From: a virus
Taxonomy: Duplodnaviria > Caudoviricetes
Direction: 5' to 3' (one strand)
IMG/VR virus record: IMGVR_UViG_3300049320_000001
Location: 17,655 to 81,654 of that record
DNA: 64,000 nucleotides
Part shown: in pieces, positions 1-64,000 of the stretch
How positions within the stretch are numbered: position 1 is the first letter of the stretch
Layout of the letters: each line of letters begins with the position of its first letter
Notes under the pieces: generated by a model
What the model was told of the DNA's origin: nothing
Databases searched by the model: none
The model's input: only the letters and a program-made list of their open reading frames with translations
Program-made: the position numbers and the translations under genes

Positions 1-2
1 TG

Positions 3-263
3 GTGGGGGCTGAGCGCACCACGAGCACTCAGGTGCTGCTCACCGCGCCCCTGGACCTGGTGGCTTCTGCCACCCACATCAGTACCAACCGGGTCTACAC
101 CAAGGCTCGGGGTGGGACGAAGGCGGGGACGGCCACGGGCATCTCTCGGGTGCTCGTCAGCGCTGGTAGCACCGTGGGTAGTTCAGCCATCGGGAGCGAC
201 AACGCCGTACTCTCGGCTGAGGGTGGCACCTCGTCGGCTACAGGGAAGGGCGGGACCTTGTGA
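3..263 (+). CDS. 3' end of an upstream Thr/Gly/Ser-rich virion protein (truncated by window edge)
   Basis: Open frame from the window edge; its TGA overlaps the GTG of the next gene (GTGA). Confidence 0.5.
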   Translation: MGAERTTSTQVLLTAPLDLVASATHISTNRVYTKARGGTKAGTATGISRVLVSAGSTVGSSAIGSDNAVLSAEGGTSSATGKGGTL

Positions 264-1018
264 CGTACGAGTTGGGCTCTGTTGTCCGCATTGGTCCTGA
301 GGTCTTCACCAACATCGATGACGATCTGGTGGATCCCGCCACTGTGACTGTGACGATCAAGAAGCCAGATGGCGCTACCGAAGACCATCCTGGTGTGCGG
401 GAGTCACTGGGCACCTTCTACTACGACTTCACCCCTGTCACCGCAGGCACGTACTACTACAAGTGGTCTACAACTGGCACGGCCTACGTGGCGCATGTCA
501 GTTCCTTCCAGGTGCAGGACACCTTTGCCAACCCTGTGTGGTCCTACTCGGGCGATCCCGTCGCTACGCCAAAGGACACCGTTCGCTTCCTCCTTGGCGA
601 TACTGATCCGTCAGACCCGTTGCTCTCAGATCAGGCCATCGCCTTTCTGATCACATCATGGGTCAACGTCTACTCCGCTGCCGCTGCTGGTGCAGAGCAG
701 ATCGCGGGTCAGTTCGCCAGGGAGGTAACAAACTCCGGTGATGGGGTGACGATTGACTTCGATCGTCTCCAGGAGAAGTACATGATCTTGGCTGGCCAGT
801 TGCGCCTGCTGGCCAAGAGAGTGGGTCGGGCTGCCTCTCCGTACGTCGGTGGGATGAGCAAGACCGAGACCGAGCGTGCCCTGATGGATGGGGACACGGA
901 GTTGACCACCTTCGGTACCGGGATGCACGACATCTACCGCGATGGTGCCTCTGGCGGCGACACAGTTGGTCAGCGCCTCAACAAGTTGAAGTCTGACCAG
1001 TCTGGTGGGGCCACATGA
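260..1018 (+). CDS. Head-to-tail adaptor with N-terminal Ig-like domain
   Basis: WSYSGDP..KDTVRFLLGDTD..PLLSD adaptor-type motif, preceded by about 90 aa of beta-rich sequence (VDPATVTVTIKKPDG..GTFYYDFT..GTYYYKW); first gene of the neck cluster. Confidence 0.7.
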   Translation: MTYELGSVVRIGPEVFTNIDDDLVDPATVTVTIKKPDGATEDHPGVRESLGTFYYDFTPVTAGTYYYKWSTTGTAYVAHVSSFQVQDTFANPVWSYSGDPVATPKDTVRFLLGDTDPSDPLLSDQAIAFLITSWVNVYSAAAAGAEQIAGQFAREVTNSGDGVTIDFDRLQEKYMILAGQLRLLAKRVGRAASPYVGGMSKTETERALMDGDTELTTFGTGMHDIYRDGASGGDTVGQRLNKLKSDQSGGAT

Positions 1019-1452
1019 TCCGCCCCGCCATGCCGTCCAAGCGGGCTCTGAGGTACGCCGACCTCAAGGCTCGGACGCAGATGACCTCCAAGGTCACGGT
1101 GTACCGGCCCTCTGCCCCGGTCTTCAACGCCACCACCGGCATGATCACCGCAACCAAGAGCCCCGATCCCATCTATGTCGGTACTGCTCGCATCCGCCCA
1201 ACGACAGGTGGTCAGCAGATCAACGTGGGAGACGGGGCTCTCGTGTTGCGTACGACCACCTTCTCCTTCCCGGAGGAGGCCACGGAGATCAGGGTGGATG
1301 ACCTGATCCACGTAGATACCTGTGCCGAGGACTCAGAGATGAACGGTCAGGAGTTCCGCATCCTGGACGTATCCATCGGGGGGATTCTGGACCCCACCAG
1401 AAAGGCCACTACCTCCCAGGTCGAGCCCAACCCCTTCCACCCACAGACATGA
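1015..1452 (+). CDS. Head-to-tail stopper (DUF6093-like)
   Basis: VTVYRP..IYVGTARI..IRVDDLIHV pattern; position after the adaptor; ATGA overlap. Confidence 0.65.
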   Translation: MIRPAMPSKRALRYADLKARTQMTSKVTVYRPSAPVFNATTGMITATKSPDPIYVGTARIRPTTGGQQINVGDGALVLRTTTFSFPEEATEIRVDDLIHVDTCAEDSEMNGQEFRILDVSIGGILDPTRKATTSQVEPNPFHPQT

Positions 1453-1510
1453 CAACCTTCGTGCCAGCAGGAGTGCGCCATCCCCCACTCCTGCTGGCTC
1501 GTGGGAGGTC

Positions 1511-2131
1511 GTGATGAGCAACGCAGACGCGACAGTAGACCTTCGGGCTCTCACTGCCGATCTTGCTGCTGCCTCAGGACAGCCCTACAAGCAGATCGCG
1601 GAGCGCCTGGTGTCCGAGGGGGCTCAGCAGGTCGAGAAGTTCGCCTATGCCTACTCGCCAGTAAGAACGGGCTTCAACAGGTCCGTGATCCTCGCTCAGG
1701 TCAACGGGATGTCAGCGGAGATCGTGGCCCACGCCCCATACTCACGGGCACTGGAGTACGGCACTGGGACCCGAGGAGAGTTCCCTGGCCGTCCCATCGT
1801 GATCCACGCCAAGCCAGGAGGGGTGCTGGCCTTCAAGGGACGTGACGGGAAGATGGTCTTCGTGAAGAAGGTGGTCAGCCCAGGTATGGCTCCTCGCCCC
1901 TTCATGCGCCCTGCCGTGGAGCGGGTTGCCTGGCCTTTGGCCACTTCCCTGGCTAACAATGCGGTGGTGATGATCACCCATGGTCCTAACCACCCTGAGT
2001 CCCTTCTCAATGCTCCTGCCTCGTCCCCCTACAACCAGACTGCCCAGGCCAAGGGGCAGGCTGAGGCTCTGGCGCTGGTGCAGACAGGTCTGCACTCCAA
2101 GCGCACCATCCAGAAGTCGTTGATCCAGTGA
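1511..2131 (+). CDS. HK97 gp10-like tail completion protein
   Basis: SPVRTG..YSRALEYGTG..HAK..PGMAPRPFMRPA motifs. Confidence 0.75.
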   Translation: MMSNADATVDLRALTADLAAASGQPYKQIAERLVSEGAQQVEKFAYAYSPVRTGFNRSVILAQVNGMSAEIVAHAPYSRALEYGTGTRGEFPGRPIVIHAKPGGVLAFKGRDGKMVFVKKVVSPGMAPRPFMRPAVERVAWPLATSLANNAVVMITHGPNHPESLLNAPASSPYNQTAQAKGQAEALALVQTGLHSKRTIQKSLIQ

Positions 2132-2607
2132 GCGGGGCCAGGCTCGACCGTGGGGCGATCACGGACGCGGTGATCGCTACTGCTGAGTTGGTGGGCTTCC
2201 CCATCGGTGACGCCGAGGCTCCTCGGGATGGGGTCGCTGGATGGCAGGGAGGTCAGCCCAACCAGGACGGGACGAACTTCGTGCCGTACTCGGTGATCAC
2301 ACCCCTTTCTGTCACCACGGGTAGTGGACCACTGAGCGACAGCGAGGGTGACCTCGTGATCCCCTATGCAGTGACGTCCTATGGGGTGTCGCGTAAGCAG
2401 TGTGAGTGGATGGCGGACTCAGTCCGCTTGGTACTAGACGGGCTTACGCGAACCAACATCGTGATGTTTGCAGGTAAGCCAACTGAATACGCACGACGAG
2501 TACAGCAAGTCGTTGATCAGACCATCGGGGCTGTTCAGCGTGTAAGCGACACCGACCCTGCCTACTACGGGCAGTCAGACGTACTGGCTCTCTGGACGAG
2601 TCGGTAG
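2128..2607 (+). CDS. Tail terminator protein
   Basis: Size, synteny before the major tail gene, IGDAEAP..VPYSVI..SRKQCEWMAD pattern. Confidence 0.65.
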   Translation: MSGARLDRGAITDAVIATAELVGFPIGDAEAPRDGVAGWQGGQPNQDGTNFVPYSVITPLSVTTGSGPLSDSEGDLVIPYAVTSYGVSRKQCEWMADSVRLVLDGLTRTNIVMFAGKPTEYARRVQQVVDQTIGAVQRVSDTDPAYYGQSDVLALWTSR

Positions 2608-2618
2608 GAGGAGATCAG

Positions 2619-2858
2619 ATGTCCGAGTACGGCAACCGCGAGGTCACCATCGTCGCCCCCTTCGACAGCACGGTGAGTGCCACGGTCCAGGAGGAGTCCC
2701 TCCCGGTCTGGCTCGCCAACGGCTGGCGTGTTGGTGCCCCTGACTCCCCGGAGGCTCAGGCCCCCGCTCCCGATGCTCAGGCTCCGCAGGATGGTGTGGT
2801 GGCTGACCCGCAGGTACAGCCCGCGCCTGCGCCTGTTGCGCCTGTTGTCAAGAAGTAG
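2619..2858 (+). CDS. Small Pro/Ala-rich hypothetical protein
   Basis: GGAGGAG RBS; typical codon usage. Confidence 0.6.
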   Translation: MSEYGNREVTIVAPFDSTVSATVQEESLPVWLANGWRVGAPDSPEAQAPAPDAQAPQDGVVADPQVQPAPAPVAPVVKK

Positions 2859-2929
2859 TCCACGACACCACACCAGCCAGCAGTCACGATGACCACGGTT
2901 GTCTTGGACGCTGAACAAGGAGATCTCTG

Positions 2930-3754
2930 ATGGCCCGCATCATCCCTAACCAGAACTCGTACATCTTGTTCTGTGCGTCCATGGCGAACTACAACGCCCC
3001 GACTCAGGCCGAGGTACAGGCCGGGATCAACCTGACCCCGTTCATCGTCTCGATCAACGCCTCGACTCGCGGCAACGTGGTTGCTACTCCGGACTTCTCC
3101 ACGCGGTTCGAGACGAACATCCCCGGTACGGTCACCTCGACCTTCGAGTCCGACATGTACCGGGATGACTCGGCTGACACCGCGTGGCTGGCCCTTCCGC
3201 GTAGCACCTCTGGGTACTTCGTGATCAGCCGCTTCGGTGGCAAGGGTGGTCCTGGTATCACCCTCACCACGCCCACCGGCACCACGGTGACCCCGCAGGG
3301 CACCTCCGGCTCGACCACCTACTCCTACCGCGTGTCTGCGGTCGGTGGTGGTGGTGAGACGCTGGCGGCTACCGCTGCGACCACGGCCACGGGTAACGCC
3401 ACCCTCAGCCCGACCAACTTCAACCGGGTCACCTGGGGTGCGGTGGCTAACGCCACTGGCTACAACGTCTACGGTCGTACGGCGGCTGGTGAGCAGAAGT
3501 TGGCCTTCGTCCTGACCAACACCTTCGATGACACGGGCTCGCAGTTCTACACGCCCTCCGGTGCCGTTCCTGGCTCCAACACCACGGGCACCACGACCCC
3601 GCTCTACAGCCCGGTTGCTGGTGACCTGGTCGAGGTCTGGCCGACCCGGATCGTCGCTCGTGCGGCTCAGAACCTGACGAACAACACGGCACAGATGTTC
3701 AGCGTCCAGGCTGCTGTCTACCTGACGCCGAACGAGGCTGCTCGTATCGTCTAA
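2930..3754 (+). CDS. Major tail (tube) protein with an internal FN3/Ig-like insertion
   Basis: APTQAEVQAGINLT..TPDFSTRFETNIPG..GDLVEVWP actinophage tail-tube motifs; AAGGAG RBS. Confidence 0.8.
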   Translation: MARIIPNQNSYILFCASMANYNAPTQAEVQAGINLTPFIVSINASTRGNVVATPDFSTRFETNIPGTVTSTFESDMYRDDSADTAWLALPRSTSGYFVISRFGGKGGPGITLTTPTGTTVTPQGTSGSTTYSYRVSAVGGGGETLAATAATTATGNATLSPTNFNRVTWGAVANATGYNVYGRTAAGEQKLAFVLTNTFDDTGSQFYTPSGAVPGSNTTGTTTPLYSPVAGDLVEVWPTRIVARAAQNLTNNTAQMFSVQAAVYLTPNEAARIV

Positions 3755-3779
3755 GCAGCGTTAGACAACTAGGCCGGGG

Positions 3780-4211
3780 ATGGCCATGGTTAGGAACACA
3801 ACCTTGGAGGCACTGAAAGTGGCTGACGCGCAGCGTAAGAGGGCTTCGCTCGACATCCTGACTAGCAAGCGTCAGGTCGAGAAGGAAGTCACGATTGTGG
3901 TCCCAGGCGAAGATGGACCGGAAGAGATGACACTTCTCTTCCGGTCCATCGGGTCTAAGGAGTACGACAGGCTGGTGACCTCCTGTCCCCCGCGTGCTGA
4001 TCAGAAGCGCGAGGGCTCGTCGTACGACATCGACAAGTTCGGGCCTGAGTTGATCTCTCGCGTGTGCGTGGACCCGGTGATGACCGTGGAGGATGCACGG
4101 GCTATCTGGAACTCTGAGCACTGGAACCGTGGTGAGGTCTGGTCGCTGTTCTCCTCGGCGGTCGAGGTCTGCACCAACGGCCTAGAGGTGGGACCTACCA
4201 ACAGCGGCTGA
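3780..4211 (+). CDS. Tail assembly chaperone (G-like)
   Basis: Lies between the tail tube and tape measure genes; followed by an overlapping -1 frame ORF. Confidence 0.75.
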   Translation: MAMVRNTTLEALKVADAQRKRASLDILTSKRQVEKEVTIVVPGEDGPEEMTLLFRSIGSKEYDRLVTSCPPRADQKREGSSYDIDKFGPELISRVCVDPVMTVEDARAIWNSEHWNRGEVWSLFSSAVEVCTNGLEVGPTNSG

Positions 4212-4540
4212 GGGATGATCCTCAGTTCGCTCTGGAGATGGGCTACTGCTACGACAAGGCCATTCCCCACTCGGAGTTCATGGAGTGGGATGGCGTTGAT
4301 CGTTCCAAGATCTTGGCCTATCGCATGGAAGAAGCCTCCAAGTGCCAGATGTGTGGCACCGCTCCATGGGAGTGGGAAGAGGACAGGTTCGCCTATGAGC
4401 CGGTCCAGCACATGTGCCACGGCTGCTACCTGAAAGACATTGCCTCGGAAACGGAGCAGAATACGCCAGGGGTGTCTGTCATCCTGCTGCCGTCCAGGGC
4501 AGTGACAGATGACATGCGCCAGGGAGGTAGGCAGCGGTGA
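4190..4540 (+). CDS. Tail assembly chaperone -1 frame extension (T-like)
   Basis: The -1 frame is open upstream of ATG 4238 and reads GTYQQRLRDDPQFALEMGYCYDKAIPHSEFMEW; its end overlaps the tape measure start. Confidence 0.65.
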   Translation, partial: GTYQQRLRDDPQFALEMGYCYDKAIPHSEFMEWDGVDRSKILAYRMEEASKCQMCGTAPWEWEEDRFAYEPVQHMCHGCYLKDIASETEQNTPGVSVILLPSRAVTDDMRQGGRQR

Positions 4541-7500
4541 CCACTCCCTCGGGCGGCATGGATCGCAACGTCAAGGTCAACCTCACTGCTGACGTCGATC
4601 CCTTCCAGCGCTCCATGGAAGTGGCTACCAAGAGCATCGAGAAGACGACCAACGCCGTCGTGGTGCTGGCCAAGAAGATCGATGAGTTGTGGAAGTCCGC
4701 TGGCAAGAAGTTGGAGTTGTTCGGGGCCGGTGGCCTCGCCTCTCTCGTCGCGGCTACTGAGGCTGCCTCTCGTCTGGACATCGCCTTCCGGGGGGTGAGG
4801 TCCACCGCTGCTGTCACCGGACAGGCGGTCAGGGAACTCAAGGAGGGAGCCGAAGGTCTCGCCCGAGCCCTACCGGCGAGTAACTCTCAGGTAGCCCAGT
4901 TGATGGGTCAGGTCCAAGACCTGGGAGTGCGGGGTACTGAGAACATCGTCAAGTTCACCGAGGTGGCCCTGAGGCTGGCGACAGCCACCAACACGGCCCC
5001 TGGTGAGTTGTTCTCCGGCCTCATGCAGTTGACCCGCACCATGAACGGTTCGACCCAAGACCTGGAGCGGTACTCCTCCTCCCTGGTGGCCCTGTCCAAG
5101 AACAACGGGGTGGCTGCCCAGAGCGTCATCGGCTTCTCCAACGCAATCGAGGCGGTCGCCTCCCGTGCCGGTTACACCCAGGCACAGGTGCTTGGCCTGT
5201 CTACCGCCTTCGCCAGGGCTGGTGCCGACTCTGGTGCCGGTGCGACCGCCTTCATCAAGGTCACCAATGACATCTCGGAGGCCATGCGTACTGGATCCAA
5301 GCAGTTGGACACCTACGCCAACCTGGTGGGGATGAGCCGCCAGCGCTTCCAGGCTCTCGCTCAGGACAACCCGGCTGAGGCCTTCATCAAGGTCATCGAG
5401 GCCATCAAGGACTCCGGTCCCAAGGGGATCGCCATCCTCCAGCAGTTGGGTCTGGACAGCATCCGCACCCAGCGCGCTGTGGCAGCCCTGACCTCGGGGC
5501 AGGCCAACCTCAAGCAGACCCTTGAGGAGTCCTCGGAGGCCTACCGCAAGAACGAGGCCCTGAACAAGGCTTCCAACGCTGCCTACGCCGATCTGTCTAG
5601 TGCGATGACCAAGTTCCGCACTGCCATCGCTCAGGTTGCGGAAGCCATGGGTGGCCCCTTCTTGGGAGTGGCCACCAAGATGGTGGAAGCCCTCACCAAG
5701 GTCATCAACGTCTTCAACACCCTCCCTGGCCCGGTGAAGACCACCATCGCTGTGTTGGCGGCGGTGGGTTCCTCCCTCACCATCGGTGCTGGGGCACTGA
5801 TGATCATCTCCCTGGCCGTGGTGAAGTTCGGCCTGGCTTGGCGTCTGATGTCAGGAGCCATGGCCAGCAACGTCTTCAAGGGTCTGTTCGATGGGCTCCG
5901 GGGTGCGCCGAGGGCTCTGGACAACACCTCCTCGGCCATGACCCGGCTGTACAACGCCACCTATAAGACCTCCAACGCCATGCGTGGGTCACGGATGGCA
6001 GACACCGGGCCTGGGTTGTTCGGCACGGTTATGGGGGAGTCGGGGACCTCCAACCCCATCGGTCTGCCTGGTCGCTACCTCCGCTCCCAGTTGCGTGAGG
6101 TGGGCGACACCCTTCGGCACCCACTGGACTACCGCAAGCGCAACCCTCTGGCCTACTCCGAATACTCCATCGCGGGCATGGGGGTCCGCACCCAGAAGTG
6201 GGCTGAGGGACAGGGCAGGCCCGACGAGCACCCCTTCCTCGCCAAGGCTCGTGATCTCCTCAAGGGCAACCCTGAGGAGAACCTGAGCAAGGCGCAGCAG
6301 GAGAACCTGCGTCTTCGTCAGATCGCTGATGAGAAGGCACGGGCCTACAAAGAGGGCTACGCCAAGATCAGGGAGGCGATGAGGGAGGACCCCGAGGGGT
6401 TCGACCAGCAGGCCGCTACCCACTTCGGCAAGAAGGCCTCCGGTGGGCTCACTGACAGGCACCGTGAGGTCTACGCCCAGAACGTTGCTCAGGCAGCGGC
6501 GAACGAGGCTGCCAAGGCGAAGAAGAAGACCTTCGACCAGGCTGACATCGACAGTGGGCTAGCCCCCTTCAAGGCGATGACCCTGAAGATCAAGACGATG
6601 TCTGGCGAGATGGTCGCTGACGTCGGCACCGGCACTGCCAAGATCATGGACCTGGTGACTGCGGCCTTCGCCCAGTCGGTAGCCAAGATCGTGGAGTTGG
6701 CAGCGCGGGCCAAGATGGCATTGCTGGAGGTCTCCTCTGGCTCTCCTGGAGTAGCGACCCACGGTCTTGCTGGGGCCATCTCTGGCATGAGCGGAGCCGC
6801 CACCAACGCTGGCGAGAAGATCCGTGGCGTCGTCGCTGGGATGAACACCCCCACTGCTGGGCGGGCGGGGATGAACCTCCCCCTCCCCAGCATCCTGGGA
6901 GGTTGGGGGCCACTCGCTCCTCACGATGGCACCGGCAACAAGATCATCACGCTTTCACAAGCCGGACGGGCTGAGGAGTTTGCTGCGGGCTCTACCCGGC
7001 GTACCGGTGCTCTGATGGCCAGCCTGGGGGAGAAGGCTTCTGGCCTGGCGGCTGGGTTCACTGACATCTCAGGCAAGGTCATGGGCGTGGTAGGCCCCCT
7101 TGCCCTCATCGGCACGGCTGCCTTTGCAGCAGGCTCTGCCATCCACGCCTTTGCGGAGAAGGGCAAGCAGGCTGCCCTGAAGATGGCCACCACGGGCGAG
7201 GAGTTCGCCAACGCCCTAGGCCAGAAGTTCAAGTTGCCCACCTACCAGGGTGGGGCCAACCTCGAACCCGGTGACCGCCCGAACCCCTATTCGGATGCGG
7301 AGTACGCGAAGGCGAACGCTCCTGACTTCATCAAGAAGCACAAGGAGGACATCGAGCGGTTCCAGACTCTGGGTGACCACGGTGGTGGGGTCAAGGGACA
7401 GGCGGCTTACGCCCGCATTCTGCTGGACCGGATGGTGGCCTCTAGTGGAGGCAACCTCAACTCGGATGCTCAGCAGGAGTTCCGCCAGTTGCTGATGAGC

Positions 7501-10260
7501 ACCATGGGTCGTGAGCAGGGCACCGCCCTCTCTCGGCAGTTGCTCGCCAACCAGCGTCCCGGTCCTCAGACCATTGAGTCCATCCAGGAGTTGGTCGCCG
7601 CTGGTGGGCGTGGTCGTGGGTCCCTCCTGGGCTCAGGAAGTGGTGATGCTCAGCAGGCGTATGCCGCTCTGGGCAAGGGGTCCTTGCAGATCGATGCTCA
7701 GGGGCGTCCGGTCTATGCGGCTGCCGCCCTGCTTGCTGGTGAGCGGGAAGTGCAGGACCCCAGGAACCGCATCAAGATGCAGAGTGGCGGTGAGGCAGGC
7801 GATACCGGTACCTACTACGACACTGACCCCAAGGTAAAGGCGCAGTACGCCGCTGTCCGTGAGGCACTCGCCAGGGAGTTCCAGGACAAGTACCCCGGTC
7901 AGAAGGTCAACCTCAAGAGTGCTGACAGCATCGAGGAGATCCTCAAGGCCTTCCGCGACAGCGGTGGGGTGGGGGGCAAGTTTGCCGACGACCTCGAAGC
8001 GATCTTCAACTCGATCAACTACAAGGGGGCAGACGCTGCTACTGCCCTCAAGCGGCTGGGTGTCGAACTCGCCAACGTGGCTCAGGCTGCGGACGAGGAC
8101 CCCAACTCCGCTGGCTACAAACTGCGTCACGGCTACCTGGGCCAGATCATGCAGGGCGCTGACATCGACTTCAACCTCGATGCTGACCGGCCTGCCTACC
8201 GCCTGGGTGGGATGGCCCTCAACACCTTCGCCGGTTACGACAAGGACCAGCACCAGGGTGCCTTCAACGACATCGCCACCTACACCCGGCAGTTGGCGCA
8301 CTGGATGGAGGTCCGTGCCTCCAACCCCGGCAACGGTCAGTTGCTGGACCTGGCGAACGCCAACATCGCTGCTGCTCAGGGCGGGATCAACCAGCAGCGC
8401 ACCCTGACGATGAGTGGCACCCAGCAGATCGGTGCGATCTCCAACGACATCATCACCATGGCCAACAGCCCGGACGCAGTGGAGAACACCGACTCCATCC
8501 AGGCTCAGTTGGAGAACGTCACGGGTCTGTACAACCAGCAGTTGGACCAGTTGAAGGGCTTCATCCTCCAGGTGCGTTCCCTGCGTCGTCAGGAGCGCTA
8601 CGAGGAGCAGGACCACACCAAGCAGTTGGGTCGGATGTGGCGGGACCGCAACCTCCAGATCAGGGAGATGCAGTACCAGTACGGGGAGAACATCCGTCAG
8701 TCCACCATGGCGATCTCGCAGTCCTTCGGTAACCCTGGGGCCTTCGTTCAGTCCTCCTACACCCAGAGCGCCTCGTCTGCGATGACGGGCCTGCGGGCGC
8801 AGAACGAGTACCTCCAGCGCTCCAAGAGGGCGATGGACACCTTGGGTGGGATGGGGGTGTCCAAGGACGTCATCCGCGAGATGGGTCTGGACGACCCCAA
8901 GAACTTCGTCCAGGCAGAGCGCTTCGTGAAGGACCTGGCTGGCAACCCCAAGTTGGTGAGCGCTTGGAACACGGCGATCAAGAACCGGCTCAGGATCTCT
9001 GAGGGCATCGCCACTGACCCGAACAACTCCAAGTTCGCGGAGATGAAGCGGCAGTTCGACAAGCAGGGCAAGGACGCTGCTGCTGCCTTCAAGCGCTCCC
9101 TGCACGACTTCGATGACGCCTACAAGACGGCCCAGAAGCGCCAGTTGGACAGCATCAACCAGTTGGCCGCAGACGCCATGGACGGCGTCGGCAACATTAT
9201 GAGGGCAGCCAAGGACACCGGGATCAGGAACATCCGGGCCTACGCCAACGAGATCGTTCGTCAGTCTGGCAACGTCCAGGCTGCCATCGCCGCCATGACC
9301 CGCGCTGGGGTGTTCGCTGCCAACATCGGGGGTGGTGGTCCTGGTGGTGCGACAGGTACCTATCGGAACCCCACTGCTGTCACAGGTGGTCAGCGCGGTG
9401 GTGGTTACGGTGACGTTGGCGTCACGTCCTCGATCCGCACAGGTGCTGGTGGTGCGGGCCACATCGGGGACTCCGACATGGGGAGTGTCACCCAGGGTGG
9501 GACGACCTACGTCATGCCTGGCACCGGCACGGTGTACTCAGGTGGTCGCAGCACCTACTCCGGTCGGGCCACTGACAACTTCCAGCCGTCCGAGGAGTTC
9601 ATGCGGGCACACCCCGCCAACCCCTCGTTCAACAAGAGCATCGCCCGGTCCATGATCGGTGCCTACCGGTGGAACACGACCGAGTTCAACGCTCTGGACA
9701 AGTTGTGGACCCGTGAGTCGGGCTGGAAGCAGTACGCCGACAACCCCGGCTCCTCTGCCTATGGTATTCCGCAGGCCCTTCCTGGCACCAAGATGGGCAC
9801 CTTCGGCAAGGACTGGCGCACCAACCCGGCCACGCAGATCGCTTGGGGTCTGAGTTACATCGCCAACCGGTACGGCAGTCCCTCCGCAGCCTGGTCGCAC
9901 GAGCAGAAGGTGGGCTGGTACGGCAAGGGCGGTGTTATGACGGGCCGTCAGATCATCGGTGTGGCCGAGAACGGCCCCGAGATGGTCCTGCCCCTGAACG
10001 GCGCTGGTGTGTCCTTCGTGGCCCACGTGGTGGCCCAGACCATGGCACGGAGCGGGCTGACCACTGCCGCCATGATGTCCACCCGGACAGCCGGTCATGC
10101 CGGGGCTACCTACTACGGGGACACCACCTACCACGTGGACTCCTCCACCAACTTCACCGGGGCCATCACGGTGGAGGCTTCGGACCCGAACGAGATGGCC
10201 CGCAAGTTGGCAGCCCAGAAGCGCCTCAAGGCGCTGACCCGACCCCCGAGCAGTAGGTAG
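4537..10260 (+). CDS. Tape measure protein with C-terminal lytic transglycosylase (SLT-like) domain
   Basis: 1907 aa, Ala/Gly-rich helical, N-terminal TP901-like core; C-terminal LWTRESGW..NPGSSAYGIPQALP..NPATQIAWGLSYIANRYG. Confidence 0.92.
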   Translation: MTTPSGGMDRNVKVNLTADVDPFQRSMEVATKSIEKTTNAVVVLAKKIDELWKSAGKKLELFGAGGLASLVAATEAASRLDIAFRGVRSTAAVTGQAVRELKEGAEGLARALPASNSQVAQLMGQVQDLGVRGTENIVKFTEVALRLATATNTAPGELFSGLMQLTRTMNGSTQDLERYSSSLVALSKNNGVAAQSVIGFSNAIEAVASRAGYTQAQVLGLSTAFARAGADSGAGATAFIKVTNDISEAMRTGSKQLDTYANLVGMSRQRFQALAQDNPAEAFIKVIEAIKDSGPKGIAILQQLGLDSIRTQRAVAALTSGQANLKQTLEESSEAYRKNEALNKASNAAYADLSSAMTKFRTAIAQVAEAMGGPFLGVATKMVEALTKVINVFNTLPGPVKTTIAVLAAVGSSLTIGAGALMIISLAVVKFGLAWRLMSGAMASNVFKGLFDGLRGAPRALDNTSSAMTRLYNATYKTSNAMRGSRMADTGPGLFGTVMGESGTSNPIGLPGRYLRSQLREVGDTLRHPLDYRKRNPLAYSEYSIAGMGVRTQKWAEGQGRPDEHPFLAKARDLLKGNPEENLSKAQQENLRLRQIADEKARAYKEGYAKIREAMREDPEGFDQQAATHFGKKASGGLTDRHREVYAQNVAQAAANEAAKAKKKTFDQADIDSGLAPFKAMTLKIKTMSGEMVADVGTGTAKIMDLVTAAFAQSVAKIVELAARAKMALLEVSSGSPGVATHGLAGAISGMSGAATNAGEKIRGVVAGMNTPTAGRAGMNLPLPSILGGWGPLAPHDGTGNKIITLSQAGRAEEFAAGSTRRTGALMASLGEKASGLAAGFTDISGKVMGVVGPLALIGTAAFAAGSAIHAFAEKGKQAALKMATTGEEFANALGQKFKLPTYQGGANLEPGDRPNPYSDAEYAKANAPDFIKKHKEDIERFQTLGDHGGGVKGQAAYARILLDRMVASSGGNLNSDAQQEFRQLLMSTMGREQGTALSRQLLANQRPGPQTIESIQELVAAGGRGRGSLLGSGSGDAQQAYAALGKGSLQIDAQGRPVYAAAALLAGEREVQDPRNRIKMQSGGEAGDTGTYYDTDPKVKAQYAAVREALAREFQDKYPGQKVNLKSADSIEEILKAFRDSGGVGGKFADDLEAIFNSINYKGADAATALKRLGVELANVAQAADEDPNSAGYKLRHGYLGQIMQGADIDFNLDADRPAYRLGGMALNTFAGYDKDQHQGAFNDIATYTRQLAHWMEVRASNPGNGQLLDLANANIAAAQGGINQQRTLTMSGTQQIGAISNDIITMANSPDAVENTDSIQAQLENVTGLYNQQLDQLKGFILQVRSLRRQERYEEQDHTKQLGRMWRDRNLQIREMQYQYGENIRQSTMAISQSFGNPGAFVQSSYTQSASSAMTGLRAQNEYLQRSKRAMDTLGGMGVSKDVIREMGLDDPKNFVQAERFVKDLAGNPKLVSAWNTAIKNRLRISEGIATDPNNSKFAEMKRQFDKQGKDAAAAFKRSLHDFDDAYKTAQKRQLDSINQLAADAMDGVGNIMRAAKDTGIRNIRAYANEIVRQSGNVQAAIAAMTRAGVFAANIGGGGPGGATGTYRNPTAVTGGQRGGGYGDVGVTSSIRTGAGGAGHIGDSDMGSVTQGGTTYVMPGTGTVYSGGRSTYSGRATDNFQPSEEFMRAHPANPSFNKSIARSMIGAYRWNTTEFNALDKLWTRESGWKQYADNPGSSAYGIPQALPGTKMGTFGKDWRTNPATQIAWGLSYIANRYGSPSAAWSHEQKVGWYGKGGVMTGRQIIGVAENGPEMVLPLNGAGVSFVAHVVAQTMARSGLTTAAMMSTRTAGHAGATYYGDTTYHVDSSTNFTGAITVEASDPNEMARKLAAQKRLKALTRPPSSR

Positions 10261-10262
10261 CC

Positions 10263-10712
10263 ATGCCTGGGTTCACTCCTGTCGTCTCTGCCTCTGTCAC
10301 GCGGGCGCAGTTGTCCCTGGCTGACCTCAACCTGTCGGACCACACGAACTTCTACGTCTCCGGGGACATCTTCGGCGGGACCGTCACGTGGCGGCGTACC
10401 ACCGTCAAGAGCCCCTACGTGGAGAGCGAGTTCACCACCAACCGAGTGCGCGGGATCGTGGAGGACAAGTTCGGGGTCAACGTCATCGGGACGGACCAGG
10501 TCACCATGGCCAACAACATCGCCGTCCTGATCGCTGCCTTCTCCCAGGACACCTTCAACCTGACTGTCCAGTTGGACTCCCAGCCCTACACCTACGCCTG
10601 TGAGGCCTCGGACTACACGATGGACTGGAGCATCGGACGGATGCACTCCCTCCAGACCGAGATCAAGTTTCAGTTGCGACGGTCACCCGTCCCGATCAAC
10701 GGACCTATCTGA
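10263..10712 (+). CDS. Distal tail / minor tail protein
   Basis: Directly after the tape measure; beta-rich, 149 aa. Confidence 0.6.
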   Translation: MPGFTPVVSASVTRAQLSLADLNLSDHTNFYVSGDIFGGTVTWRRTTVKSPYVESEFTTNRVRGIVEDKFGVNVIGTDQVTMANNIAVLIAAFSQDTFNLTVQLDSQPYTYACEASDYTMDWSIGRMHSLQTEIKFQLRRSPVPINGPI

Positions 10713-11152
10713 TGGCATCGAACGTCACTGACTGGGGTGAGAACGCCTTCCTGGGCGCTCTCATCGGAGCCACCTCTGCGGTCCCTGGGACCTTCTACAT
10801 GGGGCTGCTCACCCAGGCCCCTGTGGCTTCTGACGACGGCACCACCGTCATGGAGCCGCTTTCCGCCTCGGGGTACTCCAGGGTCAGTTTCAGCAACTCC
10901 TCTTCCTTCTGGAGTGCTGCTTCCGGTGGCGTGGTGATCAACACCGGAACGATCACCTTCCCCATCGCCTCTGCTGACTGGACAGTCGTGACCCACTACG
11001 GGCTCTTCACGGCAGCAACAGCAGGCAACATGTACATGTACGCCCCTTTGCAACTCCCACGAGTGGTTCAGGCAGGCCACTTGTGCAAGTTCGATCCAGG
11101 CCAGTTGTCCATCTCTCTGCAAGGCGCACGTCAGACCATCATGTCCAGTTAG
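10712..11152 (+). CDS. Minor tail protein (paralog 1 of 3)
   Basis: FYMGLLT..P......E....GYSRVSF..N...ITFP..W..VTHYGLF.AATAGN motif, shared with 11190 and 15640. Confidence 0.7.
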   Translation: MASNVTDWGENAFLGALIGATSAVPGTFYMGLLTQAPVASDDGTTVMEPLSASGYSRVSFSNSSSFWSAASGGVVINTGTITFPIASADWTVVTHYGLFTAATAGNMYMYAPLQLPRVVQAGHLCKFDPGQLSISLQGARQTIMSS

Positions 11153-11189
11153 CGTTAGACAACGCTGCGCCACCTGAGAGGATGTCACT

Positions 11190-11570
11190 GTGGCTGCTCT
11201 TTCGACTTACCTAGAGAACGCTCTGCTGAACGAGACTCTGCGGAACGTCGGCTACACCCCCGCTGCCACCGTGTACCTGGCCCTCTACACCACGAACCCC
11301 ACGGTGGCCGACTCAGGTACTGAGGTCACAGGTGGGTCCTACGCCCGACCATCTGTGGCCTTCGCTGCGGCTTCCGGTGGCATCTGCACCAACTCCGCGC
11401 TCATCACCATCACCAACATGCCTGCGGTCACGGTGACCTACATGGGTATTCGGGACGCCGCTACGGCGGGCAACTTGCTGTACTTCGGTGCTCTGTCCAC
11501 CGCCAAGACCCTCAACGCTGGTGATGCCTTCGTCGTCCAGGTCGGGGACCTCTCCGTCGCTCTCTCGTAG
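11190..11570 (+). CDS. Minor tail protein (paralog 2 of 3)
   Basis: VYLALYTTNPT...GTEVTGGSYARPSVAF..N..TVTYMGIRDAATAGN. Confidence 0.75.
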   Translation: MAALSTYLENALLNETLRNVGYTPAATVYLALYTTNPTVADSGTEVTGGSYARPSVAFAAASGGICTNSALITITNMPAVTVTYMGIRDAATAGNLLYFGALSTAKTLNAGDAFVVQVGDLSVALS

Positions 11571-11576
11571 GTCCCG

Positions 11577-13544
11577 ATGCAGAGCATCGTCAACGGAATC
11601 TGGGCCGAGGACTTCAACTACGGCTATCCCTATGGGAACTCCACCCTCACTGCTACGGCTAACGCTATGCGAAACCGTAGGTTCCTCCCGCCTGAGTTCA
11701 CCTACTCCGGGACCATCGTGTCTCCTCGGGGGGTTATCTCCTCCACCAGGTACGCCAGGACTGACTTTCAGATCCACTACCTGACCCCCGCGACCGAGCC
11801 CAACAACCTGGACACCTCCAGTCATGGTGGGGCGCACTCCCTGGCTCCGTACTACCTCAGGTTCCCGAGGTTGGTGTGGAACGAGACCCAGATGCTGACG
11901 TTGGACATCACGCTCTTCGCTGATGGCACGCTGACCTACGACCGGGCCTACGACGGGCACAAGAACGACCGCTTTCTCCTGATGGTCAACGGGCGTGAAC
12001 GCCGCACCGTCACCCACACCGCAGGGCACTCCTGGGTAACCGACTCCACCTTGCTGAGGAAGGGTCGCAACAGGATCAGTTGGGTGATCAAGACCGCCAC
12101 CTACGTTCCGCCCGTCACCCGTAACGGTGTCACGGTCAGCACCACCCCTCCGACCGTGAGTCGCTCCTTCCGGCTGTGCCGGTTCAGCATCCAGAACGTC
12201 AACACCTTCCCTGGCGGAACAGTCGGGCTGCGAGGTGCCCCGGTCTACATCGACCTGGATGCGACAGGCACAGCCACCTTCACTGGCAGAAGGGGGGCAC
12301 GGGGACAGGTCAGCCTGCGTACCAACTCCACACTGGGCTACAAGGCCAAGCCAGCCATGGCGTCGATGAACGGCGCGGCCAGTGTCACCTTCACACTCCG
12401 CTCGAACACCAACGCCCAGTGCGCGATGCTGGGCGAATCCTTGTTCGGGCAGACCGGCGCGGTCTCCTTCAGCCATGCGGCCAATGACTGCCCCATCGAG
12501 GTGAACTCCACCGGGGCACTCACTGTGGCGGTGCCCTTCAACACCCCGCAGACGGTCACCAGCCTGATCCGCAACCTCCAGTCGGTCAGCCTGACGATGA
12601 ACACCCCGGTGTTCATCAAGGGCCTGCCGATGATGCCCAAGTACCAGAACACCCAGGTCACCAACATCAGCACGGCTGGTGGCTACGTCTACACCGACCC
12701 GGTCTCACCCACTTCGATCAACCACGTCTATCCCATCGCTGCTCCTAAGTACCGATGGGTGGCAACCGACATCGCTGGTGCAGACAACGCTCAGGTTCTC
12801 ACCTGGCCAGAGCACGGTGGGACCGGACCTTCCTGGGTGTCCACCACCGCCTACGCCCCCACGATCAACCCGCACGAGCGGTACAGCGACCTCACGGGCA
12901 CCTACACCACCTACTCCAGGACGGTGCGCTTCTACAGCGACAACCTGGACCACATGTGGCTGACCATGCCAGCCAACGCCTTCCCCACCACCGTCACCAA
13001 CGTGACGCCCTTCCAGCCCTACTCCTGGGTCATCGTGGCCATGGTCCACCCGATGTTCGCTGAAGAGCCCAACGTCATCCTGGATGCCTTCCTCAACGGG
13101 GCGACCCCCACGGACTACTCCGAGCAGATCGAGATGGATGACGTAGACATCGACGTCAACGACGGGACAGGAGGGTGGCGCTCCACCATCCGGCTCCAGA
13201 ACGAACATGCCTGGTTGCAGAGCAACAACACCACTGCTCTCTATGGGCGGTTCGTCCACAACTACAAGCCGGTGGTCTACACGGGGGTCTTCAACGGGGC
13301 CAGTTCGTCCCTGACAGGCTGGGGGACCAACTACATGCAGAAGATGTCGGGGTCTGTCGGCGCTGGCTCGAACTACCAGCAGGGCTTCGTGCTGGGGCGG
13401 CGTACCAACCACTACTGGCGGCGCAACTCCTCCAACATGACAGTGTTCGAGGTCGCCTTCTACAACCGGGCCATCTCTGCTACCGAAACCATGGTGCTGA
13501 GCCAGTACCTCATGGGCGTCTACAAGTTTGATAGTTACCAATGA
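11577..13544 (+). CDS. Minor tail protein, probable C-terminal LamG/concanavalin-like lectin domain
   Basis: 655 aa, Thr/beta-rich; C-terminal VYTGVFNGASSS..FVLG..FEVAFYNRAIS..YLM pattern. Confidence 0.6.
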   Translation: MQSIVNGIWAEDFNYGYPYGNSTLTATANAMRNRRFLPPEFTYSGTIVSPRGVISSTRYARTDFQIHYLTPATEPNNLDTSSHGGAHSLAPYYLRFPRLVWNETQMLTLDITLFADGTLTYDRAYDGHKNDRFLLMVNGRERRTVTHTAGHSWVTDSTLLRKGRNRISWVIKTATYVPPVTRNGVTVSTTPPTVSRSFRLCRFSIQNVNTFPGGTVGLRGAPVYIDLDATGTATFTGRRGARGQVSLRTNSTLGYKAKPAMASMNGAASVTFTLRSNTNAQCAMLGESLFGQTGAVSFSHAANDCPIEVNSTGALTVAVPFNTPQTVTSLIRNLQSVSLTMNTPVFIKGLPMMPKYQNTQVTNISTAGGYVYTDPVSPTSINHVYPIAAPKYRWVATDIAGADNAQVLTWPEHGGTGPSWVSTTAYAPTINPHERYSDLTGTYTTYSRTVRFYSDNLDHMWLTMPANAFPTTVTNVTPFQPYSWVIVAMVHPMFAEEPNVILDAFLNGATPTDYSEQIEMDDVDIDVNDGTGGWRSTIRLQNEHAWLQSNNTTALYGRFVHNYKPVVYTGVFNGASSSLTGWGTNYMQKMSGSVGAGSNYQQGFVLGRRTNHYWRRNSSNMTVFEVAFYNRAISATETMVLSQYLMGVYKFDSYQ

Positions 13545-15643
13545 GTAGCAAGTGGACAGTCGCCTCTACCACCCGCTCCACGCTGGGTCGGTTCCAGATC
13601 GTCTTCGGCCCTCCGGGTGGGGCGCAGAAGGACGTCACCTTCTTCCGTGACATCCCAACCGTGCTGGAGACCTACTCCAGCGCTGATCCCTTCGGGGACT
13701 CCACCATCTCGATGTCCTTCCCGCAGATCACGATCTTCGATGAGATCGGTGAGGGGGAGTTGTCCTGGCTCAACGACTTCTCCGACATCGACATCTACAT
13801 CGTGCCTCCGGGAGCAGCCAACCCGGCACTGGGGACAGACACCCGCATCAAGGTCTGGGAGGGCTTCCTCACCTCCATGGACTGGGTAGCCAACGAGGAC
13901 TCATCGGCCCTGCACATCCAGGGCCAAGGAGCGCTCTTCCAGGGCGACAAGTACGTGCAGGGGCCGACCTTCCCCCCGCGTCCGGTGACCTACGAGCGGC
14001 TCATTAGGCTGGCTCTGGATCCTGCCAAGCGCCCGCATCTGCGTACCAAGCCGGTCCAGATCGTCTGGCCTGCTGGCTGGACCAAGGTGCAGCCTGCTGG
14101 GGCTGTCACGATGTTCACCCCGTACGGGACTGCTCCTGGCGAGAAGATCTCCGGCTACACCACACGCTCGACAGGGTCGTGGGACCGCACCCTCACCTCC
14201 TACATCCAGAACATGCTCCAGGTGATGTACACGGACACGGGCGACCAGTGGACGATGTACAAGAACACCGGCAGGCAGCCTGTTCTCACCGTTCGTCAGC
14301 GCAGCGCCACCCCCCAGTATTCGGTGTGGGCCTCCCAGCCGGGTGTGCAGATGAACATCAGCCGCGACATGACCCAGTACGCCAACATCGTCTTCGGCCA
14401 GGGGATCGACAGCAACGGCGCTGAGTTCCACCGGCAGATCATCTCCAGGGATGGGGCCACCACCACCTACGAGCCGATGGCCTCCGACCCTCGCGTCTAT
14501 CCCGAGGTCTCCCTCACCAACCCCCGGTTCGACAACCACATCATGCGGGTCGAGACCTTCGTCAAGTACGACAACGGCTTCAATGAGCGCCAGGCCTTGG
14601 TCTCGGCCAAGAAGACGCTCCAGAACGACATGGACCCTGGGTTCTCCGGTGAGATGACACTGACCATCGACCCAGTCGGTGGATCCCGGTACCTGATCAA
14701 GGCTGGGGAGAAGATCACGGTCAAGTACCTGGTCGGCAGCGGCAGCACTGGGGTGACGTTCCACATCGCAGAGGTGAACGTCAACGTCGTAGATGGGTCG
14801 GTGTCGCTGAAGATCGACACCAAGTTCCGGGACCTGCTGACCCTGGAGGAGTCCCTCGTCCGGGCACGTGACCCGCTCACCCCGGTCAAGATGCTCCAGA
14901 TCAACAAGCGCTCGCAGTTGATCCAGGACGTCCTCGCCCCCTGGGACTACAGCAAGGGGTCGGGCTACGTGCCCAAGGCCTCGATCCCCTACTACCGCAA
15001 CGTCCCTTCGACAGAGCGGTTCCCCTACCCCGCCCAGGCGGTCAAGTACAACCCTCGCCTCTACCCGACCTTCTACGTGAAGGTCAACGCCAACGCTGGG
15101 CTGGCGAACAACAGGTGGACCGTGCGGGTGCCGATCAGGATGGCCCAGCGGGTGGACATCAGGCACACCCAGTTCTGCGCCTACGACATCGCGGGAAACC
15201 GGGTCCGCTGCCCGTTCCACATCTCCTTCTACTACAACCCGGTGGGTGTGGACCAGATGCCTCGGGGCGACAACGGGCAGCACAGTCCGTTCATCCCGAA
15301 CGCCTTCGAGTCCACCAATCAGTACGGCGAGCCCATCCCTGCCGGGACTCCTGGTGCGGTCCGCATCCCCGACCAGAGCCTCATCATCGGCTGGGGCAAC
15401 CACGACCAGCCTGCTGGCTACTCTCCCGGCTCCCACTCCTCAGGTGACCCTGCCACTGGGATGCTGGTAGACGACGTCTCCTGGAGTGCTGACCTCACCA
15501 GGAACCAGTCCTTCGACCTGAACCCGGCTATGGCGGGCAAGGAGACCGAAGAGTCCATCACCATCTACGCGAACTTCTACGCGGAGTGGCACACCCCGGT
15601 CTACTTCATGGGCCGTCTGTTCAGGAAGGAGCCTGGGACATGA
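13541..15643 (+). CDS. Tail hub / large minor tail protein
   Basis: 700 aa in the tail cluster; KVWEGFL..YANIVFGQG..FSGEMTL hub-like layout. Confidence 0.6.
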   Translation: MSSKWTVASTTRSTLGRFQIVFGPPGGAQKDVTFFRDIPTVLETYSSADPFGDSTISMSFPQITIFDEIGEGELSWLNDFSDIDIYIVPPGAANPALGTDTRIKVWEGFLTSMDWVANEDSSALHIQGQGALFQGDKYVQGPTFPPRPVTYERLIRLALDPAKRPHLRTKPVQIVWPAGWTKVQPAGAVTMFTPYGTAPGEKISGYTTRSTGSWDRTLTSYIQNMLQVMYTDTGDQWTMYKNTGRQPVLTVRQRSATPQYSVWASQPGVQMNISRDMTQYANIVFGQGIDSNGAEFHRQIISRDGATTTYEPMASDPRVYPEVSLTNPRFDNHIMRVETFVKYDNGFNERQALVSAKKTLQNDMDPGFSGEMTLTIDPVGGSRYLIKAGEKITVKYLVGSGSTGVTFHIAEVNVNVVDGSVSLKIDTKFRDLLTLEESLVRARDPLTPVKMLQINKRSQLIQDVLAPWDYSKGSGYVPKASIPYYRNVPSTERFPYPAQAVKYNPRLYPTFYVKVNANAGLANNRWTVRVPIRMAQRVDIRHTQFCAYDIAGNRVRCPFHISFYYNPVGVDQMPRGDNGQHSPFIPNAFESTNQYGEPIPAGTPGAVRIPDQSLIIGWGNHDQPAGYSPGSHSSGDPATGMLVDDVSWSADLTRNQSFDLNPAMAGKETEESITIYANFYAEWHTPVYFMGRLFRKEPGT

Positions 15644-16002
15644 GCATGACCAACTCTCTTGCTGCCAGCATCCTCACGGCCTACTACGTCACCCCAGTGA
15701 TCTACCTAGGGCTGCACTCAGCAGACCCCACCACCAGTGGCAACGGTGCTACCGAGATCGCTGGTGGCTCCTACACCCGGCAGCGGATCATCTTCGGTGC
15801 ACCTTCCAACCGTGCAGTGGCCAACGACAACCAGATCATCTTCCTGAACCTCCCGGCCACTACGGTGACCTGGTTCGGGATCTGGAGTGCTTCCACGGGT
15901 GGTACCTGTCGCCACACCATCCAGGCGGGTGCTGGGTTGACCTTCAGTTCCGGTGGGACTCTGGTCATCCCGGTTAGTGACATCGCAATCACACTCGCAT
16001 AG
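15640..16002 (+). CDS. Minor tail protein (paralog 3 of 3)
   Basis: IYLGLHSADPT..ATEIAGGSYTRQRIIFG..N..TVTWFGIWSASTGG. Confidence 0.7.
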   Translation: MSMTNSLAASILTAYYVTPVIYLGLHSADPTTSGNGATEIAGGSYTRQRIIFGAPSNRAVANDNQIIFLNLPATTVTWFGIWSASTGGTCRHTIQAGAGLTFSSGGTLVIPVSDIAITLA

Positions 16003-16023
16003 TGTGGGGGTACCTAGAGAGGG

Positions 16024-16293
16024 ATGGCTATGTCCAAAGTGAGTGAAGCCCTTGCCAGGCCTACTCGTACCGGTACGCAGTTCGGTGCCGCCGAGATCCT
16101 GGTGCAGTTCGTGGAGGCCTTTCTCAGGGACCTCAACGAGGCTCAGCACGTGGCCCTGGTAGGTGTACTGACCCTGGTGGTTGGCACGATCCAGGTCCTC
16201 ATCGAGAACAAGACCGGCGTGGGCTTCCTGCGCCAGGTGCCTCCTACTGAGGTGCCTGTCATCGATCCCCCCGCAGACGGGCCGGAGGACTGA
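16024..16293 (+). CDS. Small membrane protein upstream of endolysin (holin-like)
   Basis: Hydrophobic segment VALVGVLTLVVGTIQVLI; adjacent to the lysin. Confidence 0.5.
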   Translation: MAMSKVSEALARPTRTGTQFGAAEILVQFVEAFLRDLNEAQHVALVGVLTLVVGTIQVLIENKTGVGFLRQVPPTEVPVIDPPADGPED

Positions 16294-16988
16294 TGGCAAC
16301 CTCGTACAACGGTTGGCCTGCCTCAGCAGACCCGGCAGCCATCAACATCAACCGCAACGCGGTTGCACGTGGAACGACGGTCAGGTTCCCGGCTGGCCTC
16401 AAGAACGGCGATGTGGCCTTCGTCCTGGGGTACGTGGCCGGGGAACTCCACAAGCGAGTCGAGCGTGCCGGGACGGGGGTGTGGGGCTACGCCTACCGGC
16501 AGAACCGCAACGCCCGCAACCTGTCCTGTCATGCCTCGGGGACTGCCTTCGACTGGAACGCCCCTCGGCACCCCAACGGCAAGTCGGGCACCTTCACGTC
16601 CAGGCAGAAGGCCACCATCCACGCGATCCTCAACGAGGTCGAGCACGCGGTGAAGTGGGGCGGGGACTTCACCGGCACCAAGGACGAGATGCACTTCGAG
16701 ATCTGCGTCGGTGCTCGGGACCTGGCTGCCATCGCCAAGCGGCTACGGGCTCGGCTTGCTGCCCAGCGCCCTGTCCCGGCCTGGTGGACCACCAACCTGC
16801 GTCGTGGGATGACCAACCGCTCGGACATCCGCATCGTGCGGCAGAAGTTGCACCTCCCACTGGACGGGAGCGCCAACGATGACGACTTCGACGCCGAACT
16901 CGATGGTTACGTCCGTCGCTTCCAGCAGAGGTCTGGACTGGAGCCTGACGGAGTCGTGGGCAAACTGACAGCGAAGGTGTTGGGCTAA
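16293..16988 (+). CDS. Endolysin: M15-family Zn peptidase plus peptidoglycan-binding domain
   Basis: SYNGWPAS start, WGYAYR..LSCHASGTAFD..WGGDF..DEMHFE catalytic motifs; C-terminal VRRFQQRSGLEPDGVVG PG-binding motif. Confidence 0.88.
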   Translation: MATSYNGWPASADPAAININRNAVARGTTVRFPAGLKNGDVAFVLGYVAGELHKRVERAGTGVWGYAYRQNRNARNLSCHASGTAFDWNAPRHPNGKSGTFTSRQKATIHAILNEVEHAVKWGGDFTGTKDEMHFEICVGARDLAAIAKRLRARLAAQRPVPAWWTTNLRRGMTNRSDIRIVRQKLHLPLDGSANDDDFDAELDGYVRRFQQRSGLEPDGVVGKLTAKVLG

Positions 16989-17245
16989 TGGACCCCAAGG
17001 CGGGATACCTCTCCACAGAGTTCTGGACCACCCTCCTGGTGCACGTGGCGGCTATCGCCTCGCTGTTCTTGGACGTGGAGCCGATGGTGTCGGTAGCAGC
17101 CCTGGCTGCCGCTGGCGTCTCTCAGGCGCTCTACAGCCTCTCCCGGAGCCAGGCCAAGGTGGCGAGTACCCAGGCGGCTGCCCAGGTCGTCTCCACGCAG
17201 GCTGCGGTGGCTCAGATGTACGAGGACGAACGCGAACAGTCCTAG
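16988..17245 (+). CDS. Holin-like membrane protein
   Basis: KAGYLSTEFW start, two hydrophobic helices, directly after the lysin. Confidence 0.7.
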   Translation: MDPKAGYLSTEFWTTLLVHVAAIASLFLDVEPMVSVAALAAAGVSQALYSLSRSQAKVASTQAAAQVVSTQAAVAQMYEDEREQS

Positions 17246-17250
17246 AACGC

Positions 17251-17296
17251 AAAGAAGCCCCCTCCCCGACCCGAAGGTCAGAGAGGGGGCTTCTTT
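17251..17296. terminator. Bidirectional intrinsic terminator between convergent arms
   Basis: AAAGAAGCCCCCTC(17251-64)...GAGGGGGCTTCTTT(17283-96) perfect inverted repeat. Confidence 0.85.
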
Positions 17297-17335
17297 GTCT
17301 TGAGGGTGTGTTACTCCAGGGGTTGGAGCCAGGCG

Positions 17336-17545
17336 CTACGCGACGCCCATCTCTTCCTTGGCCTGCTGGTACAACGCGTCGTACTCGGCCTTGTGACGGG
17401 ACTTGAGCACTGAGCCAGCAAGAGCAGCGGCCTGCGCCTGCTTCTTGTTGCGCTCGACCTTCTCCTGCTCGGTCAGCCCAAGTCCCTTCGGACCCCTTCG
17501 GTGTGTGATCTCATCCCTGAGGGACTTCTTGGGGGTATCAGTCAC
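17336..17545 (-). CDS. Small basic hypothetical protein
   Basis: GTG start with AAGGA RBS (VTDTPKKS..EEMGVA). Confidence 0.6.
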   Translation of the reverse strand: MTDTPKKSLRDEITHRRGPKGLGLTEQEKVERNKKQAQAAALAGSVLKSRHKAEYDALYQQAKEEMGVA

Positions 17546-17654
17546 TTTCCTTGACTCCTTCGATTTCCGTGATGATGAGGCCGATGATAGCCACAAGCAG
17601 TTTACCTGCTTTGACCAGGGCTTCCTTACTGGGAGCCTTCAACTTCTTACACAT
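17538..17654 (-). CDS. Small membrane peptide (MCKKLKAPSKEALVKAGKLLVAIIGLII..)
   Basis: Fills the gap and overlaps both neighbours. Confidence 0.45.
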   Translation of the reverse strand: MCKKLKAPSKEALVKAGKLLVAIIGLIITEIEGVKESD

Positions 17655-17928
17655 CGGCACCACATCCCTCACATTGGCAAACCCAAGGTGACCACCACCT
17701 AAGGTCTCCCGTGGACATCCACTGGACATACGTGGCTGTCATGGGGTGGTCTTTCACTGCATCTGTCGCGCAGTTCTGACAGAGCGCTATCTCCTCGGCC
17801 ATGGGTACGGCCTGGGAGAAGTCGATGCTCTGGGCATTACACCTCAAGCACCGCCGTGAGACAGGGGGTAGGTGTCTCTCGGCATCCTTGACCCACCACC
17901 TTTCGGGCGTCTCATCTGTGACGTCCAC
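17647..17928 (-). CDS. Cys-rich (CxxC x3) hypothetical protein
   Basis: CLRC, CQNC, CQCEGC motifs. Confidence 0.55.
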   Translation of the reverse strand: MDVTDETPERWWVKDAERHLPPVSRRCLRCNAQSIDFSQAVPMAEEIALCQNCATDAVKDHPMTATYVQWMSTGDLRWWSPWVCQCEGCGADV

Positions 17929-17973
17929 AGCGACTCCCTAGAAACGAAGAAAGACCCACGAATGGGTCTCTCC

Positions 17974-18489
17974 TCATGCTGACTTGCGGACTGGTACGAC
18001 TGCCTTGCTGTTGCTGATCTTGTAGCCAGGTCGAAGACCTCGCATGGTGTAGATCCAGCGCTGGCACTCACTCACGTACCGCCACTCGTTCATCTCTCCC
18101 GACTCGATGATGTCGAGGATGGCCGACCAGAATCCGTCCCTGATGGAGTCAACGGCCCCCTCTTCGCGCAGTCGATCGCGTGTCTTCCACACAACCGGTG
18201 GGGGCATGACCCCCGGCACGTACTGGATGGCTTGGTCGAAACCACCGAGGACTCTGACCATCTCCTCGAAGTCGAGGGGGTAGATGTCCACGTAGTCGAT
18301 GACGATCTTTAGTACCTGCTTGAACGAGGAGTCGGCACCACGATTGAGGTGAAGTGCCCGTACTCGCTCGACCAGCGGGCGCTGTGACTTACCCGCCATG
18401 GCTAGGACTTCTTGGGACTCCTGCAAGACCGCTTCGGTCAAGTTTCCGCCCTGTCCGTAGTCAAAGGTGAACGACGGCTTGTCGCTCAT
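17974..18489 (-). CDS. Hypothetical protein
   Basis: GGAGG RBS; coding-like codon usage. Confidence 0.65.
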   Translation of the reverse strand: MSDKPSFTFDYGQGGNLTEAVLQESQEVLAMAGKSQRPLVERVRALHLNRGADSSFKQVLKIVIDYVDIYPLDFEEMVRVLGGFDQAIQYVPGVMPPPVVWKTRDRLREEGAVDSIRDGFWSAILDIIESGEMNEWRYVSECQRWIYTMRGLRPGYKISNSKAVVPVRKSA

Positions 18490-18565
18490 GGTTGCCTCCT
18501 CTCTCGTCTAGGTAGATGGAACAACCACCTACATGATCTCACACCCTATACACCATGGTCAACTG

Positions 18566-19072
18566 TTACACCAGAGCAGGCTCCGTGGGGCAGTCCTTGA
18601 CCCGGTCGAAGAAGTCCTCCACCTTCTTGTTGAAGGCGTCGAGTTCCCGCTGCGCCGCATCGAGGTCCCTCTGCGCCGCTTCCAGCCTGTGCCGCTTGAT
18701 GGCGACGACCCACTGGGAGCGGAGCGACTTCTCCTCGCTCTCCATGGTGTTGCCGTAGAAGGAGAGGAAGGTGCCGTGGAGGACACCGGGGATGGAGAAC
18801 CCGTAGTGACGAACCACGGACCACGCTGGCCTGCGGAGGAGGAAGATCCACCCGAAGAGGTACTTGCTGCGGTGCCGAGTCACCAGGTCGAACATGGCCT
18901 GGCGGAAGTCCCCTGCGCGCTCTTCCTGGAGGTAGACCTGCCCCAGGACGCACATGTAGATGGACAGCAGGTCGAGGCGGTTGGTGTCCACCTTGTTCTC
19001 CCAGCCGGGGTGGTGCTTGTCGAGGTAGGCCATCCCTCGATTGATCTTCTTGTTGTAGTTCACAGTTCGCAT
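18566..19072 (-). CDS. Hypothetical protein with C-terminal coiled coil
   Basis: GGAGG RBS; GMAYLDKHHPGW..LDL..CVLGQ motif. Confidence 0.65.
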   Translation of the reverse strand: MRTVNYNKKINRGMAYLDKHHPGWENKVDTNRLDLLSIYMCVLGQVYLQEERAGDFRQAMFDLVTRHRSKYLFGWIFLLRRPAWSVVRHYGFSIPGVLHGTFLSFYGNTMESEEKSLRSQWVVAIKRHRLEAAQRDLDAAQRELDAFNKKVEDFFDRVKDCPTEPALV

Positions 19073-19076
19073 GTTG

Positions 19077-19784
19077 CTACCTCCTGAAGTCGGTCTGATC
19101 GTGGACGACGAGTCCGATGATGTCCTCGCCTGGTTGCTGTTCCTGCTGGACGACAGGAGCCTGACGGCCCTGCGTCAGAGCCAGCAGCCGTGGGGTCTGC
19201 TGCATGGCCTCCAAGATGGTCTCCTTGGGGTCGGGGAGGGAGCCGATCAGTGCTCGGGCCTCCTCGGGGATGCCGCCGTGCATGATGAGCGCACGGATGG
19301 CCTCGCTGCGCTTCTTGTCCAGAGCGTGCTTGGCGCGACTGATGACGATGTTGACGTCATCTTCGATCTCTCGAAGAGCCCGCTCCTTGCCGGTGATCTT
19401 GTAGTCCGGGCGAGGCATGTCCAGCAGGCCGCTGCCGTAACTACGACGACTCTCGCCAACCGTGATCCCGGCCTGAAGACAACGCTGCTTCCACTCCCCG
19501 AACTCGGTCTGGAAGCGCTCCTTCATCGCCACCCACTCCTCGTGGAGCCCAGCAGCGATGCCATCCAGTTCAGCGAACTGCGTGTTGACCTCCACAGTCC
19601 GCTGACGGACGAGTTCGACCTTGTACTGAGTGAGGTCTTTGATCAGCAGGTCGTAGTCCGCATTGATCAACTTCTCGATCTGCTTCTTCTCGGTGATCCC
19701 GAGAGCCTTGGTGCGGACTGGTGCTTTCGCAGCCGCTTCCGCTGCGATCCTTTCTGCCTCGGCCTCACTGGACGGTCGTGTCAT
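19077..19784 (-). CDS. Coiled-coil hypothetical protein
   Basis: Start MTRPSS coupled (ATGA) to the upstream ORF. Confidence 0.65.
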   Translation of the reverse strand: MTRPSSEAEAERIAAEAAAKAPVRTKALGITEKKQIEKLINADYDLLIKDLTQYKVELVRQRTVEVNTQFAELDGIAAGLHEEWVAMKERFQTEFGEWKQRCLQAGITVGESRRSYGSGLLDMPRPDYKITGKERALREIEDDVNIVISRAKHALDKKRSEAIRALIMHGGIPEEARALIGSLPDPKETILEAMQQTPRLLALTQGRQAPVVQQEQQPGEDIIGLVVHDQTDFRR

Positions 19785-20059
19785 CTCTTCTTCTTCCTGT
19801 CGAGGATGTCCTTGTTCCAAGCGTCGGTGCAGGGCCTGCATCTGCACCCCCAGTTGCCGTACGTCGAAGGCCTGCCGTGTGGGACCAAGTCGGGGTTGAA
19901 CAGCAGGCGCTGAGCGCGCTCCTTTCTCTGCTTCCTACAGAAGACGTTGTTGGCTTCTCGGCACAGGTCGCACCGACAGCCGAGGTTGAGGTAGCCGTTG
20001 TAGGTGCCGTGCCGTGGGTCGTCTGGTTCCAGAGGCTTGCGTTCTCTCTTGGGCGTGGT
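19781..20059 (-). CDS. Tandem HG..Y..GCRC..C zinc-binding protein lacking a canonical in-frame start
   Basis: Hand translation TTPKRERKPLEPDDPRHGTYNGYLNLGCRCDLCREAN..PHGRPSTYGNWGCRCRPCTDAW..KKR*; absent from the ORF track. Confidence 0.65.
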   Translation of the reverse strand, partial: TTPKRERKPLEPDDPRHGTYNGYLNLGCRCDLCREANNVFCRKQRKERAQRLLFNPDLVPHGRPSTYGNWGCRCRPCTDAWNKDILDRKKKR

Positions 20060-20082
20060 TCACCACCTTGAGTAGTAGGGGC

Positions 20083-20123
20083 AGCAAGAGGGGCCAGGAG
20101 TTGGAATCCCTGGCCCCTCTTGC
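20083..20123. terminator. Strong hairpin, probable terminator
   Basis: GCAAGAGGGGCCAGG...CCTGGCCCCTCTTGC 15-bp perfect stem just after the stop of the 20125 gene. Confidence 0.7.
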
Positions 20124-20124
20124 A

Positions 20125-21315
20125 TCAGACCCCGATGGTCTGGCGCTCGCGCTGGTTGGCTTCCTCTGCTGCGAAGAAGCGCTCCAGTTCGGCGTCAGTC
20201 GGCTCCCTGGTCCCCCAGTGGACGTTGGCCTTGGCCAAGATCTCGTCCTCATCGATCTGGAGGTGGAGCATCTGCTGGATCATGTGATCCTCGTGCGGGA
20301 GGTGTCCGGCGACGAGACCGAACTGCTCCATCGTGCGATCGATCCTGGACACGGAGTGGACGCAGAACGCGGCCTCGCCCTTGCCAGGATCGGTGCGGCT
20401 GACGACTCGCCGGATGTTGCCCGACGAACCCTTGTGGATGCGGTACAGCCGCCCCTTGGAGCCCACCACGTGGAAGTAGTTGAACCTTGCGTACTCCTCA
20501 CGCTGCTCCTCGGTGAGCAGGCCCAGGAGAGTCCCCAGAGCCCGCTCGGAGGCCGACTGCGTTGCCAGCCGCTCTGCCTCGACCCGCTGGAAGAGAGCCA
20601 GGGCTTCCGCCTGCTGGCGGGCCTGCCTCTCCTCGGGAGTCTCGACAGGCCGTGCGTAGGTCAGTCCTCTACGAGCGACTTCCCGCTGAACATCGGCACC
20701 GTTGTACGCCTGGACGCCGTAGCCCACCCAGTTCCGCTCCCAGATCGTCTGGTTGGCAATGTAGGCGTTGGTGGAGATGGTGTACTGCTCGTTCCATCTA
20801 CTCCAGGTGTAGGTATCGGTCATCAGCGTCACCGTGTTCGTCATGGCCGCTGTGGGCAGCCCGTTGATGTTGAAGATGTACTGCCCAGCGGTGTTGGTGG
20901 TACTGGACGTCATGGTGATCTCGAAGGGATGGTCTCGGACATGTGTGTAGAACCTGGTGACCCCGCCTGTTCCTTCGTGACGCACCAGCCCCAGCGTGTC
21001 GTAGCCCCTGTTCACCGTGACGGTCTGGTTGACCGGCCTGGAGTACGTGGACACTGGGGGATGACGGATGATCTCCGTCATCTTCCGGTACCGCTCTGCC
21101 CACTGTCGCCGCCCGGTGTCCCAGGGCTGCTTGGCGGGAGAGTGAGCCACCAGGACCGTGTCCTCACCCTTGGGCCGGGTGCGGAGGACCCTGTTGCATC
21201 GAGCGCACGATCCGTATCCACCGCTGTAGTGCTGCTTGCCGTTCCGCAGCGGGTAGTAGTGGATGGCCTTGTAGATCGTGGCTGGGGCTTCACCAGCCCC
21301 CTGGCACTTAGCCAC
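20125..21315 (-). CDS. Partner of the GG-ending protein; C-terminal domain with conserved-looking C-x-H (possible E2-like fold)
   Basis: GTG start overlaps the GGT GGC TAA end of the upstream gene; Thr/Trp-rich middle, coiled coil, then LLTEEQ..YFHVVGSKGRLYRI..FCVH..D..IQQML.LQIDEDE.L..AN. Confidence 0.6.
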   Translation of the reverse strand: MAKCQGAGEAPATIYKAIHYYPLRNGKQHYSGGYGSCARCNRVLRTRPKGEDTVLVAHSPAKQPWDTGRRQWAERYRKMTEIIRHPPVSTYSRPVNQTVTVNRGYDTLGLVRHEGTGGVTRFYTHVRDHPFEITMTSSTTNTAGQYIFNINGLPTAAMTNTVTLMTDTYTWSRWNEQYTISTNAYIANQTIWERNWVGYGVQAYNGADVQREVARRGLTYARPVETPEERQARQQAEALALFQRVEAERLATQSASERALGTLLGLLTEEQREEYARFNYFHVVGSKGRLYRIHKGSSGNIRRVVSRTDPGKGEAAFCVHSVSRIDRTMEQFGLVAGHLPHEDHMIQQMLHLQIDEDEILAKANVHWGTREPTDAELERFFAAEEANQRERQTIGV

Positions 21316-21598
21316 CGACCAACTGCGGGGCCATGATGATCTTCTCGGCGGTCGGGTCGAAGGTGTCGATCCGCTCGCCCTTCTCGCCCTGCGCGTTGAC
21401 CTTGTAGGCCAGGTAGCGCTTCTCCTTGAGGGCCTCGAACTGCTTCTTGGCAGCCGCGACCTCGTCGGGGTTGTCCTTGCTCCACATGAATCGAGAGTCA
21501 CCCGATCCGTCGAGCACGTACAGGCCGTGCTGACCCTGGGCCAGGACCTCGTTCTCGGCCTGGCTGGCGGTCATCTTCTCGCTTGCGGTGGTGGTCAT
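21308..21598 (-). CDS. Ubiquitin-like (beta-grasp pattern) protein ending in Gly-Gly
   Basis: Pattern beta-beta-alpha-beta-beta-beta then PQLVGG*; AAGG RBS. Confidence 0.6.
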   Translation of the reverse strand: MTTTASEKMTASQAENEVLAQGQHGLYVLDGSGDSRFMWSKDNPDEVAAAKKQFEALKEKRYLAYKVNAQGEKGERIDTFDPTAEKIIMAPQLVGG

Positions 21599-21756
21599 GG
21601 TGCCCTTTCAGAGTCATCAGTTTCAGTGGATAGCCCTGGAAACATCTCGTCCAGGATCTTGTCGAGCCGTTCCTTTACTTCTGGTTCTTCGAGCCGAGCC
21701 CAGTCCTCCTTGGTGTGTGGTTGGGGAAACCCCAAGAGGCAGAGTGGGCAGGGCAC

Positions 21757-22548
21757 CTAGACGTCCTTGAACATCGCCTCCACGGCCTTCTTCTTGGCCT
21801 CCTGGGCGAGGTCGTAGGCCTTGCTGTAGCCGACCTTGCCGTCGCCCTGGACGTCACCGTCCTCGTCGCGGGTGAGGTTCTCGTCGTCCACCTGGGGCTC
21901 GGACTCCCAGACGATGCCGCCGTCGTAGTGGACCTGACCGACGTGGCCAGCCTTGACCTGAACTACATGAAGAGTGAACATGGCTTCCGTTTCTGTGAGA
22001 AGTGCTTCGAGGTCCTTGGGTGTTTCTGTGAGTAGTGCTGTGGTGTCCTTGGACTTGACGTCCTTGATCAGGTCCGTTTCGTATACCGTCTTCTTCTTGC
22101 GCTCGGTGCAGTCGCGGCACTCTGCCTTGCAGACTGGAACGCCGTACTGCGAACGCACAGGAGAGGTCGTCGCTGAGACGACGTAGGCATGACCGACGCA
22201 GGCGTAAGTGATCCCGCTGATCGTCTGGACGTTGGTCCGCTTCACCATCGTGAAGGTGTCACCGACCTTGAGGTTGAAGTCCTGTGCGGGCTTCCCCTCG
22301 TCCCTGTCCAGCCACTCGATCACCGTTCCCGGCACGAAGGCTGAGACGTACTTCCTGTCGTAGCCGGGGAACTTGGCGATGACCCTCTGGTGTGGGGGTT
22401 CATAGGTGCTGTAGGTGTCGACCACACCCTCTGCCCCACGCCATGGTGTGGTGGTACCCACCCACGGGCGATGGCCTTCCTCGATGATCCTGATCCGTTC
22501 CCCGATCTTCGGCTGGAAGTCCGGGGGTCCTGTTGTTCTGAGAACCAT
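21757..22548 (-). CDS. Hypothetical protein
   Basis: GGAGG RBS before MVLRTTG. Confidence 0.55.
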   Translation of the reverse strand: MVLRTTGPPDFQPKIGERIRIIEEGHRPWVGTTTPWRGAEGVVDTYSTYEPPHQRVIAKFPGYDRKYVSAFVPGTVIEWLDRDEGKPAQDFNLKVGDTFTMVKRTNVQTISGITYACVGHAYVVSATTSPVRSQYGVPVCKAECRDCTERKKKTVYETDLIKDVKSKDTTALLTETPKDLEALLTETEAMFTLHVVQVKAGHVGQVHYDGGIVWESEPQVDDENLTRDEDGDVQGDGKVGYSKAYDLAQEAKKKAVEAMFKDV

Positions 22549-22655
22549 GTTCCTCCCTATGTGATGGGTGCGGGGTACCACTCCCGCTCCTGGGTAGGTA
22601 CTCGTGACCCGGTGTCCTAGACGTCCTAGAAACACCGCCCAGCCCTTCCGGTCGC

Positions 22656-22796
22656 CTACTTCTTGAGGCTTCCCGGTCGCTTGGTTCCGACCTTGTCACT
22701 TGCTGACAGTGCCTCCCAAGCCTTGCGACGTGCTTCGAGCCCGAAGACGTTGTTCTTCTTCGGGCTCTTCCTGCGGAGTGCCTTCCTTCCCTTCAT
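22656..22796 (-). CDS. Small very basic protein
   Basis: GGAGG RBS; MKGRKALRRKSPKK.. Confidence 0.5.
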   Translation of the reverse strand: MKGRKALRRKSPKKNNVFGLEARRKAWEALSASDKVGTKRPGSLKK

Positions 22797-22803
22797 GTGC
22801 CTC

Positions 22804-24393
22804 CTAGACGGTCTTCTCGGGGACCTGGATCCGAGCCCAGTCCTCGTCCCCACCACGGTTGATGGTGGCGATGGACAGGGTGTCGCTCGTGGCCGAGGTG
22901 ACCAGGCCCTTCATGGCGGTGTGCAGCGAGTCCGGGATGTGGCCCTCGCTGGCACCGGTCATCAGGTCGTACTGCTTGCGGATGGACGTCGCCGCGTGGA
23001 CGAAGTCCTCCGTCCGCAGCACGTCCGGTGCCCCCTTCGTGCGGGAGATCGAGTAGCGGATCGTACGCCCGATGGCCTCCGCGATGAAGGCGGGGAGGAA
23101 GCCCTCCATCGCCTCACCGATGGCCTGGTAGTCGAGCGCCGTGTCCAACTTCTCGTCGGGCACGATGGCGTGGATCATCTTCTCCACGCCGGGGCTGTCG
23201 AGCGCCGAGATCTCGATGTAGGCGTCCGTACGACCCGAGCGGAGCATCCCCTTGTGGATGTTGTCCGCGTGGTTGGTCGTCATCACGCAGATCAACTGCG
23301 TGTTCTTCTTCTGGATGCCGTCGAACATCTCCAGCAACTGCGACACCTTGTCCGGGTCACCGCTCTGCGCGACCGTGTCGATGTCCTCGTAGAAGACGAC
23401 AGCGGGCTGGTAGAGCAGGGCGGTCTGCATGACCTCGCCCAGGTTGTCCTTGCCGGGGCGGCACTGGATGAAGGTCCAGCCGTTGTCCACGGCAACCTGC
23501 GCCGTGAGCATCGCCGCCAGGGACTTGCCGGTGCCGTAGGGACCAGCGAGGAGAGCGGACCGCTTGAGGGACTGCCCGTTCGCCACCTGGACCTCCGGGA
23601 ACCGGATGACGTCCCAGATGTTGGCCTCCAACTCCGTCTGGACGTGCTCGGAGTAGACGACCTTGGAGGGGTCCACCGTGAAGGGGTCGATGAACGTGGG
23701 CTGGGTGGCCCCCGTGATCGCTCGACCCTTGTAGATGGAGAACTCCTTCAGTTCGGCCTCGATCAACTTGAAGAGGCCCTGCACCTTGTTGCTGTGCTTG
23801 CGGTAGGTCTCGACGTGGAGCCGGAACAGGAGACCCAACTCGGCATCCTGCATCTGGTCCGTCGTGAGGGTGGCCTCCAGCGGCGGGAACTCGATGACAC
23901 CCCAGGGGACCTGGATCTGCTGGTCCACACCGCTGTCGATGGTGATCATGCGGGGCGGGTTCTTCCCGAAGAGGGAGAACGTCGCCTGCGCGATCCCCGT
24001 CGTGCCGAAGTTGCGCTTGAGCGCCGACTGGAGCGCCGCAGCACCATCCCAGGGCCGGTACTTGAAGGTCTGGGTGAAGGTCGTGACCTCCTCCTTCTGG
24101 GCGATGCGCTTCTCCCAGAACTTGAGCACCTCCCGGTCCTTGCCCTCGTACTGGGTCGGCACGACCCACTTGCCACCGTCGTCGTAGACGACGTCGTCGT
24201 CTCCGACCTGCTTGCCGCCGAGTTCTGCGAGGAGAGCCAGGAGGCGCTTCTCACCGATGCGGTCGGACTTGTCCTTGTCAGTGGGCACTTGGAACCTTTC
24301 GGGGTTGGTACCTACCTCAATGACGGGATTGTCACTGAGGAAGCGAATGACGCTCTTCTCGAACGCCTTGCTGCTGAACGTGACGCTGGCCAC
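22804..24393 (-). CDS. AAA+ ATPase (classical AAA clade, single module)
   Basis: Walker A GPYGTGKS, Walker B VVFYEDID, second region of homology MTTNH..MLRSGRTD. Confidence 0.9.
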   Translation of the reverse strand: MASVTFSSKAFEKSVIRFLSDNPVIEVGTNPERFQVPTDKDKSDRIGEKRLLALLAELGGKQVGDDDVVYDDGGKWVVPTQYEGKDREVLKFWEKRIAQKEEVTTFTQTFKYRPWDGAAALQSALKRNFGTTGIAQATFSLFGKNPPRMITIDSGVDQQIQVPWGVIEFPPLEATLTTDQMQDAELGLLFRLHVETYRKHSNKVQGLFKLIEAELKEFSIYKGRAITGATQPTFIDPFTVDPSKVVYSEHVQTELEANIWDVIRFPEVQVANGQSLKRSALLAGPYGTGKSLAAMLTAQVAVDNGWTFIQCRPGKDNLGEVMQTALLYQPAVVFYEDIDTVAQSGDPDKVSQLLEMFDGIQKKNTQLICVMTTNHADNIHKGMLRSGRTDAYIEISALDSPGVEKMIHAIVPDEKLDTALDYQAIGEAMEGFLPAFIAEAIGRTIRYSISRTKGAPDVLRTEDFVHAATSIRKQYDLMTGASEGHIPDSLHTAMKGLVTSATSDTLSIATINRGGDEDWARIQVPEKTV

Positions 24394-24759
24394 CTACGTG
24401 GCCTGTGGCACGTGCTGCCGGTAGGGGTCGCCAACGGCGTTCTCCTTGTAGGCAGCATGCACCAGGAAAGCCACGGTCAGGAGGTGATCGGTGATCAACT
24501 CCCTCTCGCGGCCTTGTTCGGGATGGTCAGCGAGGTACTGCTCGACCATCCGGTTGGCGAGGTCGTCCCACTTCTCGTGCTGGACGCCCTCCCCACACGG
24601 GTCACAGGCAAGCCAGGGGCCGGTGTTGGTCGCAGTGACCACCTTGGTCTGGCCGTCTTCGCTCCCGGCGAGGATGTCCGTCTGGAAGGACTTCGCCGGG
24701 AACGCCCAGGCTTGCTCGGGAAGGTTCGCGCCACAGAAGTCGCACTTACCTCCCTGCAT
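24394..24759 (-). CDS. Zn-finger hypothetical protein
   Basis: CDFC...WLACDPC motifs. Confidence 0.6.
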   Translation of the reverse strand: MQGGKCDFCGANLPEQAWAFPAKSFQTDILAGSEDGQTKVVTATNTGPWLACDPCGEGVQHEKWDDLANRMVEQYLADHPEQGRERELITDHLLTVAFLVHAAYKENAVGDPYRQHVPQAT

Positions 24760-25010
24760 CAGTTCCTCTTGTCCGCTCGCTGGGCGGAACAGGATTCGCA
24801 GTGCTGGTCGTCGTTGGAGACGTGCTGGTGGAACACGTCCTCGGTGTATCTGGACGGAACGATCTCCAGCGTGATCCCGTTGCGCTTCTGCTCGCTGCTA
24901 GGAGCGAGAGTCGCCTTCTCCAGGATCTCCTGGACGATCCCCCGGACCTGCTGCGTGTCCAGGATCCCCTTCGGATCCAGGATGTCGGTGAACACTCGGT
25001 ATCTGGGCAT
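24759..25010 (-). CDS. Hypothetical protein
   Basis: MPRYRVFTD start with GAGG RBS. Confidence 0.5.
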   Translation of the reverse strand: MPRYRVFTDILDPKGILDTQQVRGIVQEILEKATLAPSSEQKRNGITLEIVPSRYTEDVFHQHVSNDDQHCESCSAQRADKRN

Positions 25011-25620
25011 CAGCCTCTCTCTTCTGCCGTCGTGTGGCGGCGGATCGGGTGGCACGTTCAGCGCGGGCCTTGGCCTTCTCCTCTTCGGAGAGTGCCGCCC
25101 ACTCCTCACGTGCCTTCTGCCTGAGTTCGTACTTCCGAGGGGCATCGGGGTCGATCCCTCGGTTGATCAAACGAGCCCGGTAAGCCTGACGAGCCCGCTC
25201 CTTGCGCTGCTCCACTTCCTGCTCTGGCGTGAGAGGAGGTGGCTTGGGGCGGAACTCGTGCAGCATGTGCTTGCCGGTGTTGTTCACCTGGTACTTGCGG
25301 TCAGGACTGAGGCGTACCAATCCCTTCTCCGGATCCCTCTCGAAAGAGGGTCCCCGCATGACCTTCTTGGCGAAGGCACGACCTCCGACCCGCATCAAGA
25401 AGTCGATGTCGTGGTTCTTCTTGCGAGGTTGGAGCGGCTCACCAGGGTGCTCCCTGCGCCACGCCAGTTCGCGCTGCCTCTCGGCGGTGCGGATCGCCAG
25501 CCCAGGTGGACAGGCCTGTGTGCCGACACGAAGAGCGGCCTCGTAGGAGTGCCACTTCTCGTCCGACAGGAACTCCACCAAGGAGTGGTAGACGATCCCA
25601 CCCCTGCCCCTGGCAGGCAC
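24898..25620 (-). CDS. Basic, probable DNA-binding hypothetical protein
   Basis: Arg/Lys-rich; start abuts the stop of the ParB-like gene. Confidence 0.5.
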   Translation of the reverse strand: MPARGRGGIVYHSLVEFLSDEKWHSYEAALRVGTQACPPGLAIRTAERQRELAWRREHPGEPLQPRKKNHDIDFLMRVGGRAFAKKVMRGPSFERDPEKGLVRLSPDRKYQVNNTGKHMLHEFRPKPPPLTPEQEVEQRKERARQAYRARLINRGIDPDAPRKYELRQKAREEWAALSEEEKAKARAERATRSAATRRQKREADAQIPSVHRHPGSEGDPGHAAGPGDRPGDPGEGDSRS

Positions 25621-26627
25621 TAGGACTCCGTCTGGCGCTTCTTGACCAGTTCCGTGAGGGTGTCCAGGTGCTCCTTGGCAGTGGCGATGCGGGCCAGCAG
25701 GTCTGCCTCCTCCTGAGTGGCCACGGAGTCCAGGAAGGCCTGCTCCCTGTTGTACGCACCCTCGATGAAGCCGAAGGCGATGTACAGCGCCTGCTTGGGG
25801 GACTGGGCTCGACCCCGCTTGCCGAAGGCACCAGCCCCAGAGGCCTGGATGCGCGAACGGTTGGCAGCGATCAGGTCCTCGATGGCCTTCTTCTGGCGCA
25901 CCGTGGACCGCTCCTTGTTGAGGCGGCTTACCAGGTCATCGACCTCGTCCGTGTTGAACTTCGCACGGAAGACGAGGTCGCACGCCGCCGAGAAGGTCTC
26001 GTCCGACTGGATGGCTCCCAGTCGAGTGCGAGCCTGATTGGGCAGGGACTCCCACTTGCTGCGGAGCAGACCCACCTCCTCGGCCCGGTCATCGGCCTTG
26101 CTCTTGGCGTAGGCACGACGCAGGGCGTGGACGGTGACGTTGAGCCGAGCCGCCGCCACCTCCTGCGTGGTGCCGTTCTTGACCATGTAGATCGCGTGGC
26201 GGATGCGCTCGTCCACGCTGTTGGGGAGGCCGTGCTTGGCGTTGGCCTCGTAGGTCATCAACACGATGGTCTTGGGATCGGTCTTCGGGTCGATGATGTA
26301 GGCAGCCACCGTCTTCTTGCCCGCGATCTTCGCAGCCTGGAGTCGGTGGTTGCCGTCGATGGCGAGGTACTTGCCCTGGTCCTTGTAGCAGAGGACGCCG
26401 GGGAAGATGTCTCCCCGCTTCATGGCCTCGACGTAGGTCTCGACCTGCCCCTCGTTCAGGACCTGGTTGATGCGAGCCTGGTTCCTCAGGGAGAGGTCCA
26501 GGTCGAAGTCAGCCAGCGGCACCTCGGGGTCGAACTTGTAGACGACGGCCTTCTCGTCCAAGAAGGCTTCGATGTCCTGCCTTCGAGCGCGTTCGGCCTT
26601 CTTGGTTGCAGCAGCGGTAGTGGCCAC
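25620..26627 (-). CDS. ParB/Srx-like N-terminal domain protein with HTH
   Basis: GDIFPGVL..YLAIDGNHRLQAA motif; HTH-like TTQEVAAARLNVT. Confidence 0.75.
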   Translation of the reverse strand: MATTAAATKKAERARRQDIEAFLDEKAVVYKFDPEVPLADFDLDLSLRNQARINQVLNEGQVETYVEAMKRGDIFPGVLCYKDQGKYLAIDGNHRLQAAKIAGKKTVAAYIIDPKTDPKTIVLMTYEANAKHGLPNSVDERIRHAIYMVKNGTTQEVAAARLNVTVHALRRAYAKSKADDRAEEVGLLRSKWESLPNQARTRLGAIQSDETFSAACDLVFRAKFNTDEVDDLVSRLNKERSTVRQKKAIEDLIAANRSRIQASGAGAFGKRGRAQSPKQALYIAFGFIEGAYNREQAFLDSVATQEEADLLARIATAKEHLDTLTELVKKRQTES

Positions 26628-27133
26628 TAGAAACCCTCCGAATCGATGTCCACTTCGCCCAGACGGGCGAAGAGGTCCTTCATCTCAGCCTGCTCCTCAG
26701 GAGAGGGCTCCGGGGTCTTCTCCCGGAGCGGCTGAACAGGACGACGGTCCTCGGGGGCCTTCGCCTGCTCCTTCTCGTACTCCTGGCCAGCGATGAACAT
26801 CATCGCGCCGATACCGGCGAAGATGCCCCTGATGGCCGAGACGGGGTCTGCCTTGCCACTGGAGACGACCTGGTAGACCGCCTGCGCGCTGGCGTCGGTG
26901 ATCCCCAGGCAGACCCGGTAGAGCCCCTCGTACTCAGCAGACGGAGAAGAACCCGCCTGCACGAGGGTCATGCCGATGATCTGAGCCCGGTCGATGGCTT
27001 CGAGGATCGCGTCGAGCCCCTTCCGCTGCTCGTCGTCCAACCCCCCTCCGTAGATGTGGACCGGCATGACCATGCCGTCGCCGTTCTCCTCCAGTTGACG
27101 CATGAGGTCTTCCGGATCGAAGTCATCAGCCAT
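26627..27133 (-). CDS. Acidic hypothetical protein
   Basis: GAGG RBS; coupled to neighbours. Confidence 0.6.
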   Translation of the reverse strand: MADDFDPEDLMRQLEENGDGMVMPVHIYGGGLDDEQRKGLDAILEAIDRAQIIGMTLVQAGSSPSAEYEGLYRVCLGITDASAQAVYQVVSSGKADPVSAIRGIFAGIGAMMFIAGQEYEKEQAKAPEDRRPVQPLREKTPEPSPEEQAEMKDLFARLGEVDIDSEGF

Positions 27134-27383
27134 GTTCGGCCTCTTCCTCTCTGAGTTGCGCCCAGGCCTGTCCTAGACGCTGGACGATCTTGGCTGTCTC
27201 ACAAGGCCAAGGGGCCTTGCAAGCCTTGCAGTGGGTGAAGTCATCGGGCGAGTGGATGTCCGTCAACTTCACCAGTTCGGCAGCGGAGTGCAGGAAGAAC
27301 TGCATGACCTTGCTCAGTCGTGCCAGAGCCTCATGCGCCTCGTCCCGCCACCTTTCTGCCTCGGTCTTACGAGGTGGTGGCAT
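27126..27383 (-). CDS. Hypothetical protein with H..C..C..WPC.T zinc motif
   Basis: GGAGG RBS; HCKACKAPWPCET. Confidence 0.6.
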   Translation of the reverse strand: MPPPRKTEAERWRDEAHEALARLSKVMQFFLHSAAELVKLTDIHSPDDFTHCKACKAPWPCETAKIVQRLGQAWAQLREEEAEHG

Positions 27384-27588
27384 CACTGCCTCCTTCCTTG
27401 GAGTGGTCGTTATCGACGGGTGCGATCCACTGGAACAGCGGGAAGCCAGCACCCCCATAGACCTCGTGCCGAGGATCGCCAGGGTGTGTTTCACGCTCAC
27501 ACTGGAAGGACTCTCGACCCAGACCCTCAGGCATCCATTCATCACACTGAGGCTGGTCCTCCGGTCCAGAAGGCGACTTCTCAGCCAT
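27367..27588 (-). CDS. Small KSPS...NDHS family protein
   Basis: MAEKSPSG..DNDHSKEGG; shares terminal DNA motifs with 31602 and 33640. Confidence 0.55.
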   Translation of the reverse strand: MAEKSPSGPEDQPQCDEWMPEGLGRESFQCERETHPGDPRHEVYGGAGFPLFQWIAPVDNDHSKEGGSDATTS

Positions 27589-27745
27589 AACCCCTCCTCT
27601 TGCTGCGAAGCCCCTTGTACAAGACGTACAAGTAGAGGAGCGCCTTGGCCAAGGCCAGTGTCCACAGGACAAAGATGGCCAGCAGAACGAGGAAGAGCAC
27701 CACCAGGACGAACGCTGCTAGCGCCCACCCGATGACGGCCTCCAC
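27581..27745 (-). CDS. Small membrane protein
   Basis: Long hydrophobic stretch followed by a basic tail. Confidence 0.55.
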   Translation of the reverse strand: MEAVIGWALAAFVLVVLFLVLLAIFVLWTLALAKALLYLYVLYKGLRSKRRGYG

Positions 27746-27747
27746 GT

Positions 27748-28230
27748 CTAGTAGGCCGGGACGCGGGTGTAGACGGCCAGACGGCACTCGGAGTTCGCCA
27801 TGGCCTGCATCGCCAGGACGAGGTTGCCCTCCACCTGACCGTGCTTCCGCATCTTGCCCCGCCCGATCCAGGTGCAGCGGAAGGGACGGACGTAGTCCTC
27901 CTCGTGCTCCTCCCAGATCTTGTTGAGGGCCTCCGTGATCCTCTCGTAGCCCTCCTCCTCCCATCCTCTGGCAACGGAGTAGGAGATCACGCAGTGGAAC
28001 CAGACGTACTCGGCCTCGTCGTACCAGGAAACGACGTCACCGACCTTGCCCTTCGCGGACCCCAGGAGCGTGGTCCAGTGGTCCTCCGCGATCATGTTCA
28101 CGAGGGAGAACCCGACGCTCTCGTCCGGGTAGATCCCCTCCTCGTTCCCCGCGAAGATCACGTGGTCCTTGCGTCGAAGACCCTCCGTGATGTCGGTGTC
28201 TTCGTCGGTGTACATCTCGATGATGGACAT
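27748..28230 (-). CDS. Divergent macrodomain-like protein
   Basis: Order of elements fits macro fold: D-I-T, N..G..G, GDV..FHCV, YERITEAL, WIGRG, LAVY. Confidence 0.5.
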   Translation of the reverse strand: MSIIEMYTDEDTDITEGLRRKDHVIFAGNEEGIYPDESVGFSLVNMIAEDHWTTLLGSAKGKVGDVVSWYDEAEYVWFHCVISYSVARGWEEEGYERITEALNKIWEEHEEDYVRPFRCTWIGRGKMRKHGQVEGNLVLAMQAMANSECRLAVYTRVPAY

Positions 28231-28251
28231 GCAGGTAGTACCTCTTTCTGG

Positions 28252-28821
28252 TTAGGAGTTGTCTTCCAGGTCGTTGAAGTCGATGTCGCCGTGGCCACTG
28301 GACACGTGCCACACGTGGACCTGACCCGTGTCCGGGTCCGTCCACTCGAACGATCTCGCCAGGCGCACGCTCAGTTGCTCCTTGAACGACTCTCTGAGGC
28401 TGCGGCACATCCCGATGGGTACGTCGTACCGCCCTCTCTCCTTCCGGTCCTTGTCACTGGTGTCCGGGAAGTTCTCCAGTTGGAGGGTGAGGGAGAGCGT
28501 TGCCGACTCCATCTTGGGGGTGATGGTCAGGCCCACCTTGCCAAGGATGGAGTTCACCTCGGACACCCCGTCATCGCACCAGTCCGTGCCATAGGACTGG
28601 ACGATCTGGTTGACGACCTTCTGGACCTCCTCCTTGTAGACGTCGAGGGCGTCCTTGGGGACGGCGGCGGCACCCACCTGACGTCCCGTGGCCCTGGATC
28701 GAATGAGGTCCTCCAGGTCCTTCGGGACACTGTTGGACGCACCCAAGGACCTGGGAGCCATCCAGATGTTGGCCTGCTCGTTGCTGATCCCGAGTTCTCG
28801 GGTGAGTTCGTAGAGCCTCAT
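28252..28821 (-). CDS. Protein with N-terminal IF2_N-like HTH
   Basis: MRLYELTRELGISNEQ resembles the MRVYELAKELGVSSKE start of bacterial IF2. Confidence 0.55.
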   Translation of the reverse strand: MRLYELTRELGISNEQANIWMAPRSLGASNSVPKDLEDLIRSRATGRQVGAAAVPKDALDVYKEEVQKVVNQIVQSYGTDWCDDGVSEVNSILGKVGLTITPKMESATLSLTLQLENFPDTSDKDRKERGRYDVPIGMCRSLRESFKEQLSVRLARSFEWTDPDTGQVHVWHVSSGHGDIDFNDLEDNS

Positions 28822-29261
28822 GCGATGAAGGCCTTTCGGTTGCGGCTGTCGTAGGCGTTCTGCCACTTCTTGCCTTCGTAGGAATCAAGCCACTTCCGGT
28901 GCATGGCGTAGGCCTCGGCCTCGACCCTGACAGCCTTGATCTTCTCGGGGGTGTCAGTCCCCCAGGCCCCCTCGAAGGGCTCGGAGCGGCCGTAGCGGTC
29001 CGGTACCAGGAAGAGGCGGTTCTTCTCGGTGGCCAGCGCCTGGGCCTGGGCCAGATGCGACTCCTTCTTGGCGTACTTGAGGGAGCCCTTGTCGTGCTTC
29101 TTGATGATGCGGGTGATCTTGCGCTTGAGGCGACCCTCGAAGCCGGGAAGCACGGTGCTGATGATCTTCTGCTGGTCCCCGTAGTCGATGACCAGCCTCT
29201 TGTTGCTGCTGTACGAGGTGCGGATCTGCACCTCGTGGGTGTGCGGCTGTGCGTTGCTCAT
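28818..29261 (-). CDS. Basic hypothetical protein
   Basis: GGAG RBS; ATGA overlap with the next gene. Confidence 0.6.
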   Translation of the reverse strand: MSNAQPHTHEVQIRTSYSSNKRLVIDYGDQQKIISTVLPGFEGRLKRKITRIIKKHDKGSLKYAKKESHLAQAQALATEKNRLFLVPDRYGRSEPFEGAWGTDTPEKIKAVRVEAEAYAMHRKWLDSYEGKKWQNAYDSRNRKAFIA

Positions 29262-29270
29262 TCCTTCTCC

Positions 29271-29780
29271 TTAGATGAAGCCCAAGATGCGGGCACACGT
29301 CCAGGGTTGCCATCCCCTGTCCAGGAAGCCCCGGTAGGCGACCTGGTCTTGCATCCACGGCGGTGCCTGGTCAGCCGTCAGGCTGGGGTCGCCTCCGTAG
29401 GTGAGCCAGAAGGACCTGTCCATCTGGTAGGCCCCTCGGTAGGTGCCGGAGCCAGAGACTGCTCGGTATCCCTTGGCTCCTCCCTCGCACTTGCGGAGTC
29501 GCTGCACTCGGTCTGAGGCAGCCCAAGACACCGCTCCAACAGGTGCGGGTCGTACAGGTGCCACTCGCTCGGTTCTGGGAGCAGAGTGACGGCTTCGGCT
29601 TGCCTTCTTCTGAGTTGTTCCCCTGCCATCGAGGATGGGGGTGGGAACAGGGTCAGCAGCAGGCTGCGATACAACCTGCGCGCTAGTCGCCGTGACCTGC
29701 TGTGGCACATCACGACCCTCCGTCCTCAGGCCCAGGATCACGAGCATGACCATGAGTCCAAGCGAAAGAGTTCTCTTCAT
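29271..29780 (-). CDS. Secreted resuscitation-promoting factor (Rpf)-like transglycosylase
   Basis: Signal peptide MKRTLSLGLMVMLVILG; Rpf motifs LRKCEGG, YRGAYQM..FW..GG, QDQVA, GWQPWTC. Confidence 0.75.
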   Translation of the reverse strand: MKRTLSLGLMVMLVILGLRTEGRDVPQQVTATSAQVVSQPAADPVPTPILDGRGTTQKKASRSRHSAPRTERVAPVRPAPVGAVSWAASDRVQRLRKCEGGAKGYRAVSGSGTYRGAYQMDRSFWLTYGGDPSLTADQAPPWMQDQVAYRGFLDRGWQPWTCARILGFI

Positions 29781-30051
29781 CGAGTAGTTCCTTTGTTCGG
29801 CGGATCGCGTCCGCAAAGCCTCGACCGTAGTCTCGGCTCTTCGTGGCGTGGTCTTCCGGGTCCGGCAATGGAACCACCAGACGCTTGTTCTCCTCCACTG
29901 CATCTGCGATCACCGTTGCGAGATGAACTCGGTGATCGTCAGCGAAGGCAACAGTGTGACCGCACCCGCAAATACCCCAAGTCCCTTGCTCACTTTGGTG
30001 TTGATGCTTGTCGAGCACTTCCAGGATGAGGTTGTCCAGCGGTGCGTTCAC
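29710..30051 (-). CDS. Hypothetical protein (H..C.C..H..H metal motif)
   Basis: GGAGG RBS before GTG. Confidence 0.5.
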   Translation of the reverse strand: MNAPLDNLILEVLDKHQHQSEQGTWGICGCGHTVAFADDHRVHLATVIADAVEENKRLVVPLPDPEDHATKSRDYGRGFADAIRRTKELLDEENSFAWTHGHARDPGPEDGGS

Positions 30052-30171
30052 GTTCCTCCTCTCTGACAGTCGAATCCGGATTGCCGTAGTCGTAGGGATC
30101 TTCACACTTGGTGTTGGGTCGGTGAGAGTTCACCCACTTGGTCCAAGCGATCCCCTTGATGACCTCGACCA

Positions 30172-31113
30172 CTACTTCGGACTAGGTGCCGTACCGGGAT
30201 AGATGTACGTCGGCTGGTACGGGTTGCAACCGTGCTCGATGCACTCGTGCCGGTTGTAGTTGTCCACGCCGCCGTAGCCACGGATCTCCGCAGCCTTCTT
30301 GCGAGCCTCAGCCTCGGCCACAGCGACCTCAGCCTGGGCCTTGGTCAGGTTGGCCCGTGCCTCAGCCTCCTTGGCCTGAGCCTCAGCCACACGACGCTGT
30401 CCGTCGATGATGGCCTGCTGCGCCTGCTTGCCCGCCTCACCGACGAGGGTCGGCACACCGATGAGAGGCTGGAACTTGTTGTAGAACTCGACCTCTGTCG
30501 GGGTGGTGCGGTTCACCAGTTCCGGCACGAGGGCCAGCACCTTCTTCTCCCACTCGGCCTTGGTAGCCGGGTTGAAGACCAGGTCACGCCAGTTGTACTC
30601 CTGGCTGATGCGGTCCATGGCCGTCTCCAGCGGGGTCTCGATGTAGAGCCGCTGGATCTCGCGCCACCCGCCCGGGACCTCGTTCGGGCCGTTGTTGAAG
30701 GATGCCCCGTAGCGCCGACCGAGGTTCAGGTGGAACTGCACGATGGGCGACTTCTCGGCGTCCTTGCCCTCACCGCTGGCGCAGTCGGTGTTGAGGTAAT
30801 ACTGCAACTGCCCCGGCACCGCCAACTCCACGCCGTCCTTGGACAGGACATGGATCGGGTCACGGTCGTGACCCTTGCCCTCGGTGAAGTCCACGACCCG
30901 CTGGTCCGAGGGGTAGGTGTAGGTGTGGCCACCGGAGTCCCAGTCACCTCGCTGCCCACCAGGGACACAGCGGATGAACTTCTGGGCTGCCGGGACGACG
31001 GCACCACCCTCGAACTGGAGGGCGACCATCTGCTGCTCGGGTCGAGGCCCGACGCAACTGGTGAGGGAGAGCATGGCGAGCACCGCCATGATCACCAACA
31101 GGACCTTCTTCAC
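30172..31113 (-). CDS. SPFH/band-7 family lipoprotein
   Basis: Lipobox LTSC, SKDGVELAV motif, C-terminal AEA-rich coiled coil. Confidence 0.8.
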   Translation of the reverse strand: MKKVLLVIMAVLAMLSLTSCVGPRPEQQMVALQFEGGAVVPAAQKFIRCVPGGQRGDWDSGGHTYTYPSDQRVVDFTEGKGHDRDPIHVLSKDGVELAVPGQLQYYLNTDCASGEGKDAEKSPIVQFHLNLGRRYGASFNNGPNEVPGGWREIQRLYIETPLETAMDRISQEYNWRDLVFNPATKAEWEKKVLALVPELVNRTTPTEVEFYNKFQPLIGVPTLVGEAGKQAQQAIIDGQRRVAEAQAKEAEARANLTKAQAEVAVAEAEARKKAAEIRGYGGVDNYNRHECIEHGCNPYQPTYIYPGTAPSPK

Positions 31114-31388
31114 GTGATCTCCTTCGTGTTCTCGATGACGGTGCTGTTCGCCCGCATCTGGATGAGGTCAAGAGCCATGCGCTCCTGACCGGGCACAACG
31201 AGGCTGTCGTGTGCCATGGCAGCGATCTCAGTGAGTGCCTTGAGGGCTGCCTTGTGCTGCTGTTGTAGTGCCCTTACCTCCTTCTTCTTGATGGACTTGT
31301 TGGTCTGTCTGCCGTCCCAGACGGTGAAGAACACCCCCGTGAGAATCACCAACACAAGGATCGCCAAGATCATCAGTCCGGGGTACAT
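31110..31388 (-). CDS. Single-TM membrane protein upstream of SPFH gene
   Basis: N-terminal hydrophobic helix; GTGA overlap. Confidence 0.6.
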   Translation of the reverse strand: MYPGLMILAILVLVILTGVFFTVWDGRQTNKSIKKKEVRALQQQHKAALKALTEIAAMAHDSLVVPGQERMALDLIQMRANSTVIENTKEIT

Positions 31389-31612
31389 TTCTCGTCCTCC
31401 TTCGCCTGCTCGATGGCTTCTGCCAGTTCCTTTCTCCTGGCCCGAAGCAGCCAAGTTGTGTGGATGGTCGCCACTGGCATCAGAGCAATGACGAAGAAGA
31501 TGACCTTCACCCAAATGGTGGGGGCGATAGCCATCCAGAACATGCACCAGGCCAAGAGGATGAAGTCCGACACGCTGTACTTGTAGAGGTCTATCTCCTT
31601 CTTAGCCATCAT
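31373..31612 (-). CDS. Two-TM membrane protein
   Basis: Two hydrophobic helices. Confidence 0.55.
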   Translation of the reverse strand: MMAKKEIDLYKYSVSDFILLAWCMFWMAIAPTIWVKVIFFVIALMPVATIHTTWLLRARRKELAEAIEQAKEDEKCTPD

Positions 31613-31763
31613 CGGCCCCCTGCTGCGAGTGGTCGTTCTGCACCGGGGATGGCCAGGCGTCGGGTCCTTCGTAGTGACACTCCAGCCCGTCTGGACACGG
31701 ACAAGAGGGGTCACCGTGCGGGCAGTAGATGACGGTCCGCGAAGGCGACTTCTCGCCCGTCAT
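31602..31763 (-). CDS. Small KSPS...NDHS family protein (Cys-rich core)
   Basis: MTGEKSPSRT..CPH..CPC..CH..QNDHSQQGADDG. Confidence 0.55.
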   Translation of the reverse strand: MTGEKSPSRTVIYCPHGDPSCPCPDGLECHYEGPDAWPSPVQNDHSQQGADDG

Positions 31764-32062
31764 CGACTCAGTGCCTGGGTGATGAGCCCGACAATGAAAG
31801 CGGCCACGGCAACCATCGCCATGGCCGTTACGACGTAGTCCAGGAAGACGACGCCATCGATGATCTTCAGTTGGTAGGTGGCAACTGCTCCGAAGGACAG
31901 CCAGTGAGACAGGCAGTACGGGCAACCAATGAGTTGCCCGAACCACTTGCTCTTGAGCATGACCTTCTTGCGGAGCGGCTCAGTGACCTTGGTACGGGCG
32001 ATGGTGAAGGCCACCGACGCCACCGAAGCGGCAAGGATGAGGAACTGGGTGTACCTCAGCAC
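31760..32062 (-). CDS. DUF1360-like membrane protein
   Basis: TEPLRK..LIGCPYCLSHW motif flanked by TM helices. Confidence 0.65.
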   Translation of the reverse strand: MLRYTQFLILAASVASVAFTIARTKVTEPLRKKVMLKSKWFGQLIGCPYCLSHWLSFGAVATYQLKIIDGVVFLDYVVTAMAMVAVAAFIVGLITQALSR

Positions 32063-32490
32063 ACGCAACCCCCACGGGTGCTCTTGACCCTGCCCATGGA
32101 GAGGCCGCGCAGGTCGTGCCACTCCTCGGTGCGCTCGTCGTGGGCGGACTCCACCTCGTGGTAGAAGTTCCACATGGCGTCGGAGTCCTCCTCCGAGCGG
32201 TTCTCGTCCCACCACGCCATGAACTCGGCCATGGAGGGCATGGACGGCCTGTCGTCCATCGGGTCGTACTCGGCGTCCGGATGCCACGCCGGGAGCGCCT
32301 TCGCCTCCTCGACCGTCTCCTCCTCCGGGTCAGGGAGGACGGCGTCCATGTCGTTCAGGAGGTCATCGATGTTGGTGAGGCAGCAGGTTGCCCCCTCCAC
32401 GACCTCCTGGGATCGACTGGTGTCGGCCTCAGAAGTCGTCGTCTCCTGCTCCGAGTCCTGCGAACGCTGCTGCTTGGTCTTCTGAACCAT
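32056..32490 (-). CDS. Pup-like N-terminal region fused to an acidic/Trp-rich extension
   Basis: MVQKTKQQRSQDSEQETTTSEAD..IDDLLNDMDAVL resembles Pup MAQEQTKR..TDDLLDEIDDVL; GAGGAG RBS. Confidence 0.55.
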   Translation of the reverse strand: MVQKTKQQRSQDSEQETTTSEADTSRSQEVVEGATCCLTNIDDLLNDMDAVLPDPEEETVEEAKALPAWHPDAEYDPMDDRPSMPSMAEFMAWWDENRSEEDSDAMWNFYHEVESAHDERTEEWHDLRGLSMGRVKSTRGGCVC

Positions 32491-32794
32491 GACTCTCCTC
32501 AGTGGTGTCTCCGTTGGAATCGGTGATGGTCCCGTCGCTCCAGAACTTCCTCCAGAAGCGGACGGGGGTGGTGGTGCGCGTGAAGGACAGACCGGTGAGG
32601 TCGTCCACGAGTGTGATCTCCCAAGGCTCGCCAACCTCGGGCTCGGTGATGCGGTCGTACGCGATCCACTTGCCGTCACGGCGTGCCCCCCTGGCTCGAT
32701 CACCAGGGGAACGGAGCACCTTCTTGACCACGCAGTTCGTGTGGTGGTTCGACAGTTCCGTGAACACGATCAACAGATCGACCGTCGCGGGCAT
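32429..32794 (-). CDS. Hypothetical protein
   Basis: AAGGAG RBS. Confidence 0.5.
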   Translation of the reverse strand: MPATVDLLIVFTELSNHHTNCVVKKVLRSPGDRARGARRDGKWIAYDRITEPEVGEPWEITLVDDLTGLSFTRTTTPVRFWRKFWSDGTITDSNGDTTEESHGSEDQAAAFAGLGAGDDDF

Positions 32795-32956
32795 TCATCT
32801 CCTCCTTGTACTTCACTCCATCGGCCAGCCACTTTGACAGGCCGTTCCGGTACTCCTTGGTCCCGAAGATCTTGAGGACCATGTTGGCGAGCCACACAGC
32901 GAACCGGTCGCGTTGTGTGGCCTTGTAGAGAGATCGGCTCCCCACAGATAGTGGCT

Positions 32957-33253
32957 TCACTTTGGGTCCTCCAACTCAGCAGAGCCTGGGATGAAGTCAC
33001 AGACCTCAGAAGACCCGCTCTCGGACGGGCTCGAAGGCGGGCTCTGTGCGGCTCTGAATGGCCCCTCGCAGAAGACCATCGGCTCCACCGTGTAGCCACG
33101 GAAGTCCGAGGCTGACAGCACGTAGTCGGGATACGCCGCGTTCTTCACGAGTCGGCACCGCTCCGCTCGCTCTGCGTCACTGTGAACGCAGGACACGTCG
33201 CGATTGCTGTTCCTCACGACGAAGACAGAAGGGGTCTTCTGACCGTCAGACAT
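32957..33253 (-). CDS. Hypothetical protein (starts MSDGQKTPS)
   Basis: Coupled to neighbours; start resembles the KSPS family. Confidence 0.5.
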   Translation of the reverse strand: MSDGQKTPSVFVVRNSNRDVSCVHSDAERAERCRLVKNAAYPDYVLSASDFRGYTVEPMVFCEGPFRAAQSPPSSPSESGSSEVCDFIPGSAELEDPK

Positions 33254-33647
33254 CGAGCACCGCCCGGTCGTTCTCGGCCGCTTCCTGGACCCGGTCGATC
33301 AGGTCGTAGTACGCCGCCCGCTCCTCGTCGGTGCCGACCGGGTTGGGGTAGCGGTCACTGACGACCTCGATCCAGAACGCGAGGACAGGTGTCATCCAGG
33401 GCTTGAGGGTCCAGGGCGCTCGGTCCCACAGCCGGAGGCATCGGCGCAGGTCGGAGGGGTCCCGCGGCTCTGCTGGCCCTCGGAACGGGGGCTTCTCGCG
33501 CAGGTCCGGGTTGAGCCCGAGGGCGTACAGCCCGAGGGCCTCGCTGCTCAAGCCGAGTTCGAACTGGCCGAGCAGCATGGCCGTCTCGAACTCCCGAGAC
33601 CAGGAATCGGTCGCGCGGGGCGGGGTCCTACAAGGAATCTCAGCCAC
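33246..33647 (-). CDS. Hypothetical protein with P.DPSDLRRC motif
   Basis: GGAGG RBS before GTG. Confidence 0.55.
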   Translation of the reverse strand: MAEIPCRTPPRATDSWSREFETAMLLGQFELGLSSEALGLYALGLNPDLREKPPFRGPAEPRDPSDLRRCLRLWDRAPWTLKPWMTPVLAFWIEVVSDRYPNPVGTDEERAAYYDLIDRVQEAAENDRAVLDV

Positions 33648-33825
33648 GGCCCGCCTCCTGCTGCGAGTGGTCGTTCTCGGCCATGTCTTCGCAGACCTGG
33701 CAACAGCACTGGCAGTCTGAAACGAACGGGTTTCCCCGTTCGTCGCCAGCCTCCAGCCATGCCCTGTGCTGCTCGACGTGCTGCTCGTGCTCCGTCCGGG
33801 AAGGCGACTTCTGTGGTTCAGACAT
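33640..33825 (-). CDS. Small KSPS...NDHS family protein (His/Cys-rich core)
   Basis: MSEPQKSPSRT..CQCCCQVC..ENDHSQQEAGRG. Confidence 0.55.
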   Translation of the reverse strand: MSEPQKSPSRTEHEQHVEQHRAWLEAGDERGNPFVSDCQCCCQVCEDMAENDHSQQEAGRG

Positions 33826-34273
33826 CTTTCACCCCCTTCTCCAGGATGTACTTGCAGCGCAAGCACTTGAGTATCTCGATGGTGCGGTCCCAGTCGTGAC
33901 CGTGGTTCTGACCTGCGATGACGTGCTTGACCTCTACACCGCAGACAGCAGTGCCCCTCTTCCGCTTGGGACCCCGCCACCGCTGGTACTTCTCATCCCA
34001 GACCATCTTGAGGGAAGGGTCTGACTTGAGGACGAACACAGCGTGGGAGACAGTCCCTCGCTTGGTACTGGCAGCCACCCAACGGGCCTCATCACCAGCA
34101 CGTCGGGCTGCGTTGTAGCAACGGGTGCACAGAAACGCGCCCTTGAACCACCACTTGGCTTCCCGTTCACGGTGTCTAACGCAAGACTTCACTCTTCCTC
34201 CTGACATGACAGAAGGCACCGCGATGGGTGCCTTCTGGTCAACTGGTAGAGGTGGCGATCCAGATGAGTTCAT
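33818..34273 (-). CDS. Zn-binding hypothetical protein
   Basis: CTRC, VCG, CLRC motifs. Confidence 0.5.
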   Translation of the reverse strand: MNSSGSPPLPVDQKAPIAVPSVMSGGRVKSCVRHREREAKWWFKGAFLCTRCYNAARRAGDEARWVAASTKRGTVSHAVFVLKSDPSLKMVWDEKYQRWRGPKRKRGTAVCGVEVKHVIAGQNHGHDWDRTIEILKCLRCKYILEKGVKDV

Positions 34274-34526
34274 GCTGCTCCTCTTGGAGGAGGAGGTTCA
34301 TACGACTCTCCAGTGCGCTCCTCAACTGCTCGTAGGTGGTGCCTGTCGTGATGAACATCTTGTCCATCGCCTTGCGGAACTGCCTCTCTGCTCGAAGTCC
34401 GTGACGGGACCGTATGTGGCCGCTGAGGAGGTGATAGATCCTCGCCAACTGCTCCTTCTGGATGTCGTCGCCGGTCTTCGGGGGGATACGGACAGTGACC
34501 GTGTTGGTCTTGGTAGTCGCGTTCAT
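34239..34526 (-). CDS. Hypothetical protein
   Basis: AAGGTG RBS; first gene after the promoter near 34590. Confidence 0.6.
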   Translation of the reverse strand: MNATTKTNTVTVRIPPKTGDDIQKEQLARIYHLLSGHIRSRHGLRAERQFRKAMDKMFITTGTTYEQLRSALESRMNLLLQEEQHELIWIATSTS

Positions 34527-34587
34527 CGTCTAAATCACCTTCCTTCCTGGGCAGGGGATACCGACACCTTTGGTCGGCGTGAGATAC

Positions 34588-34608
34588 ACCCTATCGCACC
34601 CTGCACAC
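34588..34608 (-). promoter_or_regulatory. Phage-specific extended -10 promoter motif (copy)
   Basis: Minus strand GTGTGCAGGGTGCGATAGGGT; related copies near 18543, 50162, 50704 and 62766. Confidence 0.55.
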
Positions 34609-34746
34609 TCAAGGCAAGGGTCTACAGCGTGTCACACCAAATCAGTCTTCGCAAAGATCAAACATAGTGTCTCTGCGCTACATGCAAGTAGCAGGCAGTG
34701 AACACTTGAGGCAGACATGGCACAGCCCCGCTCGGGGGCTGGCCCA

Positions 34747-34971
34747 CTACCTACCGGCGAGATCCTTCCGCTCCTTCTGCATCTGCGGGGTGTCCGCGTC
34801 CGATGCGTTCTCGGGGATGGTCTGCTTGACGGTCTCGTAGTGGGTGTCTCCGAACGGGGCTGTCTTGCCCTTGCTCCGCTTGGCCTTGATCGTGTCGAAG
34901 GCCACCCATCCGGCCCCCAGGACGAGGGCGAAGGTGACGAGTCGAGCGATGATCAATCCGAAGGTTCGCAT
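34747..34971 (-). CDS. Single-TM membrane protein
   Basis: AAGGAG RBS; N-terminal TM helix. Confidence 0.55.
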   Translation of the reverse strand: MRTFGLIIARLVTFALVLGAGWVAFDTIKAKRSKGKTAPFGDTHYETVKQTIPENASDADTPQMQKERKDLAGR

Positions 34972-35078
34972 TGTGGGGCTCCTTTCAGTGGACAGTCTTT
35001 CTGCCTCACGTGTAAGGAGCATACCATCAAACACAGCGAAAGGCCAGTTCATCCCTCAAGAATGAACTGGCCTTTGCT

Positions 35079-35432
35079 TCACGATGCTCGAAGCCCGTGA
35101 CGTCGTTCTCGCTGATAGCAGGCGTTGCACTTGTGCTGCGCCGCGTACTTGATGCCGTGACGCTTGCACACGATGCACTGATCTTCTCCTAGAACCATGA
35201 GTCTGGTGACGGTGAGCGGCCAGTCCTTGGTGACGTCCATGGCGATTCCCGCTGTGGCTTCCTCGCTGTCCGTCCCGTTGTTGGCGACGATGTTGACGAC
35301 CCACTGGTTTGTGGCGTCCACATGTAGCACCCTGAGACCGAACAGGAGATCACCCTCACGAACTTCGGATGCCTCCAGTCTGACTTCATCCGTGTATGTG
35401 ACTACACGGTCTCTTTGGTGAACCATCTGCAC
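35079..35432 (-). CDS. Hypothetical protein with C-terminal CxxC..CxxC
   Basis: AAGGAGG RBS. Confidence 0.6.
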   Translation of the reverse strand: MQMVHQRDRVVTYTDEVRLEASEVREGDLLFGLRVLHVDATNQWVVNIVANNGTDSEEATAGIAMDVTKDWPLTVTRLMVLGEDQCIVCKRHGIKYAAQHKCNACYQRERRHGLRAS

Positions 35433-35547
35433 TGTGCTTACCTCCTTTCTAGTTAGAGATAACTGACCTCGTCAGTTTACCACGGAAATGAACAAACGAC
35501 TAGACCCCGTACCCTCACGTGGTGAGTACGGGGTCGTAGTCGATCAC

Positions 35548-35868
35548 TCAGGCGTTCGTCGTGATCTCCGGCTCGACCTGCTCCTTGGCGCGGGCGGCGA
35601 CGGAACGGACCTTCTTGGAGGCCTTGCGAGCGACCCAGCCGATGGTCTCGTCCGGCGCGACCCTGAACGCCAGGACGACGGCTCCGGCAGTGAGGACCGG
35701 CTTCATGGTGTCCTCGAACTGCTTGACCTCCTGGTCGTTCCGTGCCGCCGCCCAGAGGCGACGTGCTCGACCCGTGGTGCTCTTGACCTCCTCGGTGGCC
35801 GTCTCGGCGTCCTGCTTGATGCCGTGGACAGTGGCCTTGCCGGGGACCTTCGGCGTGTCTTCCGCCAT
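35548..35868 (-). CDS. Hypothetical protein
   Basis: AAGGAG RBS before MAEDTPKV. Confidence 0.55.
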   Translation of the reverse strand: MAEDTPKVPGKATVHGIKQDAETATEEVKSTTGRARRLWAAARNDQEVKQFEDTMKPVLTAGAVVLAFRVAPDETIGWVARKASKKVRSVAARAKEQVEPEITTNA

Positions 35869-35918
35869 TGGTGTCTCCTTCATCATCCGCTGGACCTGTT
35901 GTCCTGCGGTATGCCTCA

Positions 35919-35947
35919 AGTGTAAACCAGTAGTAGGAAATAGTCAA
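35919..35947 (-). promoter_or_regulatory. SigA-type promoter TTGACT-17-TACACT
   Basis: Read on the reverse complement just downstream of the ncRNA 3' hairpin. Confidence 0.7.
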
Positions 35948-35949
35948 GG

Positions 35950-37042
35950 CGCAACAAAGCCCCGGCTACCTTTCGTATACCGTCGCCATCACTGGGCTTA
36001 TACGGGGTCAGAAAGACCGGGGCTTTGTGCCTCTATGGGCTCGTATGGTGCAGATAAGAAACCGCAGGCATGTCTTCTTCACCAGACTTCTGAACTTTCG
36101 GAGTCCCCACACCTCTCTCGATCCTCCCGGACCTGGCCTATTCATGGGGTTGGCTCACAGCGTCTGGCCTAGACGGCGGGGTTACCCGCAGGGTTCATGT
36201 TCCTCCTACTTCGCCGTATTCCGGATCGGTGGACTTCCTGGCCTCCTACACCACGGAGGCCCCATAGAAGAGCCCCCACCCGATGACAGATGGGGGCCGG
36301 TGCGCCAGGGGAGACTCGCACTCCCAGAGAACCTTGCCATGTTGAAGTTTGGTGGACTCGTGGCTCGGAGCCAACGAGCGGGGTGACAGTCGGTGCGACG
36401 TTGTGCACTGCACCGTATGGCCGTCTCTGGCGCTGTCAGACGAGGGAGAGCCACGTTGTGTCGCTGCGGCTAACGCTCAGTCGTAGAGCGATCCTTGCCG
36501 CGCTCTCCGTGCTGACCCAGTCATCATACCGCTCCAACCCGCTACAGCGCAACACCCCCACTGCTTGGGGCAAGTAGGGGTGTTGGCTTGGCGCAGGTAC
36601 GGCTCAGGAACAGGATTCCGTCATGGCCGTCCTTCGAGCGGAGGCCCGCCCTCTTCTTAGAGACAGGAGGCTCGTTGACGCCTGAGGCAAGTCTACTGCA
36701 CTTACCTATACATAGCAAAGGACCCCCAGAGGTCTCTTTGACGTGGGGGTCCGCCGTACATCAGGCGCTGGCTTGCTGTGTGCAACCTATCGGATACAGA
36801 GAACCCTACGGTTCCCCTGCCGGTTGAGCAGGGCCAGCCTTACCGGCTGCTCGGCCTGATCTTCCAGAGTGTCTCGTGTTCGCTCTGGGTTGATCGTGTG
36901 CCCTTTGGTCCAGGACTGGGCACTGCATCCTGCAACACTTCGCGGCTGTTGAAGCACCGGCCTCCTGGAAGATGAGGTCTTAGCGTCCGAGTGGAGAGCG
37001 TGTCTCCCTGGCGACCAGGGCCAATCTCCATTCCTCTAACGC
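35950..37042 (-). ncRNA. Candidate large structured ncRNA (~1.1 kb)
   Basis: No credible CDS; at least 13 hairpins; own promoter at the 5' end and a long closing stem (ACAAAGCCCCGG 35954-65 / CCGGGGCTTTGT 36017-28) at the 3' end. Confidence 0.65.
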
Positions 37043-37048
37043 ACCACA

Positions 37049-37077
37049 AACATAACAGATACTGCCTCTATTGTCAA
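37049..37077 (-). promoter_or_regulatory. SigA-type promoter TTGACA-17-TATGTT driving the ncRNA
   Basis: Exact TTGACA, 17-nt spacer, TANNNT -10. Confidence 0.8.
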
Positions 37078-37085
37078 ACGCGAAA

Positions 37086-37107
37086 GACCCCCTATTCCTA
37101 GGGGGTC
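37086..37107. terminator. Terminator hairpin insulating the ncRNA unit from the upstream gene
   Basis: GACCCCCTA-TTCC-TAGGGGGTC, followed by a T run on the minus strand. Confidence 0.75.
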
Positions 37108-37115
37108 CTTAGCGG

Positions 37116-37487
37116 CTAGTCCTGCTCGAACAGGCTGTCCAGCAGGCTGACGGGCTTCTCGGCCTTGGCCGCAGCCATGGCCTTCTTCTCGTCGTAGTGC
37201 CGGTAGCAGTTCTTGTCCTTGCAGTCCTGCACGATGGTCCAGGGTCCGCACTTCTCGACCGGGCGGTTCTCCCAGAGGGTGATCTTGTAGTAGTGGTGCG
37301 CCGCGTTGTGGGCGTTGATGGCCTCGATGACCTGGTTGTAGGACTCCAGGGCCTTCGCCTCCTGGATGGCCCGGATTCGAGCCATCTCTGCGCGGTGCTT
37401 GCGGATCTGCTCTCGCTTCTCCGCTCGCTCCTGCTTGATCTCCTTCCGGATCTCACCGGCCGTCTCGATGACGTCCTTGAGTCCCAT
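37116..37487 (-). CDS. Hypothetical protein (coiled coil plus CxxxxC)
   Basis: AAGGAG RBS before MGLKDV; own promoter and terminator. Confidence 0.7.
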   Translation of the reverse strand: MGLKDVIETAGEIRKEIKQERAEKREQIRKHRAEMARIRAIQEAKALESYNQVIEAINAHNAAHHYYKITLWENRPVEKCGPWTIVQDCKDKNCYRHYDEKKAMAAAKAEKPVSLLDSLFEQD

Positions 37488-37529
37488 GTAGATCAACTCC
37501 TTTAGTAGGGTGGTTTCTGATCTACAACT

Positions 37530-37558
37530 AACATAGCAGAATAGTTTACATTTGTCAA
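37530..37558 (-). promoter_or_regulatory. SigA-type promoter TTGACA-17-TATGTT
   Basis: Same -35 and -10 hexamers as the ncRNA promoter. Confidence 0.8.
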
Positions 37559-37926
37559 GTGGTACGGTGGACTTTAGGGAGGGGGCTTGTGGCCCAGGCC
37601 ACACAGGTGTAGACCTGTGGCCTCACAGCACGAAGGGCCTCCCTGGCAGGAGGCCCCTCTACGTGCAACCGCCCTAGGACGAGTAGGACGTAAGAGCATG
37701 ATGCTCATAGACACCAGTTAGGTCAAGACCTTCCGGTGCAGGACCGACACCGATGTCCAGAAGTCGGAACCAGGATTGACGTGGGGAAGCCAACACGCTG
37801 CGTCTCCTGCCATCGCCCAACTGTGTGCCTCTTTCACAGGACAAGGGCACGAACGAAGAGGACCATCAAGATGCTGCTGCTACAGGGGACCGGCTGCTGC
37901 AAGCCACTCCCCAGACTGGGGTACAC

Positions 37927-39207
37927 ATGTCACGTCATCCAGAGGAGATGCTGCTCTCGGCTCTGATCAACACCGGAGACGTACTGCAAGCGGAGAACCT
38001 CGGAGTCACCACAGGTCACTTCCACGAGTGGAAAGAAGCCTACGAGTGGCTCACCGACTACAAGATCAAGTACAAGACAGAACCAAGTAGGACAGCGTTC
38101 CTGTCAGCCTTCAAGGACTTCCCCTTCTCAGACCACGCGGATGTTGAGTACGCCGCAGATCAGGTCAAGAGGAGCCACCTCAAGTACGCCGTCACCCGGC
38201 TGATCCGGGAGACCTCAGGACACATCAAGGACGACGAGCCAGAGACTGCTCTGGACCACCTCCACTCTCAGGCTCAGAAGATCGCTTCCAACATCGACAC
38301 GAGCAACACCGTGGCGAACTCGATCACCGACTACTCCGCTTCCCTGGACTTCGCCCTGGAGAGGGCTGCCTCCGACGTACCTCTCGGTGTCCCCTTCGCA
38401 CACCACACGGTTCAGGAGCGAACCCTGGGGATGTACGGGGGAGACCTCTGGATCAAGGCTGCACGTCTTGGCCAGGGCAAGACCTGGGACCTGGTCAACG
38501 ACTCCTGTGCTGCTCTCATGGCTGGGAAGACCGTGCTGTTCAACTCGCTGGAGATGAACAAGCGGCAGATGGAGTACCGCTTCCAGACCGTGCTGGGTCA
38601 GATGCTCGGTCACAAGTTGACTAACGACCAGATCGCCAAGGGCAGGGGCCTGGACCTGCTGGAGTACAAGGCGATGCTCTCGGACATCTCCTCGCAGGTC
38701 CCTGGAACCCTGCTCATCAACGACCGTCGTCGTGGTCGTGTCACTGCTCGGACCCTCGCTGGTCAGGTGAACAAGCACGTCCCTGACATCGTGGTGATCG
38801 ACTACCTGACGTTGATGAGTTCCTCCTCGACCAACAAGTTCTCGCAGTCGTGGGAGAACATCAGCCAGATCGTGGAGGAAGTGAAGGAAGTCGCCTGTCA
38901 GTTCGACATCCCCATCCTCACTGCTGCCCAGATCAACCGTGACGGTGAGAGGGGTGGGTGGCGTCCTCCCAAGGCTGTGAACCTCGCTGGCTCCGACTCC
39001 CTGGGTCGTGATGCCGACTGCGTGGTGACGATGAAGAGGTTCGGTAACGGAGCAATGGTCTACTCACTGGAGAAGAACCGCCATGGTGCAGCAGGGGATG
39101 TCTGGTTCAGCAGGTTCGATCCCAACAACGGTGACTTCCGTGAGATCACTCGCACAGAAGCGGAAGCGATCCTTGCCGAAGAGGGCGAGTTCGAGGACGA
39201 GGTATGA
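37927..39207 (+). CDS. dnaB: DnaB-like (SF4) replicative helicase
   Basis: AARLGQGKT Walker A, IVVIDYL Walker B, TAAQINR, LAGSDSLGRDAD, KNRHG. Confidence 0.9.
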   Translation: MSRHPEEMLLSALINTGDVLQAENLGVTTGHFHEWKEAYEWLTDYKIKYKTEPSRTAFLSAFKDFPFSDHADVEYAADQVKRSHLKYAVTRLIRETSGHIKDDEPETALDHLHSQAQKIASNIDTSNTVANSITDYSASLDFALERAASDVPLGVPFAHHTVQERTLGMYGGDLWIKAARLGQGKTWDLVNDSCAALMAGKTVLFNSLEMNKRQMEYRFQTVLGQMLGHKLTNDQIAKGRGLDLLEYKAMLSDISSQVPGTLLINDRRRGRVTARTLAGQVNKHVPDIVVIDYLTLMSSSSTNKFSQSWENISQIVEEVKEVACQFDIPILTAAQINRDGERGGWRPPKAVNLAGSDSLGRDADCVVTMKRFGNGAMVYSLEKNRHGAAGDVWFSRFDPNNGDFREITRTEAEAILAEEGEFEDEV

Positions 39208-39502
39208 CGGGCTTGGCTTCCCACTAGAGGAGGTCTACCTCGCCAAGGCGGACGACCAGACCGTCAGGTTGATGGCCCCAGGGTCGTTCCAGAAGTACGC
39301 GGCTTCTCGTGGCCTCACCGGCAAGACCACTGCCGAGTGGTTGGCCATCGAGTGGTACGTCTACGAGTTGGAGACCTTCCAGTCCTGCCTGTCCTACGAC
39401 GAGCGGGTGAAGTGGTTCAACTCCACCAAGTTCATCGCCAGTAACGCTGCTCCCTCAGCCAAGGAGGTCAAGGCATGTCGTGCAATGGATGTGGCTGTTT
39501 GA
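39203..39502 (+). CDS. Hypothetical protein, start uncertain
   Basis: Coding-like frame (DGLGFPLEEVYLAKADD..); the ATG at 39204 is in another frame that closes after 7 codons. Confidence 0.45.
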   Translation, partial: YDGLGFPLEEVYLAKADDQTVRLMAPGSFQKYAASRGLTGKTTAEWLAIEWYVYELETFQSCLSYDERVKWFNSTKFIASNAAPSAKEVKACRAMDVAV

Positions 39503-39636
39503 TCGATGACAAGGAAGAGGCCATCGAGGTCTGCTGCGACAAGATGTACTGCCACGGGTGTGCAGTCCCCTTGACCCCAGCAATGAAGAGGTACGTCGAT
39601 GAGACGTTCACTCCTCTTGCTCTTCCGGGGTTGTGA
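39499..39636 (+). CDS. Small Cys-rich protein (IDDKEEAIEVCCDKMYCHGC..)
   Basis: TTGA and GTGA overlaps with both neighbours; below the ORF track size cut-off. Confidence 0.5.
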   Translation: MIDDKEEAIEVCCDKMYCHGCAVPLTPAMKRYVDETFTPLALPGL

Positions 39637-40499
39637 ACCTCCGTGATGCGATCCGTGACGTTCTCGGAGTCAGAGAAGTCCCTAATGAGGATGAGTGGCC
39701 TTCTCATTGCTTCCACCCTGCTCACAAGGATCGCAGTCCATCTGCATCAGTCAACGTCGAGAAGGGACTCTGGTGCTGCTACTCCTGCGGTGCCGGAGGG
39801 CGTGTTGACGATCTGCTGCGAGGAGTGCGGATCAGTGACCCATCTCCTGATCGAAACCTAGAGGCTGTCGAGGAGGCACTCAGTGGAACTTTGCCACCAC
39901 GGATCTTCCCAGAGTCATGGCTTGGGTTGTACCTGGCTGGAGATCGACCGACTTACTGGCGATCACGCTTCAGTGACGCTGCGATTGACCACTTTGGCCT
40001 CGGCTTCGACTACGAGAGCGGATGCCCTACTTACCCGCTACGCAACGAAGATGGCGCACTCATTGGCCTTGTCCGCCGTCGTCTCGAACCTGATGGACCA
40101 AAGTACGTCTACCCCCAACACATCAAGATCAGCGAACTTCTCTTCGGATGGGAGAAGTGGAACGACGACTTCGATGGACCCGTCGTTCTCGTTGAGGGAG
40201 CCATGGACGTCGTCGCGCTCTGGGAGGCAGGGGTCCCTGCACTCGGGATCTACGGCTCTCGGTTCTCTGAGCGGCAGGGCAAGATGGTGCGCTCTCTCTA
40301 CCCCAAGTACGTCGTCTGCGCCTTCGACATGGACGCTGCCGGGGACCAGGCCACCAAGCGGGTCTACGACCTCGTAGGGGACTACGTGACGGTCTACCGG
40401 GCCTCCTGGGACCCTGACGAAGCCAAGGATGTCGCGGAACTGTCGGAGGCACGGCGTAGACAGGTGATCGAAGAAGCGACACTCTTCCTGGACTCTTGA
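39633..40499 (+). CDS. DNA primase (CHC2 Zn finger plus TOPRIM)
   Basis: HCFHPAHKDRSPS..WCCYSCG; VLVEGAMDV; AFDMDAAG. Confidence 0.9.
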   Translation: MNLRDAIRDVLGVREVPNEDEWPSHCFHPAHKDRSPSASVNVEKGLWCCYSCGAGGRVDDLLRGVRISDPSPDRNLEAVEEALSGTLPPRIFPESWLGLYLAGDRPTYWRSRFSDAAIDHFGLGFDYESGCPTYPLRNEDGALIGLVRRRLEPDGPKYVYPQHIKISELLFGWEKWNDDFDGPVVLVEGAMDVVALWEAGVPALGIYGSRFSERQGKMVRSLYPKYVVCAFDMDAAGDQATKRVYDLVGDYVTVYRASWDPDEAKDVAELSEARRRQVIEEATLFLDS

Positions 40500-40562
40500 C
40501 GAGTGGCTCGGGTGGACGTAGGTTGAGCAGGTGGCAGTCAGTGCAGCAGACAGGAGCGGCTA

Positions 40563-40982
40563 GTGCTCAAGATCGTCAAGGACCAGGGCGTGGACACCCA
40601 CAACCTGGACTGGGAGATCATGCAACTTCACGTGTTGAAGGAGCAGGCACTAGCCGCTTCTACTGCTGTTCAGCAGCAGGAAGAGAAGGTCATCGACCTG
40701 CTGCGCCTTGAGGGCAAGAAGACCTACAAGGCACGTGCGGTCAACTACCGGGCCACGCTGGTGCAGGGAACGCGCACCAAGTACAACGAGGCCGGTCTCA
40801 AGAAGGCTCTCGGCGCGCCGCTGTGGAAGAAGGTCATCAAGACCTCGCTCGACACCAAGAAGTTGGAAGAGTTGGTGAAGGACGGGGAGATCGACATCCA
40901 CGTGGTGGCTGAGAACAGCGAGGTGCTCGACAACAAGCCCTACGTGAGGGTGTCTCCTCTTACCGAGGACGACGATGAGTAG
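40563..40982 (+). CDS. Hypothetical replication-module protein
   Basis: Helical and basic with an acidic tail; coding-like codon usage. Confidence 0.55.
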   Translation: MLKIVKDQGVDTHNLDWEIMQLHVLKEQALAASTAVQQQEEKVIDLLRLEGKKTYKARAVNYRATLVQGTRTKYNEAGLKKALGAPLWKKVIKTSLDTKKLEELVKDGEIDIHVVAENSEVLDNKPYVRVSPLTEDDDE

Positions 40983-41268
40983 GGAGTCCAGCGCCCGTTC
41001 CAGTGCTGTCTATCGGGAGAGGCGGCCTGACTTCTACGTCAAGCATGTCGAAGATGTGCGGAAGTGGCGACAGAACAACCCAGATAAGTACAAGGCACAC
41101 ATCACTCTGAACAACGCAGTGAGGAGTGGAAAGGTCGTGAAGCCAACTTGTTGTAGTAAGTGCAACAAGGAAGGTCGGATCGAGGGAAGTCACGACGACT
41201 ACAACAAGCCTCTTGAAGTTGAGTGGCTCTGCCGTCAGTGCCACGCGGCTAAGGACTTCCCGGCATGA
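40975..41268 (+). CDS. HNH-like small nuclease / Zn-finger protein
   Basis: CSKC..HDDYNKPLEVEWLCRQCH. Confidence 0.65.
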   Translation: MSRESSARSSAVYRERRPDFYVKHVEDVRKWRQNNPDKYKAHITLNNAVRSGKVVKPTCCSKCNKEGRIEGSHDDYNKPLEVEWLCRQCHAAKDFPA

Positions 41269-41675
41269 GTGACCTGTTTGCCGATGCTGCTGCATCCCTG
41301 ACAGATCTACTCAAGGAGATGAAGGGCGTGAAGCCCACGTTCAAGGAGCCGCTGCTCACGCAGCCCAAGCCAGAACGGGTACCGGTGAAGCACGTGAAGA
41401 AGGAAGAGACTCCCAAGAAGGAGTCCCCCGTGATGACGTACGTGCGATCCCTGCCCGGAGGCCCCTACAAGACGGCCATCGAGGTCGCCAACGAACTCAA
41501 CATCTCGGTCCAGGCAGTGCGTAAGTACGCCAAGAACCCCGAGTTGAGCGCCCCATCCTTCACGGCCCCGTTCGGTCGGATCAGCATCCACTTGTACACC
41601 GATGAGGACGTGAAGGAGATCCATGACTACCTCGCCGCTCGGCGTCAGGTAGTTCCCACCAAGAAGACGCTCTAG
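41265..41675 (+). CDS. HTH DNA-binding protein
   Basis: TAIEVANELNISVQAVRKY..LYTDEDV (MerR-like winged HTH). Confidence 0.7.
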   Translation: MSDLFADAAASLTDLLKEMKGVKPTFKEPLLTQPKPERVPVKHVKKEETPKKESPVMTYVRSLPGGPYKTAIEVANELNISVQAVRKYAKNPELSAPSFTAPFGRISIHLYTDEDVKEIHDYLAARRQVVPTKKTL

Positions 41676-41686
41676 GAGCAACGCAC

Positions 41687-42298
41687 ATGGGATTCAGCGA
41701 AGACGCAGGCAGCAACATCCGCGAGGACATCAAGCGGTCCAGTGGTCAGGGTGACTGGATCAAGAACCTCCAGGATGGCAAGGACTTGAGGGTGCGCTTC
41801 CTCAAGGACCCGGAGCAGTGGAAGAAGTACCGCGAGCACTACAGCGCGGAGACGAAGTTCTTCCCCTGCTCGGGAGACAAGTGCCCTGGGTGCAACTCGG
41901 ACTCTGAGCAGTTGCGGAAGTCCTCCCGCCGCTACGTGGCCACTGTGCTGGATGTGAAGGAGGCCAAGGTCATCGCGCTCAAGTTGCCCGTCGATCTGGC
42001 CAACCGCCTCATCGGCAAGGCTGACCGCAACGGCGGCACCCTCCTCACCAGGGACTATACCCTGATCCGCACCGGCAAGGGGCTGGACACGGTGTACGAC
42101 GTGGAGCAGGAGGACAAGACCGAGGTGGACGTGACCCGCTACCTCGCGGATGCTCCTGACATCGAGGAGATGCTGGTGCAGGCCTACGAGGACGCCTTCG
42201 GGCCGACCAAGTGGGAACTGCCTCAGCCCCCTGTTCCTGTCGTGACCAGCGATGACACCCAGGACCACAAGGGCTGGAGCAATCAGCCGTCTTTCTAG
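41687..42298 (+). CDS. Single-stranded DNA-binding protein (gp32-like, Zn-binding)
   Basis: RVRFL..YREHY..FPCSGDKCPGC..SRRY..VLD..RDYTLIRTGKG..Y pattern. Confidence 0.7.
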   Translation: MGFSEDAGSNIREDIKRSSGQGDWIKNLQDGKDLRVRFLKDPEQWKKYREHYSAETKFFPCSGDKCPGCNSDSEQLRKSSRRYVATVLDVKEAKVIALKLPVDLANRLIGKADRNGGTLLTRDYTLIRTGKGLDTVYDVEQEDKTEVDVTRYLADAPDIEEMLVQAYEDAFGPTKWELPQPPVPVVTSDDTQDHKGWSNQPSF

Positions 42299-42309
42299 GA
42301 GGCCAGGAG

Positions 42310-42525
42310 GTGTCGAGTGGGCCAGTAACCATGGCCCCACCTTCTGGCGACGAGGCGCAGGCTTCTCCTCCTAGCGAAGAGGTCATCTCGGAGGAGACTC
42401 TCCGTGCCATGACCTCAGAGCAACTGCGTGACCTGTGCTCCAAGAACGGCGTCACCATCCCTGCTGAGGTGACAGACAAGGATCTGCTGGACTGGCTGCT
42501 GGCCGAGTTCGGCGTATCCGAATGA
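42310..42525 (+). CDS. Small protein with HeH/Rho_N-like helix pair
   Basis: LRAMTSEQLRDLCSKNGV..KDLLDWLL. Confidence 0.55.
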   Translation: MSSGPVTMAPPSGDEAQASPPSEEVISEETLRAMTSEQLRDLCSKNGVTIPAEVTDKDLLDWLLAEFGVSE

Positions 42526-42842
42526 TCATTCTGACAACACGCTTCATCAACAAGGTGGAGTTCACAGACACCTGTTGGATCTGGAAGGGTGCTGTCAGGG
42601 GATCGAAGATGAAGCACGGAGTGCTGCGGCGGAACAAGATCTACTACGCAGCGCACAGGTGGGTGTACCTCCGTACTCGTGGCCCCATCCCAGACGGGTT
42701 GGTTGTCAGGCATAAGTGCGATGTACCTGTGTGTGTGAACCCGCAGCATCTGGAGTTGGGGACTCAGAAAGACAACATCCATGACATGTGGACACGTGGA
42801 CGCGCCGCACCATACGGACGGCGCGGTCTGAGTCTCAAGTAG
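42522..42842 (+). CDS. HNH endonuclease
   Basis: CWIWKG..AHR..VRHKCDVPVCVNPQHL..GTQKDNIHD. Confidence 0.85.
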   Translation: MIILTTRFINKVEFTDTCWIWKGAVRGSKMKHGVLRRNKIYYAAHRWVYLRTRGPIPDGLVVRHKCDVPVCVNPQHLELGTQKDNIHDMWTRGRAAPYGRRGLSLK

Positions 42843-42926
42843 GAGTCCCGGACGACCGGGGGTGGAACCTTGGTCCATGGGATAGGGACAGGCGAGACGG
42901 TAGGGGAAGCCGGAGTCTGTCCCGCT

Positions 42927-43008
42927 GGTCGAGTGGTGGAACTGGTAGACACACAGCACTCAAACTGCTGCGCCGCAAGGCGTGAGGGTTCGACTCCCTC
43001 CTCGACCA
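42927..43008 (+). tRNA. tRNA-Leu (anticodon CAA), CCA not encoded
   Basis: Acceptor GGTCGAG/CTCGACC+A, D-loop GGAACTGGTAGAC, anticodon arm CAGCA-CTCAAAC-TGCTG, long variable arm, GGTTCGACTCC T-arm. Confidence 0.92.
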
Positions 43009-43009
43009 C

Positions 43010-45718
43010 GTGAAGATCATCAGAAGCCCCAGGGGCATCGTGCTACCGAAGAGAACAGAGTCCAACTTCTTCCACGTTCACGCACACTCGCGCTACTCGT
43101 GGAACGACGCCTTGCCTGAGGTCAAGGACATGGTCTCAACCGTGTCTGCGATGGGGCACAAGGCCCTCGCACTGACAGACCACGGCAACATGGCTGGGTC
43201 GGTGCAGTTGTACAAGGAGTGCATGAAGGCTGGACTCATGCCCTTCCCTGGCACAGAGGCCTACTTCGTCAAGGACCGCCAGGACAAGACTGCGAAGCGC
43301 TTCCATCTAGGCCTCCTGGCCGTCAACGCCGATGGTTACCGTGCGCTGGCCAGGTTGTCCAGCAGATCGCACACCAGGGAGAACTTCCATCACAAGCCGT
43401 TGATCGACTGGACGGACCTTGCTGAATGGAAGGAGAACGGCTGGACGACCGGCCTTGCTCTGACGTCTGGCTGCTACTTCGGCCTGACGATCCAGACTCT
43501 CATCAGCGATGGTCCAGAGGCGGCGAAGAGCGTCCTCCAGCGGTTTGCCTGGTTGGTTCCCAACACCTTCGTGGAGTTGCAGAACCACAAGATCGATCAG
43601 AAGCCGGTCAGTGAAGACGACATCGCAGCCGCACTTGTCCACCTGGCAGACGAACTCGGCCTGCCCGTCGTCATCGCCCAGGACGCCCACTACTGCGAAG
43701 CCTCGGACAAGCCGGTGCACGAAACCCTGAAGCGCGTAGTCGCCTTCGGACCTGACACGGATGACGCGGTGTTCCCAGGTGATGGATTCCACCTGGCGGA
43801 AGCCCAGTGGGTCGCTGCCCACCACCAGGATGGGCACTGGGCTAAAGCGGAAGAGGGTTGGGGACATCTGCTGGACCTTCACGCACTGTCCATCCCCGAG
43901 TTGGACAGGTACACGTACAACATCCCGAAGGTAGCGGAGGACCCGGATGCTGTCCTGGAAGGGCGTTGTCGCCAGGCGCTCAACGAGCGAACACTTCCGA
44001 CGCCTTACGCAGATCGTCTACATAGCGAACTGTCCATCGTGCGCGACACGGGGATGGCGGGATACCTACTTCTGGTCGCTGAAGTCACGGACTGGTGTGC
44101 AGCACATGGCGTGTTCACACAGGCTCGTGGAAGCGCTAGCGGATCAGTCATCTGCTGGCTTCTCGGAATCACCCAATGTGACCCTATTCGCTACAACCTA
44201 CGGTTTGAACGGTTCATCTCCCGCGACCGCACAAAGCCTCCTGACATTGATCTGGATGTCGAGGATTCACGACGACAGGACCTCATTGACTGGCTGAAGA
44301 CCAGGTTCTCTGTGGTGCAGATCGGTACTTTCCTCACCTACGGCATCAATGACGACGAGAAGACCCCTGAGGATGACAAGGGCAAGGGCTCGCTCATCGT
44401 GGCCTTCAAGAAGGTGGCCAAGAAGAACGGGGCCTCGAAGGAGGAGTTGGACGCCATCGAGACCATCAGGGACATCCCTGATGAGTGGCGTGATCGCCTC
44501 ATGGCCCTCGCGGACCGAGGAGTGTGCAAGGCAGTAGGCACTCACGCTGGTGGCCTCATCGTCACCACCACGGACGACGAGATGGACGACCTGGTCCCCA
44601 AGATGCTCATCGTCACCAAGAACGAGGCTGGCTACCGCATTGTGAGCCAGTACACGATGGACGATGTGGAGGCGTTGGGCCTTGTCAAACTGGACGTACT
44701 TGGACTTCGTACCTTGTCCCTTCTGCGGCGCTGTACTGAACTTCTGGGAAGAGACGTCCGAGACGGGCTCGACTGGATTCCACTCGATGACACCCGGACA
44801 TTCACTACGATCCGGAACGGTGCCACGGCTGGAGTGTTCCAACTGGAGGGTGGTACAGCCCAGCGTGGTTGCCGTGAGGTGAAGGTGAGGTCCCTCAAGG
44901 ACATCATCGTCATCCAGGCTCTCTACCGTCCCGCTGTGATGAAGAGCGGCGGCAAGGACGCCTACATCGCTCGGCGTGAAGGCCGCGAGAAGGCCCCTGA
45001 GTACCACCCCTTGATCATGCGTAGCGTCAAGGAGACCTTCGGGGTGATCATCTTCCAGGAGCAGGTCATCTCGATCCTCAGGGACCTGGGCATGGACCCC
45101 GACGAACTCACTGACTTCCTCAAGGCAATCAAGGCCTCCCAGAAGGCAGACATGAAGAAGGCTGCCGTCACAATGGAGGCAGCCAGGGAGCGAGTCTGGG
45201 AGTTGTGCGAGAAGCATGGCATCGGGGCTGAGGACTACGCCCTCGTCTGGAAGGCCATCGAGGGCTTCGCGGAGTACGGCTTCAACCGCGCTCACGCCAC
45301 TGCGTACGGCATCACCGCCTACCGCTGTGCCTACCTCAAGACCCACTACCCGTTGGAGTTCGCCACTGCGTTGCTCCAGACGGCTGAGGGCACCAAGAAG
45401 GAGGCCATGTACATCTCAGCGGTGCGGCAGATGGGCATCTCCATCCGCAGGCCGCACGTCAACATCAGCGGCAAGTCCTACTCCATCGACCGCAAGGCAC
45501 GGAGCGTGAGGAAGGGCCTGGTGTCCATCCTGGGGATCGGTGAGCGCACCTCTGAGGAGTTGGAGGAGCACGCTCCCTACACCTCTGTTCAGGACATCAT
45601 CGACCGCTGCTCTGCCACCAGGGTGAACGGTGGGAAGAAATGGGCCAAGGACAAGTCCCTCAACGGCCACCTGGCCAAGTTGAAGGACATCGGAGCACTG
45701 GAGGGCCTTGATGGATGA
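43010..45718 (+). CDS. dnaE: DNA polymerase III alpha subunit (DnaE-like)
   Basis: PHP motifs HVHAHSRYS, ALTDHGN, QDAHY; RGSASGS; PDIDLD; THAGG; KLDVLGL; FAEYGFNRAHA. Confidence 0.95.
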   Translation: MKIIRSPRGIVLPKRTESNFFHVHAHSRYSWNDALPEVKDMVSTVSAMGHKALALTDHGNMAGSVQLYKECMKAGLMPFPGTEAYFVKDRQDKTAKRFHLGLLAVNADGYRALARLSSRSHTRENFHHKPLIDWTDLAEWKENGWTTGLALTSGCYFGLTIQTLISDGPEAAKSVLQRFAWLVPNTFVELQNHKIDQKPVSEDDIAAALVHLADELGLPVVIAQDAHYCEASDKPVHETLKRVVAFGPDTDDAVFPGDGFHLAEAQWVAAHHQDGHWAKAEEGWGHLLDLHALSIPELDRYTYNIPKVAEDPDAVLEGRCRQALNERTLPTPYADRLHSELSIVRDTGMAGYLLLVAEVTDWCAAHGVFTQARGSASGSVICWLLGITQCDPIRYNLRFERFISRDRTKPPDIDLDVEDSRRQDLIDWLKTRFSVVQIGTFLTYGINDDEKTPEDDKGKGSLIVAFKKVAKKNGASKEELDAIETIRDIPDEWRDRLMALADRGVCKAVGTHAGGLIVTTTDDEMDDLVPKMLIVTKNEAGYRIVSQYTMDDVEALGLVKLDVLGLRTLSLLRRCTELLGRDVRDGLDWIPLDDTRTFTTIRNGATAGVFQLEGGTAQRGCREVKVRSLKDIIVIQALYRPAVMKSGGKDAYIARREGREKAPEYHPLIMRSVKETFGVIIFQEQVISILRDLGMDPDELTDFLKAIKASQKADMKKAAVTMEAARERVWELCEKHGIGAEDYALVWKAIEGFAEYGFNRAHATAYGITAYRCAYLKTHYPLEFATALLQTAEGTKKEAMYISAVRQMGISIRRPHVNISGKSYSIDRKARSVRKGLVSILGIGERTSEELEEHAPYTSVQDIIDRCSATRVNGGKKWAKDKSLNGHLAKLKDIGALEGLDG

Positions 45719-45950
45719 GAAGCCTTGCTCACACGACTTCCATGATGGTCGTGGCAAGAACCGTGTAGGACGCGACTCCGGTACGGAGTTGGGTCGGTGG
45801 GAGCCGTGTCTCAAGAAGTCGCCTACGAGGACCCTGTGCCGCTCTGGGGTGATGCCCGGAGAGTCCGTGGGGAGCGCCAGCGTTTGCCCTTCCGCGACGG
45901 ACACCAGCCTGCCGTCCCAGAACGACCAACAGAGGAGATCTGATGACTGA
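45708..45950 (+). CDS. Small Cys-containing protein (KSPTRT..NDQQ)
   Basis: Overlaps neighbours; carries variants of both KSPS-family DNA motifs. Confidence 0.45.
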   Translation: MMDEKPCSHDFHDGRGKNRVGRDSGTELGRWEPCLKKSPTRTLCRSGVMPGESVGSASVCPSATDTSLPSQNDQQRRSDD

Positions 45951-46332
45951 ACCTTCCGAGATCGTTGACGGACGGGGTGGAGGACATCGCTGGGAGGGTC
46001 ATGCCTACAGCGATGACGAGGGCGCCTGGCGTTGTGGTTGTGGTGCGTATTGCGACCACCAGCGTCCCTGTGGGCGACACGGATCATGTGATGGCTCCTA
46101 CGTCGTCAAACTGACTGCTTACGAGCGTGACAACCTGCTCCACGCGCTCTACGCGGCCAGCGGTCACGGGCGCATTCGGTCTCCGCTCTACGTCCTCAAC
46201 AACGGCGACTGGCTCATGCAGGTCCTCAACAAGATCGGCCTGCGCGGGGACAATCAGATGCACTGGGGGCAGCCCAACGCCACTCACGATGCACTCGCTG
46301 AGAGGGCTAACCACATGAAGCCTGATGTCTAG
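45943..46332 (+). CDS. Hypothetical protein, Cys/His-rich N-terminus
   Basis: GAGGAG RBS. Confidence 0.55.
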   Translation: MTEPSEIVDGRGGGHRWEGHAYSDDEGAWRCGCGAYCDHQRPCGRHGSCDGSYVVKLTAYERDNLLHALYAASGHGRIRSPLYVLNNGDWLMQVLNKIGLRGDNQMHWGQPNATHDALAERANHMKPDV

Positions 46333-46525
46333 GTTCGACTGCGCCGAGGGGATGGACAAGGCCCATGCCCACGAGCCTGACAAGAACCGAACGCTGTGTG
46401 GCCAGGTCTTCATCAAGTCCACCGGCATGGAGTGGTTCTCCGAGGAGGAGATCGCCCTCATCCCTGGTCGTCCATGCAAGAAGTGCATCGAGTTGGTGAG
46501 GAAGCATGAACGAACAACTGCGTAG
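46325..46525 (+). CDS. Small Zn-binding protein
   Basis: AH..TLCG..CKKC. Confidence 0.55.
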   Translation: MSRFDCAEGMDKAHAHEPDKNRTLCGQVFIKSTGMEWFSEEEIALIPGRPCKKCIELVRKHERTTA

Positions 46526-46841
46526 GAAGGTCATCAAGAGATCTCGTGGCATGTGCGAGATGATGATCGACTACGGCACAGGCCTGGGAGCACACAGGTG
46601 CAACAACGTGGCCTCAGACATCCACCACATGCTCACCAAGGGGCGCGGAGGGGCGGCACTAGACCGTGTACACGAGACATACCACCTTCTCCACCTATGT
46701 CGATCCTGTCACCAAGCGTCTGACGGTGCTGAGGCGTACGAAGGTGGCTTCCTCATCGAAGGCTCAGCGATCTGGGACACGCTCCATCAGCGTCCCCGCT
46801 ACACGGGACCAGACGAGTACCTCACCAAGGAGTACGGATGA
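46506..46841 (+). CDS. HNH-like nuclease
   Basis: RSRGMCE..C..DIHH..RG..LLHLCRSCH. Confidence 0.7.
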   Translation: MNEQLRRKVIKRSRGMCEMMIDYGTGLGAHRCNNVASDIHHMLTKGRGGAALDRVHETYHLLHLCRSCHQASDGAEAYEGGFLIEGSAIWDTLHQRPRYTGPDEYLTKEYG

Positions 46842-47623
46842 GTCTGACCAGGCAACTCAAGGACATGAAGCGCGGGCTCCTGGTGAGCCCGCTGCACGAG
46901 GCCTACCTCTCTCGGCCCTTCGCAGGCAACGTGCTGCTGGACGACAAGATCGCTGAGTTCGTGAAGCAGCAACTCATGCAACCCCAGCGGGATCGACGCT
47001 TGACATGGAGTGCATCGGGTCTAGGATCGTGTGAGCGCATGAGAGTGTTGAGTTGGGTTGGCACAGCGCCAGCCAAGGATCGCTTCACCAGCGACACCAA
47101 CAACTACTTCATCCATGGGACGTGGACCCACCTCAAGTGGCAGTCCATGGGCTTCGACGCTGGATGGCTCGCTGAGGCTGAGGTCTCCTGCTCCATCCCG
47201 CTGATGGAGTTGACCGGCACCATCGACGGCATCCTCACCACAGGGGAGGGCTGGGAACTCAAGAGCATCAACTCACGAGGGTTCCGCATGATCGCTAGTG
47301 ATGGGCCTCTGGAGAAGCATCTCTTGCAGATCCACGCCTACATGATCGCCACAGGCATCAGGACCTGGTCCTTGGTCTACGAGGACAAGGACACCCAGCA
47401 GTGGCGTGAGTACGTCATCCCCTATGACGAGGGCATGGGCCAGGAGGTTATGAATGAACTGGCGAGACTCAATGCAGCGCTGGCGACAAAGACACTGCCT
47501 CCTGTGCTTCCTGCTTGTCAGCGAAAGGAAGGGTCCGCCTTCAAGCAGTGTCCCCACAAGGACGTCTGCCTCGACATCAAGCGCTGGCCTGCGCCAGCCA
47601 GACTCAGGATTGCCCGTGGCTGA
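46838..47623 (+). CDS. Cas4-like PD-(D/E)XK exonuclease
   Basis: ASGLGSCER, GTWTH, GTIDG..WELKS, QIHAYM, C..(9)..C..(5)..C Fe-S cysteines. Confidence 0.85.
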   Translation: MSLTRQLKDMKRGLLVSPLHEAYLSRPFAGNVLLDDKIAEFVKQQLMQPQRDRRLTWSASGLGSCERMRVLSWVGTAPAKDRFTSDTNNYFIHGTWTHLKWQSMGFDAGWLAEAEVSCSIPLMELTGTIDGILTTGEGWELKSINSRGFRMIASDGPLEKHLLQIHAYMIATGIRTWSLVYEDKDTQQWREYVIPYDEGMGQEVMNELARLNAALATKTLPPVLPACQRKEGSAFKQCPHKDVCLDIKRWPAPARLRIARG

Positions 47624-47822
47624 GGACGAAGGCATCCAGATCATGCACGAGATCACCATCGAGGGCTATCGCATCACGGTCTTCAAGAAGACGGGTGAGT
47701 TCGTCCTGACGTGGTTGATGGATGCAGAAGAGGCCCTGGAGATGTCACACACCATGGCCAAGACCGTGGTGGACCACTACACCAACATCATCAAGATCGT
47801 GAAGGAGAAGTCCGGTGAGTGA
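47616..47822 (+). CDS. Hypothetical protein
   Basis: GTG start overlapping the Cas4-like gene end. Confidence 0.5.
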   Translation: MAEDEGIQIMHEITIEGYRITVFKKTGEFVLTWLMDAEEALEMSHTMAKTVVDHYTNIIKIVKEKSGE

Positions 47823-48342
47823 ACAGGAGAGCCCTCTCAAGAGGATGGCCCGTCAGCAGATCGAGCAAGAGAAGATGATCGCTGAGGCCAAGGCGAAGAA
47901 GGCTAGGCAGCAGAAGCGTGAGGATGCTCGGGAGACCCTCAGGGAGAGCGTGAACCGCATGAACGATGTGGCGCAGAAGGCTGAGAAGGGGATGTTGAAG
48001 TGGACTGACCCAGGGTCCTCTCCTTTGACGGACATCAAGGCTGCCTACGTCACTCTCACGTCCTCTAAGGGGGAGCCTTTCCACTTGGAGTTGAAGGCCG
48101 ATGGCACGCTCACCAACGCCAACACCATCACCTTCAAGAAGGCCACTGGCATTGCCCACTACACCACGCAGCGAGAGAGGATGGAGTTCACCGGCAAGCC
48201 AGATGTGTACGTGAATACTGCACAGAAGAGCAACGTGCTGGATGCGCTGGACAAGGTGTTCAAGCAGGTCGTGGACAAGGGCGAGGTAGATGGTGAGATC
48301 GAGTACGAGGTCATCATCACTGCCAAGGCGAAGTTGAAGTGA
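47815..48342 (+). CDS. Hypothetical protein
   Basis: Coupled; coding-like codon usage. Confidence 0.6.
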   Translation: MSEQESPLKRMARQQIEQEKMIAEAKAKKARQQKREDARETLRESVNRMNDVAQKAEKGMLKWTDPGSSPLTDIKAAYVTLTSSKGEPFHLELKADGTLTNANTITFKKATGIAHYTTQRERMEFTGKPDVYVNTAQKSNVLDALDKVFKQVVDKGEVDGEIEYEVIITAKAKLK

Positions 48343-48734
48343 GTGAAGCGCCACGATTCGTTGTCAGACGCGCTCCAACGCATCACACCACTCGTCTCAG
48401 GAGTATTGAGTTGCCCGAAGGCCTACCCAAGGTTGCGGATCTCGTACAAGAACTCGATGCTTACCGTGATGTTCTCCTGGGGCGTGTTGATCCGCCTGTG
48501 GATGCGGGGGTGGCATCCCTCATGGAGTGTGCGGATGCGTACTTCGCCCGTGCGTGCGAGATCGACATGCTCATCCACCAAGGCGAGCGAGAGTTCACCA
48601 TCGGCAAGGGAGACGACCACTACAAGTTCCGGACCGGAGAGTTGAGGGCTTTCCTCGACCTGACCAAGCGTGCTGCGGAGATGGGATCACGCAGGATCAC
48701 TCTGGCCCAGATGCAGATGAACCACGGGAGATGA
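48339..48734 (+). CDS. Hypothetical protein
   Basis: GTGA overlap; helical. Confidence 0.55.
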   Translation: MSEAPRFVVRRAPTHHTTRLRSIELPEGLPKVADLVQELDAYRDVLLGRVDPPVDAGVASLMECADAYFARACEIDMLIHQGEREFTIGKGDDHYKFRTGELRAFLDLTKRAAEMGSRRITLAQMQMNHGR

Positions 48735-48735
48735 C

Positions 48736-49029
48736 ATGGCCAAGCCTTGGCTAGAGAGAGAAGCCAACGGCAAGTACATGGGTGAGGTGACGTGTCAGGT
48801 GTGTGGTGAGCCTGCCCGGTACAAGACCCTACGTATGTGCCGTAGGTGCTACGACCGTCAGCGCCAGACAGGTGTGGTGATCGGCCCACCTCGGCACTGG
48901 AGCATCGGCAACGCTCAGAAGTGCATGGTGCCTGATTGCGAGACGCCCATGAAGGGACAGGGGCTGTGCCAGAAGCACTACTCGGTCTACTTCCGGATGA
49001 AGAAGAAGGTGGAGCGTGATCTGTCCTAA
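48736..49029 (+). CDS. Double Zn-finger protein
   Basis: CQVC..CRRCY and CMVPDC..GLCQKHY. Confidence 0.6.
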   Translation: MAKPWLEREANGKYMGEVTCQVCGEPARYKTLRMCRRCYDRQRQTGVVIGPPRHWSIGNAQKCMVPDCETPMKGQGLCQKHYSVYFRMKKKVERDLS

Positions 49030-49121
49030 GTGCAGAGTGCAAGATCATCAGCACTGCTACGACACGCTACACAAGACGATGTACTCGTCATGCTTCTGCC
49101 AACACCGTACAGTGAGTCTTC

Positions 49122-49631
49122 GTGCCGATCATGGGGATGGATCTCAGCAGCCGAAGCGTGGCGATGGTGGTACTCGCTGGCAAGGCAGTACACGCTAAGA
49201 AGATCGAAGTACCAGCCTCTCGGACCAAGGATCGGGCTTACGTCCAGACCACCTTGTACCGAGAGGCTTCTTCGTACCTGGACGAAGTGGGGCCAACTCA
49301 CGTCTTCATCGAAGAGCCTGTGGTTGCTGGAGCACGAAATCTTCGCTCTAGCCTCTTGATTGCACAGACATGTGGTTCCATGCTCTGTGTTGCTGGGATG
49401 GAGCGGGTAGTTCGACTTGTCCCTGTCTCTTCTTGGAAGAAGGCCACCGTTGGCATCGGATCAGCAGACAAAGATGCTGTCAGACGCTACATCGATACGT
49501 TCCATCCCCAAGTTGCGAAGGTCTGCGGATTCGATCAAGACCTCTACGACGCAGCCTGTGTTGCCCTATACGGGCAAGGACTTCTCCGCAGAGTCAGTCA
49601 ACTCAGCGATGGCTTTCAAGATGACCCATGA
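49122..49631 (+). CDS. ruvC: RuvC-like Holliday junction resolvase
   Basis: IMGMDLS, VFIEEP, WKK..GIGSADK, DLYDAAC. Confidence 0.85.
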   Translation: MPIMGMDLSSRSVAMVVLAGKAVHAKKIEVPASRTKDRAYVQTTLYREASSYLDEVGPTHVFIEEPVVAGARNLRSSLLIAQTCGSMLCVAGMERVVRLVPVSSWKKATVGIGSADKDAVRRYIDTFHPQVAKVCGFDQDLYDAACVALYGQGLLRRVSQLSDGFQDDP

Positions 49632-49977
49632 GTATCCCGAGTGGCATGAGCATGGTGTGTGTCGGGATCATTCACAGGAGACCTTCTTCGGTGGGGAGGA
49701 GCAACCAGGCAAGAAGCGTCATCGCCCAACGATGACCATGAGCGAGGTACAGCGGGCCAAGGCCATCTGCAACACCTGTCCAGTGATGCTGGAGTGCCAG
49801 ACCTACGCCCTGGAGAACCACGAGGAGTTCGGGGTCTGGGGAGGAACCACCAAGCGTGACCGTGACCGCTGGTGGAAGGAGCATGGTGTGAGTCACATGG
49901 ACGCTTACACCCATGATGAAGGGTTTGACACAGTTGCTTCGATGGAAGACGATGATCACGCAGCAGCAGCGGGGTAG
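49621..49977 (+). CDS. whiB: WhiB-family Fe-S transcription factor
   Basis: W....VC..TFF..AKAICNTCPV..EC..YAL..GVWGGTT. Confidence 0.92.
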   Translation: MTHEYPEWHEHGVCRDHSQETFFGGEEQPGKKRHRPTMTMSEVQRAKAICNTCPVMLECQTYALENHEEFGVWGGTTKRDRDRWWKEHGVSHMDAYTHDEGFDTVASMEDDDHAAAAG

Positions 49978-50047
49978 GAGCCGACCGTAATCACCAGGGA
50001 TGGGTGAGGAGCGGCGGCTTCAACTCTTTCTAGCGCCCACACACGAC

Positions 50048-50080
50048 GAAGCCCCCGTATCCGTTGGGACCGGGGGCTTC
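50048..50080. terminator. Intrinsic terminator closing the replication operon
   Basis: GAAGCCCCCG...CGGGGGCTTC. Confidence 0.75.
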
Positions 50081-50161
50081 GCCCTTCTCAGGTTCGACCT
50101 GTCATAACACTACTGTCCTCCTTGATAGGGGATGGGACGTAGTCTTGGCAGAGACATTCAC

Positions 50162-50182
50162 ACCCTATCACACCCTCTACAC
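50162..50182 (-). promoter_or_regulatory. Phage-specific extended -10 promoter motif (copy)
   Basis: Minus strand GTGTAGAGGGTGTGATAGGGT; 17-nt exact match to 62770-62786. Confidence 0.6.
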
Positions 50183-50211
50183 ATGACAAAGCCCCCTTGC
50201 GGGGGCTCTGC

Positions 50212-50460
50212 CTACTTGGGTGTCGTGAACGTGATCTTGAAGTTCGCCGGGAGAGTCAGACGCACCGGTTCCGTCAGGTCGAAGTCTCGATCCACGGGAG
50301 CCACGAAGAGAGCCAGGTCCACGTGCAGACCGTTGCGCGTCTTCGCCTCGCTCACGAGGCACTTCGCCGTCTTGATGTCCAGGAGCACTGTCTCCAGGGG
50401 GTTCTTCTTCTGCCACTTCACGAACTCGCTGAGGAGCATCGTCTGCTTCATGCGCTGCAC
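50212..50460 (-). CDS. Hypothetical protein
   Basis: GGGAG RBS; followed by hairpin GCCCCC-TTGC-GGGGGC. Confidence 0.55.
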   Translation of the reverse strand: MQRMKQTMLLSEFVKWQKKNPLETVLLDIKTAKCLVSEAKTRNGLHVDLALFVAPVDRDFDLTEPVRLTLPANFKITFTTPK

Positions 50461-50690
50461 TCTCCCATCGCGTCTTGGAGCCTGGAGTAGAACAAGCCGT
50501 TCATCGTGAGGGGCTCGAAGCCGTAGGTGGCGCTGTCGTTACGCAGCACCTCCCTACTGACGTCGATGAGGCGAGTGCACCTCTCCTTCTGACGTGACGT
50601 GCCTGACTTCCAGCCACAGAACGCAGCGAGAGCAGAGAGCACGAGGATGGTGACGATGAACCTCGCTCTGCTGATCTCCATCTGAGACCT
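50448..50690 (-). CDS. Single-TM secreted/membrane protein
   Basis: AAGGAGG RBS; promoter TTGTCT-17-TACAGT at 50704-50732. Confidence 0.6.
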   Translation of the reverse strand, partial: RSQMEISRARFIVTILVLSALAAFCGWKSGTSRQKERCTRLIDVSREVLRNDSATYGFEPLTMNGLFYSRLQDAMGECSA

Positions 50691-50770
50691 CCTTTCTGCC
50701 TTGACTGTAGCACACCGTAGAGGGTTAGACAAGAAAGGTGTAGCGCGTTGCTAGACACCAGAGGCACAAC

Positions 50771-51283
50771 GTGCCTAGGCTGCACACTGTGACCGAGCCT
50801 ATGGAACTGGAGCGCCATGACCCGTTCCTCCTCCCTGATGAGCATGAACTCGAACACGAGATCATCAAGCCTCGTTGGTGGTACGCCCAGCAGTTGAAGA
50901 TCGCTGGTGCGACGTGGGACGACATCGCCAAGGCGTTGGGATACGAGTCGGGAGAGAGCGCTCGTACGACAGTCACCAAGGCCAAGAGGGTCAGGTCCAA
51001 GGAGGAGATGGAAGACATCCTCGACCTGGAACTCGACAGGCTGGACCTGCTGCAACTCGCTCAGTGGCGCATGGCGATCCATGGGGATCACAAGTCAGCC
51101 GCTCTGGTCCTCCAGATCATGGCGATGCGAGCCAAGTACCTGGGCTTGGAGAAGAAGCCCAACGAGGGTCCTCAGGTGACCAACAACGCTGCGTTCTTCA
51201 TCGGTGGCTCCAGTGAGGAGTACGTGGAGCAACTCCAGAAGGCTCGGGAGATGGTCTTCAACAAGGTGAAGGAGGTGGAGTGA
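50771..51283 (+). CDS. Probable terminase small subunit (HTH)
   Basis: LKIAGATWDDIAKALGY..LELDRLD..W..GDHKSA..RAKYLGLE, typical of actinophage small terminases. Confidence 0.7.
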   Translation: MPRLHTVTEPMELERHDPFLLPDEHELEHEIIKPRWWYAQQLKIAGATWDDIAKALGYESGESARTTVTKAKRVRSKEEMEDILDLELDRLDLLQLAQWRMAIHGDHKSAALVLQIMAMRAKYLGLEKKPNEGPQVTNNAAFFIGGSSEEYVEQLQKAREMVFNKVKEVE

Positions 51284-51474
51284 AGATCCGCATCGCAGTG
51301 CAGGAGGACTGGCCTGTCTACGTGCCTCGGAGCAAGGACGACCACTACGCAGAGACGCTGGTGGATGTCCACAAGGGCACTGTTGACCGCTGGAAGCGTG
51401 TGATCAGGGAGTACGGCCAGGTTCAGGGCGAGATGCAGAAGGTCTACGAGGAGCATGGAGGCACAGCCAGATGA
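51280..51474 (+). CDS. Hypothetical protein
   Basis: GGAGG RBS; GTGA overlap. Confidence 0.55.
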   Translation: MKIRIAVQEDWPVYVPRSKDDHYAETLVDVHKGTVDRWKRVIREYGQVQGEMQKVYEEHGGTAR

Positions 51475-51752
51475 GTAAGACGATCAGACTGACCGGGGAT
51501 GGCACAGTCGGTGGCACGAAGGTCTACGTGGTAGAGGGCGACACCGAGGTGGACATCACCAACCAGGTGACCTCCATGGCCATCGCGCACAAGGCTGGTG
51601 ATCTGCCCAGGGTCACGCTCACCCTCACGGGGTTCACGAGCGATGCGTCCCTGGGCTTCGATGTGCGTGGGGTCTACACGCCCAAGGTGGACCAAGAGGT
51701 AGATGCCTGGCCTCCTGCTGACCCTCGTGTGGGCCAGGTGCAGAAGTGGTGA
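51471..51752 (+). CDS. Hypothetical protein
   Basis: ATGA overlap. Confidence 0.55.
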   Translation: MSKTIRLTGDGTVGGTKVYVVEGDTEVDITNQVTSMAIAHKAGDLPRVTLTLTGFTSDASLGFDVRGVYTPKVDQEVDAWPPADPRVGQVQKW

Positions 51753-52176
51753 AGATCCTCGACTGGATGCGGAACCACGAGTTCACCGCCTGGGTGCTCA
51801 TCTTCGCGTTGCTCATGGTGCTGTGGGTGTGGCCATGACAGTCCCCTCAGCCTTCTTCACTGGAGGCAAGCGTCGGGCAGAGAACGCAGATGACTACTGC
51901 GCTCACAAGGACTGCAACAAGCGCCTGAACATGCCTCCTCGGTACTGCTGCCAGGTGTGCGAGGACTCAGCGATGGCTGCCTTCGAGCGTGACAGGGAGA
52001 GGTTTGAGCGATGACCCTGACTCGCTGGTCCTGTTGTGGTGGGCACAAGACGCACGAAGAGCATGTGGCAGCAGTCAAGGAGTGCTGGGGAACGTCTCCC
52101 TCCATGTACGACCCGTTCAGTGAGGACGACCCCCGTGAGGTTCATCGGGACTTCATCGAGACCATGAGAGGCAGCC

Positions 52177-52500
52177 GTGGGGACGACAGCAGACAGGAAC
52201 GACCCAGCGCTCAAGGAAGTGGACCCGGAGACAGGGCTCCAGAAGAAGTACCTGGTGCTGAGCCAGGATGAGCGCAACAGGGGCTTCAAGCGCCCCTTCT
52301 ACGACACCTACAAGCACATCGTGTGTGGGGCCAAGACCCAGATGGGCCGTGCGTTGAGTGAGACTTACGCGGTGAGGCCTGACTTCTACCAGGCCACCTA
52401 CTGCGTGGAGTGCAAAGAGCACAAGCCTGTGGGGCACGAGGGCGAGTTCCTCTGGGTGGACAAGAACGGTCGCGTCACAGACCACAAGGTGGGGACATGA
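52177..52500 (+). CDS. Zn-binding hypothetical protein
   Basis: YKH..CG..TQM..ETYA..PDFY..TYCVECK..P..EF.W. Confidence 0.65.
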   Translation: MGTTADRNDPALKEVDPETGLQKKYLVLSQDERNRGFKRPFYDTYKHIVCGAKTQMGRALSETYAVRPDFYQATYCVECKEHKPVGHEGEFLWVDKNGRVTDHKVGT

Positions 52501-52552
52501 CGAACGTCTTGATCGGCATGCTCCTTGGTGGGATCTTCTGCTGCTTTGGGCT

Positions 52553-52981
52553 TTGGATCTGGATGATCTGGGAGAGCCAGCGATGACCAACCCTCTTGAG
52601 GTGGTGCAGAACCTCATCCTGGACACTCTTGAGCCCTTCATTGTGCGCCTTGAGGCCCTAGAGCAGCGTGCTGCTGCTGTGACTAATGTGATGGGTGGTG
52701 AAGCCACAGCAGCCCCGCAGAGGGCACAGAAGCCTGAAGCCAAGGTGGGGACACCAGAGAAGACCTCTTCTGTCTCTGAGGACCGTGTGGAGGCTGTTCT
52801 GGCCTTGCACCGTTTGGACGCTGTGCCACAACAGTGGGTGTTCAAGGGTGGCAAGCGTGAGAGCGCACCAGATGGCATGTGGGAGATCACGTGCGCTGTG
52901 TGCTCGGACCACAAGATCGACTGGAAGGAAGGCGACCCGCCTCCTCCCCGCTGCAAGACCGTCAACCTACTGACCCGATGA
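52553..52981 (+). CDS. Hypothetical protein with C-terminal CxxC..C
   Basis: Coding-like codon usage. Confidence 0.5.
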   Translation: MDLDDLGEPAMTNPLEVVQNLILDTLEPFIVRLEALEQRAAAVTNVMGGEATAAPQRAQKPEAKVGTPEKTSSVSEDRVEAVLALHRLDAVPQQWVFKGGKRESAPDGMWEITCAVCSDHKIDWKEGDPPPPRCKTVNLLTR

Positions 52982-53199
52982 GTAGTGACTGGGATGAGGA
53001 CAGTGTCAACAAGGCTGTGCTGTACCACAAGGCTCAGATCAGCAAGCACATGGAGATGGTCTATGCCCTACATGGGATCAACGTCGAGATAGTGAGGAAG
53101 AGCGACATGCGTAAGTGGAGTGAGATCAAGAAGGACATGATCTGGAAGGCCTGGGTGCAGAGCGAGAACGAGCGCATCTGGCTACGCTGGGTCAAGTAA
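52978..53199 (+). CDS. Hypothetical protein
   Basis: ATGA overlap. Confidence 0.45.
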   Translation: MSSDWDEDSVNKAVLYHKAQISKHMEMVYALHGINVEIVRKSDMRKWSEIKKDMIWKAWVQSENERIWLRWVK

Positions 53200-53527
53200 G
53201 TCTCAAGGAAGCCGGGGTTTATGACTACGAAGCGTGATGACTGGGTTTGCGAAGACTGTCTCACGCACTACGTGGTCCCTGCCCTTGCTCGGGAGTGTGA
53301 GGAGAAGCATCGTGGTGTGGGCACCAGAGAAGAGCAAGCCCCGATCCAAGATGGAGTTGCAGCAGACGATGGCCTTGTCTCTCACCAGGCAGCGCCTGAA
53401 GACTGAGATGCTCAGAAGCACCCTGAGCGCTGCGCTGCTAGACCCAAACCGGTGCGAAGACCACCTTGTCGCCTACATCCAGCGGGCACTCAGAGACATC
53501 GAGGATGACTAGCCGCACGCTCACTGT

Positions 53528-53746
53528 GTGAAGGTCTTCGCGCTGTTCGGTAGGCCTGAGTTCCTCAGGGCCTTCCATGGTTGGTGCACAGCCTTCTGGC
53601 TGCCCTTCACCGTGCTGGCCTATGCAGTGGGGTGGCTAGAGAGCGTTGTGTTCGTCTCGTTGGTCTCGATGCTTGCCCTGTTCTTGGGCTCCTTCTCATC
53701 CTGGCAGGCTGCTCGTGTAGAGGTGAAGCAGGATGAAGAGGATTGA
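53528..53746 (+). CDS. Two-TM membrane protein
   Basis: HGW..FWLP..SVVFVS..SSWQAA. Confidence 0.55.
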   Translation: MKVFALFGRPEFLRAFHGWCTAFWLPFTVLAYAVGWLESVVFVSLVSMLALFLGSFSSWQAARVEVKQDEED

Positions 53747-53817
53747 GCACGCGCACAAGCCTTGGTACGACAAGTACGCCTTCGAGATCATGGGTGCCTT
53801 CGCACTCATCGGGGTAG

Positions 53818-54033
53818 GTGCAACCCCAGGGATGGTGTGGGGATTGTGGACCTCTAGGAGCAATCGTGAACATCATTGCCTTCGTCCTCTTCATCGTTGC
53901 GGCCCTGATCTTCCTGATCGGTGACCCCTTCTGGACGCGCTACCAGCGCTCAGCCCTGCACGTAGGGCTCTTCGTGCTCACGGTGGGCTTCATCGTTGAG
54001 TTCTGTGCCAAGACACACGCTGTGGGGTTCTGA
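53818..54033 (+). CDS. Small membrane protein (start uncertain)
   Basis: Two hydrophobic helices. Confidence 0.45.
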   Translation: MQPQGWCGDCGPLGAIVNIIAFVLFIVAALIFLIGDPFWTRYQRSALHVGLFVLTVGFIVEFCAKTHAVGF

Positions 54034-54134
54034 TGTCTCTGCTCTGGTTCTTGATCCTCGTTCTCATCATCGCCTTCATCTTGGGCGTGTTGCGGTAGTT
54101 GGACTTTGTGCTCTGAGGGCACCAGACTCACTTC

Positions 54135-57100
54135 GTGGGGCTCTTCGCTGATTCGCTACGCATCGCACAGCGCGTCTCCTACACGTCCAACGTCGATGGC
54201 TACGAGGGCGGTCAGCCTGAGCAACTGACCCCGATCCCGGACAGTGACGCCGTCAAGGCGATGATCGCTGACTACCTGTCCACGGTAGACATCACGGGCA
54301 CGCTCAGCCCCTACATCAGCACGCTCCAGGCTGACATCTCGCTGTTGTCAAACATCATCAACAGCGTCATCACCACCACAACAACCCGTGATGCCAATGG
54401 CAACGTGGTGTCATCCACCACGAACACGGGTGTGGGGCTCACCTCCCTCACAGGGACAGCCAACCAACTCGTCACCAACTCCTCCATCGGTGACGTCACG
54501 ATCTCGATCCCCAACAACCCCTTGCTCCCTGGTGTGGTGACAGCACAGGGCTTCGCTCCTAGTGGGTTCAGTGGCTCAACCCAGCCCACTCGCTTCATGG
54601 GTGGCACCGTCAGTGGTGCTCCCACCACAGGCACGTGGTTGCAGGGTGACTACGTCGTAGGCATCACCAACGGCACGATGTGGGTCTGCACCACAGCAGG
54701 CTCACCTGGTACCTGGTCTGGTGTCGGTGGAGGCTTCGCTGGCTTTGGGGCCAGTGTGGTCTCTGAGACTGCCTTCGGTCAGTCCGCTGCGTTGGGCTCA
54801 GGCACCACTGCTGCCTACGCCAACCACACACACGGCACTCCAGCCACCCCGGTGACCTCTGCCATCGCAGGCGCAGGCATCGGGGTGAGTGGTGCTACCG
54901 GGGCTGTGACGATCACCAACAGCGGTGTCACCAACCTCGCCTTGGGAGCGACCACAGCCAACCTGACCCTGACAGCCAGCACAGGGTCGATCCAGGTCTC
55001 GATGTCCCCCACACCCTCGTTCACCACGGTTGGGGTCTCTGGCCTAAGCACCCTCAGTGGTAACGCCGTGGTCAAGGGCACCCTGGACATCCAGACCACT
55101 GGCTCGTCCTCGAAGTTCTTCTTCAACACCGCCACCAGCGTGGCCACGTTCCCGACCGAGTCCTTGTCAGGTGACGCTGTCATTCAGGCGTCCATCCCCT
55201 ACAACAGACTCACGGGTGCAGCACAGGCGAGCATCCAGGCCTTCCCTGCTGGGGACTCGCAGTTCTCCATGCTCAGATGGGTCACCTCATCGGGCTCGTT
55301 CACTGATGCCAACGGGCAGCAGCGTGACGGCCTCACGATCAACAACTCGGCCACCAGGGTGGCGGACAGCACTGCGTACGCGGGCTACAGCATCGCCAAC
55401 ACCGGGATGACGACCAACGTCCTGGCTGTCTCTGGTCCTGGTTACACAGGGTTGCAGCCAGGCCAGTACCAGGCGGTCTACTACGTCAAGGTCTCCAGCA
55501 CTGCGTCTTCCTCCGCTGCCCTGACTCTTCAGGTCACGGGGACAGCAGTGAGTGCCAACCCCACGGTTGCTGTCTCTCCCTCACAGTTGGCGACGACCTA
55601 CATCGGTGTGGTGGTGCCGTTCACCATCACCTCGACCACCAACACCGTGAACACCACGATCACCAGCAACCAGTTGCCTGGGGCGGTGACCTGGCAGTTC
55701 TCGCACGTGCGTGTGCAGCAGTTCGATGGCCTGACCACGAGTTCGACCAGCCAGTACTTCTTCGCTAACGCTGCTATCACCAGTGCACAGATCCAGAGTC
55801 TTACTGCGAGTTCTATCATCGCAGGCACAATCGCCGCTGATGACATCTTCATCGGTAGTGGTGGCCACATCTACATGGGCACCAAGGCGGGTGCGCGCAC
55901 GGAACTGAGCAGCGCAGGCATCTCGTCCTACCTGAGCACGGATCTGACGAACCCCACGGTTCAGATCACCAACACCGGCACCTTCCAACTGCGTAGTGCC
56001 AACACCGGGACGAGGATCAACCTCCAGTCCAGTGTCGGCATCGAGTTGTACAACGGGGCCACGCGGACCTTCTTCGCTGATGTCGCCACAGGCAACCTCA
56101 CCCTGACCGGCTCCATCACAGCCACCAGCGGTGCGTTCACCGGAGATGTGCAGATCTCCACGGGCTCGCTGTACGCGGGGGCTAGTGCAACCTCAGGCCA
56201 GCGTCTGCGCGTGACCTCTTCGGGCATCACCGCGTTCAACGGCGCTGGCACGCAGACCTTCTCGGTGACGACCGCAGGCAACGTCACGATGTCGGGCTCC
56301 AGCACCCTTGGTGGCAGCCTCACTGTGGATGGGACAGCCACCCTCAACGGCCTCATCCAGACCGCCACCAACACAGGCAGCCTGATTGCTGGCATCACCA
56401 TCGACCCCACGGGCGTGAAGGGCTACAACAGTTCCTCCACCACCCCTGTGGTGGTCATCGACGCTGTGACCGGTGCTCTCTCTGCCTCCAGCGCCACGTT
56501 CACAGGCACTCTCACCGTGGGTGCTGCCACCACACTCAACGGGACCTTGACCCTGGGGACCGGGACGATCTCGTCCACCAACTTCACGGTGAGCAGCGCT
56601 GGTGTGGTCAACGCGACCTCAGCGACTCTCTCCTCGGTCACCATCCAGAACACCTCGACGCTCAACGGCACCGTGGCTGTGGGCGCGACCCTCACCGTCT
56701 CCGGCACGATCCAGTCCGCCACCACAGTGGGTGTGAGCGGTAGTGGCTACCGTCTGTCCACGTCGGGTCTGGAGTTCTACAACGTCTCTACGCGCAACTT
56801 CTACGTGGACATGTCAGGCAACGTGACCTCTAGCGGGACGCTGAGCCTGGCAGGGTCACTCAACGTAGCGGGCCAGATCAACGCTCCTGCCTACGCTGCC
56901 AACCCTGGCTTCTTCCAGGTCAACGCCAACGAGACCTTCGTGTCGTCCTCGGGCACGACCAACCTGGCTACTCGCCCCTCGTGTGAGTCGCTGACCAGCA
57001 CGTCTACGTCAGGTGCGGCGGTCACGCTGTCTCTCAAGGGCACCGTCATCACGGACTACGTGTCCAACGTGGACTTGGTGCCTTTCAGCGGTACGGCTTC

Positions 57101-58199
57101 GTACAAGGTGTCGTCCACGGCTACGGGTGGCTACTTCAACATCCTCAGCATCGCCAACCTTGCTGCCAGCACGACCTACACGATGTCTTTCCATGCCTCG
57201 TGTACCTCCATTGCTGACACTGCGGTCTATGCCACTGCTTATGCGGACATGACTAACGTCAAGGTCTACGAGAACGGTGGGGGCAGCCGCACCCTCAATG
57301 GCTCAGGCGGCGTTACTGGCTCAGTGATCTACGGCCTGCACACGTTGTCCGGGTGGCGTTACGGTGCCCGGACAGGCGTACAGGAGATGGGTTACATCGG
57401 GTGGCAGGTCCGGCACTGGGTGACCTTCACGACGCCTTCCGACCTGCTGGCGGGTGGCTCGGTCAACGTGCGCCTTCCTGCTCCGGTCACCTCTGGTGGT
57501 GCTGTTGAGTCCACTTACGCCGTGGTCTACGACGGTATCCAGATCGAACAGTCCTCCTACATGACGCGGTACTGCGACGGTGACCAGCCAGGGGCCTCGT
57601 GGAGTGGTACACGCAATGCCTCTACATCCACTCGCTACGGCATGAAGACGCTGCAACTGGCATACGACCTGGACCCCAACATCACTGGGTCGCTGAACCT
57701 GTCCAATGTGTCGATGAGTCGTCAGAAGTTGGGTTCAGGCCCTCTTCATGGGACGAACTACGCCCTAGTGTCGAACTCTGCGACAACGACACACGCCACC
57801 AGTTGGACACCTATTGCCTACAACACCCAAGACATCACCCGTCAGTCCAGTGATGACGGGGACATCTTCACTGGGACAACGAACTTCATCCTTTATCTTG
57901 CAGGTGTCTATTCGTTCTCCAACACTGCAACTATTACGGTGCTACCAACGCTATCAAGCAATGGCCGGTTGCTGACGCGGTGGGTCACGAGTGGTAGTTC
58001 AGAACTTGTTCGTGGCACCATGGATACCATCAGCCAAACCGGTACCCTGACATCATCAGGTATCTGCGCGTTCCCTGGTACTTCAAGTGGTACCTATTAC
58101 ATCCAGAGCCAGTTCTACCATAACGGCACAGGAACGGCGACGTTGGCTGCTCATGCTCCAGGCACTCCTATGACTGCCACCGTTTGCTTCGTTGCTTAG
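54135..58199 (+). CDS. Long tail fibre / receptor-binding protein
   Basis: 1354 aa, Thr/Ser/Gly-rich with repeated GTLTV/GSLTV segments; DGDQPGASWSGTRNAS motif of actinophage minor tail proteins. Confidence 0.75.
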   Translation: MGLFADSLRIAQRVSYTSNVDGYEGGQPEQLTPIPDSDAVKAMIADYLSTVDITGTLSPYISTLQADISLLSNIINSVITTTTTRDANGNVVSSTTNTGVGLTSLTGTANQLVTNSSIGDVTISIPNNPLLPGVVTAQGFAPSGFSGSTQPTRFMGGTVSGAPTTGTWLQGDYVVGITNGTMWVCTTAGSPGTWSGVGGGFAGFGASVVSETAFGQSAALGSGTTAAYANHTHGTPATPVTSAIAGAGIGVSGATGAVTITNSGVTNLALGATTANLTLTASTGSIQVSMSPTPSFTTVGVSGLSTLSGNAVVKGTLDIQTTGSSSKFFFNTATSVATFPTESLSGDAVIQASIPYNRLTGAAQASIQAFPAGDSQFSMLRWVTSSGSFTDANGQQRDGLTINNSATRVADSTAYAGYSIANTGMTTNVLAVSGPGYTGLQPGQYQAVYYVKVSSTASSSAALTLQVTGTAVSANPTVAVSPSQLATTYIGVVVPFTITSTTNTVNTTITSNQLPGAVTWQFSHVRVQQFDGLTTSSTSQYFFANAAITSAQIQSLTASSIIAGTIAADDIFIGSGGHIYMGTKAGARTELSSAGISSYLSTDLTNPTVQITNTGTFQLRSANTGTRINLQSSVGIELYNGATRTFFADVATGNLTLTGSITATSGAFTGDVQISTGSLYAGASATSGQRLRVTSSGITAFNGAGTQTFSVTTAGNVTMSGSSTLGGSLTVDGTATLNGLIQTATNTGSLIAGITIDPTGVKGYNSSSTTPVVVIDAVTGALSASSATFTGTLTVGAATTLNGTLTLGTGTISSTNFTVSSAGVVNATSATLSSVTIQNTSTLNGTVAVGATLTVSGTIQSATTVGVSGSGYRLSTSGLEFYNVSTRNFYVDMSGNVTSSGTLSLAGSLNVAGQINAPAYAANPGFFQVNANETFVSSSGTTNLATRPSCESLTSTSTSGAAVTLSLKGTVITDYVSNVDLVPFSGTASYKVSSTATGGYFNILSIANLAASTTYTMSFHASCTSIADTAVYATAYADMTNVKVYENGGGSRTLNGSGGVTGSVIYGLHTLSGWRYGARTGVQEMGYIGWQVRHWVTFTTPSDLLAGGSVNVRLPAPVTSGGAVESTYAVVYDGIQIEQSSYMTRYCDGDQPGASWSGTRNASTSTRYGMKTLQLAYDLDPNITGSLNLSNVSMSRQKLGSGPLHGTNYALVSNSATTTHATSWTPIAYNTQDITRQSSDDGDIFTGTTNFILYLAGVYSFSNTATITVLPTLSSNGRLLTRWVTSGSSELVRGTMDTISQTGTLTSSGICAFPGTSSGTYYIQSQFYHNGTGTATLAAHAPGTPMTATVCFVA

Positions 58200-58207
58200 G
58201 AGACTTC

Positions 58208-58579
58208 ATGCCAATGACACCTGAGCCCAAGAGTCGTTGGGCTCGCTCTAGCCAGAGAGGTACAGGGCGTGGCTGGGAACACGTCAAGTACACCCCTGCT
58301 GATGGGCGCAAGGTTCCTACGGAGTGTGATCACACCCAGTACCTGGACACGGACACAGGTTCGGGCATCAACACTGGCGTGTGCCTGGACTGTGGAGCAC
58401 ACTTCGCCTATCGCACCTGGAACATCATCCCTGGCACCACACCTCTGACAGATGCCGAGTTGCAGGCGCACCGCGACTACTTCCATGGCTTCTGGTGGAA
58501 TACCTCTGGTAGCCCAGAACCAGCGCTGCCGTATCCCTCTACGTTCCGCGTTCTTCCTGAACATCGGCCCTATCTGTAA
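58208..58579 (+). CDS. Hypothetical protein
   Basis: AGGAG RBS. Confidence 0.55.
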   Translation: MPMTPEPKSRWARSSQRGTGRGWEHVKYTPADGRKVPTECDHTQYLDTDTGSGINTGVCLDCGAHFAYRTWNIIPGTTPLTDAELQAHRDYFHGFWWNTSGSPEPALPYPSTFRVLPEHRPYL

Positions 58580-58594
58580 GACTGAGGAGTCTTC

Positions 58595-58813
58595 GTGTCC
58601 ACGATCTTCGTTGTTCAGAGCAAGAGCAGCGCTGGCCCTGACATGGTCAACGTCGCGTTCGTAGAGGTGGGCACCGGTACGGTGGTGAACAACACCACCT
58701 TCCAGCAGTCCTTCAACCGGACGCTCCCCCAGTCCGAGGCTGACCAGTACGAGATCAACTCCCAGTGGGAGCAGACCTTGACGCCTGTGACCGAGGCACC
58801 TCTTGAGGTGTAA
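58595..58813 (+). CDS. Possible tail fibre assembly protein
   Basis: GAGGAG RBS; near the fibre gene. Confidence 0.4.
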   Translation: MSTIFVVQSKSSAGPDMVNVAFVEVGTGTVVNNTTFQQSFNRTLPQSEADQYEINSQWEQTLTPVTEAPLEV

Positions 58814-59018
58814 CAGGTGCGGGGTCGAGCACCCCAACATCCTCCCTTCGCCCTACTCCCTGCTCACCCTGACCGGGCCTGGGGGCTCGCGCACGTGGGT
58901 CTACTGCGTGGACAAGTGTGCAGCCTTGGTGGAGGCGTGGCTGGACCACACCTGGGAGCCAGGGCAAGATGCTGTTGTAGTGCCGATCGATCCGACCGGT
59001 GCGCTTCTTACTGAGTAG
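58803..59018 (+). CDS. Small CxxC protein
   Basis: CNRC..CVDKC. Confidence 0.5.
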   Translation: MRCNRCGVEHPNILPSPYSLLTLTGPGGSRTWVYCVDKCAALVEAWLDHTWEPGQDAVVVPIDPTGALLTE

Positions 59019-59026
59019 GGGATGAC

Positions 59027-59233
59027 ATGCCTTTCGAGGCCGACGCGATGGAGATCATCGAAGACCAGACCCAGACGATCGCAGCCCTGCACAAGCAGGT
59101 CTCGATCTTGAAGAGCCAGTTGAAGGCCGCTGAGCGTGCCGTGGAGGCACAGCCCAAGCCTGAGCCTGTGACCATCGAGCCCGACCTGCCCAAGGGTGAC
59201 CCTTCCAAGAAGCCTGCGAAGGCTGTAGCCTGA
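59027..59233 (+). CDS. Small coiled-coil protein
   Basis: Heptad pattern. Confidence 0.5.
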   Translation: MPFEADAMEIIEDQTQTIAALHKQVSILKSQLKAAERAVEAQPKPEPVTIEPDLPKGDPSKKPAKAVA

Positions 59234-59463
59234 CCGCGTTGATGAGGTTCCGCTAGACCCACATTGGCGAGGCCCCTGCTCCTACGGGACAGGGGCTTTG
59301 TCATGCCACAGACTCAGTACATGAGCGATGTCGTCTGCCCACAGTGCTCTAAGAAGGTCACCAGGCACTGCGATCACTGCGGCTGGCTGGTCTGTGTCCC
59401 CTGCGAGGTGACGTACGGACGCAACAACTACGTGCGGGTCAAGAAGCGGCAGAACGGGATCTG

Positions 59464-59826
59464 ATGGCAGCACAAGACCTGGGGACGTACCTCCAGCAGT
59501 ACGGCCTGTTCGGGTTGATCTTCCTGGACGCCTTCGTCACGCGCAAGGTCCTCATGCCGATCTGGGCACATAAGGACGCCGTTGCTGCGAAGGAGGAGAC
59601 TATCCATGACCGTGACAAGACCATTACCGAGAAGAACGCCGACATCCGAGAGTTGAAGACGTCGTTGGACAAGTTGCAGGCGCTCACCAGGGATCAGATG
59701 CTCCCTGCGTTGGTAAGAGCCAACCAACTGTCAGCCGACTATCTGGCAGCCATCACGAAGGAGGGGGTACGTGAAGAGCAGTCTCGGACCGCAGCCAAGC
59801 GACCGTCACCCAAGCGCAAGGCATGA
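59464..59826 (+). CDS. Membrane protein with coiled coil (holin-like)
   Basis: N-terminal TM YGLFGLIFL..W.H followed by a coiled coil. Confidence 0.55.
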   Translation: MAAQDLGTYLQQYGLFGLIFLDAFVTRKVLMPIWAHKDAVAAKEETIHDRDKTITEKNADIRELKTSLDKLQALTRDQMLPALVRANQLSADYLAAITKEGVREEQSRTAAKRPSPKRKA

Positions 59827-59966
59827 CATGACACGTGACGTCGAGATCCTTACCCTCAAGGCTGAGACCAACCGCCTGAGCCTGGAGTCACTCCTCGTAT
59901 TGGGACAACTTGAGATGCACGAGGAACACTTGAGGCAGTTCATTCAGGAGCAGACGGAAGGTCGTC

Positions 59967-60509
59967 ATGGCCAACGGACACGGCGATAGGTACGGAGACG
60001 AGCGCATCCAGCGGCTAGAGCAAGCCACTGAGCGCCTTTCCTCCAACGTCATCGGACTGAGCACTGCCCTTGCGCTGGTCACGGAGATCTCTGAGCGTCA
60101 GGCTGAGGTAGAGACTCGACAGTCTGACATCGAGAACAAGGCTCACGACGCCAAGGTCGTCGCAGAAGACCTGAGCAAGAAGTACCTCACGGTGGAGCGC
60201 GCCCGTACGCGCACCCACGTCTTCTACTCGATGTGGCTGCTGCTGTTGCTGTTCTTCATCTCCTACACGCGCTACCAGAGCATTCAGCAGATCCATGATC
60301 GCCTGGTGGCCTCACATGCTGGGTGCGTCAAGTCCAACCAGCGCGTGGACACTGAGATCGACTTCCTCAACAGCCTGATCAGCCCCAAGTCCTCCCCCGA
60401 GGGAGTGGCCAAGGTGAGGGGCTACATCCAGAAGTTGGAAGAGCAGAAGGGCGACTGCTCCACCTTCGACCCCAAGACCAACACCCCAGGGTTCTTCGCG
60501 CTCACATGA
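59967..60509 (+). CDS. Membrane protein (coiled coil, TM, Cys pair)
   Basis: TM VFYSMWLLLLLFFISY; C...C in the C-terminal domain. Confidence 0.55.
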   Translation: MANGHGDRYGDERIQRLEQATERLSSNVIGLSTALALVTEISERQAEVETRQSDIENKAHDAKVVAEDLSKKYLTVERARTRTHVFYSMWLLLLLFFISYTRYQSIQQIHDRLVASHAGCVKSNQRVDTEIDFLNSLISPKSSPEGVAKVRGYIQKLEEQKGDCSTFDPKTNTPGFFALT

Positions 60510-62020
60510 CCACAGCCCTAGCACTCTCTGACTTCGTTCTGACCCGGCCACCGGAGAACGACGATGAACTCTACGAACTGGTGTACACGTTGTGGGGGGT
60601 TCGGATCCCTCGAACACCTGTCTGCGCCGAGCACCAGACTCCGTTCGCAGCCTTCGCGGACGCGTACTTTGGCCGTTCTCCGGTGTCGGTGTGGAAAGGC
60701 TCGCGTGGTTTCGGTGGAAAGTCTCGCACCCTCGCCTACCTGGCTCTGACTGAAGCGGTGGTCCTCGGGGCAGAGATCAACCTGTTGGGAGGTTCGCTCG
60801 CGCAGTCCACGAACATCCACGAAGCCATGCGCGACGGCTGGGATGCACCGCTCGCACCTAACCACATGGTCGTCTCTCACGGGACGACGATCCTGCGACT
60901 CTCCAATGGGGCTAAGGTCCGACCCCTCACTGCTTCTCAGCGCACTGTTCGTGGACCCCACCCCCAGCGCCTCCGGCTCGATGAGATCGATGAGATGGAC
61001 ATCACGATCTTGGATGCCGCGATGGGTCAGCCGATGCCTAAGACCATCGGGGACAACTACATCGACACCCAGACGGTGATGTCGAGCACCCACCAGTACC
61101 CCGACAAGACCATGACGGAGATCCTCCAGCGGGCTGTGGAGAACGACTGGCCGGTCTTCTCCTGGTGCTACAAGGAGACCTCCAACCCGGTTGATGGCTG
61201 GCTCTCCCCCATGACCATCGAGCGCAAGCGCCAAGAGGTCTCGGCTGCCATGTTCGCGGTCGAGTACGACCTCCAGGAGCCGAGCATCGGCACCCGTGCC
61301 ATCGACACCGAGGCTGTCGAGGCGATGTTCTGCATGAACAACTCCGAGGTCATCAAGTCGCCTTACATGAGGCGTGCTGGTGTCAAGGAGGAGTGGGTCG
61401 GTGAGAAGCCCCAGCGCGAGGGCGACTACGTCACTGGGGCTGACTGGGCCAAGGAGGGTGACTACACCGTCGTTGCCACCTTCCGGACCGACTGTCACCC
61501 GTGGCGGCTGGTGGCCTACAAGCGCTACAACCGCCGCCCTTGGCCGGTCATGGTGGGTTGGTTCAACGAGCAGTTCAGCGAGTACGGCGGCAAGGCTGTC
61601 CACGACGGGACGGGCATCGGCAACGTGGTCAACGACTACATCGACGCCCGCTCGATCCCCTTCATCATGTCGGGACGCCAGCGCGACGAGATGCTGACCG
61701 AGTACATCGCTGCGGTGGAGCGTGGCGACCTCATCGCCCCTCGCATCGAGTCGGCCTACACTGCTCACAAGTACGCCTCGGTCGAGGACATCTACGGCGG
61801 TGGCAAGGACACCCACCTCCCTGACGAGATCTGTGCCTTCGCTCTCGCCTGGTCTCGGGCCAAGCGGAAGAAGACGCCCGCCATCCCTGTTCCAGTGGAG
61901 AGGCTTCTGGAGAGTACGGATGCTTGGGACAACGACCCCAGGCCTGCCAACGCCAGCCCCTGGCGCGATGTCGGTGGGGTCAAGGACCACCAGGATGTCG
62001 GCTTCTCGTTCACCGTCTAG
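60506..62020 (+). CDS. terL: Terminase large subunit
   Basis: GSRGFGGKS Walker A, LRLDEIDE Walker B, MSST; nuclease domain GADWAK..D, HDGTGIG, PDEICAFAL. Confidence 0.92.
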   Translation: MTTALALSDFVLTRPPENDDELYELVYTLWGVRIPRTPVCAEHQTPFAAFADAYFGRSPVSVWKGSRGFGGKSRTLAYLALTEAVVLGAEINLLGGSLAQSTNIHEAMRDGWDAPLAPNHMVVSHGTTILRLSNGAKVRPLTASQRTVRGPHPQRLRLDEIDEMDITILDAAMGQPMPKTIGDNYIDTQTVMSSTHQYPDKTMTEILQRAVENDWPVFSWCYKETSNPVDGWLSPMTIERKRQEVSAAMFAVEYDLQEPSIGTRAIDTEAVEAMFCMNNSEVIKSPYMRRAGVKEEWVGEKPQREGDYVTGADWAKEGDYTVVATFRTDCHPWRLVAYKRYNRRPWPVMVGWFNEQFSEYGGKAVHDGTGIGNVVNDYIDARSIPFIMSGRQRDEMLTEYIAAVERGDLIAPRIESAYTAHKYASVEDIYGGGKDTHLPDEICAFALAWSRAKRKKTPAIPVPVERLLESTDAWDNDPRPANASPWRDVGGVKDHQDVGFSFTV

Positions 62021-62027
62021 GAGAGAC

Positions 62028-62231
62028 ATGAAGGCACCAAGCAGAGCCGTCAAGGAGATCGACGCCCTCGTTCGACCTCACGGGTGGACCTGGGAAGTCT
62101 CCAAGGGTGGCCACGTGAAGTGGAAGGGGCCAGACGGCAAGGGTCTGGTTGTCACCTCTGCCTCGGGGTCTGACCACCGTGCGGTGAAGAACGCCCTGTC
62201 GGACTTCCGCAAGCAGGGCTGTCCGGTCTAA
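62028..62231 (+). CDS. HicA-like (dsRBD-fold) protein
   Basis: GWTWEVSKGGHVKW..SASGSDHRA.KN..RKQG. Confidence 0.7.
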   Translation: MKAPSRAVKEIDALVRPHGWTWEVSKGGHVKWKGPDGKGLVVTSASGSDHRAVKNALSDFRKQGCPV

Positions 62232-62241
62232 GACATGACGA

Positions 62242-62271
62242 AGCCCCGGTCTCCACTAGGGAGCCGGGGCT
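62242..62271. terminator. Terminator hairpin between convergent genes
   Basis: AGCCCCGG...CCGGGGCT. Confidence 0.7.
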
Positions 62272-62277
62272 CTGTCG

Positions 62278-62514
62278 TTAGGCCTTGGGGACTCGACGCG
62301 ACATCCCCTGGGCCACGTTCTGGGCCGCCATCTGGGCAACGCCCGCGATGATGACCCCCCGGACCGTGTTGACGGTCCACTTGACGTTCGGGGACTTGCT
62401 GGTGTCCGTGAGGGCCTGCTTGACCTTGGTGGTGATCCGCTCGGCCTTGGTGGGGTGGAGCGGGGTCACGTTGCTGTCGGTCATGGTTTCCTCTCTGGTG
62501 AGGTAGTTCCTCAC
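62278..62514 (-). CDS. Small membrane protein
   Basis: C-terminal hydrophobic helix; promoter TTGACA-17-TATTGT at 62525-62553. Confidence 0.55.
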   Translation of the reverse strand: MRNYLTREETMTDSNVTPLHPTKAERITTKVKQALTDTSKSPNVKWTVNTVRGVIIAGVAQMAAQNVAQGMSRRVPKA

Positions 62515-62524
62515 TCATGCACAA

Positions 62525-62553
62525 ACAATAACACGCTGTGCATCAAATGTCAA
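62525..62553 (-). promoter_or_regulatory. SigA-type promoter TTGACA-17-TATTGT
   Basis: Read on the reverse complement. Confidence 0.75.
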
Positions 62554-62606
62554 GTCCTAAACACGACAATAGGCCACCAGATTGATATCTGATGACCTAT
62601 TTGCCG

Positions 62607-62741
62607 CTATCGAGACGCTCTACCGATGGCCACGAGGGCGACCGCCACTCCTACTGCCGCTGCCTGCTTGACGGGCAACTTTCGTGGGGTCTTGGTCACG
62701 ACCGTCGTGGTGACGGTGCGTGTCTGGATCTGCTTGGGCAT
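62607..62741 (-). CDS. 44-aa membrane peptide (MPKQIQTRTV..VGVAVALVAIGRASR)
   Basis: AAGGAGG RBS; promoter motif at 62766-62786; below the track cut-off. Confidence 0.55.
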   Translation of the reverse strand: MPKQIQTRTVTTTVVTKTPRKLPVKQAAAVGVAVALVAIGRASR

Positions 62742-62765
62742 CTGCCCTCCTTTCTCCATGCCTCA

Positions 62766-62786
62766 ACTGTATCACACCCTCTACAC
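62766..62786 (-). promoter_or_regulatory. Phage-specific extended -10 promoter motif (copy)
   Basis: Minus strand GTGTAGAGGGTGTGATACAGT. Confidence 0.6.
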
Positions 62787-62841
62787 CCTGTACAGAGTGT
62801 CGTAGGGGACAACAGGTAGGCAGAAAGCGATGATGGAGGCT

Positions 62842-64000
62842 ATGACGACCCCCATGGGCATGGTGGATTCGTTTGGCCCTGATGGGACCATGCGAGGCGC
62901 TGCCGTAGACAAGGCGATGATCGAACTCGGTCAGTCCGGTCTGCGGCGTTGGGGTGGTTACGTCGATGAGGAGTTCCTGCCTCAACTGCGTGGCCGTAAG
63001 TCCATCCAGGTCTTCAAGGAGATGTCGGAGAACGACCCCATGGTGGGGTCGCTGCTCTGGGCCATCGACAAGTTGCTCAGGCAGGTCACCTGGCGGGTGG
63101 ACAGTTCCTCCTCGAACCCCGAGGACCAGTTGGCTGCTCAGTTTGTCGAAGAGTGCATGGACGACATGTCCCACACCTGGGACGACCTGATCAGCGAGAT
63201 CCTCTCCATGCTGGTCTATGGGTGGTCCTGGCACGAGGTGGTCTACAAGCGCCGGGGTGGGGACGTCCGCAACCCTGAGTTGAAGAGCAAGTACGCGGAC
63301 GGCATGATCGGCTGGCGCAAGATGCCCATCCGCTCCCAGGAGACCCTCTTGGAGTGGGAGTTTGACTCCGATGGTGGCATCCAGTCCATGGTGCAGTTGG
63401 CCCCACCGGACTACAAGAAGGCCGTCATCCCGATCCAGAAGAGCCTGCTGTTCCGCACGGCCCTTCACAAGAACAACCCTGAGGGTCGCTCCATCCTGCG
63501 TACGGCCTACCGGCCCTGGTACTTCAAGAAGCGCATCGAGGAGATCGAGGCCATCGGCATCGAGCGTGACCTCGCTGGCCTCCCGGTTGCCAAGATCCCC
63601 GCTGAGTTCCTCTCTGCTGCTCCAGGAACCCTGGAGTACAAGACCGCCGAGGCCTTCAAGAAGATGGTCCGCTCGGTCAAGCGCGATGAGATGGAAGGCG
63701 TCGTCATGCCCCAGGCATACGACGAAGAGACCAAGATGCCGCTGTACGAGTTCGAGTTGCTGTCCTCTGGTGGTGGCTCCAACTTCAACACCGACCAGAT
63801 CATCCAGCGGTACGAGCAGCGCATCCTGATGACGGTCCTGGCGGACTTCATTCTCGTGGGCCACCAGGACACCGGCTCCTACGCCCTGCACACCGACAAG
63901 ACCGGGATCTTCCGGTCCTCCCTCAACTCCTTCGCACAGGCCATCGCAGACGTGCTCAACCGGCACGAGATCCCGCGCCTCTTCGCCCTCAACGGGTGGA
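62842..64000 (+). CDS. Portal protein (DUF935/Mu gp29-like), truncated by window end
   Basis: Hand translation ELGQSGLRRWGGYVDEEFLPQLRG..EMSENDPMVGSLL..YGWSWHEVVYK..NPEGRSILR..IGIERDLAGLP; follows terL; GGAGG RBS. Confidence 0.88.
   Translation, partial: MTTPMGMVDSFGPDGTMRGAAVDKAMIELGQSGLRRWGGYVDEEFLPQLRGRKSIQVFKEMSENDPMVGSLLWAIDKLLRQVTWRVDSSSSNPEDQLAAQFVEECMDDMSHTWDDLISEILSMLVYGWSWHEVVYKRRGGDVRNPELKSKYADGMIGWRKMPIRSQETLLEWEFDSDGGIQSMVQLAPPDYKKAVIPIQKSLLFRTALHKNNPEGRSILRTAYRPWYFKKRIEEIEAIGIERDLAGLPVAKIPAEFLSAAPGTLEYKTAEAFKKMVRSVKRDEMEGVVMPQAYDEETKMPLYEFELLSSGGGSNFNTDQIIQRYEQRILMTVLADFILVGHQDTGSYALHTDKTGIFRSSLNSFAQAIADVLNRHEIPRLFALNGW

Follow-up and report, generated by a model that had tools for sequence, protein, structure and literature searches.

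Two features of one soil phage raise the question treated here: why certain short words are missing from its DNA, and whether their loss explains why it carries a tRNA gene for a minor leucine codon. The analysed stretch, referred to as the window, comprises 64,000 nucleotides and lies within a virus contig of 81,654 bp, which was assembled from a soil metagenome, has a GC content of 61% and is rated 100% complete. The sequencing runs listed were all of soil metagenome DNA, one of them probably its source, with no RNA among them. An earlier note on this DNA had proposed that avoidance of restriction sites created a demand for TTG codons, which the phage meets with its own tRNA. The features that bear on the missing words are the following.

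1-64000, no strand: word-specific purge, with AGCT at 0 copies and about 15 six-base palindromes at 0-4 copies, which extends over the whole 81.6-kb genome.
22417-22422, no strand: the sole surviving GTCGAC, located by word count.

Expected counts were derived from 100 shuffles of the whole genome that leave every protein and the overall codon usage unchanged, with Markov models calculated alongside. AGCT occurs 0 times in the whole genome, where the shuffles predict 222±10.5 copies (lowest 192) and a maximal-order Markov model predicts 302. The window contains AGCT, CTGCAG, CTCGAG and GTCGAC 0, 0, 0 and 1 times, respectively, exactly as the earlier note had read from parts of the sequence. 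The genome-wide counts extend its claim: against the codon-aware expectation CTGCAG (0 observed/32.7 expected), CTCGAG (0/29.9) and GTCGAC (1/35.5) are far too rare, and at least 12 further palindromes that had been overlooked are nearly gone. These include GCCGGC (0/47), GGCGCC (1/45), CCGCGG (2/34), CCCGGG (1/31), CGGCCG (4/36), GGGCCC (0/21), CGCGCG (1/21), TCGCGA (2/20), GATATC (1/16), TGCGCA (0/13), ACGCGT (2/13), TCATGA (0/9) and CGATCG (7/28). For at least 14 palindromes of six bases, the observed count is no more than 0.15 of the expected one. The purge is word-specific and not a general loss of palindromes, since GACGTC (43/42), CCATGG (52/47), TGATCA (31/27) and CGTACG (27/29) are present at normal frequency, as are the four-mers GATC (524/490), GGCC (597/634) and CATG. 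Degenerate, interrupted and Type IIS sites were considered as additional targets and rejected, as the strict palindromes within them account for their scarcity; CCWGG, GGWCC, GANTC, the BglI and BstEII sites and similar ones have normal counts. Runs of A and runs of T are also depleted in this genome.

Avoidance acts on the DNA itself, in all three reading frames and in non-coding sequence. Leucine following an NAG codon is encoded by TTG in 108 of 108 cases across the genome and never by CTN, whereas elsewhere TTG accounts for 121 of 1446 leucines (8.4%). Alanine after NNA is never GCT (0/196, vs 32% elsewhere), serine before TNN is never AGC (0/220, vs 24% elsewhere), and outside the called genes AGCT occurs 0 times where about 65 copies are expected. 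TTG use, whose recurrence after NAG had been noticed before, is thus tied to the codon in front of it. With AGCT banned from all frames, NAG-CTN is unusable for leucine after lysine, glutamine or glutamate, and the phage resorts to either NAG-TTG (108 cases) or NAA-CTN (63 cases). The six-base words are likewise circumvented by choice of codon pair. CTG-CAG and CTC-GAG pairs are both absent, and the replacements listed in the earlier note are all found, with CTT-GAG in addition: Leu-Gln is written CTC-CAG (43), TTG-CAG (12) or CTG-CAA (5), and Leu-Glu CTG-GAG (36), CTT-GAG (12), CTA-GAG (6) or CTC-GAA (5). This constitutes a quantified case in which pressure to escape a defence, acting on DNA words, passes into the choice of codon pairs, at 108 of 108 positions.

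No codon is inflated more by the purge than TTG (1.72-fold); CAA, AAA and GAA follow at 1.2-1.3-fold. The share of TTG among the leucine codons rises from about 8.6% to 14.7% owing to the purge. Per 1000 codons, TTG occurs 10.8 times in the structural arm, 7.1 times in the leftward arm and 13.4 times in the replication arm. Forced codons are densest in one structural gene.

4537-10260, plus strand: tape measure gene, with tblastn matches to tape measure proteins; of its 31 TTG codons, 25 belong to NAG-TTG pairs.

The 25 pairs bear out the previous estimate of more than 20. In the capsid gene TTG occupies 3 forced positions and 0 of 19 free ones. Since this gene shuns TTG where the choice is free, the forced codons appear to be genuinely suboptimal. 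The purge would bring TTG into late, heavily expressed genes in which it is otherwise avoided.

The tRNA that reads this codon directly adjoins a replication gene.

42927-43009, plus strand: tRNA-Leu with anticodon CAA (reads UUG), class II (ARAGORN; Rfam RF00005, 54.9 bits).
43010-45718, plus strand: gene for a DnaE-type DNA polymerase III alpha subunit (Pfam PHP, DNA_pol3_alpha, finger and HHH_6), which adjoins the 3' end of the tRNA.

With discriminator A73, A37, no encoded CCA and a minimum-energy fold that is a cloverleaf with a long variable arm, the tRNA-Leu(CAA) is, as far as its sequence can tell, intact and canonical. It is the sole tRNA of the whole genome, as had been stated for the window: ARAGORN found no other in the window or in the remaining 17.6 kb, and an Rfam scan of the window returned no RNA family besides tRNA. 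The sequence resembles generic phage and bacterial leucine tRNAs (87% identity to those of Klebsiella T4-like phages) and for this reason says nothing about the host. Encoded just upstream of the DNA polymerase gene, the tRNA probably eases translation of the forced TTG codons.

For comparison with related phages, the DnaE-type polymerase was used as a marker, with homologues at 47-79% identity. The closest relatives came from exact-protein look-ups; alignment-based scans mostly yielded distant or bacterial DnaE proteins, and the single DnaE query against IMG/VR gave no match. The tape measure protein, used as a probe, found distant and uninformative matches only, and a megablast search of 8 kb against a phage collection gave no match to a near-identical phage. 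L083 and L086, the two closest relatives that are fully free of AGCT, have a tRNA gene with anticodon CAA at the corresponding position. In both, this anticodon sits on a class-I scaffold that lacks the long arm expected of leucine tRNAs, whereas the tRNA of the window belongs to class II. Among AGCT-free close relatives, the CAA anticodon has thus been kept through a change of scaffold.

Taken together, we lean towards the full chain, in which a restriction purge forces TTG codons and the phage carries the matching tRNA-Leu(CAA), as the best explanation of this locus. Its last step, a causal link between purge and tRNA, is plausible. That TTG demand caused by the purge is a main reason why the tRNA has been kept is a more tentative proposal, which we would place somewhat short of even. 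As 102 of the 229 TTG codons that the tRNA would serve (about 45%) are unforced, the purge is at most a co-driver. The part of the earlier proposal that holds is that TTG is forced and that the anticodon matches it; the step from purge to tRNA finds only partial support, as one complete AGCT-free relative has no leucine tRNA and none was found in the sequence examined of other AGCT-free lineages.

The strongest alternative accepts that the purge reflects restriction avoidance and holds that the tRNA is unrelated to it, an inherited feature of the clade whose match to the forced codon is coincidental. In that case the tRNA may serve more general ends, such as compensating for a GC content below that of the host, raising overall translation capacity or replacing host tRNAs cleaved by defence nucleases. 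We regard this as a serious possibility, albeit clearly below an even chance, and much of the evidence from relatives speaks for it. The comparison of relatives with and without the tRNA gave a divided answer: beside L083 and L086 stands G001, a complete genome with AGCT at 0 of 238 expected and TTG at 20% of leucine codons, which has a tRNA-Ser only and no leucine tRNA. A further purged genome (79% complete, AGCT 0/159) has no tRNA, and no leucine tRNA was found in the partial sequences examined of seven more AGCT-free relatives. The tRNA-bearing genomes, namely the window phage, L083, L086 and L089, form one clade on the DnaE tree, so that the association of tRNA and purge counts as a single evolutionary event. 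AGCT has returned at 17 sites in L089, a genome nested among them in which TTG encodes 29% of the leucines; it has retained a leucine tRNA, with a UAA anticodon, despite the relaxed purge. Genes for tRNA-Met and tRNA-Trp, found in the close relatives as well, lie outside anything that a choice between synonymous codons could explain, and count against a link driven by the purge. Moreover, TTG use among the relatives is tied more closely to their GC content and lineage than to the purge. Two high-GC genomes not purged of AGCT, G003 and G004, use TTG for 5-6% of leucines, compared with 14.7% in the window phage, and a relative of 60% GC that is neither purged nor equipped with a tRNA reaches 22%.

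Three observations speak against coincidence. Out of about 45 possible anticodons, the sole tRNA has the one for the codon that the purge has raised most; the CAA anticodon persists at this locus in AGCT-free relatives although it sits on a scaffold unrelated to that of the window; and the capsid gene shuns free TTG. A broader hypothesis can be framed: where AGCT is lost and UUG decoding is scarce, as in high-GC hosts, restriction avoidance may select a CAA tRNA, with the anticodon outlasting the tRNA body. We advance this generalisation as a possibility about which we are rather doubtful. If it were general, the tRNA set of a phage would partly record its history of escape from restriction. 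Pressure on DNA words may then reach phage tRNA gene content as well as codon-pair choice. A link that held across independent lineages would provide a new, non-translational cause for phage tRNAs, a long-debated question; if the link is false, an extreme but ordinary case of restriction-site avoidance remains.

What acts on the words is a separate matter. Host Type II restriction enzymes would select against AGCT, an AluI-type site, and the roughly 15 six-base palindromes, and restriction enzymes are very probably the selective agent behind the purge. The specificity of the missing words and their avoidance in all frames and in non-coding DNA support the interpretation as restriction-site avoidance given in the earlier note. 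Neither an integrase of the tyrosine or serine type (PF00589, PF00239) nor a C5 or N4/N6 DNA methyltransferase (PF00145, PF01555) was matched in the whole genome, a missing match being no proof of absence. In line with this, avoidance of restriction sites is strongest in non-temperate phages (PMC6286503), a rule that the lack of both findings fits. Relatives and cultured actinophages also lose different subsets of words, which is what host-specific restriction would produce: G003 lacks GTCGAC only, and in GMA6, Cantare, Ottawa and Wheelbite various GC-rich words of six bases are missing and AGCT is retained. Two genes point to the host.

49642-49866, plus strand (genome 67296-67520): WhiB-family gene (PF02467, 74.2 bits).
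29271-29903, minus strand: gene for an Rpf-type transglycosylase-like protein (PF06737, E = 2.5e-8).

Both would be markers of an actinobacterial host; among the control genomes, only Corynebacterium matched PF02467. The phage is probably virulent and its host probably a high-GC actinobacterium. A search of bacterial genomes for the Rpf protein returned no relative, and a 20-nt pattern of the tRNA anticodon arm had 0 exact matches in 185,579 species genomes. AluI, which recognises AGCT, comes from Arthrobacter luteus, now Cellulosimicrobium cellulans, an actinobacterium. The recognition word of this restriction-modification type is thus the purged word, and its source belongs to the phylum suggested for the host, a connection that we draw from the missing word alone. 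The missing words can reasonably be read as a fingerprint of the host restriction repertoire. From the list of erased words one can predict, in testable form, which restriction systems the actinobacterial host has, and this could help to match uncultured soil phages to their hosts.

AGCT might also have been lost for a reason other than Type II restriction, such as an AGCT-cutting phage nuclease directed against host DNA, a defence system that reads AGCT, or a pressure like that in pandoraviruses. We consider this improbable. It draws some support from the fact that most phage proteins have no known family, as well as from the recurrence of AGCT loss in relatives from soil, freshwater and marine samples. 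Clade-A pandoraviruses have eliminated AGCT, and ∼350-kb enterobacterial phages have wholly lost GCGC (Poirot et al. 2019, bioRxiv 10.1101/712018). For the pandoraviruses, a restriction explanation was tested and rejected, leaving the loss without a demonstrable restriction-modification cause (bioRxiv 10.1101/712018). The phage studied here shares with both groups a palindromic four-mer at zero where hundreds are expected and a loss that follows phylogeny, and with the pandoraviruses even the word. Unlike them, it is a bacteriophage, presumably of an actinobacterium, and its loss of AGCT is accompanied by that of many classic restriction palindromes of six bases, in sets that vary by phage, the standard Type II signature (PMC6286503). 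For this reason ordinary restriction avoidance appears sufficient. As to a nuclease of the phage itself, no restriction-endonuclease family was found among 30 proteins scanned, most phage proteins being without a known family. The AGCT purge arises in several separate lineages. Purged and non-purged relatives are interleaved on the DnaE tree, a pattern more readily explained by shifts of host than by one fixed gene of the phage. The idea that the phage encodes its own restriction enzyme or methylase was rejected after neither these 30 proteins nor the whole-genome family searches revealed such a family, although not with full certainty, given how many proteins are family-less.

An artefactual origin of the pattern, be it in base composition, in codon bias or in metagenome assembly, is effectively refuted: the contig does stem from a metagenome and the depleted A and T runs bespeak strong general compositional constraints, yet each of the 100 shuffles contained at least 192 copies of AGCT, its sub-words AGC and GCT are common, the same purge occurs in relatives assembled independently from other samples, and only evolution can produce the codon-pair adjustment.

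Host restriction thus remains the preferred cause, and the phage resembles other virulent dsDNA phages with restriction-site avoidance (Sharp 1986; Karlin 1992; Rocha 2001; Rusinov et al. 2018, PMC6286503) in losing short Type II palindromes, in doing so via synonymous changes and in the class affected most, non-temperate phages without methylases of their own. It differs in degree, with a four-mer wholly absent from 82 kb in addition to some 15 six-base words. The codon-usage side of such avoidance has been reviewed (PMC8410138); in the literature searched, a consequence for one codon and a matching tRNA was not described, and the one review found leaves tRNAs unmentioned. With respect to translation, the tRNA reads an otherwise minor codon that is used relatively often, including in late genes. 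In this it resembles the codon-compensation model, in which, as Bailly-Bechet et al. reportedly argued in 2007, phage tRNAs match codons that are commoner in the phage than in its host. What sets the present case apart from that model is that 47% of the TTG codons can be traced to a specific cause outside translation, namely a forbidden DNA word.

Most of the surviving GC-rich six-base sites lie in one stretch.

28987-37457, no strand: stretch with three copies of CGGCCG and with CCCGGG, CCGCGG, CGCGCG and TCGCGA.

Four of these sites fall within 33198-33612, and GC content is slightly raised at 33000-33999.

The tetranucleotide AGCT is entirely absent from this viral genome. Gene calling with a self-trained codon model yielded 75 genes covering 79% of the sequence, and in 100 shuffled genomes with unchanged proteins and overall codon usage, AGCT occurred 222±10.5 times (minimum 192); a Markov model predicts 302 copies. 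Across the whole genome, the six-base words CTGCAG (0/33, observed/expected as in all word counts below, here against the shuffles), CTCGAG (0/30) and GTCGAC (1/35) are lost in the same way. The earlier note had named AGCT, CTGCAG and CTCGAG as purged and had seen one GTCGAC, and a direct count of the window returned the same numbers, including the single GTCGAC at 22417. The purge is, however, far wider than was proposed, as a dozen further six-base palindromes are near or at zero: GCCGGC, GGCGCC, CCGCGG, CCCGGG, CGGCCG, GGGCCC, CGCGCG, TCGCGA, GATATC, TGCGCA, ACGCGT and TCATGA. It is also word-specific. GACGTC, CCATGG, TGATCA, CGTACG, AGATCT, GATC, GGCC, CATG and ACGT all occur at expectation, and degenerate or interrupted sites are depleted no further than the strict palindromes they contain require.

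AGCT is avoided in every reading frame. Alanine is never encoded by GCT after a codon ending in A (0/196, versus 32% elsewhere), serine is never AGC before a codon starting with T (0/220, versus 24% elsewhere), and leucine is never CTN after an NAG codon (0/108). In DNA outside called genes, AGCT is likewise missing, versus ~65 copies expected.

The consequence for leucine is a matter of arithmetic and is fully shown by the codon counts. TTG accounts for 108/108 leucine codons after NAG and for 121/1446 (8.4%) elsewhere. The alternative escape is to change the preceding codon, and lysine, glutamine or glutamate followed by leucine is therefore split between NAG-TTG (108 pairs) and NAA-CTN (63 pairs); NAA codons precede leucine in 63/260 cases. 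To express the effect per codon, we set the overall share of each codon against its share at positions where AGCT could not arise from any synonymous codon. TTG gains most, at 1.72-fold (8.6% to 14.7% of leucine), ahead of CAA, AAA and GAA at 1.2-1.3-fold each. Among the 229 TTG codons, 108 are wholly forced by AGCT, ~16 stand where CTG or CTC would make a purged six-base word, and 102 are free. In the tape measure gene, 25/31 TTG codons are forced. The capsid gene carries TTG at all three forced positions and at 0/19 free ones, and TTG therefore looks disfavoured there and used under constraint alone.

The genome has a single tRNA gene:

42927-43009: tRNA-Leu(CAA), the sole tRNA of the genome (Rfam tRNA model, 54.9 bits)

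It folds as a cloverleaf and is a canonical class-II tRNA with a long variable arm, A37 and A73. A CAA anticodon decodes UUG alone. The polymerase reading frame has its first in-frame GTG immediately after the tRNA gene (window 42927-43075). Homologues of the polymerase align from residue ~18-20 onward, and the true polymerase start may lie further downstream than this GTG.

DnaE homologues with 47-79% identity are abundant in metagenomes. We compared the loci around them (L-numbers) and five whole IMG/VR genomes of relatives (G001-G005), and computed a rapid IQ-TREE phylogeny from 38 DnaE sequences. A well-supported series in this tree is (L091,(L090,(L086,(window,(L083,L089))))), with the following features:

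L083: AGCT 0/36; 317-390, tRNA upstream of DnaE, anticodon CAA, 74 nt, class-I body, Rfam 48.7 bits
L086: AGCT 0/45; 448-524, tRNA upstream of DnaE, anticodon CAA, 77 nt, class-I body, Rfam 49.3 bits
L089: AGCT 17/41; 53% GC; tRNA upstream of DnaE, anticodon UAA, class-II, unusual T-loop, Rfam 40.9 bits
L090: AGCT 40/71; no tRNA in the 10.5 kb examined; TTR after NAG 12%, without context effect
L091: AGCT 0/67; 53% GC; no tRNA within ±10 kb

The class-I bodies in L083 and L086 have A73 and no long variable arm, and are dissimilar to the tRNA of the window. Bacterial leucine tRNAs are expected to be built differently, and leucine acceptance by these two is putative. L089 (1-7698) is nested in the AGCT-free clade and still uses TTG at 12/14 post-NAG leucines, a pattern resembling the relic of an earlier, since relaxed purge. 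The T-loop of its tRNA has G in place of the expected U55. Selfish elements are present in the replication module of some relatives. In L086, an HNH endonuclease gene (525-950) separates the tRNA from the polymerase, and the DnaB helicases of L090 (1022-3376) and L092 (3770-6001), 743-784 residues long, have LAGLIDADG domains and probably contain inteins.

Total loss of AGCT recurs in other branches (L096; L012; L101, L006 and L007; L100; L106; L008 and L102), and no leucine tRNA was found in the available locus sequence of these. The whole genomes compare as follows:

G001 (L173): 58 kb, complete; AGCT 0/238; TTG 20% of leucine; sole tRNA Ser(GCU) at G001:C1:56810-56900
G002 (L177-L179): AGCT 0/159, GATC 3/164, TTAA 0/29; no tRNA
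G003 (L180-L183): 64% GC; only GTCGAC purged (0/36), other words kept; no tRNA
G004: 66% GC; no tRNA
G005: 60% GC; AGCT unpurged; TTG 22% of leucine; no tRNA

In G003 and G004, AGCT is unpurged or merely partly purged, and TTG makes up 5-6% of leucine. The Ser(GCU) tRNA of G001 reads AGC and AGU, and AGC is among the codons constrained by an AGCT purge.

The earlier note had argued that restriction avoidance forces TTG, and that the phage meets this demand with its only tRNA. The forcing and the lone Leu(CAA) gene are both borne out. That the tRNA is retained because of the demand has real but limited support, and we consider this step somewhat less likely than not. In its favour, the lone anticodon fits the single most inflated codon, at a single locus CAA persists in AGCT-free relatives on two unrelated tRNA bodies, and TTG is shunned at free positions of the capsid gene. 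Against it, no leucine tRNA was found in the sequence available for other AGCT-free lineages, relatives additionally carry Met and Trp tRNAs, ~45% of TTG codons (102/229) are unforced, a leucine tRNA persists in L089 despite the relaxed purge, and all tRNA-bearing genomes belong to one clade.

As to the cause of the purge, restriction avoidance is the best explanation of the sequence patterns and a likely one. It is favoured because the missing words are palindromes of the classic Type II kind, because only particular words are lost and the avoidance operates on DNA in every frame, because the set of lost words varies by phage and switches along the tree, and because the phage appears virulent, with no methylase found. 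Avoidance is known to be strongest under such conditions (PMC6286503; PMC8410138). In line with this, GMA6, Cantare, Ottawa and Wheelbite, all of them cultured actinophages, retain AGCT, and each is without a different GC-rich six-base subset. A cause other than restriction has been argued for the AGCT-free pandoraviruses (bioRxiv 10.1101/712018), and we give it a small probability here. The genome adds a new and extreme case to a strategy already known, whose extension to phage tRNA content is testable but so far unproven.

The window covers bases 17655-81654 of a single viral contig (81,654 bp, 61.4% GC), which is linear, rated 100% complete and most likely derived from a soil metagenome. 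No integrase or DNA methyltransferase families were matched in the complete genome, which encodes a capsid, a tape measure (1907 residues), a DnaB helicase, a primase and a DnaE-type polymerase. Genes for a WhiB protein and an Rpf-type transglycosylase mark a putative actinobacterial host. Among cultured phages, even the nearest relatives are remote: Gordonia phage GMA6 and Brevibacterium phage Cantare share 38-40% identity in the polymerase, and Arthrobacter phages and several proteobacterial phages ~40% in the capsid.

The GC-rich six-base sites that survive the purge are mostly concentrated in 28987-37457, especially within ~420 bp (33198-33612) that hold TCGCGA, CGGCCG, CCGCGG and CGCGCG. 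This slightly GC-richer patch is inside an ORF that the codon model did not accept:

33246-33980, minus strand: ORF containing the survivor patch

The segment may be a recent acquisition in which the purge is still incomplete. Some palindromes one outer base away from purged words are over-represented (TGGCCA 55/37, AGCGCT 39/26, AGGCCT 41/30, CACGTG 32/23), which may be spill-over from rewriting the latter; CCWGG stands at 499/412 genome-wide. Two non-palindromic words, counted with their complements over the whole genome, are also strongly depleted: CACCTGC (2/19.5; window sites 40527 and 57900) and AGCGTA (3/33; window sites 3832, 53183 and 56892). Type IIS or other asymmetric systems may target them, or chance among the many words tested may account for the shortfall.

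Finally, AAAA, TTTT, AATT and TTAA have zero copies in the whole genome and ATAT one, versus codon-aware expectations of 48 for AAAA and TTTT jointly, 19 for AATT, 31 for TTAA and 32 for ATAT. The longest A/T run is at most 5 bases. In the higher-GC relatives G003 and G004, A/T runs of at least 4 bases are about twice as many and reach 9-11 bases. This scarcity might stem from restriction at TTAA- or AATT-type sites, or from a need to avoid spurious promoters or AT-binding silencers.

Follow-up and report, generated by a model that had tools for sequence, protein, structure and literature searches.

A phage protein with an N-terminal part resembling residues 1-50 of Pup, encoded next to a DUF1360 membrane protein

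Pup, its receptors and the gene under study

Pup, the prokaryotic ubiquitin-like protein of Actinomycetota (PF05639; M. tuberculosis Rv2111c), has about 60-70 residues and is a protein that is wholly disordered when free and whose GGQ/GGE end is needed for deamidation and ligation, and mycobacteria need the Pup-proteasome pathway for persistence. Its second helix, together with the first, wraps PafA/Dop, and a single Pup is bound per Mpa hexamer; actinobacterial hosts have an ARC/Mpa of their own. To our knowledge, Mpa/ARC recognises Pup only once enzymes have joined it to a substrate. Phage inhibitors of other host AAA+ proteases are established, among them lambda CIII, which acts against FtsH, and T4 PinA, which acts against Lon. 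As for engagement of the receptor, Pup is helical over residues 21-51, this helix binding antiparallel to the Mpa coiled coil; the disordered N-terminus threads into the pore, and linear Pup-cargo fusions are recruited and degraded by Mpa-20S without ligation (PMC8755798). The Pup residues perturbed by Mpa are L39, E42, I43, D44, D45, and L47 (PMC3769308). A literature search returned neither a virus-encoded protein that exploits the Pup receptor Mpa/ARC nor a phage mimic of Pup.

The gene described here (P0001) was found in the window, a stretch of 64,000 nucleotides that forms part of an 81.6-kb IMG/VR virus record of 61% G+C. The sample was soil, and the sequencing runs listed were soil metagenomes only, with no RNA run among them. 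The gene occupies 32056..32490 on the minus strand, stop codon included, and encodes 144 aa; the N-terminus reads MVQKTKQQRSQDSEQETTTSE, IDDLLNDMDAVL stands at residues 41-52, and 92 more residues follow, ending in RGGCVC. Translation thus confirmed the preliminary description, made from the letters of the window, of a protein with an MVQKTKQ start, this internal segment, an acidic Trp-rich remainder, and an RGGCVC end. The composition is strongly acidic (36 D+E vs 12 K+R, five Trp, pI 4.2). We regard the frame as coding because GC3 reaches 0.91 overall and 0.80 over the first 30 codons and because ten relatives, at 27-55% identity, differ from the protein by in-frame indels.

The gene call of the source record (P0002) uses an internal GTG start and yields 114 aa, a choice by which the Pup-like tail would be lost. 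The ATG at 32488-32490 was preferred over this GTG on three grounds: a Shine-Dalgarno sequence, GAGGAG (32495..32500, minus strand), which is kept in the relative L002, lies 4 nt upstream of the ATG; the N-terminal peptide M-A/V-Q-Q/K-T-K is kept across the family, with a 3-nt indel; and the tail of the overlapping upstream gene is not conserved. That upstream gene (32429..32794, minus strand; 121 aa, function not known) overlaps the start of the P0001 gene by its last 62 nt and, being conserved in L002 only, probably lies outside the module discussed below.

The family is small. When 1.84 billion representative proteins were searched with a profile, 11 matched at E<1e-3: a 51-aa fragment and ten full-length proteins of 105-138 aa, among them that of the window. 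No fused or longer form was found among these representatives at the same threshold. Adding one further relative from the first search brought the aligned family to 11 members of 105-144 aa. Where genomic context was available, the members sat on phage-like metagenome contigs of 54-62% G+C carrying genes for DnaB, primase, and a DnaE-type polymerase. Searches elsewhere extended the family little: four members and the DUF1360 partner gave no match by tblastn against 50,697 phage records, scans of viral contigs and genome contigs with the family pattern found nothing, and a metagenome scan returned only a copy of a known member. In the PDB, neither the family profile nor residues 1-62 had a sequence match at E<=10, no PHROGs family was matched, and the ESM Atlas offered no usable match. 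The four closest cultured phages (GMA6, Cantare, FlyingTortilla, and ChisanaKitsune) carry neither a family member nor a DUF1360 gene.

The host is probably an actinobacterium, an assignment that draws on an Rpf-type domain in the phage that scores above its Pfam cut-off and on the closest relatives of the DnaE polymerase, lysin, and AAA ATPase, which share 31-43% identity and belong to Gordonia, Mycobacterium, and Brevibacterium phages. A cutinase-type LysB was looked for in the phage and not found, so a mycolic-acid host is not indicated, and a search of genome contigs for the host by way of the Rpf protein found none. Within the 81.6-kb genome there is no ARC-type gene, the sole match (18.6 bits) falling on a Cdc48/PAN-like ATPase; likewise, no PafA/Dop homologue or proteasome gene was found in the phage, and no ARC-type gene in the loci of the P0001 family.

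Protein layout and likeness to Pup

The protein falls into five parts, all given here on the minus strand. Residues 1-24 (32419..32490) form a polar tail rich in Lys, Gln, Thr, and Glu that begins MVQKTKQ and is predicted to be disordered (AF2 pLDDT <50 for residues 1-23). Residues 25-52 (32335..32418) make up an acidic amphipathic helix, modelled by AF2 over residues 25-51 with moderate confidence, that contains Cys36-Cys37, Leu38, Ile41-Asp42, and Leu44-Leu45. A Pro/Glu-rich linker, PDPEEETVE (residues 53-61; 32308..32334), whose length varies in the family alignment, leads into a conserved acidic, Trp-rich domain with two helices (residues 62-130; 32101..32307; LPxWHPDAEYDP ... RxExW..RGL; pLDDT 83-97), and the chain closes with a flexible tail ending G-C-V-C (residues 131-144; 32059..32100; pLDDT 53-59). 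The AF2 model, disordered over 1-23, helical over 25-51, and followed by a separate confident domain, has the layout of a linear Pup-substrate fusion. Using this model, no convincing match to the fold of domain 62-130 was found in the PDB (Foldseek; VIA-align wide, best Z 4.3) or in BFVD. The family alignment conserves an M-x-Q-x-T-K start, the helix pattern S..VVE.A.CCL..ID.LL, the domain motifs LPxWHPDAE.DP and R.E.W...RGL(S/T)Y, and a nearly invariant terminal C-x-C, with C142 and C144 kept in at least 90% of members; one member, P0015, lacks the CC pair and retains the helix.

Pup was the top Pfam match of P0001 (E 0.008, 17.5 bits) and, more strongly, of two relatives (E 1.6e-4 and 2.7e-4, 22-23 bits). 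Ten of the 11 members matched it at E<=1, and no other Pfam family was matched by more than two; every one of these scores (17.5-23 bits) lies below the curated Pfam Pup cut-off of 27 bits. An NCBIfam search at E<=10 returned no Pup model (TIGR03687). For profile-profile comparison, true Pups were gathered from the protein database with a Pup sequence as bait; matches were kept only if they had both a Pup annotation and PF05639, and 20 of them were aligned. Against these 20, hhalign aligned family columns 1-46 with Pup 1-50 at 70% probability (E 4e-5), and the probability ranged over 58-70% across the comparisons with true Pups. The real hhalign scores were 25-28.5, as opposed to 8.4 +/- 2.0 (maximum 17.1) in 300 column shuffles of the N-terminal part and 16.2 in a reversed-column control, and sequence shuffles scored on a Pup HMM agreed with the column shuffles. 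A six-frame search of the four related phage genomes gave no Pup match at E<=1. Taken together, the Pfam top matches, the shuffle control, and this lack of a Pup match in the four related phages place the likeness to Pup above what chance composition gives. One reversed sequence did, however, equal the forward score on a Pup HMM built from Mycobacteriales only, a warning that part of the Pup signal is a generic acidic amphipathic pattern.

The likeness extends over a defined part of Pup. When the proteins are anchored on the invariant Ile-Asp, the hydrophobic positions of the family coincide with Pup L32, L39/L40, I43, and V46/L47, the residues that Mpa perturbs (PMC3769308), and the anchor Ile stands 38-42 residues from Met1 in the family vs 42-43 in Pup; hhalign yields two registers, one heptad apart, the second being that of the preliminary description. 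The alignment ends near Pup residue 50-52, both in the full-family hhalign comparison and in the Pfam matches of the two closest relatives, and two weaker alignments that run a few residues further do not match the DFVRAYV motif of Pup. In P0001, the helix is broken at Pro53, PDPEEE follows, and nothing resembles DFVRAYV. By these alignments, what the phage protein has in common with Pup would be residues 1-50 only, that is, the threading tail and the Mpa/ARC-binding helix, and the PafA/Dop-binding helix and the GGQ/E end are absent from it. Residues 1-24 may accordingly be read as the counterpart of Pup's N-terminal threading segment, the hhalign alignment beginning at Pup residue 1, and residues 25-52 as the putative counterpart of its Mpa-binding helix (Pup residues 21-51).

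Set beside Pup as a whole, P0001 has the M-A/V-Q-x-x-T-K motif at its N-terminus, then a tail of about 20-24 residues that is predicted to be disordered, then a putative equivalent of Pup's helix, acidic, amphipathic, about 27-30 residues long, and matching Pup in hydrophobic spacing. Its Ile-Asp core stands at a similar distance from the N-terminus, and its orientation leaves room for a cargo at the C-terminal side, as linear Pup fusions do (PMC8755798). Unlike Pup, its family scores below the model cut-offs and lacks the second helix (Pup 52-59) and GGQ/GGE; P0001 has a Cys-Cys pair within the helix, a folded domain of about 80 aa, a Cys-x-Cys end, and a length of 144 aa, and it is encoded by a phage without PafA, Dop, an ARC-type ATPase, or a proteasome gene. 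Of the proposal that the protein mimics Pup, a resemblance is supported in the N-terminal motif, in how long the disordered tail is, and in the acidic amphipathic helix; formal membership fails, in view of the sub-cut-off Pfam scores, the missing TIGR03687 match, the 144-aa length, and the folded domain. Similarly, the profile similarity to the Pup family that had been put forward as a check was obtained at 58-70% in hhalign and above shuffles, with all scores sub-threshold. The claim that the protein lacks GGE/GGQ and is hence non-conjugatable was borne out: P0001 ends GGCVC, the family ends C-x-C, and ligation of P0001 by PafA is impossible with such an end. Since Pup has nothing to correspond to the nearly invariant Cys-Cys, the helix might instead pack on the protein's own domain or bind metal.

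The DUF1360 partner and modules in other phages

Immediately downstream lies the gene of a 100-aa DUF1360 (PF07098) membrane protein (31760..32062, minus strand; Pfam 28.2 bits vs a cut-off of 21), which has three hydrophobic segments and carries CPYC.SHWL as an invariant motif. The gene begins with a GTG that overlaps the stop codon of P0001 (GTGCTGA), and the two genes are translationally coupled. A DUF1360 gene stands downstream of the family gene in every locus long enough to show it, as the neighbour in L002 and L007/L008 and with one gene between in L009/L010/L016. By the positive-inside rule, CPYC probably lies near the cytoplasmic end of the second hydrophobic segment. We considered whether the terminal Cys of the family might be kept merely through the overlap with the start codon of the partner and rejected this, given that Cys-x-Cys is also kept in L002 and L009, whose genes do not overlap in this way.

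Viral contigs scanned with the DUF1360 alignment yielded 36 loci. The commonest phage partner of DUF1360 among them is a thioredoxin-fold protein with a WCxxC motif and an N-terminal hydrophobic segment, which is encoded upstream of DUF1360 in at least 16, probably 21, of the 36. In seven of the 36 (26-61% G+C; L017, L018, L019, L021, L022, and L043/L044), the upstream ORF instead encodes a protein of 62-71 aa that has a polar tail rich in Lys and Gln and a central helix (for example SLIDEIDELL, or IDEIDELL in L022) and ends in C-x-C. Directly before this short Cys-x-Cys gene there is an ARC/Mpa-type ATPase gene in all seven. TIGR03689 was the best model for the five ATPases scanned, at 275-329 bits (E 1e-82 to 5e-98), which is below the equivalog cut-off, and the alignments start in the coiled-coil region; the ARC-type ATPases of L019 and L044 were confirmed by tblastn. 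The ATPases of these short-form modules lack a GQYL-type end. A literature search found no description of a phage module of this kind, with an ARC-type ATPase, a Cys-x-Cys protein, and DUF1360.

Like that of P0001, the gene of each short protein is immediately followed by a homologous DUF1360/CPYC gene to which it is tightly coupled, and the short proteins resemble P0001 in their polar N-terminal tail, central helix, and terminal Cys-x-Cys. They differ in their length of 62-71 aa, P0001 being twice as long, in the lack of an inserted domain and of a Cys-Cys pair, and in the ARC-type ATPase gene that always precedes them and is missing beside P0001; P0001 is also far closer to genuine Pup. Six translated short proteins scored <=5 bits against the family HMM, the sequences being very short and divergent, and the short proteins gave no match to Pfam Pup. 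For want of significant sequence similarity, the putative equivalence of the long and short forms is argued from position and architecture.

Proposed function and competing readings

We propose that P0001 serves as a Pup-like adaptor that needs no ligase, docking on host ARC/Mpa and hooked through its cysteines to the DUF1360 membrane partner, a reading to which we give somewhat less than an even chance. Under this proposal, the tail (residues 1-24) and helix (residues 25-52) would imitate Pup residues 1-51, the half with which Pup binds the N-terminal coiled coil of Mpa/ARC and threads the pore. In place of the half held by PafA/Dop, and of the GGQ/GGE end, the protein would have a folded acidic domain of about 80 aa and a flexible Cys-x-Cys tail. 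The helix would dock on the ARC/Mpa of the actinobacterial host, the host enzyme being proposed because the phage itself lacks an ARC-type ATPase; CC 36-37 and CxC 142-144 would then couple the protein to the CPYC of DUF1360 by a shared metal or a disulfide, and the unfoldase would be brought to, or made to act on, the DUF1360 membrane complex. As a by-product, P0001 would compete with pupylated host substrates for the single Pup site of each ARC ring. That other DUF1360 genes have thioredoxin partners suggests thiol or metal chemistry at CPYC, which makes a Cys-x-Cys tail plausible as a non-enzymatic hook. The most economical account is that a motor of its own is unneeded by a phage whose host already has ARC/Mpa, with a docking peptide that may have converged on, or may derive from, the Pup of the host. 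A broader version, which we consider rather unlikely, sees in these modules a phage counterpart of pupylation that works without a ligase, in which a genetically encoded Pup-like peptide, hooked by its terminal cysteines to the CxxC of a small membrane protein through a disulfide or shared metal in place of an isopeptide bond, would link a membrane target to an ARC/Mpa-type unfoldase, the motor being brought along for ARC-less hosts and dropped in the present actinophage lineage, whose peptide would have come to resemble genuine host Pup and which would hijack host Mpa/ARC.

The most serious competitor, though on balance doubtful, holds that P0001 is a thiol-redox or metal-binding cytoplasmic partner of the DUF1360 protein with the four cysteines as its core, that no unfoldase is involved, and that the likeness to Pup is incidental, arising from the combination of a polar tail with an acidic amphipathic helix. 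The nearly invariant CC and CxC, the invariant CPYC of the partner, and the thioredoxin-fold WCxxC proteins upstream of DUF1360 in so many of the viral loci (at least 16, probably 21, of 36) all speak for such chemistry, and the uniformly sub-threshold Pup scores and the partly positive reversed-sequence control fit an incidental resemblance. This explanation nevertheless leaves unaccounted for the joint agreement with Pup in tail motif, tail length, and helix register, as well as the constant ARC-type ATPase before the short Cys-x-Cys genes, and P0015 has kept the helix without the CC pair. The Pup-like evidence itself would serve equally well a pure decoy of the kind that the preliminary description had suggested, read here as a non-conjugatable competitor at the Pup site of host Mpa/ARC, perhaps also of PafA/Dop, that blocks proteasomal turnover during infection and whose C-terminal domain resists unfolding. 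With one Pup per Mpa hexamer, a modest amount of competitor could matter, and there is general precedent in lambda CIII and T4 PinA, which are likewise small phage proteins, and P0001 would similarly engage a host AAA+ machine through mimicry of a substrate element; these two have no sequence or structural relation to P0001, however, and lack a conserved membrane partner or cysteine motifs. The likeness ends at about Pup residue 50, so that the Mpa/ARC-binding part alone would have been copied, and with nothing to match the second helix gripped by both enzymes, a decoy for PafA and Dop is unlikely. Simple jamming likewise ignores the conserved Cys-Cys ... Cys-x-Cys pattern and leaves the coupled, obligatory DUF1360/CPYC membrane partner without a role, and an inhibitor of the host enzyme is hard to square with other phages that carry their own ARC-type ATPase beside an equivalent small protein. 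That a small Cys-x-Cys protein travels with a phage ARC-type ATPase elsewhere points to a constructive use of an unfoldase and not to mere blockage, and we rate the decoy as unlikely.

Two further readings turn on what becomes of the protein itself. The Pup-like front could be a built-in degron, a self-timer that makes an early phage protein or an inhibitor of DUF1360 a direct Mpa-proteasome substrate, its removal timing a later event. Degradation of linear Pup fusions of the same architecture without ligation (PMC8755798) favours this, but the ATPases of the short-form modules have no GQYL-type tail and the phage has no proteasome gene. Not every ARC-bearing host, moreover, has a 20S proteasome, and we consider the degron improbable. 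A true conjugatable Pup variant, attached by a different C-terminal chemistry, is scarcely credible: it can appeal to the Pup likeness of the front half only, and it is opposed by the lack of GGQ/GGE, by a length of 144 aa that includes a folded domain, and by a phage without a PafA/Dop homologue.

Should the adaptor bind ARC/Mpa, it would become the first known phage factor to target the actinobacterial Pup-proteasome pathway and a natural, genetically encoded Pup degron, and it would offer a handle on a wider, undescribed phage module made up of an ARC-type unfoldase, a Cys-tailed peptide, and a DUF1360 protein. The predictions for P0001 are directly testable with existing assays of Mpa and the proteasome.

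The preliminary description had also grouped P0001 with two ubiquitin-like proteins and an AAA+ ATPase of the phage as a toolkit for manipulating host proteolysis. No connection to the ubiquitin-like pair was found: a 96-aa protein ending LVGG (21308-21598) is modelled as a beta-grasp fold, with SUMO-like top matches at weak E-values, and no link between it and the Pup-like gene was found. The connection to the ATPase is weak. This protein (22804..24393, minus strand; 529 aa), encoded 7.4 kb downstream of the P0001 gene, belongs to the classical Cdc48/PAN/FtsH clade and is not ARC-type. We set it aside as a candidate Pup receptor, as it is Cdc48/PAN-like, reaches only 18.6-18.9 bits on the ARC model, and, judged by eye, has no long coiled coil in its N-terminal 215 residues. 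Relatives of it also occur in Gordonia phages and Mycobacteroides abscessus prophages, records in which four members of the P0001 family gave no match. In L017 and L022, relatives of this ATPase lie 1.2 kb downstream of the module of ARC-type ATPase, Cys-x-Cys protein, and DUF1360, which makes a loose association possible, and the ATPase may be an accessory of the system.

The start of the Pup-like gene and its relation to DUF1360

The gene call of the source record places the start of the Pup-like protein at an internal GTG, yielding a 114-aa product from which the 30-residue Pup-like tail is missing; the 5' part of the gene lies at window positions 32400-32490, where, from its true start, it shares 62 nt with the gene upstream. 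In one lineage of the family (contigs L009, L010, and L016), the Pup-like gene is separated from the DUF1360 gene by the gene of a 139-aa Cys/Trp/Tyr-rich protein (10372-10791 in L009).

Upstream of the phage DUF1360/CPYC membrane proteins, two main partner types were found among the 36 viral loci of the contig scan (L017-L052). A thioredoxin-fold WCxxC protein, bearing an N-terminal hydrophobic anchor and frequently ending in ...LKKNExPDYEIW, precedes DUF1360 in at least 16 and probably 21 of these loci, and an ARC-type ATPase with a Cys-x-Cys microprotein accompanies it in 7 of the 36. This pairing with two main partner types suggests that DUF1360 acts as a thiol or metal relay in the membrane.

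Phage-encoded ATPases

The ARC/Mpa-type ATPases encoded by phage in L017, L018, L019, L021, L022, and L043/L044 are 466-527 aa long, with a short coiled coil at the N-terminus, and lack a GQYL-type proteasome-docking end; in the five loci scanned, their best model was TIGR03689, with scores of 275-329 bits that did not reach the cut-off of 505 bits. Most of their DUF1360 neighbours carry an extra charged C-terminal helix. Two of these viral contigs also encode relatives (L017, 6443-8002; L022, 5522-7087) of an AAA+ ATPase of the window, each lying 1.2 kb beyond the ARC-CxC-DUF1360 module on its downstream side. The window's enzyme (22804-24393, minus strand; 529 aa) belongs to the Cdc48/PAN/FtsH clade, and its N-terminal region (215 aa) has no assignment. 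Further relatives, annotated as 'AAA-ATPase' and 39-43% identical, occur in Gordonia phages (Keelan, Ronaldo) and M. abscessus prophages (McProf), and in Keelan the gene is flanked by those for the tape measure protein and the tail chaperone.

A putative beta-grasp protein, cell-wall enzymes, and host

A 96-aa protein ending in ...PQLVGG (21308-21598, minus strand) showed a beta-grasp order of elements in an AF2 model (26 homologues, pLDDT 76), for which all top Foldseek matches were SUMO/ubiquitin-like (probability 0.94, E only 0.02); its 45 homologues are all unnamed metagenome or phage proteins. With its last codons, its gene overlaps the next one (20125-21315, minus strand), which starts with GTG and encodes a protein of 396 aa.

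A stand-alone 210-aa protein whose C-terminal domain is an Rpf-type transglycosylase (PF06737, 34.9 bits) is encoded in the early arm (29271-29903, minus strand), far from the lysis genes. The endolysin (16293-16988, plus strand) combines Peptidase_M15_4 and PG_binding_1 domains. Although the phage has relatives among Gordonia and Mycobacterium phages, its genome yielded no cutinase-type LysB, so its host may lack mycolic acids.

The minus-strand early arm is preceded by a terminator-like hairpin with a 17-bp stem (35039-35075, minus strand), and the single tRNA of the window is a tRNA-Leu(CAA) (42927-43009, plus strand).

Follow-up and report, generated by a model that had tools for sequence, protein, structure and literature searches.

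What does a phage make from a kilobase of DNA in which no protein can be read? The question is raised by the minus strand of positions 35950-37077 in the window, by which we mean the whole 64,000-nucleotide stretch that was analysed. The interval lies about 750 nt from dnaB, bordering the replication module (dnaB-primase-dnaE), and is flanked by genes for two small proteins, neither of which has a homologue other than itself among 5.8 billion proteins:

37116-37496: upstream gene, ending at terminator T0
35548-35886: next gene, served by promoter P3

A codon log-likelihood scan trained on the long genes of the phage scores below zero over 35920-37110 in each of the six frames, and it gives +0.4 to +0.8 per codon in the genes on either side. 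The stretch 35887-37115 (1,229 nt) is the largest in the window left uncovered by a crude gene caller; the 'gaps' that rank next in size fall partly on listed long ORFs, the primase (Pfam) among them. The preliminary description of this interval as the only kilobase-scale gap in the coding genome, with no ORF of phage-like codon usage, is thus borne out. A blastn search of the region against 50,697 phage records returned no match, and the longest exact matches of the two RNAs proposed below to possible antisense targets in the 81.6-kb genome are 14 to 15 nt, which is chance level.

Comparison is possible with seven distinct relatives that share RNA modules with the window and have DnaB proteins 50-81% identical. 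DnaB scans of viral and metagenome contigs yielded one relative, and the useful ones came through a protein index and contig look-ups. Gap position was judged on those related contigs with enough flank, and all readable relatives have, next to dnaB and in the equivalent position, a protein-free gap of ∼1.1 to 1.9 kb. The annotation of one relative placed a 179-residue 'gene' across this RNA.

The transcription signals in and around the gap suggest two consecutive RNA genes, with the following parts:

37079..37114, minus strand: T0, a hairpin terminator (inverted repeat with 16-nt arms, 88% complementary) that closes the upstream gene and insulates P1
37049..37077, minus strand: P1, a promoter with TTGACA, 17 nt, and a TG-extended TATGTT (10/12 consensus); predicted start at ∼37042
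36715..37042, minus strand: unit A RNA (predicted), ∼0.33 kb, no coding signal, between P1 and T1 here and in every relative
36720..36751, minus strand: T1, an internal hairpin and predicted unit A terminator (8-bp GC stem, then TTTGCT; -17.3 kcal/mol; flagged as terminator-like)
36690..36719, minus strand: P2, a predicted internal promoter (-35 at ∼36713-36719, -10 TAGACT at 36690-36695); predicted start at ∼36683
35954..36683, minus strand: unit B RNA (predicted), ∼0.73 kb, no coding signal, with a homologue in an RNA-derived chimeric contig
35919..35947, minus strand: P3, promoter of the next gene 35548-35886 (TTGACT-17-TACACT)

The signals at the borders of the gap are those described previously: a near-consensus TTGACA-17-TATGTT promoter at 37077-37049, to which the TG extension can be added, an insulating terminator upstream of it (arms at 37079-37094 and 37099-37114), and a further promoter (35947-35919) directly after the closing stem of the region. 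P1 is one of two perfect matches to the extended promoter pattern in 64 kb, a P1-type promoter also opens the gap in relatives, and P3 in relatives has the same -10 followed by a TTGAGGCA-type start region. The middle of the gap does not fit the single giant RNA of ∼1.1 kb proposed earlier, since the window and all seven relatives examined have in mid-gap a U-tailed hairpin and then a -35/-10 pair, with near-consensus hexamers in several relatives, and this splits the gap into ∼0.33 and ∼0.73 kb. P2 itself is weak in the window (∼8/12 consensus, under the promoter-scan threshold), but its position is conserved and it is stronger in relatives, as in L018 with TTGACC-17-TAGAAT. The same layout, in which the gap is bounded by the leftward early genes and by dnaB and contains P1, terminator plus P2, a terminal hairpin, and P3, is found in the window and its relatives, and the gap most likely holds two RNA genes in succession, not a single giant one. 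The locus has a strong promoter of its own, and strong expression is plausible.

The final 565 nt of L068, a contig with a toti-like RNA-dependent RNA polymerase (RdRp), are homologous to unit B, and the segment begins ∼13 nt past the equivalent of the P2 start and ends within the terminal element M5 (below). A genuine RNA-virus 3' region was considered and rejected, as the twin contig L207 exposes the join as a chimera. Judging from its RdRp content, the sample was probably RNA, and the chimera suggests that unit B RNA exists as RNA in nature.

Both predicted units fold more stably than expected, with z = -2.46 for the minus strand of unit A and z = -3.29 for the minus strand of unit B (-1.08 for its plus strand). 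Structure beyond chance is therefore moderate and strand-specific, and the G-U pairs of the conserved helices are compatible with the minus strand alone. Four elements outside the tRNA-like domain of unit B (below) stand out:

36992..37030, minus strand: module M1, directly after the unit A start (outer helix, inner 6-bp hairpin with a 3-nt loop, purine-rich 3' bulge AGACAC)
36815..36857, minus strand: conserved block of unit A, a hairpin with GGTAAG
36272..36297, minus strand: 11-bp hairpin directly 3' of the tRNA-like domain, followed by a U-rich run (-21.1 kcal/mol, z = -4.5)
35954..36028, minus strand: M5, terminal element (long outer stem pairing 12/12 bp, inner stem with a 3' bulge, apical hairpin)

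M1 follows P1 in seven distinct sequences; 93.8% of the cells of its inner hairpin are paired, and changes on both sides occur at four of its six pairs. None of 500 shuffles matches the score of this hairpin, in tests that overstate significance because the sequences are few and mutually related, and slid controls are all far lower; covariation throughout rests on about eight distinct, related sequences. M5, which is predicted to terminate unit B and form its 3' end, contains the closing stem noted before (35954-35965/36017-36028), and its architecture recurs just before P3 in seven relatives, with compensatory changes in 12 of 17 consensus pairs. The 17 nt at its apex hardly vary among relatives, and the window retains part of them; when a 16-nt apical motif and a 14-nt motif were used as scan patterns, most of the matches were due to chance. 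The block in unit A matches L020 at 81% identity over 43 nt (E 4e-4, computed on the set of gaps) and L091 at 83% over 24 nt. The hairpin at 36272..36297 is not conserved as such in relatives and is possibly an additional stop or stabiliser.

The modules are islands in otherwise divergent sequence. All 12 hairpins of the preliminary description fold as claimed, but its picture of nearly continuous structure is not reflected in conservation, as only the modules are kept and the remainder is unalignable even at 80% DnaB identity. Local sequence matches of the window gap are limited to E values of 8e-6 (L007), 4e-4 (L020), and 8e-3 (L011), and whole-region and whole-unit MAFFT alignments, as well as RNAalifold on unit A, could align nothing outside the modules. 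Because the units are mostly unalignable and their z-scores moderate, much of their length may be spacer rather than ornate structure.

A single RNA of ∼1.1 kb is the alternative to two units that survives best, and we regard it as unlikely. Transcripts from P1 would pass T1, or the gap would be a longer leader running into the downstream genes, with M1 perhaps a put- or nut-like antitermination signal. Read-through is possible because P2 is weak in the window, where P1 is far stronger, and because the U tail of T1 is short and only modest; an antitermination role for M1 is conceivable since a promoter-proximal site is where such an RNA is expected, and M1 lies right after the unit A start in all relatives and is repeated after P2 in L007 and L011. 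However, the U-tailed hairpin and promoter in mid-gap are a constant of the seven relatives examined, the fragment in L068 starts near the P2 equivalent and not near that of P1, and Rfam gives no similarity to known antitermination RNAs.

The two-unit arrangement gains further character from a tRNA-like domain (TLD) within unit B:

36300..36433, minus strand: TLD, 134 nt (7-bp acceptor-like stem GCGCCAG/CTGGCGC, ∼100 nt of hairpins, T arm, then A-C)

The T arm has a 5-bp stem and a 7-nt loop; there is no D arm or anticodon arm, and ∼100 nt of unrelated hairpins stand in their place. A covariance model (R1) built from seven relatives, with the window excluded, has its top match in the 64 kb at exactly 36300-36433, at full length with 20.9 bits and 12/12 standard pairs; its E value of ∼0.007 is rough owing to a short calibration. 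As MAFFT misregistered the 5' end of the TLD, pairs were counted by position in a script and the covariance model was used. By this count compensatory changes affect six of seven acceptor positions and four of five T-stem positions, and acceptor strands pair with their own partners at a mean of at least 6.4/7 (one row was read one base off register) versus 3.9/7 with partners from other sequences. Both stems stay paired through changes on both sides in eight lineages, in which the TLD keeps a size of 125 to 140 nt and has A-C following the acceptor stem, as it does in the window, and the minimum-energy fold of the whole of unit B also forms the acceptor stem and T arm. No TLD was detected in L086, L088, or L091, which are more distantly related. 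At its second position the T loop of the window is unlike that of a canonical tRNA, making recognition by tRNA enzymes uncertain.

Neither a tRNA nor a tmRNA accounts for the domain. It lacks a cloverleaf, and ARAGORN and Rfam (RF00005) are silent at 36300-36433; the sole tRNA that they report in the window is a tRNA-Leu at 42927-43009, and none lies in the gap. There is also no ARAGORN or Rfam call for tmRNA (RF00023), an RNA marked by tRNA-like ends with G3:U70, pseudoknots, and a reading frame for its tag; the acceptor of the window has G3-C70 and not G3:U70, and the third acceptor pair is Watson-Crick in every row read in register. Known one-piece tmRNAs are far longer than the 134-nt TLD.

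With the TLD included, three modules (M1, TLD, and M5) show compensatory base changes among homologues from related phages, as the preliminary description had proposed to look for, and helices preserved in this way indicate a structured non-coding RNA of a family absent from Rfam. The companion search, for known classes with Infernal, returned nothing for the gap, either with the whole window at the gathering threshold or with 35700-37300 at E values up to 10. Six related loci gave no GOLLD, ROOL, or YrlA match at E values up to 1, and 15 related or motif-bearing loci gave true tRNAs and sub-threshold noise only. The latter includes a Twister-sister match in L007, which was dismissed (26.2 bits, E 0.17, sub-threshold, and overlapping the T arm). 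The earlier suggestion of a structured non-coding RNA, possibly of a new class, therefore stands as to compensatory helices and absence from Rfam, but the fold is conserved in modules only.

A replication origin that is RNA-primed or acts in cis, such as those using ColE1 RNA II or the non-coding RNA origins of the extrachromosomal prophages of cluster A mycobacteriophages (PMC7157519), is quite improbable. Its closeness to dnaB, on the edge of the replication module, would suit an origin, and RNA-based origins are known in actinobacteriophages (PMC7157519). But the gap contains no iterons, AT-rich unwinding element, or CRISPR-like array, its repeats being short and at chance level, and GC along the region is 0.59 to 0.63; a primer RNA would need neither compensatory helices nor a TLD, and comparable modules are seen in other phages at sites that are not near replication genes.

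That the TLD and similar pieces are functionless pseudogenes left by a former phage tRNA cluster is very improbable. Such a decaying island would explain why the L018 gap has a tRNA-Met (called by ARAGORN and just under the Rfam threshold, 28.8 versus 29 bits), why ARAGORN calls a 93-nt tRNA-like element in L002, and why T-arm-like hairpins are scattered across the gaps of relatives. The pairing and constant size of the TLD in eight lineages are unexpected of pseudogenes, however, and the modules M1 and M5, which are not tRNA-like, are conserved too, together with dedicated promoters and terminators. A set of small protein genes overlooked by ORF and codon statistics is highly improbable. The region has ORFs of 25 to 82 codons and the gap of the distant relative L088 a plausible ∼58-codon ORF with a ribosome-binding site, but codon usage is negative in every frame, no small ORF is conserved among the gaps of relatives, and peptide similarities between those gaps span just 8 to 25 residues and are spread evenly over the six frames, which is what conserved nucleotides would produce.

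Among known RNAs, GOLLD and ROOL had been named as the nearest kin, and a GOLLD- or ROOL-like identity is not upheld. The family models of GOLLD (RF01998, with a conserved 3' domain and pseudoknotted core) and ROOL (RF03087) are unmatched in the window and in six related loci. The likeness is of a general kind, in that all are phage-encoded, long, and protein-free. GOLLD and ROOL are associated with tRNAs; both are often near tRNA islands, and tRNAs are sometimes inside GOLLD (PMC12286853). The locus described here shares the phage location, with a TLD inside unit B and no tRNA in the window gap, and with the tRNA-Met in that of L018. It differs from them in probably comprising two units of 0.33 and 0.73 kb and not one RNA, in having short conserved modules and no ornate conserved core, and in that the embedded element is an anticodon-less mimic and not a tRNA.

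YrlA RNA (RF02553), a tRNA-like Y RNA found in bacteria and some phages, is similar in design, being non-coding and combining an acceptor-like stem with a T arm, and in Mycobacterium smegmatis it has a 7-bp acceptor stem, is cleaved by RNase P, and has CCA added (PMC4201824), which is the behaviour that we infer here. However, YrlA has kept its D arm and leads into a stem that binds Ro, whereas in the TLD the two ends of the domain close the acceptor stem and other hairpins stand in for the D and anticodon arms. Rfam finds no YrlA in the window or the six related loci, and no Ro60/TROVE gene was found in the complete 81.6-kb phage record, in a search that gave matches in control genomes. The cluster A mycobacteriophages L5, D29, and StarStuff make an abundant early non-coding RNA of ∼500 nt from Pleft (PMC5712189), and there, as here, a non-coding stretch of several hundred bases heads an early leftward region behind the strongest early promoter of an actinobacteriophage. 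The blastn search gives no sequence similarity between the two, a TLD is not reported there, and expression from Pleft is measured, whereas here it is predicted from promoter sequences.

Modules that are processed like tRNAs are also found in the mascRNA of MALAT1 and in the species 1 and 2 RNAs of the phage T4 tRNA cluster. In these, a tRNA-shaped element lies in a longer transcript and RNase P and 3'-end enzymes excise stable RNAs, an arrangement that unit B resembles; the organisms and sequences are unrelated, and processing of unit B is a prediction.

Taken together, the minus strand of 35950-37077 is a protein-free locus that probably encodes two consecutive structured non-coding RNAs outside Rfam, with tRNA-like processing and action in trans. 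We propose that its products are processed, stable RNAs. P1, with its extended -10, would drive unit A, which would have M1 at its head and end at T1, and the weaker P2 would drive unit B with its TLD, ending at M5 just before P3. Both RNAs would be made early and abundantly. The acceptor stem of the TLD may stack on its T arm, so that host RNase P could cleave at the 5' side and a tRNA 3'-end enzyme past the discriminator-like A; cleavage would release a stable RNA shaped like a tRNA, along with flanking fragments of defined extent, and these RNAs might act in trans, their targets being factors of the host or the phage that recognise tRNA shape.

The locus may have company elsewhere. Dozens of unrelated phage contigs contain scattered examples of the same design of T arm and acceptor, and other phages share a hairpin whose 15-nt loop is invariant, one that occurs in the relatives but is absent from the window; this dispersal hints at a broad RNA class. 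Tentatively, and with some doubt, the locus could belong to an uncatalogued class of stable phage RNAs in which exchangeable modules surround an anticodon-less tRNA mimic that is excised by host tRNA enzymes and serves as a decoy or bait for readers of tRNA shape. Candidate targets would include tRNA-targeting defence nucleases, CCA-adding or modification enzymes, and the ribosome.

Large structured phage RNAs such as GOLLD and ROOL are rare, functionally unexplained, and recurrent beside tRNAs, and this locus adds a further RNA family, from uncultivated, actinobacteriophage-like phages. Here the link to tRNA is internal to the RNA, in the form of an anticodon-less mimic, and the RNA modules outdo the adjacent early proteins in conservation. 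A correction of gene calls would follow for the relative in which a protein is annotated over this RNA. The parts (promoters, terminators, and the 134-nt domain) are clearly delimited, so direct synthesis and testing are feasible, and if tRNA enzymes do process the mimic, this would provide a simple experimental handle on the role of such phage RNAs.

The window covers the right-hand 64 kb of an IMG/VR virus record that is complete at 81.6 kb and has a G+C content of ~60%. The DnaB, primase, and DnaE of this virus have distant kin in phages of Gordonia, Brevibacterium, and Streptomyces (DnaB is ~30% identical). The RNA locus heads a leftward-transcribed block of small genes and lies ~750 nt from the rightward-transcribed dnaB, in an early arm where the small genes each come with a promoter and a terminator of their own. 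The noncoding gap reported in the preliminary description is real: under a codon model trained on the long genes of this phage, log-likelihoods per codon run at +0.4 to +0.8 in the genes on either side and are negative in every one of the six frames between about 35920 and 37110. A crude gene caller leaves 35887-37115 as the largest uncovered stretch of the window; the remaining apparent gaps overlap long open reading frames, such as that of the primase. The promoter assigned to the locus, here P1 (37077-37049, minus strand; TTGACA, 17 nt, TATGTT, with a TG extension), is present as claimed, as are the upstream terminator, the 12-bp closing stem, and the promoter beyond it, and all 12 listed hairpins fold. 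The extended P1 pattern has one other perfect match in 64 kb, at 37558-37530 (minus strand), before the upstream flanking gene. Neither of the two small flanking genes has homologues among 5.8 billion proteins, apart from themselves.

Features of the gap and related elements in the window
37116-37496, minus strand: upstream flanking gene, an orphan with no Pfam or PHROG family
37030-36992, minus strand: M1, a conserved RNA module directly after the start of unit A
36751-36720, minus strand: mid-gap GC hairpin with a U-rich tail
36695-36690, minus strand: TAGACT, -10 element of P2, the predicted promoter of unit B, weak in the window (~8/12 consensus positions)
36433-36300, minus strand: tRNA-like domain (TLD) of unit B, acceptor GCGCCAG/CTGGCGC, T stem GGGAG/CTCCC
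36028-35954, minus strand: M5, the three-tier terminal hairpin of unit B
35548-35886, minus strand: downstream flanking gene behind promoter P3, an orphan with no Pfam or PHROG family
42927-43009, plus strand: tRNA-Leu(CAA), CCA not encoded, ending one base ahead of the dnaE GTG start (43010)
62525-62553, minus strand: further P1-type extended -10 promoter, two mismatches

A DNA search of phage records with the region gave no match, and relatives were reached through DnaB homologues in a large protein index, which led to contigs with 50 to 81% identical DnaB. Wherever a contig extends far enough upstream, the same position holds a protein-free gap, of ~1.1 kb in L007 and L011, ~1.2 kb in L002, ~1.5 kb in L020, and ~1.9 kb in L018. 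The order within it is common to all family members: a P1-type promoter, an RNA of a few hundred nucleotides, a GC hairpin, a second -35/-10 pair, an RNA of 0.5 to 1.2 kb, a long terminal hairpin, and, for the next gene, a promoter and a conserved leader. Because the strong hairpin with a U-rich tail, followed by a promoter, sits mid-gap in the window and in all seven relatives examined, the simplest reading of the region is a pair of cassettes, unit A (37042 to ~36715) and unit B (~36683 to 35954), a layout that agrees with the one-promoter, one-terminator-per-gene style of the early arm. P2 is near consensus in L018 and L014. The gap in L014 is ~1.4 kb once a called 179-residue gene (L014:2809-3348, minus strand) is counted as RNA; this call is largely a miscall over the unit B RNA and contains the terminal hairpin, P3, and the true start of an ~80-codon gene. 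A small gene similar to that behind P3 in the window is present behind P3 in relatives. The short leader that separates P3 from this gene (35890-35918, minus strand, in the window, with equivalents in L002, L014, L018, and L020) includes, in the relatives, a conserved small hairpin whose loop is of GAAA type and which might be a regulatory or stabilizing element.

The single giant RNA first proposed thus survives as a structured noncoding locus but not, on the simplest reading, as one molecule. A single read-through RNA across the gap, within which M1 would possibly act in antitermination, is the main rival to the two cassettes, and the conserved internal promoter argues against it. The locus could alternatively be an RNA-based origin, such as some mycobacterial prophages have (PMC7157519), but origin-like repeats were not found in the region.

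The bulk of the gap sequence is unconserved: even L007 and L011 (DnaB 80% identical) match the window only in short local stretches, and alignment of the whole of unit A by MAFFT with RNAalifold fails. The exceptions are three conserved modules, M1, the TLD, and M5, in which helices persist through changes on both strands; the comparison covers ~8 distinct sequences, related to one another. M1 follows the unit A start in 7/7 distinct sequences, with a second copy after P2 in L007 and L011. It combines an outer helix with an inner hairpin, whose loop has 3 or 4 nt, and a purine-rich bulge on the 3' side. Over nine aligned rows, pairing in the inner hairpin reaches 93.8%, with both-side changes at four of the six pairs; 0/500 shuffles are as good and every slid control is far lower. 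The outer helix also has both-side changes among relatives, judged by eye. M5 lies just ahead of P3 in seven relatives too, with an almost invariant apical 17-nt sequence and compensatory changes at 12 of 17 consensus pairs. The G-U pairs of the conserved helices are compatible with the minus strand only, on which fold z-scores are -2.5 for unit A and -3.3 for unit B (-1.1 for unit B on the plus strand).

In relatives, the TLD spans 125 to 140 nt; the seven bases at either end pair as an acceptor stem does, and its 3' part runs from a T arm (5-bp stem, 7-nt loop) into the acceptor 3' strand and then A-C. The domain in the window was first located through a local match to L007 (E 8e-6), and a covariance model trained on the seven relatives only, scanned over both strands of the 64 kb, has its best match at exactly 36433-36300 (20.9 bits; E ~0.007, a rough value), full length and with 12/12 pairs standard. 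Across eight sequences, compensatory changes occur at all but one of the seven acceptor pairs and all but one of the five T-stem pairs, a table that understates pairing because the L014 row is one base out of register. Each acceptor 5' strand matches its own 3' strand at a mean of 6.4/7 positions, versus 3.9/7 for those of other members, and the domain is present in the minimum-energy fold of the full 734-nt unit B. Positions 1 (U) and 5 (A) of the tRNA T loop form the key cross-loop pair, and positions 2 and 3 contact the D loop; in the TLD, U1 and A5 are kept in 7/8 members and positions 2 and 3 are variable. A true tRNA was considered and rejected, as the domain is without D or anticodon arms, G3:U70, or any ARAGORN or Rfam call. 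The compensatory changes argue against a further reading, that of a decaying tRNA island. Small proteins encoded in the gap are disfavored by frame-independent conservation: peptide-level similarities among relatives are short and equal across all six frames, and therefore nothing is translated in a conserved way. The locus is thus conserved, protein free, and promoter driven, with helices under selection and a tRNA-shaped domain.

Other tRNA-related elements occur in the gaps of relatives. ARAGORN calls a tRNA-Met in L018 (L018:3989-4065, minus strand; Rfam tRNA 28.8 bits versus a threshold of 29). Its 93-nt 'tRNA-Trp' call in L002 (L002:4815-4907, minus strand) has a perfect 7-bp acceptor stem and resembles a second tRNA-like domain. 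One hairpin keeps an invariant 15-nt loop (GGGCCTGGCTAAACA) on four different stems, each of 4 bp and fully paired; it lies in unit B of several relatives (L002, L020, L088, and L068) and in a noncoding stretch of an otherwise unrelated ~87-kb phage (L092:640-670 and L093:2122-2152); it is absent from the window.

L068 (IMGVR_UViG_3300020069_000766, 1-2345) codes for a toti-like RNA-dependent RNA polymerase (RdRp; Pfam RdRP_4, E 2.5e-104), whose gene occupies bases 1-1780; its final 565 nt (1781-2345) are a unit B homologue, collinear with that unit in L002 and L020. Comparison with its sister contig L207, which matches L068 at 99.9% identity through position 1780 and diverges beyond it, shows L068 to be a chimeric assembly, a misassembly in the public viral catalogue. 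From the RdRp content we infer that the library was RNA derived, which would indirectly indicate that a unit-B-type molecule of a relative, not of this phage, was present in it as RNA. The phage part begins ~13 nt past the equivalent of the predicted P2 start and stops within the terminal hairpin, limits that would fit a discrete P2-to-M5 transcript.

RNase P, the enzymes of tRNA 3'-end processing, and those that add CCA need as substrate no more than a 7-bp acceptor stem stacked on a T arm. In Mycobacterium smegmatis, RNase P cleaves the Y RNA YrlA, whose acceptor stem has 7 bp, and CCA is added to this RNA (PMC4201824). On these grounds, unit B would be cut on both sides of the TLD, yielding a stable ~135-nt tRNA-shaped RNA and two flanking structured fragments, and M1 and M5 would protect or mark the primary ends. 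No antisense target of the RNAs is evident in the phage genome, nor was a Ro60 gene found there.

The 18-nt T-arm motif extends beyond the family to 41 IMG/VR loci (L045-L085) in 36 distinct phage contexts. ARAGORN places a tRNA at the motif in 0/13 loci checked, and Rfam finds nothing in the nine scanned; in 14 of the 36 contexts the sequence upstream supplies a perfect 7-bp acceptor partner, versus ~7% expected by chance. Many sites directly precede a ribosome-binding site and start codon, and in L049 and L067 the start codon of the DNA polymerase III alpha gene falls within the acceptor strand. Together these loci may form a widespread class of tRNA-like elements with a role in processing or as leaders. 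The tRNA-Leu abutting dnaE in the window echoes the arrangement in L049 and L067; L011 has a tRNA-Leu(CAA) at 5914-5990, downstream of replication genes.

A GOLLD-like identity, one of the two options first suggested, was not borne out: the locus fails the GOLLD and ROOL models, Rfam has no match in the region with E up to 10, and ARAGORN detects no tRNA in it. What the locus shares with GOLLD and ROOL is that it is a long phage RNA of unassigned function tied to tRNAs (PMC12286853), but it is without a conserved ornate core. Like YrlA it is a tRNA mimic, although it has another topology, no Ro60 partner, and no model match. In position and promoter strength (predicted here) it is like the abundant early noncoding RNA made by cluster A mycobacteriophages (PMC5712189), with which it has no sequence similarity. 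We file the locus as a new family among phage structured noncoding RNAs with tRNA-like parts.
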